Part shown: one piece after another, positions 1 to 24,713 of the stretch
Layout of the letters: each line of letters opens with the position of its first letter
Numbering within the stretch: position 1 is the first letter of the stretch
Assembly (NCBI GenBank): GCA_025936015.1
Contig: JAICUE010000001.1
Span: 1 to 24,713, forward strand
Length of the DNA stretch: 24,713 nt
Source: Gemmatimonadaceae bacterium
Lineage (GTDB): Bacteria > Gemmatimonadota > Gemmatimonadetes > Gemmatimonadales > Gemmatimonadaceae
Reading direction: 5' to 3'
Notes under the pieces: generated by a model
Database searches by the model: none
Seen by the model: only the letters and a program-made list of their open reading frames with translations
Told to the model about the DNA's origin: nothing
Made by a program: the position numbers and the translations under genes

Positions 1-296
1 ACAGGCTGCGCGACGCGGTTGAGTGAGACCCCATAGCGGAAGCTGTCCGACAGGCCATGCGGATCATCGGTGTCGACGAGGCGCATCAGGGTCGGCGTAT
101 CACCAGCGAGATCGACGATCACGACACGCCGCGCGGCCGATTGCACCTCGCCGATGCCGAGTGCGACCGCGGCGGCGTCGTCAGGCCAATTTGCGACGAC
201 GACGATGGCGTGTCGCGCGTCGAGCGCCGCGCCGACGCGGCGCCCCTCGCTTACGAGCTTCGCGGCGCCGGGACGTGATTCGTCGACGAGCGTCAC
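1..296 (-). CDS. Partial gene (runs off the left edge), not in the ORF track; N-terminus resembles a degenerate MinD/ParA/BY-kinase-like fold
   Basis: GTG at 296 overlaps the TGA of the SPOR gene (GTGA). The frame is open to the window edge: MTLVDESRPGAAKLVSEGRRVGAALDARHAIVVVANWPDDAAAVALGIGEVQSAARRVVIVDLAGDTPTLMRLVDTDDPHGLSDSFRYGVSLNRVAQP. Codon usage is typical of the window. Confidence 0.75.
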   Translation of the reverse strand, partial: MTLVDESRPGAAKLVSEGRRVGAALDARHAIVVVANWPDDAAAVALGIGEVQSAARRVVIVDLAGDTPTLMRLVDTDDPHGLSDSFRYGVSLNRVAQP

Positions 297-1798
297 TGCG
301 CCTCGTAGATCCAGAAGGGGCGCGCGGCCATCGACCCCGCACGTTCCGCCGCGGCCCGCGTGGCGTAGGGCCCGAGCACGACGCGGTACATCGTCCGCCC
401 GGCGAGCGGAAACGTCGCGACGTGCGCGGGCAGTCCATCCACGTTCACGGTGGCTGCGTCCGTCTTTGCCTGCGCATCGCTCGTATGGGTAGCAAGCGAG
501 ACGAAGAAGCCGCGACTCGGGGCAGGGGGTGCGACCGGCTGTGCAGCGGGAGTGGGGGGCCGCGCCGTGTCGACGCGGGCCCCGATGAACGCGCCGGCCG
601 GGTCGACGACTGTATCGTTAGGCGGAGCTGGTCCGCTGACGGTGTCGGCCGGTGCGCTGTCGAAGTGGACGGGCGTATCGAGCGACGCGTCGCGCGGGCG
701 AAAGCCGTTCCACGAGACCAGCGCCCAGAAATCCTTCGCGCCGTCCTTGACCGTCTGCCCGGATTGGAAGGTGTCGCCGTCGACGAAGCGGACATCGTTC
801 CCCGCCGCGAGCGCGATCTTCCCGTCCGGTGCGACGAACGGCAGGTCGCTCCGCCATGCGGTCGCGACCGCGCCGAGCACGCGCTGCGACCCGACGGCGA
901 TCACCCATGCAGAGTCGCCGTCCGCTGGCCGAGCGAGCAGGTAGCGACCGAGTGGATCCATCCGGAGCGCAATCGCCTGACCCGGAAGCGCGACGACGTC
1001 GCCGCTCCCGCCGGTGTAGCGATCGAGCACACGCAGCTCCTTCTGGCCTCGCAGCAGCGTGTAGAGGCGATCGCCGCTCGGCGTCGGCGCGATGGCGACG
1101 ATCGTGGTATCGACAGTCACGACCGGCGTCGGCGCGAGATCGCGCCCGCGCACCGCGGCGATCGACGAGTCGTGCACGAGGACGACGCGATCGCCAGCCT
1201 GGACCGGGCGCGCCTTCGCGAAGCCGGCGACCACCGCGCTGTCGACGATGCGCGTGTCGGGGGGCCAGAGGTGCCAGAGCACCGAGTTGTTCCCACGGTC
1301 GGCGACGACGACGATCGAGCCATCGCCCTGCGGCATCAGCTCCCGGGCCCGGAGCGGCGCCTTGTAGCTCCATCGTCCCGTGGGGGTGAAGCGCGCTACG
1401 GTGCCGCTGTCGGTCACCCCGTAGACGGATTTGCCGTCGGAGGAGACGAGCGAGAGCAGCTTCGGCTTGCGCGTCGATGTAACGTCGCCCGCCCGGAGAT
1501 TCACCCGCACGAACGCGCCCTTGCTGTCGGCGAAAACCAGCTGCCCGGCATCCTCGTCGAAGGCGAGCATGTGGTCGGGCGCCGGTGCCTTCTCGCTCGA
1601 CGTCCAGACCGCCGAATCGACGTTCGGGTAGAGATAGGCGCGCGCGATCCCGCCGCCGCGCGCGATGCGCAGAACGACGGGGTCCGGGCCAGTGGCGCGG
1701 GTCAGTGAGGGGGTGGCCTCGTGCGTGGCGGGGTCATCCGGACGGTCCGAACGACCGCAGGCGACGAGCACGAGTGCCAACGCGAGCAGCGTGCGCAC
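293..1798 (-). CDS. Predicted lipoprotein with beta-propeller-like region, Pro-rich linker and C-terminal SPOR domain
   Basis: Signal peptide with lipobox LVAC, repeated beta-strand blades, a Pro/Ala-rich linker, and a SPOR-like C-terminus (FFVSLAT...YRVVLGPYATRAAAE). Confidence 0.8.
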   Translation of the reverse strand: MRTLLALALVLVACGRSDRPDDPATHEATPSLTRATGPDPVVLRIARGGGIARAYLYPNVDSAVWTSSEKAPAPDHMLAFDEDAGQLVFADSKGAFVRVNLRAGDVTSTRKPKLLSLVSSDGKSVYGVTDSGTVARFTPTGRWSYKAPLRARELMPQGDGSIVVVADRGNNSVLWHLWPPDTRIVDSAVVAGFAKARPVQAGDRVVLVHDSSIAAVRGRDLAPTPVVTVDTTIVAIAPTPSGDRLYTLLRGQKELRVLDRYTGGSGDVVALPGQAIALRMDPLGRYLLARPADGDSAWVIAVGSQRVLGAVATAWRSDLPFVAPDGKIALAAGNDVRFVDGDTFQSGQTVKDGAKDFWALVSWNGFRPRDASLDTPVHFDSAPADTVSGPAPPNDTVVDPAGAFIGARVDTARPPTPAAQPVAPPAPSRGFFVSLATHTSDAQAKTDAATVNVDGLPAHVATFPLAGRTMYRVVLGPYATRAAAERAGSMAARPFWIYEAQ

Positions 1799-1804
1799 GG
1801 ACAG

Positions 1805-1833
1805 AAGCTATCCGCTCAGCAGAGTGTGAACAA
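1805..1833 (-). promoter_or_regulatory. Sigma70-type promoter of the SPOR gene, positioned for a leaderless mRNA
   Basis: TTGTTC(1833-1828)-N17-TAGCTT(1810-1805), followed by 6 nt and then the GTG start at 1798. No Shine-Dalgarno sequence. Confidence 0.6.
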
Positions 1834-1846
1834 GCAGCCCAGCGGG

Positions 1847-1887
1847 AAAAACAACACCCCGGCGGCCGTTCATGGCCGCCGGGGTGT
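1847..1887 (-). terminator. Intrinsic terminator after the rsfS-Omp85 unit
   Basis: Perfect 14-bp stem (ACACCCCGGCGGCC 1854-1867 / GGCCGCCGGGGTGT 1874-1887) with a 6-nt loop, followed by TGTTTTT on the minus strand. Confidence 0.85.
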
Positions 1888-1934
1888 CATCGCCCCCGAA
1901 GCGTTCGCGCGCAGCGCGCGCACGCTGCGTCAGT

Positions 1935-4900
1935 TCAGAAGTTCGGGCCGATCGAGAAGACCCACAATGGCTTGTGGTCGATACTCACCGGCTTCGCATA
2001 ATCCCAGCGGAGCACCGCGTAGTTGAACAGGTTGACGCGCACCCCCACGCCGTAGCTGCGGTACGGATAACGAACGTTCGGGTTCGCCTGCGGATCCTTC
2101 GGCGCGCGCAGTTGCAGCGTGTTCTCCGCGCTCCAGGCGACGCCAGCGTCGTAAAAGAACGCGCCCTCGACGGGCGGCAGCGCGATCGGGAGGATGCCCA
2201 GCTCGAGCCGGTTGATCACCGGGAAACGCAGCTCGGCGTTGGCGACGGCGATGCGGCTGCCGAGCAGGCTCTGCGTGTTGCAGTTCGTCGTCACCGAACC
2301 GAATGCACCGCAGCTGTACGAGTAGAAGTTCTGTCGATCGTAGCCGCGGACATACTGCGGCAGGCCGATGTACTTGTACGCGAAGTGCTCATCGCGGCCG
2401 ACGGTGACGTCGGTCATGAACCGGGTCGCGACCGTCAGGAAGTTGAAGAGGATCGGATCATAACGGCGGTAGTCGGCGAGGTAGTCGATCCACTGCCAGC
2501 TGCCGAGCTGCGGCTGGACCTGGAAGCGATAGCGCCGGCCGGAGATCGGCCCGACGTAGCCCCAGAGCGCATTGTCCGAGACCCACGCGACGTTCGCCGA
2601 GTAGTTGTTGATCCCCGGCTGGTTGCGGATGTCGTCGAGATAGAAGCCGCTCGACGCCTGCTGCGTGTAGTCGATGAACCGATGCACGAACAGCGTCTGG
2701 CGATCGATGTTGCTGAATCCCGCGCCGAACTCGAAGCGCGTGAACCGGTTCACCGGATACATCCCGACGCCGAATGCCTCGCGGAAGATGTAGCGCGTGA
2801 TCTCCTGCTCCTCCGCCTGGATCGATCCGTCGTCGCTCGCGTCAACGAGTTGATCCCCGGTGAGGAAGTAGTACGGCTCCTGCGAGACGCCGGTCACGTA
2901 CTGGATTCGATGCCCGTAGTTCGCGTACGCGGTGTAGAGCTGCGCGTCGCTGAACCTCCCGTTTACCGCGGCGGCGAGCGCCAGTCGGTTGTTGCCGAGG
3001 AGGTCGCTGAGGATGATGGTCGTCCCGCCGAACACGCCGCGGCCGTAGTTGTCCTGCGCGTAGCCGACACTCGGCCGCGCAATGTAGTCCGGCTGGAAGC
3101 GGACCTTGTAGTCGCTGATCTTGAATGTGGCGGTGTCGGGCAGCGCGAGGTTCGCGCTGTCGAGAATCTGCGCCACCGTGATCGGGCGCCTGACGGTTTC
3201 GGCAGCGCCCGCGGCGACGGTCCCCGACGCGCGGAAGGTCGAGTTGCCGGACCGGTATGTCGAGACTCGCGACGCGACAGGCGTCGTGTCGAGTGCGGGC
3301 GACGCGGCGACCACATGCATCGAATCGCGTTGCGCGTTGAAGATCGGACCGGCGACCGGAGCCTGCTCGACGTATGGTTCGCGCTTCATCGCCCGGGGGT
3401 TGTTCATCCCCCAGATCGTGTAATCGCCGTCTTCGTAATACGTGAACGCGATCTTGTCCGCGCCACGCGCCCAGGTGATTGCCGGGCTGTACTCGGTGAA
3501 CGCGTTGATCGCGCTGATCACGTTCGTCAGCTGGTAGTGCTGCCGCGCCTCGAAATCGTAGAGGAACAGGTTCGAGATCCCGGTGCGATCCGAGAGGAAG
3601 ATCAGCGACTTCCCATCGGGCGCCCACTGCGGATTGAGGTTCAGTCCCGCCTGGCCGGGAATCACCGACACCTGCATCGACGCGAGATCGAGCAGGGTGA
3701 TTCGCCACTTGTTGAAGCGGAGCAGGTCGAAGTCCGTCTCGTCGCCGCGGTCGCTGACGAATGCGATCGTCTTGCCGTCCGGCGACCACTGCGGCTGGAG
3801 ATCGCCATAACGGTCCGCCGTCAGGCGGCGGAGGTTCTTGCCATCCGCGTCGACCATGTACAGGTCGGTGATCCCGCCCTCGTCCGCGCTGACGACGAGC
3901 CGCTTGCCGTCAGGCGACCACGATGGGCTGGTGACCCCTTCGATCCCCGGCAGCGAAAAGCGCCTGACCACACGCCGCTTCTTCACGTCGAGGATGTAGA
4001 GGACGTCCTTTCCTGCCCGCTGCGCGGTGAATGCGAGCTGGCGGCCGTCGGGAGAGAAGGAGCTCTGCGAATAGGCCATTCGCAGCTCCTCGAAATTCGG
4101 ATCGGTGGTGCTCTTCACGAGCCGCTTGATACGCTTGCCCGTCTGCGCGTCGGCGAGCCAGAGGTCGATGAACACCTGGCCGCGGAGGAAGCTGCCATTC
4201 GAGAGGAAGGCAATGCGCTTTCCGTCCGGGGAGAGCGCGGGCGCGACGAACACCTGGCCGCCGGTCTTTTTCTCGTTGAGGACCGGTTGGGCGAACCGGC
4301 GCGGCCGATCGAGCTGGGTGATGCCCGGGAGGAAGCGATCCTGCAGCGACTCCTTCCACTCCTGGCTCAGGTCGTCGAGGGAGAGACCGAGCTCGCGCTT
4401 GATCGCGCGCTCGTAGCCGACGTTAGGCGAGGCGCGCAGGATCTGGCCGATCGTCTCGTCACCCCAGCGCGCGCCGATGTACGCCCACAGCGACTCGCCG
4501 AAACGGTACGGGAAGTACCGGTCCGGCCGCTGCGTCATCTGCTCGATGCTCGGGATGTTTCCATTGAGCGCGGCGTCGCGCATCCACGAGTCGGTGAACG
4601 GATGATCGGGACCGATCGACAGGTACTCCGCCATTCCTTCGGCGAACCAGTCTGGCATCGGGTTCTGCGACAGTGCCTGCAGGCCGCCGCCCGCCTTGCC
4701 GCGGGCGAAGATGTCGTACTGGAACTCGTGCGTGAGCTCGTGCGTGAGCACGTGCTCGAAGCTCTTGTAGTCGCCGGTGAAGGGCAGGATGACTCGGTGG
4801 CGAAGCGGCTCGGTGACGCCGCCAACGCCTTCGCCCAGATCGCCCGTGACGTTGTTCTGCCCGAAGTCCGATCGCGAGGCGAAGAGCACGATCGGCTTCT

Positions 4901-5168
4901 TCTCGCGGAACTGATACCCGAGGACGCGCGACAGGCGCGCATACGCACGCTCCGCCATGCGAGCGGCGTCATAGACCGCCGTCTGCTCGCTCGGATAGTA
5001 GTGAATCAGGAAGTGCTCCGTCTCCATGACCTTCCAGTCGAAATGATCGTACTGGACCTGGTTCATGCCGAAGTATTCCTGTGCCTGCGCCGCGGGGGCG
5101 CTGAGCAGCAGACCAAGAGCGCCCGCACTGAGTGCGAGCGCGATGGGCATGCGGGAACGGGATGTCAC
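1935..5168 (-). CDS. Secreted fusion: zinc-peptidase-like domain + PD40/TolB-like beta-propeller + Omp85/BamA-type beta-barrel
   Basis: Start reassigned to GTG 5168 (AAGGAGG 6 nt upstream, GTGA overlap with the rsfS stop); ATG 5150 is an alternative. Signal peptide ending AQA, HELTH plus WFAEGMAEY, repeated PxxSPDG/WAPDG motifs, VRGY motif and C-terminal Phe. Confidence 0.85.
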   Translation of the reverse strand: MTSRSRMPIALALSAGALGLLLSAPAAQAQEYFGMNQVQYDHFDWKVMETEHFLIHYYPSEQTAVYDAARMAERAYARLSRVLGYQFREKKPIVLFASRSDFGQNNVTGDLGEGVGGVTEPLRHRVILPFTGDYKSFEHVLTHELTHEFQYDIFARGKAGGGLQALSQNPMPDWFAEGMAEYLSIGPDHPFTDSWMRDAALNGNIPSIEQMTQRPDRYFPYRFGESLWAYIGARWGDETIGQILRASPNVGYERAIKRELGLSLDDLSQEWKESLQDRFLPGITQLDRPRRFAQPVLNEKKTGGQVFVAPALSPDGKRIAFLSNGSFLRGQVFIDLWLADAQTGKRIKRLVKSTTDPNFEELRMAYSQSSFSPDGRQLAFTAQRAGKDVLYILDVKKRRVVRRFSLPGIEGVTSPSWSPDGKRLVVSADEGGITDLYMVDADGKNLRRLTADRYGDLQPQWSPDGKTIAFVSDRGDETDFDLLRFNKWRITLLDLASMQVSVIPGQAGLNLNPQWAPDGKSLIFLSDRTGISNLFLYDFEARQHYQLTNVISAINAFTEYSPAITWARGADKIAFTYYEDGDYTIWGMNNPRAMKREPYVEQAPVAGPIFNAQRDSMHVVAASPALDTTPVASRVSTYRSGNSTFRASGTVAAGAAETVRRPITVAQILDSANLALPDTATFKISDYKVRFQPDYIARPSVGYAQDNYGRGVFGGTTIILSDLLGNNRLALAAAVNGRFSDAQLYTAYANYGHRIQYVTGVSQEPYYFLTGDQLVDASDDGSIQAEEQEITRYIFREAFGVGMYPVNRFTRFEFGAGFSNIDRQTLFVHRFIDYTQQASSGFYLDDIRNQPGINNYSANVAWVSDNALWGYVGPISGRRYRFQVQPQLGSWQWIDYLADYRRYDPILFNFLTVATRFMTDVTVGRDEHFAYKYIGLPQYVRGYDRQNFYSYSCGAFGSVTTNCNTQSLLGSRIAVANAELRFPVINRLELGILPIALPPVEGAFFYDAGVAWSAENTLQLRAPKDPQANPNVRYPYRSYGVGVRVNLFNYAVLRWDYAKPVSIDHKPLWVFSIGPNF

Positions 5169-5545
5169 GGAGCGCCTCCTTGGGCTTCCACCGGAATCAC
5201 TTCCGCGTCTCCCCACAGTCGCTCGAGCTGGTAGAAATTCCGCAGCGACGGGTGGAAGACGTGTACAACGAAATCGAAATAGTCGAGAAGCGCCCAGCGT
5301 CCCTGGGTCAGCCCTTCGGCGTGTTGTACGGAAGTCCCCTCCTTTTTCAGCTCGACCGTGACATGGTCGGCGATGGAGCGGACATGGGTGTCCGACGTCC
5401 CGCTCGCGATGACGAAGAAATCGGCGACATCCGACACGCCCTTGAGCGAGAGGATGACGACGTCGTTCGCCTTGAGGTCGAGACAGATCGCGGCCGCGCG
5501 CTGCGCCAGCGCGGCAGAGGCGGGAAGTGCGGTACCGGTTGCCAT
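5165..5545 (-). CDS. rsfS: Ribosome silencing factor RsfS (Iojap)
   Basis: DLKANDVVIL...DFFVIASGTSDTHVRSIAD...WALLDY...VVHVF...FYQLERLW. Start taken as ATG 5545, not 5677. Confidence 0.95.
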   Translation of the reverse strand: MATGTALPASAALAQRAAAICLDLKANDVVILSLKGVSDVADFFVIASGTSDTHVRSIADHVTVELKKEGTSVQHAEGLTQGRWALLDYFDFVVHVFHPSLRNFYQLERLWGDAEVIPVEAQGGAP

Positions 5546-5718
5546 GAATGCAGAGACGAGTGGGTACTGTCGAGTAGCTACGCTACAACTCCGGACGCGC
5601 CCCAATGTTCCGTCCGGACCAACCCGACGCAACGCGAGGACCCGCCCTGCGAGCGGAGGGCGTTGACGCGGCGGCAAGTTGCAGGGAGCGCGCCAACTGA
5701 CACCAGTGGCTGTAACCG

Positions 5719-5780
5719 GTAAGCAGCAAGCGGACGGTGTCGAAGGTGCGCACCTCCAACGCCGTCCGCTGCCTGCTTAC
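5719..5780. repeat. Long imperfect inverted repeat with a central 12-bp palindrome, flanked by heptamer repeats
   Basis: GTAAGCAG 5719-5726 pairs with CTGCTTAC 5773-5780; AGCGGACGG 5729-5737 pairs with CCGTCCGCT 5762-5770; centre AGGTGCGCACCT 5744-5755. GCTTACT/GCTTATC/GCTTATC run from 5775 to 5795. Confidence 0.8.
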
Positions 5781-5833
5781 TGCTTATCGCTTATCGCCGT
5801 ACCGGGATATGACCCGGCATACGCGCGACTGCT

Positions 5834-6277
5834 TCAGCCCTTGATCACCCACACCCGAACTTCCGGCTTCACGTCGGCGTGCAGCCGAACCGGGACGCGA
5901 TAGACGCCAAGCGCCTTGATCGGCTCGTGCAGATCGATCTGGCGCTTCTCGACGTGGATCCCCTGCTTCTCGAGCTCGTGGGCGATGTCGGCGGTCGTGA
6001 CGGAGCCGAACAGCTTGCCCTCTTCGCCAACGCGGGCGGAGAAGGTCAGCGAGACCTGCTCGATCTTCGCCGCGAGCTCCTGCGCCGAGCCGCGACGCTC
6101 ACCCTCGGCGGCCTCGAGGCGGGCGCGCTCCTGCTCGAGGCGCTTCTTGTTGCCCGGCGTCGCCTCGTAGGCGATGCCGCGGGGGAGAAGAAAGTTGCGG
6201 GCGTAGCCCGCCGAGACCTTCACGATGTCGCCAGTATGGCCGAGCGTATCGACCGCCTGTCGCAGAATGACTTCCAT
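5834..6277 (-). CDS. rplI: 50S ribosomal protein L9
   Basis: MEVILRQAVDTLGHTGDIVKVSAGYARNFLLPRG...GKLFGSVT; GGAG Shine-Dalgarno. Confidence 0.98.
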   Translation of the reverse strand: MEVILRQAVDTLGHTGDIVKVSAGYARNFLLPRGIAYEATPGNKKRLEQERARLEAAEGERRGSAQELAAKIEQVSLTFSARVGEEGKLFGSVTTADIAHELEKQGIHVEKRQIDLHEPIKALGVYRVPVRLHADVKPEVRVWVIKG

Positions 6278-6301
6278 GGGAAACTCCGAGCGTTGCGAGT
6301 G

Positions 6302-7396
6302 TTACTGAACCGGACGCGCCAGGCGGCGCCAATCGAACCAGGTGTCGGCGAGGCCGAGGAGCCCCGCCGCCGTAACGAGCGACAGCAAGCCCGACGTCGC
6401 GATGGTCTGCAGCATCGGGATCTGGGCGAGCAACACCGACAGCCCGACGAGAATCCACACGGTGCGCTGCGACAGCACCCATGAGATCACGCCGAGGCCG
6501 CGCAGTGCATAGAGCGAGAGAAAGAAGACGACGAGGTTGATGCCGAACGAATGCAGCATCCCGAACGCCGCGGCTCGCGCGGGCGCGACGGTCGGCAGGA
6601 GGAGCACCGTCAACCCGACGATGAGCCCCCACACCAGCTGGTCGTTGAAGCGGAACTCGCGGAGCGGAGCGACCGGTGGGCCGATCCGCGTCCGCGCCAA
6701 TCGGTGGTACAGCGCCCACGCCAGCGCGAGCGCGGCGAGCGATTGCAGCGCGAGCAGGGCGGGGAACGCGGTCGCGCCACCCTTCGAGACGGCGGTGAGC
6801 GCCTTCGAGAAATCATCCACCGGCGAGCGCCCCGCCGGGTACTGGCTGACGATCCGCGCCCAGGCCTCGGGCTCGGCGGTCGCCCAGCTGTCGAGCATCG
6901 CGCTCACCGATGCGTTCCGGGTGCGGAGCTCGCCGGCCACCACGTCACCGACCACGCTGGTCGGCGCCCGGAGCGCGGTGGTGATGCCTAACGCGGCGAC
7001 GAGCGTCATCGCCACCGCCGACAGCGCGCGGGCGAACAGCGGGCGGCGCGTATCGACGAACGCGAGGACGCCGAACGCTCCCGCGAGGATGATCGACCAC
7101 GCGCGCAGCAGCGTGCCGTAGGCGCCCCACGTCCCGCTCCGCGCGCCGGCGAAGAGCGTGAACGCGGCGATCGCGATCCAGAACACTGCGAGCGACGCCC
7201 GCCCGCCGGCCCACCAGCCGAGCAGCGTGCAGGTGGCGAGCGCGGGAACGAGGAGCAGCCACCCCTCGGTCACCGGCAGCAGTGCGCCCGCGACGGGAAT
7301 CGCGGGAACGAGCAGGAACGCCGCGAGAGCGAGGAGGACACCAGCCCATCCGTGCTCGCGCGGCGCCGCCTGAACGTTAGGCGCTGCGTCGGTCAT
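6302..7396 (-). CDS. Multi-pass membrane protein, DUF2232/YybS-like
   Basis: Many hydrophobic segments, motifs LREFRFNDQLVWGL and LGLADTWFDWR, and the usual position between rpsR and rplI. Confidence 0.8.
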   Translation of the reverse strand: MTDAAPNVQAAPREHGWAGVLLALAAFLLVPAIPVAGALLPVTEGWLLLVPALATCTLLGWWAGGRASLAVFWIAIAAFTLFAGARSGTWGAYGTLLRAWSIILAGAFGVLAFVDTRRPLFARALSAVAMTLVAALGITTALRAPTSVVGDVVAGELRTRNASVSAMLDSWATAEPEAWARIVSQYPAGRSPVDDFSKALTAVSKGGATAFPALLALQSLAALALAWALYHRLARTRIGPPVAPLREFRFNDQLVWGLIVGLTVLLLPTVAPARAAAFGMLHSFGINLVVFFLSLYALRGLGVISWVLSQRTVWILVGLSVLLAQIPMLQTIATSGLLSLVTAAGLLGLADTWFDWRRLARPVQ

Positions 7397-7417
7397 CTGG
7401 TCGACGTATCCGCCGGC

Positions 7418-7648
7418 TCAGCCCTGGTGTCCCTTGATGTACGGGACGAGGGCGAGGTAGCGCGCCCGCTTCACGGCGGTCGCGAGCTGGCGCTGGTGAC
7501 GGGCGCAGACGCCGCTCAACCGGCTGGGAAGGATCTTCCCCTGCTCGGTGATGAAGCGGCCTAACGTCCGATCGTCCTTGTAGTCGACGTGGCGCACGCG
7601 TGTCTCGCAGAAGGGACACGTCTTGGTGGGACGGCGCATCATCTTCAT
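7418..7648 (-). CDS. rpsR: 30S ribosomal protein S18
   Basis: CPFC...VDYKD...[39 protein letters not shown] (Cys-retaining form). ATGA overlap with rpsF; the start could instead be 7642 or 7639. Confidence 0.97.
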
Positions 7649-8010
7649 TCTTCTTCGTCCTCGTCTTCTTCACGGCGCTTCGCGGCCGCGGCCTGCTCCT
7701 CGGGAGTCATCGGCGGTGCGCCGAGCTCGTGCTCGTGGAGCGTGATGAGATGGCGGATGACGCCGTCGTCGAGGCGGATCGCGCGCTCGTACTCGGGCAG
7801 TCCCGCGGCCTCGGCCTCGAAGCGGGCGACGGCGTAGTAGCCCGTCTCCTTCGTGCCGATCTTGTAGGCGAGCTGGCGCCGGCCCCAGGCATCGACGGTG
7901 ACGTCACCCGTCGCGCCGATGAGGGCGTGGAAGCGTTCCAGCTTTTCAGTGATGGCGGAGTCTTCGAGTGCAGAATCGAAGACATACACCGCCTCGTATT
8001 GGCGGCTCAT
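7645..8010 (-). CDS. rpsF: 30S ribosomal protein S6
   Basis: [11 protein letters not shown]...[10 protein letters not shown]...GYY...VIRHLI; GGGAGG Shine-Dalgarno. Confidence 0.97.
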
Positions 8011-8075
8011 GTCGTGGCAATCCTCCCTGTGGTCATGGCATGCCCCCCGCTGGTTGCCGGAGCGGGAGGAGAGGT
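8011..8075 (-). ncRNA. Putative S6:S18 autoregulatory leader
   Basis: On the minus strand, UCCUCCC (8070-8064) is complementary to the SD GGGAGGA (8027-8021). Inner hairpin CCCGCU/AGCGGG (8066-8061 with 8051-8046), and CCA (8038-8036) followed by UGACCACAGGGAGG. Confidence 0.65.
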
Positions 8076-8121
8076 CTGGCGCGAGCGGGGTGCTCGTGCG
8101 CCGAACTTCAATTGTCCGGTG

Positions 8122-8150
8122 AATCTACCCGGACGGGGAGGGTTTTACAA
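8122..8150 (-). promoter_or_regulatory. Sigma70-type promoter of the rpsF operon
   Basis: TTGTAA(8150-8145)-N17-TAGATT(8127-8122). Confidence 0.75.
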
Positions 8151-8196
8151 GGCGAGCGGCGCGCGCACCGCTCACACCCGGCGCATCCCGGGCGAG

Positions 8197-9312
8197 CTAG
8201 AAGCCTGCGCCGGCGCCGCCGGTCGCCCCGACGTGCGACGCGGCCGCGGCCATCGACACCGCCGTGATCGCCGCCAGCGACCCGGCGAGGAAGAGGTAGA
8301 GCGCCACCATCGGCTTGTCGCTCTTCTCCGCCGGCTTGCCGATCGCGGCCATCAGCGCGGTCACGCCCGCCAGCAGCATCAGCAGCCCCTGCGCGTGTGC
8401 GTCACCCTTGTAGTGCAGGACGACCGTGATCGCGCCTAACGCGACGGCGACGGACCAGCGATCGACGCGGGTGAGCGAGGTGAACCCGCGCGCCCCGTCC
8501 AGCGTCCAGACCGGGATCAGGTTGAAGATGTTGATCCACGCGCCGACGCCGGCGATCGCGGCGATCAATGGAACCCCGGTCGCGAGATAGGCGATGTAGA
8601 ACGCGAGCGCGGTGCCGAGCCCCCAGACCGGACCGGCGAGGCCGATGCGCGCGTTGATGCGCACGTCGGTCACCCGCTCCTTCAGCAGGATGAACGCGCC
8701 GATGAACGGGATGAAGACCGGCGCGCTCGCCTTCAGCCCGAAGCGCCGCGCAGCGACGACGTGTCCCATCTCGTGCAGGTAGATCGAGACCACGAACCCC
8801 GCCGCGAACTTCCAGCCGTACATCGTCCAGTAGACACCGAAGAACGCGACCATCGAAAGGAGCGTCTTCAGCTTCGTCAGCCCGAGCAGGACGAGCTTCG
8901 CCTTGGCAAGGACGAGAAAGAGGATCGTCTTGAACTTGATGAGCAGCGCGCCTAACGCGGCGAGCGCGCCCTTGCTTCGCCAGGTCTCGCGGACGCCGGG
9001 CTGCTTCGCCCGCGCGCCGCCGTCCTTCGCCCCCGCGCCGCCGACGAGACGGTCCTGCAGCGCGGTGACGCGAGCGTCGATCGCCGCGCGCTGCGGAGCG
9101 CGTGGCGGCAACAGGTCGAGCGCGGCCTTCCATGTCGTCAGCGCGGCCGACAGGTCGCCCTGGCGCTCCGCCTCCTGCGCGACGCCGGCCAGCCTTGTGA
9201 GCTCGGCTGCATGGACGAGCGATCCGCAGCTCGGGCAGGCGCGAAGCGCGAGTGGCACTTCGACGCCGCACGTGGCACACGACGCAGCCTGTGGACGCGC
9301 GGACGAGGTCAT
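8197..9312 (-). CDS. Site-2 (M50) intramembrane metalloprotease with N-terminal Zn ribbon and TPR-like helices
   Basis: HEMGH, AGP and NLIPVWTLDG motifs; N-terminal CATC...CPSC followed by AERQGDLSAALTTWKAALDL. Confidence 0.9.
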   Translation of the reverse strand: MTSSARPQAASCATCGVEVPLALRACPSCGSLVHAAELTRLAGVAQEAERQGDLSAALTTWKAALDLLPPRAPQRAAIDARVTALQDRLVGGAGAKDGGARAKQPGVRETWRSKGALAALGALLIKFKTILFLVLAKAKLVLLGLTKLKTLLSMVAFFGVYWTMYGWKFAAGFVVSIYLHEMGHVVAARRFGLKASAPVFIPFIGAFILLKERVTDVRINARIGLAGPVWGLGTALAFYIAYLATGVPLIAAIAGVGAWINIFNLIPVWTLDGARGFTSLTRVDRWSVAVALGAITVVLHYKGDAHAQGLLMLLAGVTALMAAIGKPAEKSDKPMVALYLFLAGSLAAITAVSMAAAASHVGATGGAGAGF

Positions 9313-9339
9313 CGACTCAGTCGCAGCAGCTGATGCGCG

Positions 9340-10197
9340 TCAGGCGACCGGCGGTGCGCCGGTCGCGCCCTGGAGACGGAACGGGCCGCTCACCGTGATC
9401 GACTCCCCGCCGCGATTGAACTTCCACGCGCGATACAGTGCGTACCCGATGAACAGCCCGGAGATCGGGCTCGTCATCGCGACGAGAATCGGTGCAGTGA
9501 ACAGTCCGGCAACGATGGCGATCAGGATCACCGACAGCGGCATCTTGAAGTTCTTCAGCTTCGCCGCGCGATCCTGCGCCCGCGTCACTGCGACCAGCGC
9601 CGCCGAATCGAGCGGAGCATCCGCACCATTCGCCTGTTTGATCGAATCCACAGTCGCCTGCGCCTGGGCACTGAACTTCGCCCGCGCCGCGTCCGCGCCC
9701 TTGCCCGCTCCGGCCATCATGAACGGCATGTAGGCGCCGGCCATCGCGAACCAGGTGAGCGCGAGCGCCACTACCTGGAACTTCCGTCCGCCGTGACCAT
9801 TGCCGCCGATGTTCACCGCCTTGCCGACGCCGAGGCCGACGAGGCCCGTGAGCAGCGCCCACTCGATGCCGGTCGCCTTCGTGAAGGCGTAGTAGGCTGC
9901 CGCGCCGACAATCGCGGCACCGAGGCCGAAGGCGATCGCTCGCGCGAGCCCCGCGGCGCTCGTTCCACCCTGGACCTTCGCCTCCGCGGCGAACCGGCAC
10001 TTCGCACAGGCGATCTTGTCGTTGACCATGTGGTACGAGCCACGCAGCGCGGTGCCGCAGAGCAGGCAGTGCGCCGCGCCCGGCGCGGCGCTGGCATCGA
10101 ACGTCAGTGGCTCGAACTGCGAACTGGCGCGGGGATCGGTCGCGTCGTTAGGCATGTGCGTGGCGCTGAGGTGGTCCTGAGGGGCCAGCAGGTACAT
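9340..10197 (-). CDS. Hypothetical membrane protein with N-terminal Cys4 zinc-binding motif
   Basis: CLLC...CAKC followed by about 4-5 hydrophobic segments. The start may be 10155 (MPND). Confidence 0.8.
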   Translation of the reverse strand: MYLLAPQDHLSATHMPNDATDPRASSQFEPLTFDASAAPGAAHCLLCGTALRGSYHMVNDKIACAKCRFAAEAKVQGGTSAAGLARAIAFGLGAAIVGAAAYYAFTKATGIEWALLTGLVGLGVGKAVNIGGNGHGGRKFQVVALALTWFAMAGAYMPFMMAGAGKGADAARAKFSAQAQATVDSIKQANGADAPLDSAALVAVTRAQDRAAKLKNFKMPLSVILIAIVAGLFTAPILVAMTSPISGLFIGYALYRAWKFNRGGESITVSGPFRLQGATGAPPVA

Positions 10198-10469
10198 ACA
10201 TGGACGCCTCGGCGTGCCTCACCGCAACGGCCGAGCCCGGCGTCCGGCTCCGAGGCCGGGGGTCCTGACGCACCCGGTGCGTGGGTGCCTAACGGGCCCC
10301 CTGTCATGGTTCGGGGGACTCGCGCCAGGAGCGTGGACCGGCGCGCGTCGCGCGATCGAGAGCGCGGTTTCGGCATCGCCGCACCGATCCTGGATTAGAT
10401 TGTCTTCATTTAGTAACAATTCGTCACAACGCCTGCGCTCCCGCATGTGATACGCGAGATTACACGGTT

Positions 10470-11153
10470 ATGGATCCGCGACTCGCAGAGGCTGTCGGCG
10501 ATGTGATGCTGTTGCTGCACACCCGTACCCGCGGGGAACCCGCGCCGTTGCTCGACCCGGCGATCGCTCGATTCGCCCGGTACCTCGCCGAGATCGGAGT
10601 CTCCAGGCGGGCGACGCTCGACCTGCTGCAGGGCCTGATCGACCAGGCCGTCGCCGCCGGCGATCTCACAGCTCCGCGCATCGTCGATATCGCCGACGAA
10701 CTGCAAGGACGCGGGATGGCGTTGTGCGCCGACGCGTACGACGTGGTCGCTGATCCCACCGCTTATTCGCGCCGCATGGAACTCGATTTTGGCTTCGACG
10801 CAGGTATCGTCAAGGTTCGGATTGCCGGACGGTATCAGTCCGCGGACATGCGAACGGCCCTCGAATCAGTCCTGCCCGGCGCTGCGCAGGCTGACGTGCG
10901 AGGAACGCTCATCGATCTTCGCGGCTCGGAGAGTATCGATACCCGAGAGCGAAACGAGATGGAATCGACTGGCAGCTTCCTCGCGTCGTTGCGCTCGCAG
11001 CTTGGCGGTCGCCTCGCGATCCTGGTGCAGAGCGACGCGGCTTATGCGTTGACCCGCGTTGCCGCCGTCTGGGCCGGCGCGGAAGGGCTCCTCGTCCACA
11101 TCGACCGCAACGAGCGCACAGCGCTCGCCTGGTTGGAACACTCCAGCAGGTAG
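10470..11153 (+). CDS. Hypothetical two-domain protein: helical N-terminus and STAS/SEC14 (SpoIIAA-like) C-terminus
   Basis: Only protein-like ORF between the Zn-ribbon gene and ychF. C-terminal pattern VKVRIAG...LIDLR...RLAILV...IDRNERTALAWL. Confidence 0.7.
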   Translation: MDPRLAEAVGDVMLLLHTRTRGEPAPLLDPAIARFARYLAEIGVSRRATLDLLQGLIDQAVAAGDLTAPRIVDIADELQGRGMALCADAYDVVADPTAYSRRMELDFGFDAGIVKVRIAGRYQSADMRTALESVLPGAAQADVRGTLIDLRGSESIDTRERNEMESTGSFLASLRSQLGGRLAILVQSDAAYALTRVAAVWAGAEGLLVHIDRNERTALAWLEHSSR

Positions 11154-11193
11154 CAGTGAGAGCCTATCGGGACGTCGTGAGGCGACTGAGTTC

Positions 11194-12294
11194 CTAGACG
11201 TTGAACCGGAACAGCATCACGTCGCCGTCCTTCACCACGTATTCCTTTCCCTCGCTCCGCACGACGCCCTTGTCCTTCGCGCCCTTCCATCCGCCGTTGC
11301 CGACGAAGTCGGAATACCCCACGGTCTCGGCGCGAATGAACCCACGCTCGAAATCGGTGTGGATCACCGCGGCGGCCTTCGGCGCGGTGTCGCCGCGATG
11401 GATCGTCCAGGCGCGGACCTCCTGCTCGCCGGCGGTGAAGTAGGTCTGCAGCCCGAGCAGGTGGTAGCTGGCGAAGATGAGCCGGTCGAGCCCCGCCGAC
11501 TCGATGCCTAACGACTGGAGGAACTCGGCGCGGTCCGCCGTCGGGAGCTCGGCGAGCTCGGCTTCGATCTTCGCCGAGAACGGGACGACTTCGGCGTCCT
11601 CGCCGCCGGCGGCGACCGCGGCGCGCAGCGCCTGCAGGTACTTCCCTTCGGTCCCGGAGAGCTCGGCGTCGGTGACGTTCGCGGCGTAGAGCACCGGCTT
11701 CACCGTGAGCAGGGCGAGCGGCTGGAGCTGGGCGCGCTCGTCGGTGCTCAACTCGAGCGACCAGAGACCCTTGCCCTCGGACAGCTGCTTGTGCGCCTTC
11801 TCGAGCACCGGCAGCTCGCCTAACGCTTCCTTGTCGCCGGTCTTCGCGGTGCGCCGCGTCTTGTCGAGGCGCTTCTCGACGACGGCGAGGTCGGAGAGGG
11901 CGAGCTCGAACTCGATCACCTCGCGGTCGCGCGCCGGATCGACCCCGCCCATGACGTGGGTGACGTCGGGGTCGTCGAAGCAGCGGACCACGTGGACGAT
12001 CGCGTCGGTCTCGCGGATGTTCGCAAGGAACTTGTTGCCGAGCCCCTCGCCCTCGGCCGCCCCCTTCACGAGGCCGGCGATGTCGACGAACTGGACGACG
12101 GCGGGCACCGTCCGCTTCGGCTGGACGACGTCGGCCAGCTTCGGCAGCCGCGGGTCGGGCACCTCGACCATCCCGACGTTGGGCTCGACGGTGCAGAACG
12201 GATAGTTCGCCGCCTCGGCGCCGGCGGCGGTGAGGGCGTTGAAGAGCGTTGATTTGCCGACGTTAGGCAGGCCGACGATTCCGAGCTTGAGCAT
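11194..12294 (-). CDS. ychF: Redox-regulated ATPase YchF
   Basis: GIVGLPNVGKSTLFNALT, NYPFCT, DIAGLVKGA, C-terminal TGS domain (DFERGFIRAE, EGKEYVVKDGD). Confidence 0.98.
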   Translation of the reverse strand: MLKLGIVGLPNVGKSTLFNALTAAGAEAANYPFCTVEPNVGMVEVPDPRLPKLADVVQPKRTVPAVVQFVDIAGLVKGAAEGEGLGNKFLANIRETDAIVHVVRCFDDPDVTHVMGGVDPARDREVIEFELALSDLAVVEKRLDKTRRTAKTGDKEALGELPVLEKAHKQLSEGKGLWSLELSTDERAQLQPLALLTVKPVLYAANVTDAELSGTEGKYLQALRAAVAAGGEDAEVVPFSAKIEAELAELPTADRAEFLQSLGIESAGLDRLIFASYHLLGLQTYFTAGEQEVRAWTIHRGDTAPKAAAVIHTDFERGFIRAETVGYSDFVGNGGWKGAKDKGVVRSEGKEYVVKDGDVMLFRFNV

Positions 12295-12384
12295 TTCCTT
12301 CTGATGTGAACGTTTGAGCCTGCATGGGTGCGACGCACCGTTTGCCAGTCGTCAGGCACCCCGTTGCCGGTCAGCGGCGCCTTT

Positions 12385-12978
12385 CTACTGGCCCCTGGCT
12401 CCCGGCGCCCCGTTGTACTTGTTCATTGCGGCCGTCGCCCCGTCGGCGATGAACGTCTCGACGGCGGCGCGGATGGTCGGCATCAATTCGTCGATCACCT
12501 GCTGCTCGGTCTTGCCGAAAGCGCCGAGGACGAAATCCGAGAGGTCGCCGATCGTGCGCTGCTCCTCGAGCGGCTTGATCCCGATCCGCAGGCGGGGATA
12601 GTCGCGCGACTCGAGGTGGTGCTCGATGCTCTTCAGGCCGTTGTGACCGCCGGCGCTTCCGTTCGCCCGCACGCGGATGCTGCCTAACGGCAGGGCGACC
12701 TCGTCGACGACCACGAGCAGGTCCTTGGCCGCTGCCCAGAATGGCCGCCGCAGCCACGGCTTGAGCACCTGCCCGCTGAGGTTCATGTAGGTCAGCGGCT
12801 TGACGAGACGGGTCGCCGCGCCGTTCACCGTTCCGCTCGAGGTCAGCGCCTCGCCATCCTTTCGCCAGCTGGAGAAATGCCAGACGTCGGCCAGGTGGTC
12901 GAGGACCATCCAGCCGACGTTGTGTCGAGTGTGCTCGTACTCGCGCCCCGGATTGCCGAGGCCAAGGATGACCTTCAC
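12385..12978 (-). CDS. pth: Peptidyl-tRNA hydrolase
   Basis: Start taken as GTG 12978: KVILGLGNPGREYEHTRHNVG, KPLTYMNLSG, GSAGGHNGLKSI, YPRLRIGI. Confidence 0.97.
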   Translation of the reverse strand: MKVILGLGNPGREYEHTRHNVGWMVLDHLADVWHFSSWRKDGEALTSSGTVNGAATRLVKPLTYMNLSGQVLKPWLRRPFWAAAKDLLVVVDEVALPLGSIRVRANGSAGGHNGLKSIEHHLESRDYPRLRIGIKPLEEQRTIGDLSDFVLGAFGKTEQQVIDELMPTIRAAVETFIADGATAAMNKYNGAPGARGQ

Positions 12979-13036
12979 CGTGGTCTCGTCGGCGCCGGGT
13001 TCGTTCGCGATGTTGGAGGACGGATGCAGCAGCGCA

Positions 13037-13074
13037 TGGACGCGCGCCTGCAGTGCAGCCAGGGCGCGCGTCCA
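13037..13074. repeat. Perfect 12-bp inverted repeat between rplY and pth (no U-tract)
   Basis: TGGACGCGCGCC 13037-13048 / GGCGCGCGTCCA 13063-13074. Confidence 0.75.
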
Positions 13075-13081
13075 GCGTGAG

Positions 13082-13744
13082 CTACTTCGCGTCTTCGTCG
13101 CCCTCTTCGTCCTTCTTCTGGCGAATGAGCTCGGGCTCGGCCGGAGTTGCGCCCTCTTCCGCCGCGGCCGGCTCGGCCTCGATCGCGGCGCGCGAGATCT
13201 GGACGAGCGCGACCGGCGCGTCCTCATCGGCGAGGACCGTGACGCCAGCCGGAATGTTCAGGTCGCGAACGTGCACCGAGTGGCCGACGATCAGGTGCGA
13301 GACGTCGACGTCGATGTGGTTCGGGATGCTCGCCGGATCCACTTCGACTTCGACTTCGCGGAGCATCTGCTCGAGGATGCCACCGCCAAGCCGCACGCCC
13401 TCGGGAACGCCGTGCAGGACCAGCGGGATGGAGACGGTGATCTTCTCACCGGCGACCAGCTCGAGGAAGTCCACGTGAAGCACGTTGCGCTTGAACGGAT
13501 GGCGCTGGATCTCGCGGATCAGCGTCCGCGACGGCTTGCCATCGATCGTGAGCTCGACCACGGTGCTGCCGGCGGCGATGGTGCCGAGGAGCTTCTCGAG
13601 GTCGCGGCTCGGAACGGTGAGCGACTGCGCTTCGCGCGAGTGGCCGTAGATGACGGCAGGCACGCTGCCCTCACGACGGAGGGAACGTGCGGCGCCCTTG
13701 CCCGACGTGGCGCGCGCAGTGGCAGTAAGTGAGGCGTTGGCCAT
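13082..13744 (-). CDS. rplY: 50S ribosomal protein L25/Ctc (long form)
   Basis: Start ATG 13744 with GGAG SD; GKGAARSLRREGSVPAVIYG, IQRHPFKRNVLHVDF, GVRLGGG; acidic tail. Confidence 0.96.
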   Translation of the reverse strand: MANASLTATARATSGKGAARSLRREGSVPAVIYGHSREAQSLTVPSRDLEKLLGTIAAGSTVVELTIDGKPSRTLIREIQRHPFKRNVLHVDFLELVAGEKITVSIPLVLHGVPEGVRLGGGILEQMLREVEVEVDPASIPNHIDVDVSHLIVGHSVHVRDLNIPAGVTVLADEDAPVALVQISRAAIEAEPAAAEEGATPAEPELIRQKKDEEGDEDAK

Positions 13745-13809
13745 GATCAAACTCTCCAGTAAAACGAACGAATCGACCCGATCGTCGAGCGCGGTCGCGC
13801 CGGCTGATC

Positions 13810-14763
13810 TCAGTCGAACAGCGAGCTGACGGACTGCTCGCTGTGGGTGTAGCGGATCGCCTTCGACAACAGCTCTCCGACGGACAGGACCTTCAACCGG
13901 TCGAAGCGACGATCCGGGGTGATCGCGATGGTGTCGGTGACCGCCACCTCCGCGATCGGCGCCGCCTTGAGCCGCTCTATGGCCGGGCCGGAGAGCAGCG
14001 CATGCGTCGCGCAAACGTAGATATCTCGTGCACCGAGCGCCTTCAAAGCGCGGGATGCTTCGGCAACCGTTCCGGCGGTGTCGATCATGTCGTCGGGAAT
14101 GAGCACGTCGCGATCGGCGACTTCACCGACGACGTTCACCACCTCCGCCACGTTCGCCGCCGGCCGCCGCTTGTCGATGATGGCGAAGGTCGCGTTCAAC
14201 CGCTTCGCGAACCCGCGCGCCATCTTCGCCGAGCCGGCATCCGGTGCGACCACCACCAGATCCTTCAACTGCTTCCTGCGATAGTGCGAGACGAACACCG
14301 GCATCGCGTACAGGTGGTCCACCGGAACATCGAAGAACCCCTGCAGCTGGTGCTGGTGGAAGTCGATTCCCAGCACCCGATCGGCACCCGCCGTCTGAAT
14401 CAGGTTTGCCATCAGCTTCGCGCCGATCGCGACGCGCGGCTGATCCTTTCTGTCCTGTCGCGAGTAGCCGTAGTACGGCATCACGCAGGTCACTCGTGCC
14501 GCCGATGCCCGCCGTGCAGCGTCGATGAGCAAGAGCAGCTCGAGAACGTTCTCCGCCGGTGGATTGGTCGGCTGCACGATGAAGACGTCGTGCCCGCGAA
14601 TGTTCTCGTCGATCCGGACGAAGATCTCGCCGTCGGCGAATCGCGACGTCGTGACCTTGCAGAGCTCGAGGTTCAAATTGCGGGCGATCTCTTCAGCGAG
14701 GGCACGGTTGGCGCCTCCGGAGAGCAGCTTGAACCCGCGTCCTTGTATCGCCAGGCCGTCCAT
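13810..14763 (-). CDS. prs: Ribose-phosphate pyrophosphokinase
   Basis: FADGEIFVRIDENIRG, PYYGYSRQDRK, VLIPDDMIDTAGT. Confidence 0.98.
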   Translation of the reverse strand: MDGLAIQGRGFKLLSGGANRALAEEIARNLNLELCKVTTSRFADGEIFVRIDENIRGHDVFIVQPTNPPAENVLELLLLIDAARRASAARVTCVMPYYGYSRQDRKDQPRVAIGAKLMANLIQTAGADRVLGIDFHQHQLQGFFDVPVDHLYAMPVFVSHYRRKQLKDLVVVAPDAGSAKMARGFAKRLNATFAIIDKRRPAANVAEVVNVVGEVADRDVLIPDDMIDTAGTVAEASRALKALGARDIYVCATHALLSGPAIERLKAAPIAEVAVTDTIAITPDRRFDRLKVLSVGELLSKAIRYTHSEQSVSSLFD

Positions 14764-14773
14764 GCAGCCTCAA

Positions 14774-14802
14774 AAGTTAGATGACCGAGGCGGTCGAGTC
14801 AA
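14774..14802 (-). promoter_or_regulatory. Sigma70-type promoter of prs with a very short leader
   Basis: TTGACT(14802-14797)-N17-TAACTT(14779-14774); the ATG lies 10 nt downstream. Confidence 0.7.
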
Positions 14803-14861
14803 CAACTCGGCGCTGCCACTGATCATTGAACCGCGCAATGTAACCGACGGATGGCAGTGAA

Positions 14862-14890
14862 GGGGAGCGTCGCGCCGAGCGACACTCCCC
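14862..14890 (-). terminator. Hairpin downstream of tRNA-Gln (weak terminator or processing stem)
   Basis: GGGGAGTGTCGC-TCGGC-GCGACGCTCCCC gives 12 bp with one U-G pair, followed by TTCACT. Confidence 0.55.
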
Positions 14891-14923
14891 CTCGTTCACC
14901 TGCTCCTGACCATTCATTCAAGG

Positions 14924-14994
14924 TTGCCCCTCATGGATTCGAACCATGATTCACGGCTCCAAAGGCCGTTGTCCTGCCATTGGACGAAGGGGCA
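14924..14994 (-). tRNA. tRNA-Gln (UUG); CCA not encoded
   Basis: TGCCCCT/AGGGGCA acceptor stem, anticodon arm ACGGC-CTTTGGA-GCCGT, GTTCGAATC T-loop. The 3' end reads A-CCT. It occupies the conserved ispE-tRNA-Gln-prs position. Confidence 0.96.
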
Positions 14995-15058
14995 GCAGCG
15001 GACGCTCACATCATAGTCGCGGCCGGCTCGAAGAGCAACGAAACCGCCTCGGTGCGGC

Positions 15059-15964
15059 TCAGCCGGGATCGACCCCGACCAGCGGAACTTCCTCGAGCGT
15101 CGTCGTCGCGAGCGCTCGGCAGCCGGTCGCCTGCGCCACGGCGCGCAGCTGCAGCTCGTCCTCGAACAGGGCGAACAGGGTCGAACCCGAGCCGCTCATC
15201 CGCGCGACCGCGACCCCTTCGACCGATCCGAGCCGCTCGTATATCGCCGCGAGCTCGGGGCGCTGGTCGAACACCACCGGCTCGAAATCGTTCATCGAGA
15301 GCCGCGCGACACCCTCCCAGGTCGTCACGGCGGCGAGGGGATGCAGGGCCGCAGCGTGCGGCTGGTCGGTCAGCGCCGAGCGCGAGGCGGCAAGCCAGCT
15401 GTACGCTTCGGCGGTGTTCACCGGCTGCGCGGGAAGCACCAGTGCGACGTCGCGAACCGGGAGCGCGGGAAGCGCGAGCATCCGGTCGCCGCGTCCCCAC
15501 GCCAGCGCGAGCGGCGCTTCGCTGGCGAGGAACGGGACGTCCGCGCCTAACGTTCCGGCGATCGCGAGCAGGTCGGCCGCCGGGAGCGGTCGCGGATTGA
15601 GCGCGTTGAGCGCACGCAGCACCGCGCCCGCATCCGCACTCCCGCCACCGAGCCCGCCGCCGACCGGGATCCGCTTCTCGATCTCGATCGCGAAGCCGCG
15701 CGGCCAGTTGTCGTGCGCCGCATAGGCGTCGGCCGCCCGCCAGGCGAGATTCTGCTCCGGCGCGCCGAGCCCCGCGTCCGGCAGCGCGTCACCGGTGATG
15801 GTGAGCGACCGATCGGCGGAATCGCCGACGCGAACCACGACATCGTCGGCGAGCGCGATCCGGCAGAACAGCGTCTCGATGTCGTGGAAGCCCGACGCTT
15901 CGCGCGCGAGGATGCGGAGCGCGAGGTTGATCTTCGCGAACGCCGCGACGCGAGCCGCCGGCAT
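15059..15964 (-). CDS. ispE: 4-diphosphocytidyl-2-C-methyl-D-erythritol kinase
   Basis: AFAKINLAL, KRIPVGGGLGGGSADA, LGADVPF, MSGSGST. Confidence 0.97.
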   Translation of the reverse strand: MPAARVAAFAKINLALRILAREASGFHDIETLFCRIALADDVVVRVGDSADRSLTITGDALPDAGLGAPEQNLAWRAADAYAAHDNWPRGFAIEIEKRIPVGGGLGGGSADAGAVLRALNALNPRPLPAADLLAIAGTLGADVPFLASEAPLALAWGRGDRMLALPALPVRDVALVLPAQPVNTAEAYSWLAASRSALTDQPHAAALHPLAAVTTWEGVARLSMNDFEPVVFDQRPELAAIYERLGSVEGVAVARMSGSGSTLFALFEDELQLRAVAQATGCRALATTTLEEVPLVGVDPG

Positions 15965-15970
15965 CGCTGC

Positions 15971-16978
15971 CTAACGCTCCGCCGCGGCGCCGAGGTCGCC
16001 CATCTTGAGGCCGAGCTGGGCGAAGTAGACCGCGCCGATCAGCGTGATCGGGATGAAGCTGAGGATGTGGAAGCCGATCGCCCAGGCCACCGCGAGGTCG
16101 GGCCCGACACCGTACACAGCGAGGCTTTCCTTGGCGATCGCCTCGAAGACGCCGAAGAACCCCGGGGCCGATGGGATCGCGACGCCGATCGCGATGATCC
16201 CCTGCACGAAGAACGCGGCGGAGAATGGGACGACGATGCCCACCGCCTTGAAGCCGAGCCAGAAGGCGAAGGCGTTGCAGAGCCAGTGCAGGACGGTCCA
16301 GAAGAGCACCGCGACGAACCGGCGCGGTGCACGGAGGACGCTCAAGCCGCTGGCGAAGGCAAGCAACGCGTCGCGTCCGCGCGCTTCGAGCTTCGGGGCG
16401 AGCCGCCTGACGACGACTTCGTACAGGGTGAACACGCGCGCGGGAAAGAGCACGAGGGCGTACAGCACGGCGAGCAGCGCGAGGACGGCGATGATTCCGC
16501 CCCCCGCCCAGTTCGCGACCGGCTGGCTCGCGATGCGCGTGCCAGTGGGAAAGGCCGGGTCGAGCATCGCGAGGAACAGCATCACGAGGATGACCACCGC
16601 GTCGAAGACGCGGTCGACCGCGATCGACGCAAAGGCCGCGGCGAAACCGACCTTGGGCTCCTCGGAGCTGAGCGCATACGCGCGCGCCAGCTCACCGGCG
16701 CGGGCCGGGACGATGTTGCCGATCATCATCCCGATCGCCGTCGCCCGCCAGAGCTCGCCTAACGGCAGCTTCGGCGCGATCGGGTCGAGGATGACGCGCC
16801 AGCGAATCGCCCGCAGCGGGAAGATCGCCGTCGCGGCGATCGTCGACAGCGCGAAGAGCAGGATGTTCGACTGCTCGAGCGTCCCGGCGACGACGCGGAA
16901 GTTGACGTCGTGCAGGGCGTAGACGAGCAGGGCGATGCTGAGCGCGATCCCGATCGCGCCCCGCCAACCGAGCTTCAT
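15971..16978 (-). CDS. Lysylphosphatidylglycerol-synthase TM domain / UPF0104 (flippase-like) membrane protein
   Basis: LRAIRWRVIL, PARAGELARAY, ASIAVDRVFD, IPSAPGFFGVFE; about 8 hydrophobic segments. Confidence 0.85.
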   Translation of the reverse strand: MKLGWRGAIGIALSIALLVYALHDVNFRVVAGTLEQSNILLFALSTIAATAIFPLRAIRWRVILDPIAPKLPLGELWRATAIGMMIGNIVPARAGELARAYALSSEEPKVGFAAAFASIAVDRVFDAVVILVMLFLAMLDPAFPTGTRIASQPVANWAGGGIIAVLALLAVLYALVLFPARVFTLYEVVVRRLAPKLEARGRDALLAFASGLSVLRAPRRFVAVLFWTVLHWLCNAFAFWLGFKAVGIVVPFSAAFFVQGIIAIGVAIPSAPGFFGVFEAIAKESLAVYGVGPDLAVAWAIGFHILSFIPITLIGAVYFAQLGLKMGDLGAAAER

Positions 16979-16997
16979 GTGTGAAACGGGTTGAGGC

Positions 16998-18551
16998 TCA
17001 CTCGGTCGCGGCCAGCTCGAGCAGGTCGTAGATCTCCGACAGCTCGTCGGGCGACGGCGTGCGCGCCGCGCCGCGCACTTGGCTGCCGAGGGCGCGGGCG
17101 CGGTCGAGCGCGGCGCGCCCGCGGAACAGCAGGCTCTCGATCGGGACGAGCTGCTCGTCGACGATCGGCACCGCCGCGCTCAATGGGCGCTGGGTGAGCC
17201 GCGCGCCTAACGCGCTGATCCCGGTGTCGAGCAGGGCGGCGAGGTCGCGCCCGGTCGGGGTCCGGGTCGATCGCCGGACGTTAGGCAGCATCGGGCTCGG
17301 CGCCGGCGCGGCGTGGGGCGCCATTGCCGGCGCCGGCGCCGCCACGCTCGACGGCGCGCCGCGGAGGCCGGCCAGCTGCTGGGCGAGCTGGTCGCTCCGC
17401 GAATTGGGATCGGCCAGCAACGCCGACACCTGGCGCATCGCGCCTAACGCGCTGGGCTCGAGCGCGGCGACCGCCGGCGCCATCCGGGCGATCCAGGCCG
17501 AGACGTCGCGCTCGCCGAAGCTGTCGGCGGCCGCGCCTAACGCGCGGAGGGCGCCGCGCAGCTCGCGCGACAGCCGGTCGCGCCCGGCGATGTCCGCCGC
17601 GACCTGCGCTTCGCTCACCAGCCGCAGCAGGTGCTCGGCCTGGCTCACCGCCTCGAGCCGGAAGCGCTGGCTCGGCGTCGTCGGCGGATTCGGCGCCGTG
17701 TCGACGAGGTGCGGGCCGTTGTCCGCGTAGAAGAGGTCGGCGATCGGGACGATCGGCGCGCTCTCGGCGGTCGCCTCGTCGAGGGCGGCCGCGGCCGCGG
17801 TGAAGCGCTGCACCTCGGGGGACGCGGGGTCGGGACGGCCAATGCTCCGCAGCTCGATCGCCGCCCGGCGCAGCAGGGTGCTCGCCGCCTGGAAGAGCGC
17901 GAGCTGCTGCGGCGTCGGCACCGGATTCGACGTCAGCTCGAGCGGCTTGCCCGCGCGGTCGAGCGCGTCGACGACGTCGGCGAGCGGCGGCAGGTCGCGC
18001 GTCGCCGCGACACCGCGCAGGCCGCGCACTCGCGCGAGCAGGCCGCCGAGCAGCGCCGAGTCGCCGGGATGCGCGAGAAACTGGTCGAGGGAGACGGCGA
18101 TCTCGGCCGCTTCGTTCGCGAGGAACGCGCTCCCACCGGCCGCCGCCGACGGAGTGTTGCTCCGCGCGAGCTGCGGCGCGTAGCGCGCGAGCTCGGAGCT
18201 GCGCGCCTGCGCGCGCTGATCTTCACTCGGCCCCCACGCGCGGACGCCGTGCACGAGCACCTTGAGATCGTCGACCGCGGAGGTGAGCGCGGATCGCAGA
18301 CCCGGCTCCCAGAGCAGCGTCCCCTCGCGGAGCGCGCGTCCCACTCGCTCGATCCCGGCCGCGACTTCGGCGACACCGGGGAGCTTCGTCATCGTCGCGC
18401 TGCCGCGCAGCATCCGCGCGCCGCGGGCGAGCGCTTCACCGTCGGCGCCGCTGTTGCCCGCGGCATTGAGTACTCCATCGAGCTGCTCGATGTAGTCGCT
18501 CGCCTGGAGCACGAAGAGCTCGACGACGCCGGTCGGATTCGGGCTGGTCAT
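16998..18551 (-). CDS. Helical protein with three Hpt/CheA-P1-like modules lacking the phospho-acceptor His
   Basis: F..EA-type starts at residues 13, 143 and 297, with cores ARMLRGSA, VRGLRGVA and LRALGAAA against the Hpt consensus HxLKGxA. Confidence 0.7.
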   Translation of the reverse strand: MTSPNPTGVVELFVLQASDYIEQLDGVLNAAGNSGADGEALARGARMLRGSATMTKLPGVAEVAAGIERVGRALREGTLLWEPGLRSALTSAVDDLKVLVHGVRAWGPSEDQRAQARSSELARYAPQLARSNTPSAAAGGSAFLANEAAEIAVSLDQFLAHPGDSALLGGLLARVRGLRGVAATRDLPPLADVVDALDRAGKPLELTSNPVPTPQQLALFQAASTLLRRAAIELRSIGRPDPASPEVQRFTAAAAALDEATAESAPIVPIADLFYADNGPHLVDTAPNPPTTPSQRFRLEAVSQAEHLLRLVSEAQVAADIAGRDRLSRELRGALRALGAAADSFGERDVSAWIARMAPAVAALEPSALGAMRQVSALLADPNSRSDQLAQQLAGLRGAPSSVAAPAPAMAPHAAPAPSPMLPNVRRSTRTPTGRDLAALLDTGISALGARLTQRPLSAAVPIVDEQLVPIESLLFRGRAALDRARALGSQVRGAARTPSPDELSEIYDLLELAATE

Positions 18552-18559
18552 TGCGCGGG

Positions 18560-18588
18560 AAATTAGGTGCGTGCGTTGCCGCTGTCGA
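18560..18588 (-). promoter_or_regulatory. Sigma70-type promoter of the Hpt-like gene, near-leaderless
   Basis: TCGACA(18588-18583)-N17-TAATTT(18565-18560); the ATG lies 8 nt downstream, with no SD. Confidence 0.6.
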
Positions 18589-18606
18589 GTGTCGAATCGG
18601 GAGCGT

Positions 18607-19365
18607 TCAACGACTCGCTCGCGCGGCGTCCATGGCTGCTCGCATCTCGCGCACCGCTGCGTCGAGGCCGACGAACACCGCGCGACTGATGATGGAGTGT
18701 CCGATGTTCAGCTCCTCGATCTCGGGAATCGCCGCGACTGGCGCGACGTTGCGGATCGTCAGCCCGTGGCCAGCGTGGACCGCGAGACCGAGCGATGCGC
18801 CGAGCGTCGAAGCGGTTCGGAGCGCAGCGAGCGTTGCCGGGGATTTCGGGGCGTGCGAGTAAGCACCGGTGTGCAGCTCGATCGCGTCGACGCCGAGCTC
18901 GCGCGACTGCCTGACGGCGGCATCGTCGGGCGCAATGAAGAGCGAGGTCCTGATCCCGGCGTCGCGCATCTTCGCGAGTGCCGGCGCGAGGCGCTTCGCT
19001 TCCCGGACGACGTCGAGTCCTCCTTCGGTGGTCACTTCCTCACGGCGCTCGGGGACGAGCGTCACCTGATACGGCTTGAGCCGGAGCGCGGTCGCGACCA
19101 TCTCGTCGGTGCATCCCATCTCGAGATTCAGCAGCGTGGTCACCGCGCCCGCGATGCGTTCGACGTCGTCGTCCTGGATATGGCGGCGGTCTTCGCGGAG
19201 GTGCGCGGTGATGCCGTCGGCGCCGGCGCGTTCGCAGACGAGCGCCGCCTCGAGCGGGTCGGGCTCGTCGGTGCGGCGGGCTTGGCGGATCGTCGCGACA
19301 TGATCAATGTTGATGTACAGTCGCTGCCGCGCCGCAGCGGATGAGTTCGGACGGGTTGCGGCCAT
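18607..19365 (-). CDS. pdxJ: Pyridoxine 5'-phosphate synthase
   Basis: [63 protein letters not shown]. Start is 19365 or 19401. Confidence 0.97.
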
Positions 19366-19425
19366 GGCTGATGCGTCGTCGTCAGGTGTTGGCAAGCTCA
19401 TACTCCTCTACAGTCGGAGATCGTC

Positions 19426-19899
19426 GTGCATCGTTCTGCCGCTCTCATCGTCGCCGCGCTCGCCGTAGTGTCCTGTCATAACGCTCCGCGCGGCGGCCTC
19501 GACCAGCCGGGCGCCGCCACCCCGCAGCTGGCGGTGAAGAATTTTCTCGCCGCGGCGAAGGCGCAGAACCTCCAGTCGCTGGCGACGGCGTGGGGTACCG
19601 ACAAGGGTCCGGCGCGCGACGTCGTCGACAAGTCGCAGATCGAGAAGCGCGAGCTGATCATGATGTGCTACCTGAATCATGACAGCTATCGCGTCCGGAG
19701 CGAAGGCCCCGGGGAGGAAGGACGCCGCACCTTCACCGTCGACCTGAACCGCGGCGGACTGGTTCGCACGACGACGATGACGACGGTCGCCGGCCCCGCA
19801 CAGCGTTATTACGTCGAGCAGGTTGCCCTCGAGCCGCTCACCGATCTCTGCGCCGGCGGCGTCACGAGCTCGAGCCCGATCCCCCGCCCACCGCGCTGA
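19426..19899 (+). CDS. Predicted lipoprotein of unknown function (possibly NTF2-like)
   Basis: GGAG SD before GTG, lipobox VVSC, and an alpha/beta pattern TPQLAVKNFLAA...FTVDL...YYVEQV. Confidence 0.8.
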   Translation: MHRSAALIVAALAVVSCHNAPRGGLDQPGAATPQLAVKNFLAAAKAQNLQSLATAWGTDKGPARDVVDKSQIEKRELIMMCYLNHDSYRVRSEGPGEEGRRTFTVDLNRGGLVRTTTMTTVAGPAQRYYVEQVALEPLTDLCAGGVTSSSPIPRPPR

Positions 19900-19931
19900 A
19901 AAAAGCCGGCGCGGAACGGAACCGCCGCGCC
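19899..19931 (-). terminator. Intrinsic terminator after mce (between convergent genes)
   Basis: GGCGCGG 19908-19914 / CCGCGCC 19925-19931, followed by GGC and T6 on the minus strand. Confidence 0.6.
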
Positions 19932-19941
19932 CCTCTTCGCA

Positions 19942-20367
19942 TTAGTGGTCAGACAGCTCCACAAGGACACCGCCGGTGGCGGCCGGGTGGAGGAATGCGA
20001 TACGTTTCCCTTCGGCGCCAAGACGTGGCTTTTCGTCGATGAGACGAATCCCGGCGCGGCGGCAGCGCTCGAGTGCGGCATCGAGGTCGTCCACGGCGAA
20101 ACAGACGTGGTGGATTCCCGGTCCGCGCTTCGCGACGAACTTCCCGATCGGCGAGTCCGGTCGTTCTGCCTCGAGCAGCTCGACCAGCGATTCACCGGCG
20201 GCGAATCCGGCAATGCTCGCTCCGTCGGAGTCGTCGAGCGGGACCTCGGGTAGGCCGAGGACATCGCGATAGAAGGAACGCAGCGAGTCGAGCGATTCGA
20301 CGGCGATCCCGATGTGGGCGATGCGCGTTCCGCGAGCGGGCGCGACGACGGGTGGCGTATTCGGCAT
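19942..20367 (-). CDS. mce: Methylmalonyl-CoA epimerase (VOC family)
   Basis: IAHIGIAV, VELLEA..PDSPIGKF..KRGPGIHHVCFAV, GAEGKRIAFLHP..TGGVLVEL. Confidence 0.9.
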   Translation of the reverse strand: MPNTPPVVAPARGTRIAHIGIAVESLDSLRSFYRDVLGLPEVPLDDSDGASIAGFAAGESLVELLEAERPDSPIGKFVAKRGPGIHHVCFAVDDLDAALERCRRAGIRLIDEKPRLGAEGKRIAFLHPAATGGVLVELSDH

Positions 20368-20446
20368 GAGCTTCGCTCCGATGCAGGCTGTTGGGGCGCT
20401 GACAACATAATCGGCTCGCTGCGGGCGAGCGGAGGAAACACGAACG

Positions 20447-20773
20447 ATGTCGCAAGCGACGCAGGTGACCGACGCGAACTTCGAGACCGAAGTCGAGAAG
20501 CAGGACGGGCTCGTCGTGGTGGATTTCTGGGCGACCTGGTGCGGGCCGTGCCGCCAGATCGCTCCCTCGCTCGATCAGCTCGCGCAGGAGTACTCGGGAA
20601 AGGTGAAGGTCGCGAAGCTGGACGTCGACGCGAACAGCAAGTCGGCCGCGCGCTTCAACGTTCGCTCGATCCCGATGCTGCTGTTCTTCAAGGACGGCAA
20701 GGTGGTCGACCAGATCATCGGCGCGCATCCGAAGGCGAGCATCGAGGCGAAGTTCAAGCAGCACGCCGCCTGA
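20447..20773 (+). CDS. trxA: Thioredoxin
   Basis: VDFWATWCGPCR, VRSIPMLLFFKDG; GGAGG SD. Confidence 0.97.
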   Translation: MSQATQVTDANFETEVEKQDGLVVVDFWATWCGPCRQIAPSLDQLAQEYSGKVKVAKLDVDANSKSAARFNVRSIPMLLFFKDGKVVDQIIGAHPKASIEAKFKQHAA

Positions 20774-20900
20774 TCGCGACAAACATTTGACGGGTCGCGA
20801 GGGGCGCAAACTATTGCGATAGCTCGTGATCGGTCACATTTTGCAAGGCCCGGAGCAGCGTGCGAGCTCCGGGCCTTTTCGTTGCACCCTGCCCAACCGA

Positions 20901-21872
20901 ATGCCTCAAGCCCTCGCCGGTCTGCGGTTCCCGCACGAGCGCATCCTCCTGCCGCGGACCAAGCTCGCTTACGTACATCTCCGCAACCTGCTCACCGACG
21001 CCAAGCGCGAACGGGCAGCGCGCGTGTATGGCTACGTCGCGATCTGGCTGCCCGAGGAGCTGGTGCTCCTGTACCTCCAGGAAGGAGAGCTCGTCAACGC
21101 GACGACGCTGAGCCCCGCGGGGGCCACGGTCGTCCCCATCGCCGACGCGCTCGACAAGGTGCCCCCCGAGCCGGAGTACGGGGAGATCTGCTTCCACGAA
21201 GCCGACGACGAGCAGCTCGCGTGCATGCACTACGCGCACGTCGTCGGCGAGGAACCGTGGCCCGACGAGCTCAACCCGCTCGACCCGCACGCGCTCTTTC
21301 CCTACCTGCTGGCGACCACCTTCGACGGGACCCTCGAAGTCACCCTCGACGGTAACATCAACTACCTGATCGTCCGCGACGGAATGGTCGAGCGCGCCTT
21401 CCTCTCGAGCGTTCACTTCGGTGAGCTCGATGAGAAGATCGAGGCGATCTTTCGCCCCGATGGCCGCGCGTCGCGCATGGGCGTCAGGCGCTTTCCCGTT
21501 CCGCCGCCGGTGCCGAGCCAGGCACCGCCGGCGCTCATCCACGCCTACCGCGAGCTGGTCAACGGTCTCGTGCGCGAGCTCATCGGACAGGGGAAGGACA
21601 GTGCGCCGGTCATCGCCGAGCTCGCGCGCCAATCGCTCGCATCGACGCACGCGCCGCTGCACTCCTTCACCGCGATGGATCGGCTGGTCCACGACCCGGT
21701 CGCCGGCGTCGACGAGCTCACCGACGCGGTCGCCGCGTGGATCACCGAAGTCCTCTGGGCCGCCGCCGACACCGACGGCGGGCCGGAAGCGATCCTGCAC
21801 AAGCTCACCCACGAGCGCCGGCACATGTTCCAGAGCGCCGGGCTGTTCGAGCGCCTCCCCTGGCAGATGTGA
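20901..21872 (+). CDS. Hypothetical protein, possibly two DUF4388/PatA_N-like modules
   Basis: Segments LVLLYLQEGELVNA and FDGTLEVTLDGNINYLIVRDGMVERA. The start is ATG 20901 or GTG 20826. Confidence 0.7.
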   Translation: MPQALAGLRFPHERILLPRTKLAYVHLRNLLTDAKRERAARVYGYVAIWLPEELVLLYLQEGELVNATTLSPAGATVVPIADALDKVPPEPEYGEICFHEADDEQLACMHYAHVVGEEPWPDELNPLDPHALFPYLLATTFDGTLEVTLDGNINYLIVRDGMVERAFLSSVHFGELDEKIEAIFRPDGRASRMGVRRFPVPPPVPSQAPPALIHAYRELVNGLVRELIGQGKDSAPVIAELARQSLASTHAPLHSFTAMDRLVHDPVAGVDELTDAVAAWITEVLWAAADTDGGPEAILHKLTHERRHMFQSAGLFERLPWQM

Positions 21873-22708
21873 CCGACTCGGGCGGCGAGCGTGGCGCGCT
21901 CTACGTCGTGAGCACGCCGATCGGAAATCTCGCCGACATGACGCTGCGCGGGCTCGACACGCTGCGCACGGTTTCGGTGGTGCTGGCCGAGGACACGCGG
22001 CACTCGCGCAAGCTCCTCGAGCACTTCGAGATCACGACGCCCCTCGTTGCGCATCACGAGCACAACGAAGCGAAGACGACGCCCGCCCTCGTCGCGCGGA
22101 TGGAGCAGGGCGAGTCGATGGCGATCATCACCGACGCCGGAACGCCGCTCGTCTCGGATCCCGGCGCGCGTCTCGTCGCTGCCGCGATCGCGGCGGGGGT
22201 TCGCGTCATCCCGATCCCCGGGGCGTCGGCGGTGCTGGCGGCGCTCGTCGCGGCCGGTCTCCCGGCGCATCGCTTCACCTTCTTCGGCTTTCTCGAACGG
22301 AAGGGCAGGGAGCGCGAGCAGGCGATCCTGACGATTCGCGGACTTGGCCACGCCGCGGTCGTCTACGAATCTCCGAATCGTCTCGCCGACACGCTCGCCG
22401 ACTTGCGCGACGGCGGACTCGGCGCTCGGCGCGCGGCCGTCGCCCGCGAGCTGACCAAGCAGTTCGAGGAAGTCCGCCGGGGAACGGTGGAGGAGCTCGC
22501 GCGGTACTACGCGGATGCATCGGCCCGTGGAGAGATCGTGATCGTGATCGAGGGCACGGCGTACGAGGCGCCGAGCGAGGACGCACTCCGCGAGCGCGCG
22601 CGCGCGCTGCGTGCGACCGGCGCATCGGCGCGCGACGTCGTCAGCGCATTGACGGAGGAGCTCGGCGCGCCGCGCAACGTCGCGTACCGGCTCGCGCACG
22701 AGCCGTGA
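21869..22708 (+). CDS. rsmI: 16S rRNA C1402 2'-O-methyltransferase RsmI
   Basis: GTG 21869 overlaps the upstream TGA; LYVVSTPIGNLAD, AEDTRHS, TDAGTPLVSDPG, YESPNRL, ARELTKQFEE, RGEIVIV. Confidence 0.96.
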   Translation: MTDSGGERGALYVVSTPIGNLADMTLRGLDTLRTVSVVLAEDTRHSRKLLEHFEITTPLVAHHEHNEAKTTPALVARMEQGESMAIITDAGTPLVSDPGARLVAAAIAAGVRVIPIPGASAVLAALVAAGLPAHRFTFFGFLERKGREREQAILTIRGLGHAAVVYESPNRLADTLADLRDGGLGARRAAVARELTKQFEEVRRGTVEELARYYADASARGEIVIVIEGTAYEAPSEDALRERARALRATGASARDVVSALTEELGAPRNVAYRLAHEP

Positions 22709-23424
22709 TCCGCCGCGCGATAGCGTTAGGCCTGACGTGGTGCGCGCTGTCGGCGGTCGCGCCGGTGCCGGCGCACCGGGCGAGCGGTATCGCGCGACCG
22801 GAGCTGACGATCGCCCGGCTGCAGTACGATGGTGGCGGCGACTGGTATGCAAACCCATCGAGCCTGCCGAACCTGCTCGCGGCGATCGCCGACCGAACGA
22901 CGCTCCACGTCGCGAAGGAAGAGGCACGCGTGACCCCGCTCGACGCGCGGCTCGCCGATTTCCCGTTCATCCACGCCACCGGACACGGCACGATCCGCTT
23001 CTCCGACGAGGAGGCCGCCCGGATGCGCGAGTACCTGCTCGGTGGCGGCTTCCTCCATGTGGACGACAACTACGGGCTCGATGCGAGCTTCCGCGAGGCG
23101 GTGAAGAAGATCTTTCCGGACCGCCAGCTCGTGGACGTGCCGCTCTCGCATCCGATCTATCACATCGTCTACGACATGCCTAACGGCATCCCGAAGATCC
23201 ACGAGCATGATGGAAAGCCGGCGCGTGGGTTGGGGATCTTCGTCGGCGACCGGCTGGTGCTGTACTACAGCTACGAGAGCGACCTGGGAAACGGCTGGGA
23301 GGATCCGGCGACGTACGGCGATCCCCCGGCGCTCCACGAGGCGGCGCTGCGGATGGGCGTGAACCTTTTCGTCTACGCGGTGACCAGCAGCGCGAACGGC
23401 ACGAAGCCGGTGGCCGAGCGGTGA
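22705..23424 (+). CDS. Secreted DUF4159-domain protein
   Basis: GTG 22705 (GTGA overlap); signal peptide, then IARLQYDGGGDWYANP, YLLGGGFLHVDDNYG, DLGNGWED, ALRMGVN. Confidence 0.88.
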   Translation: MIRRAIALGLTWCALSAVAPVPAHRASGIARPELTIARLQYDGGGDWYANPSSLPNLLAAIADRTTLHVAKEEARVTPLDARLADFPFIHATGHGTIRFSDEEAARMREYLLGGGFLHVDDNYGLDASFREAVKKIFPDRQLVDVPLSHPIYHIVYDMPNGIPKIHEHDGKPARGLGIFVGDRLVLYYSYESDLGNGWEDPATYGDPPALHEAALRMGVNLFVYAVTSSANGTKPVAER

Positions 23425-23431
23425 GGGTGCG

Positions 23432-24713
23432 GTGACGGCGGAGCGCATCGTCGCCGCCGAGCGGGCGCACGAGCTGCGTACCGGCGCGAGCGTGGCCGCT
23501 GCGTGGTGCGCGGCGTTCGTGCTCGGCGGGCTCGCCGTCGCGGCGCTGGCGCTCGGCGGCGGCCGCTGGATCAGCGCGCCGCGCTGGCTCCCGCTGGCGA
23601 TCGCCCTCGCGCTGCTCGCTGGCGCGGTCGTGCTGCTCGTGCGCGGCCTCCGCGCGACGCGCGAGCAGGTGCAGCTCGAGCGCGTGGCGACCCGCGTCGA
23701 GCGGGCGCGCGCGCTCCGCAGCGGGTCGCTCGTTGCGGCGATGCAGCTCGGCCGTCGCGGGGAGCTCGCAGCTGCCGGCATCGCCGCGCTCGACGCGAGG
23801 CTGGCGACATCGCCGGCCGTCAGGCAGTCACCGCTTTCGTCAGTTGCGGGCGGCTACAGCGCGCGTCGCATCGTTCGCCCCATCGTCGCGCTTTTCCTCG
23901 CGGCGGTCGCACTCGCCGCCGCGGCGCCGTCCCGCCGCGACGGGATCGGCGCGGTGCTGCGGCCGATCGGAGCGTGGCGCGGCGACCTGCTTCCTGCACT
24001 CTCGCTCGCCGGCGCACCGGCAGCCGTCAGGCGCGGCACGAGCTTCAATGCGACCGTCGTCGCGGCCGGCCGGCGACAAGTCACCCTGCGCGAGCGGCAG
24101 ACGGGAACGGCCTGGCGCGAGCGGACGGTCGCTCTCGATGGAAACGGCCGCGCGGCCGTTCGAATCGGGCCGGTGAATGGTGACGCGGCGCTCGTCGTGA
24201 GCGACGGGCGCAGTTCGTCCCTCGAGTCACGCGTGAGGGCCGTAGACCGCGCCTACCTCGGCGCGGCGGCGATCACCGTGACCGCGCCCGGTTATCTCGG
24301 CGGCCACGTCGAGCATGTTGCGCCGGGCGTTCCAATGCGCGTTCCGCGCGGCGCGCGTATCGCCGTCAGCGCGGAAGCGACGGTCGAGCTGCGCGAGGCA
24401 CGGCTCGTCTCGCCGGGCGATTCCATCGCGCTCGAAGTGAAGGCACAGCGCGCTTCCGGCCGATTCATCGCCAACCGCGATGCACGCTGGGATTGGCGCG
24501 CCATCGCGTCGTCAGGCGACACCCTCGACACTCCGCCGTCGCTCGACGTCTCGGTCGTCGCAGACTCGGCGCCGACGATCGCCATCGTGCTGCCCTCCGC
24601 TGACACTCTCGTCGCGACCGAAGCGAGCGTCACACTTCGCCTCATCGCCGGCGACGATCACGGACTGGCGACGGTGCGCCTCGACCTCGCGCCCGACGCC
24701 GGCCCGCGTGCGT
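23432..24713 (+). CDS. Partial large membrane-anchored protein, DUF4175-like; not in the ORF track
   Basis: GTG 23432 after GAGGG; frame open to the window edge (427 codons): MTAERIVAAERAHEL..., hydrophobic helices, then Ig-like beta segments ending DSAPTIAIVLP...IAGDDHGL. It follows DUF4159. Confidence 0.8.
   Translation, partial: MTAERIVAAERAHELRTGASVAAAWCAAFVLGGLAVAALALGGGRWISAPRWLPLAIALALLAGAVVLLVRGLRATREQVQLERVATRVERARALRSGSLVAAMQLGRRGELAAAGIAALDARLATSPAVRQSPLSSVAGGYSARRIVRPIVALFLAAVALAAAAPSRRDGIGAVLRPIGAWRGDLLPALSLAGAPAAVRRGTSFNATVVAAGRRQVTLRERQTGTAWRERTVALDGNGRAAVRIGPVNGDAALVVSDGRSSSLESRVRAVDRAYLGAAAITVTAPGYLGGHVEHVAPGVPMRVPRGARIAVSAEATVELREARLVSPGDSIALEVKAQRASGRFIANRDARWDWRAIASSGDTLDTPPSLDVSVVADSAPTIAIVLPSADTLVATEASVTLRLIAGDDHGLATVRLDLAPDAGPRA

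Follow-up and report, generated by a model that had tools for sequence, protein, structure and literature searches.

The USS core AAGTGCGGT is typical of Pasteurellaceae, and DUS GCCGTCTGAA, with its dialects, belongs to Neisseriaceae, where it is read by the minor pilin ComP. In cyanobacteria, HIP1 (GCGATCGC) is a highly iterated palindrome (PMC4390886, PMC5861425, PMC13756078). We analyzed a stretch of 24,713 nucleotides (hereafter the window) from an uncultured soil Gemmatimonadaceae bacterium, known from MAGs only, in which the octamer CGTTAGGC is abundant. CGTTAGGC resembles DUS and USS in that it is a short non-palindromic word, occurs about 0.8 times per kb in both orientations without polarity, enters coding sequence through the least harmful frames with some amino acid change, and is spaced more evenly than chance. 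As with DUS and USS, single-mismatch forms are much scarcer but changes at the outer positions are tolerated; the word is clade-specific with flank dialects, missing from some apparently foreign DNA, and present in resident phages. By contrast, the CGTTAGGC core recurs in two phyla, while DUS and USS each stay within a single family; CGTTAGGC is also on or off between species of one genus, is not gathered into inverted pairs at terminators (it shows a deficit of close pairs), and shares its core with the R' box of integron attC sites. The likeness is drawn from sequence, and an uptake bias for CGTTAGGC is putative. The likeness to HIP1 lies in an octamer that is 15- to 300-fold over-represented, sits in genes via codon choice, is quasi-regularly spaced, varies among lineages, and has a debated function tied to gene transfer or transformation. 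However, HIP1 is palindromic and known methylase sites overlap it, whereas CGTTAGGC is asymmetric.

The window contains 22 exact copies of CGTTAGGC, 7 on the plus and 15 on the minus strand, all where the first-pass annotation had placed them. As it had also claimed, 22 of the 23 TTAGG pentamers lie within the octamer (the exception is at 18563), and our own gene calls reproduced its frames, with 13 copies read as xCG-TTA-GGC, 7 as G-CCT-AAC-G, 1 containing a stop, and 1 intergenic. Dinucleotide-preserving shuffles of the window gave a mean of 0.32 copies and a maximum of 4. The genome is 3.17 Mb with a measured GC content of 67.7%, against the ~70% that had been assumed, and carries 1264 + 1349 = 2613 copies. 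CGTTAGGC ranks first among the 8-mers of the genome by observed/expected ratio (22 times the expectation from base composition), and its density of 824 per Mb is 281 times that in motif-poor relatives (2.9 per Mb; 0.68 Mb sampled). The proposed comparison with a codon-preserving shuffle confirmed the excess: when each protein and the codon counts of each gene were held fixed by within-gene synonymous shuffling, 33 ± 4 sense and 32 ± 6 antisense copies were obtained, versus 1576 (48-fold) and 625 (19-fold) observed. An assembly artefact was rejected, as the octamer is present in all 12 same-genus assemblies searched and the window's copies appear again in Logan contigs from soil runs. Our literature search turned up no description of CGTTAGGC as an abundant genome word.

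Individual copies in the window show how the word is accommodated. The copy at 616–623(+) is antisense to gene 296–1798(−), where G-CCT-AAC-G is read as part of PPND, and that at 4421–4428(+), antisense to gene 1938–5150(−), gives SPNV where orthologs have VPS, VPT, or VPN. Gene 6305–7396(−) has a sense copy at 6986–6993(−), GCG-TTA-GGC (ALG), common to genomes G005 and G008, and an antisense copy at 7375–7382(+), APNV. In the small gene 7421–7648(−), the sense copy at 7559–7566(−) reads ACG-TTA-GGC (TLG), and orthologs have ACG-CTC-GGC. Both sense copies in gene 8200–9258(−) encode ALG (8434–8441(−) and 8950–8957(−)); the second is identical in G008 and one base off in G005. Gene 9343–10197(−) carries an antisense copy at 10146–10153(+), MPND, replaced by CGTTCGGC in G005, and the intergenic copy at 10287–10294(−) is intact in a soil strain with flank differences at 10285 and 10296. 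Three copies fall in the YchF gene, 11197–12294(−). The sense copy at 11506–11513(−), TCG-TTA-GGC (SLG), is common to all five same-genus orthologs compared, and its Leu is encoded by CTC, CTG, or CTT in the other Gemmatimonadaceae orthologs aligned. The sense copy at 11818–11825(−) reads GCG-TTA-GGC (ALG); relatives with 93% identity have GCA-CTG-GCC (ALA), so ALG is a change unique to this genome. The third, antisense at 12261–12268(+), lies in the P-loop as CTG-CCT-AAC-GTC (LPNV) and is found in L001 but not in G005 or G008. This P-loop copy and the one in the small gene, both singled out by the first-pass annotation, are real.

In gene 12388–12978(−), the sense copy at 12682–12689(−) gives PLG where most orthologs have PVG, and in gene 15062–15964(−) the sense copy at 15545–15552(−) gives TLG. 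The copy at 15969–15976(−), CGT-TAG-GC, supplies the stop codon of gene 15974–16978(−), and the same gene has a sense copy at 16757–16764(−), PLG, at a position where the orthologs conserve PFG (TTC to TTA, Phe to Leu). Gene 17001–18551(−) holds four copies, namely, sense ALG at 17205–17212(−), 17442–17449(−) (ALD, ALE, or ALA in orthologs), and 17535–17542(−), and antisense LPNV at 17279–17286(+). Finally, gene 22705–23421(+) has a sense copy at 22724–22731(+), ALG, and an antisense copy at 23178–23185(−), MPNG, where orthologs have LPRG or FPAG.

Across the genome, the density of CGTTAGGC in coding DNA (0.77 per kb) equals that in intergenic DNA. The word encodes 49% of all [STPA]-Leu-Gly sites and 62% of all Pro-Asn-Gxx sites, and it contains 1524 of the 1849 TTA codons, 153 of the 646 TAG stops (24%), and 47 of the 255 TAA stops; permissible sites are nearly saturated on either strand. 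[STPA]LG tripeptides are 19% commoner than in controls, and conserved residues are altered where the word has formed, as in the YchF ALA to ALG and the PFG and PVG to PLG replacements. Precursors of the word are depleted, by ~82% when coded with CTG and ~35% when coded with CTC, and the position-5 neighbors CGTT[CGT]GGC stand at 0.27 to 0.73 times control; this depletion indicates a stepwise gain of the word. Single-mismatch variants are far less common than CGTTAGGC, in line with the first-pass expectation, although GGTTAGGC (9-fold), CGTTAGGG (18-fold), and CGTCAGGC (6-fold) exceed control, which points to graded recognition. CGTCAGGC is a second driven variant and forces the rare codons TCA and CCT. 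The effective word in this genome is VV-CGT[T>C]AGGC-R, and flanks follow dialects, with T at −1 in 83% of G718 sites versus 7% of intergenic sites here. The equal coding and intergenic density, near-saturation on both strands, amino acid replacement, excess over shuffles, and rarity of mismatch variants support the earlier proposal that a DNA-level process keeps the word despite codon bias, and this process is strand-symmetric.

Chi (GCTGGTGG) and KOPS/SRS are, like CGTTAGGC, non-palindromic octamers over-represented in resident DNA, and the first-pass annotation had flagged a Chi/KOPS-like role as an alternative. When conditioned on gene strand, no replication polarity of CGTTAGGC was detected (sum of z² per degree of freedom, 0.95; p = 0.61), and neighboring sites in opposite-strand genes lie on the same strand 94 times versus 93.8 expected. 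The Chi/KOPS alternative was rejected because this replication-linked strand bias is absent. The enrichment is also one to two orders of magnitude greater than that of Chi or KOPS/SRS, and, unlike in those systems, copies in opposite orientations interfere. Copies repel one another within ~150 to 300 bp regardless of orientation: gaps under 100 bp number 51 versus 121 ± 9 expected, and those under 200 bp number 158 versus 244 expected, whereas gaps of 300 to 1200 bp are more frequent than expected. The repulsion reaches ~300 bp (z = −7.7).

The distribution of the octamer is patchy. It is abundant in ~20 of ~105 sampled Gemmatimonadales genera and also in one whole verrucomicrobial family, where the flank preference differs; among 301 sampled Verrucomicrobiota, one is motif-rich. 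Within genus g44, five genomes have 3200 to 4100 copies and two have 66 and 8, and genera g21 and g23 show the same on/off pattern. Sites turn over within a genus, since 8 of 21 aligned window sites are also in G005, and the YchF gene of G019 has word sites at other positions. In two phage records the word is as dense as in hosts or denser: G798, which includes terminase genes, has 31 copies in 17 kb, and G799 (98% complete), in which a tyrosine integrase was not found, has 29 copies in 44 kb, against 1 to 3 for the reversed-word control. Some apparently foreign contigs lack the word, such as C547, which is word-free and encodes a group II intron RT and a serine recombinase.

We tentatively favor the view that CGTTAGGC is an uptake-sequence-like, genome-wide self tag spread by transfer-biased drive through a putative reader, and we give it slightly less than an even chance. 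A sequence-specific reader would act on double-stranded DNA fragments and would most likely belong to a DNA-import or other DNA-transfer route. Point mutations that make the word, transitions first, would then be preferentially fixed because word-bearing alleles would be copied into the chromosomes of other cells more often than word-less alleles. Fixation would go on until most sites tolerated by the proteins were filled, and a second copy near an existing one would add no further gain. The DUS/USS analogy drawn by the first-pass annotation fits best among the analogies considered. The competence genes to which it had pointed are present but do not tell rich relatives from poor ones: this genome has ComEC, as do 383 of 401 in the order, the 18 genomes without it are all motif-poor in a test of low power (P ~0.16 by chance), and ComEA-type HHH_3 domains occur in 41 of 41 relatives. 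Because motif-poor relatives possess both equally, neither explains the on/off pattern. Other observations also count against the uptake reading: the host-like or higher density in phages is not predicted by uptake alone, the interference acts over ~150 to 300 bp, less than the usual length of an uptake or recombination tract, and for two phyla to use one 8-mer, a putative reader would have to be common to both or have passed between them.

The word could instead be an intracellular self tag, in which a nuclease or recombination machine spares or repairs word-bearing DNA and degrades word-less DNA by a non-polar, Chi-like logic, so that chromosomes, plasmids, and phages would all be selected for the word. 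The enrichment of G798 and G799 to host level or more, the regularized spacing, and the absence of the word from apparently foreign contigs agree with this account, which we nevertheless consider unlikely. To our knowledge every Chi is co-oriented with replication, whereas polarity is wholly absent here; opposite orientations interfere equally, although the two orientations of a Chi-type site act on different break ends and would not be expected to interfere; no known Chi comes near this degree of enrichment or protein alteration; and no cognate enzyme was identified. An exclusion zone of ~150 bp in either orientation, with 300 to 1200 bp gaps in excess, would fit a binding site for an abundant sequence-specific DNA-binding protein (a nucleoid organizer, or a condensin-like or repair-machine loader), with weak selection per site and mutually exclusive adjacent complexes. 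The equal density of the word in genes and spacers also fits, and phages could use the same protein. We give it only a small probability, since a housekeeping organizer should not toggle between congeneric species (g44, g21, and g23), thousands of very weakly selected sites would be hard to maintain without drive, and no candidate protein is known. Similarly improbable is a HIP1-like arrangement in which an orphan methyltransferase would mark an adenine of the word, whose methylated form would be read during repair, transformation, or replication. The RAATTY system of Campylobacter is a precedent for a methylation-linked word. HIP1 is another (PMC4390886, 10.1101/2024.09.10.611283). The single PF01555 methyltransferase of this genome (G000:C342:2330-3232, DPPF motif) is M.RsrI-like (1e-27), has no recognizable restriction partner, and has orthologs with 79 to 88% identity in all 11 other same-genus genomes but in only 1 of 29 genomes searched outside the genus (G026, 63% identity). 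It is a genus-specific, orphan-like adenine candidate of the kind that the first-pass annotation had proposed to look for, as with HIP1, but it does not follow the word into other rich lineages: no ortholog was found at 1e-20 in motif-rich G019, G015, G024, G036, or G040, G019 yields a single PF01555 match, an SPP-type enzyme that is unrelated, and motif-poor G026 carries the 63% homolog. The word is also non-palindromic, and since a single genus amounts to one phylogenetic event, the correlation could reflect descent alone.

An integron connection, with the scattered copies serving an integron integrase as R-box sites (for example as cassette landing sites) or having been spread by it, is very unlikely. 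The octamer does match the R' end (C-G|TTAGGC) of classical attC sites of the order over 7 to 8 bases, within the attC/attI core GTTRRRY; cassette arrays occur in G027 (contig C95, at least 34 cassettes), G025, G032, and G037; and GTTAGGC-type ends are also found in class 1 attC and attI oligonucleotides (PMC12614218). An unusually high share of genomes in each of the two motif-rich clades has IntI over the cut-off (27 of 41 and 49 of 81). However, word abundance does not track IntI, which is neither required nor enough: of the 301 sampled Verrucomicrobiota, 87 have it but a single one is motif-rich, the richest genomes (G767, G755, G791, and G792) have no match, that of G019 is in three frameshifted pieces, and the contig that carries IntI in this genome contains no GTTAGGC. 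R'' and L boxes, a hairpin partner, and array context are all missing from the dispersed copies, the driven variant CGTCAGGC disrupts the GTT triplet required by the integrase, cassette insertion in essential genes would be harmful, and recombination has no mechanism to create the word. Least probable of all, and in our judgment extremely so, is a functionless local mutational or repair bias, a very-short-patch-like correction toward the word. Depletion is strongest for precursors that a single transition would turn into the word, and an Nth-like glycosylase gene lies two genes from the methyltransferase, but a C5 methyltransferase was looked for and not found. Such a bias predicts independent sites, whereas the copies repel one another over the distances given above, and gaining the word takes GC-to-AT changes, in a genome of 68% GC, and amino acid changes as well.

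The 8-nt word CGTTAGGC occurs 22 times in the window, 7 times on the forward strand and 15 times on the reverse strand, against a mean of 0.32 and a maximum of 4 copies in dinucleotide-preserving shuffles of the same DNA, and 22 of the 23 TTAGG pentamers sit in complete octamers. Genes were called with a codon-likelihood caller trained on the source genome (hereafter G000); in these calls, 13 copies are read as xCG-TTA-GGC and seven, antisense, as G-CCT-AAC-G, the copy at 15969-15976 provides a stop codon in the frame CGT-TAG-GC, and the copy at 10287 is intergenic. The first-pass annotation had described these counts, frames, stop and intergenic copy and was correct in each detail checked. 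The window also holds a tRNA gene (14924-14994, reverse strand; Rfam RF00005, 63 bits).

The metagenome-derived assembly of G000 (3.17 Mb, 587 contigs, 67.7% GC, 86% complete; the window is its contig C114) contains 2613 copies (1264 and 1349 by strand), or 0.82 per kb, and the word is its most over-represented 8-mer, at 22 times the expectation from base composition. Its density of 824 per Mb in G000 is 281 times that in motif-poor relatives (2.9 per Mb, over 0.68 Mb of sequence). Shuffling that conserved the proteins and the codon counts of each gene, proposed in the first-pass annotation as its main check, left the excess standing: 33 ± 4 sense and 32 ± 6 antisense copies were expected and 1576 and 625 were observed (48-fold and 19-fold, respectively). 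The same annotation had raised the possibility of an assembly artefact. Soil-metagenome Logan contigs carry the window's copies exactly, and in a soil variant strain the intergenic copy is intact with both flanks changed. Because the Logan contigs and 12 independent same-genus assemblies with the word agree, an artefact is excluded. The palindrome ATCGCGAT and its kin GATCGCGA and TCGCGATC reach 16-17 times base composition in G000, a figure relative to base composition alone; codon use at high GC probably accounts for this excess.

In either orientation, positions 2, 5 and 8 of the word are codon third positions. Across G000, it encodes 49% of the [STPA]-Leu-Gly tripeptides (1524 of 3126) and 62% of the Pro-Asn-Gxx sites (553 of 886). 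It contains 1524 of the 1849 TTA codons, 153 of the 646 TAG stops (24%) and 47 of the 255 TAA stops (18%), and approximately 200 genes end in it. The density of 0.77 per kb in coding DNA is the same in intergenic DNA. Together with a comparable degree of saturation on either strand, this argues for a pressure on double-stranded DNA, not on mRNA or translation. Around intergenic copies, T is shunned at −2 (3%) and −1 (7%), and a purine follows at +9 (88%). Variants at the outer positions are enriched over controls (GGTTAGGC, 9-fold; TGTTAGGC, 7-fold; CGTTAGGG, 18-fold), and CGTCAGGC occurs 1347 times (6-fold), imposing rare codons: TCA makes up 22% of Ser codons in this context and 4% overall, and CCT 46% and 5%. 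Position 4 of the word thus tolerates C. Neighbors of the word at position 5 are depleted relative to controls; these enrichments and this depletion indicate graded recognition of the form VV-CGT[T>C]AGGC-R.

The word has also altered proteins. At many sites in the window, orthologs lacking the word bear different amino acids; in the YchF gene (11197-12294, reverse strand), A-L-A has become A-L-G, and at other word sites PVG and the conserved PFG have become PLG. [STPA]LG is 19% commoner in G000 than in controls, and [STPA]VG and [STPA]FG are rarer. Among precursors, approximately 82% of those coded by CTG (two transitions from the word) have been consumed, compared with approximately 35% of those coded by CTC (one transition and one transversion), a pattern consistent with ordinary point mutations that are then fixed with a bias. 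G005, a same-genus genome that is syntenic over the entire window at approximately 80% nucleotide identity, shares 8 of 21 aligned sites and has 8 of its own. Of the YchF sites, one occurs throughout the genus, two have a patchy distribution and one is private to G000; at this last site, relatives of 93% identity still have GCA-CTG-GCC. In G019, a motif-rich genome from outside the genus, the YchF copy occupies another codon. Gain of the word is ongoing and independent in each lineage. We also considered concerted multi-base conversion and set it aside, as the non-shared sites lie 1-5 bases from the same-genus ortholog at approximately 80% background identity, which is indistinguishable from stepwise change.

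Orientation follows gene strand alone: whichever strand a gene is on, 72% of the copies within genes are sense. GC skew did not correlate with orientation on the short contigs of G000 (rho 0.03); skew was equally uncorrelated with gene strand and hence uninformative, so a dispersion test conditioned on gene strand was used instead. The contigs showed no over-dispersion (sum z²/df = 0.95, p = 0.61), neighboring copies in opposite-strand genes lay on the same strand in 94 of 231 cases (93.8 expected), and orientations were mixed along the 99-kb contig C1 of G019. The co-orientation with replication that characterizes Chi and KOPS is therefore absent, and this alternative, for which the first-pass annotation had suggested an orientation test, falls. 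Spacing was compared with a null in which word status was re-dealt over all potential coding sites. Gaps shorter than 100 bp numbered 51 against 121 ± 9 expected (z = −7.7) and those shorter than 200 bp 158 against 244, and gaps of 300-1200 bp were in 1.2-fold excess. Close pairs were depleted alike in direct (0.44), convergent (0.44) and divergent (0.31) arrangement. Such orientation-blind interference between copies cannot be produced by a mutational or repair bias acting site by site, but can be produced by a benefit per DNA segment.

Within the genus, the word is present in each of the 12 genomes, at 1000-3500 copies. In an even sample of the order Gemmatimonadales, 39 of 401 genomes have at least 400 copies, with a maximum of 7821 in 6.1 Mb (G371), and the approximately 20 enriched genera among approximately 105 are spread over all three families. 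Abundance changes even within genera: five genomes of genus g44 have 3200-4100 copies and two have 66 and 8, genus g21 ranges from 8 to 835, and genus g23 also combines rich and poor genomes. A sample of Verrucomicrobiota contained one rich genome in 301 (G718, 2140 copies); its family forms a gradient, with counts in the 81 sampled genomes running from 18 (G742) up to 4562 and in most of them above the control count of the word written backwards. T precedes 83% of the copies in G718 at −1 and 7% of the intergenic ones in G000, so that the two genomes differ in flank dialect over a common core. Dialects with other cores, considered at loci L023, L010 and L016, proved to be local tandem repeats rather than genome words. 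The tallies include the unpublished genomes G018, G275, G720, G725 and G732 as rows only, and no conclusion is based on them.

Phages carry the word as well. Scanning IMG/VR for two copies 400-430 bases apart yielded cassette arrays and genuine word-rich phage records, including one that encodes both the large and the small terminase subunit (31 copies in 17 kb) and a 98%-complete record of 44 kb (29 copies), with reversed-word controls of 1-3 in each; no tyrosine integrase was found in the latter. In the word-rich record L199 (IMGVR_UViG_3300049057_000028), several copies are placed precisely between ribosome-binding site and ATG start codon (GGAGCCTAACGATG). Some DNA of rich genomes is devoid of the word, including four contigs of 5-7 kb in G000. 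The word-free contig C547 encodes a group II intron reverse transcriptase and a large serine recombinase; another, C104, has a SusC/SusD pair at 61.8% GC and is possibly bin contamination. In G019, which averages 1.25 copies per kb, 8 kb of contig C1 (82.5-90.5 kb; L118:2484-10466) lack the word and hold a two-component system, a TonB-dependent receptor, a NUDIX protein and a cytochrome c. These are ordinary accessory genes, and no mobile-element signature was seen.

Candidates for a sequence-specific protein reading the word were compared with this distribution. The first-pass annotation had suggested looking for orphan methyltransferases and competence genes; an orphan-like methyltransferase and DNA-import genes are present, but neither tracks abundance of the word across genomes. 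G000 has one PF01555 methyltransferase, a candidate N6-adenine enzyme with a DPPF motif and similarity to M.RsrI, and no match to PF00145 or PF02384. The gene (contig C342, locus L092, 2330-3232, forward strand) is convergent with a 397-residue ORF without a family match (3327-4517, reverse strand), with which it could form an unrecognized restriction-modification pair, or it could be an orphan methylase; an Nth-like glycosylase gene (260-847, reverse strand) lies two genes away. Orthologs occur in the 11 other same-genus genomes, making 12 of 12, but at 1e-20 the enzyme was found in no other motif-rich genus and does occur in motif-poor G026, and the sole PF01555 match of G019 is unrelated. 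As a reader, this genus-specific enzyme does not account for the distribution. Restriction-type avoidance of a methylase site gave no clear signal, only a general depletion of TTAA-containing words. ComEC is encoded on contig C1 of G000 and in 383 of the 401 genomes of the order, and ComEA-type HHH_3 domains occur in 41 of 41 relatives, so these near-universal genes do not discriminate rich from poor. Every one of the 18 genomes lacking ComEC is motif-poor; an uptake model survives this test, which has little power.

A second candidate came from integrons. The octamer includes GTTAGGC, an instance of the GTTRRRY core shared with attC and attI, and as a whole it is identical to the R' end in an alignment of 30 attC sites. 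The majority of copies in motif-poor relatives are such R' ends, all in one orientation at intervals of approximately 550-600 bp; the attC sites concerned are very uniform, 95-140 nt long, and run from R'' GCCTAAC through L''/L' to C-G|TTAGGC. Large chromosomal cassette arrays occur in these genomes (L081-L085; G027:C95:1-30000, G025:C3, G027:C80 and G027:C43), at least 34 cassettes lie in G027:C95 alone, and a covariance model built from the attC sites, which match no Rfam family, picked up arrays in many of the order's genomes. The integron integrase IntI (TIGR02249) scores above cut-off in 27 of the 41 relatives, G000 among them (C205), and in 49 of the 81 genomes from the verrucomicrobial family; the former frequency is far above that usual for bacteria. 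The dispersed copies differ from attC in lacking paired boxes and hairpins: their flank logo showed no conserved R''/L''/L' or L/R boxes, regular expressions and folding found no attC-like pairs in G000, and covariance model R1 gave no attC there among only 101 candidates scored, a weak test. IntI is neither necessary nor sufficient for abundance in either phylum. It is found in 87 of the 301 sampled Verrucomicrobiota, of which one is rich; the richest genomes have no match, that of G019 is in three frameshifted pieces, the IntI contig of G000 lacks GTTAGGC, and the tolerated variant CGTCAGGC destroys the GTT triplet. The exact match between word and integron core in clades unusually rich in integrons is an unexplained coincidence.

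Neither the integrase nor the methylase accounts for the distribution. The best explanation, which we hold tentatively and at somewhat less than even odds, is that the word acts as a self tag resembling DNA-uptake sequences. Like DUS and USS, it is non-palindromic and hyper-abundant (0.82 per kb) above composition and codon nulls, occurs in both orientations (1264 and 1349) without replichore polarity, is spaced more evenly than random irrespective of orientation, and is accompanied by ComEC and ComEA-type import genes, here in rich and poor genomes alike. Its saturation of available sites, protein cost, graded recognition, turnover, dialects and absence from some foreign DNA also match. The main rivals are that the word is an intracellular self tag or a DNA-binding site; both are kept alive by its enrichment in phages, the short length of the interference and the presence of one core in two phyla. 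HIP1, whose function is still debated, is palindromic, whereas the reverse complement of CGTTAGGC is GCCTAACG; HIP1 is also overlapped by known methylase sites. The orphan-like candidate N6-adenine enzyme here, which may or may not recognize the word, is conserved in 12 of 12 genomes of the genus and was not found in other motif-rich genera.

attC and attI have a conserved AAC/GTT triplet in common, genomic attG sites can accept cassettes, and cassette recruitment is fed by natural transformation (PMC12614218). It is conceivable, although we consider it improbable, that the word serves across phyla as a tag for self DNA or for uptake, with a reader shared or exchanged among soil Gemmatimonadales, the verrucomicrobial family and their phages, and that its identity with attC R' is functional. 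Gene cassettes might then ride the recognition system between cells, or the reader might descend from, or cooperate with, the integrase DNA-recognition module; either would tie uptake specificity to integron cassette traffic.

To our knowledge, sequence-specific DNA-uptake self tags are established in only two proteobacterial families. We found no description of the word in the literature searched: a full-text search for the octamer returned primers only, and no paper paired Gemmatimonadetes with uptake sequences or tied their integrons to the word. If these abundant uncultured soil phyla do have an asymmetric tag of equal strength, biased gene flow would shape genomes, and even protein sequences, far more widely than thought, and the tag would offer a simple way to tell resident from newly acquired DNA, to bin contigs and to link phages to hosts in soil metagenomes. 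The on/off pattern among sister species would offer many independent contrasts for tracing the reader by comparative genomics. As a separate observation, many IntI genes in the family of G718 contain a single in-frame stop (TGA, TAG or TAA) and are either pseudogenes or something else.
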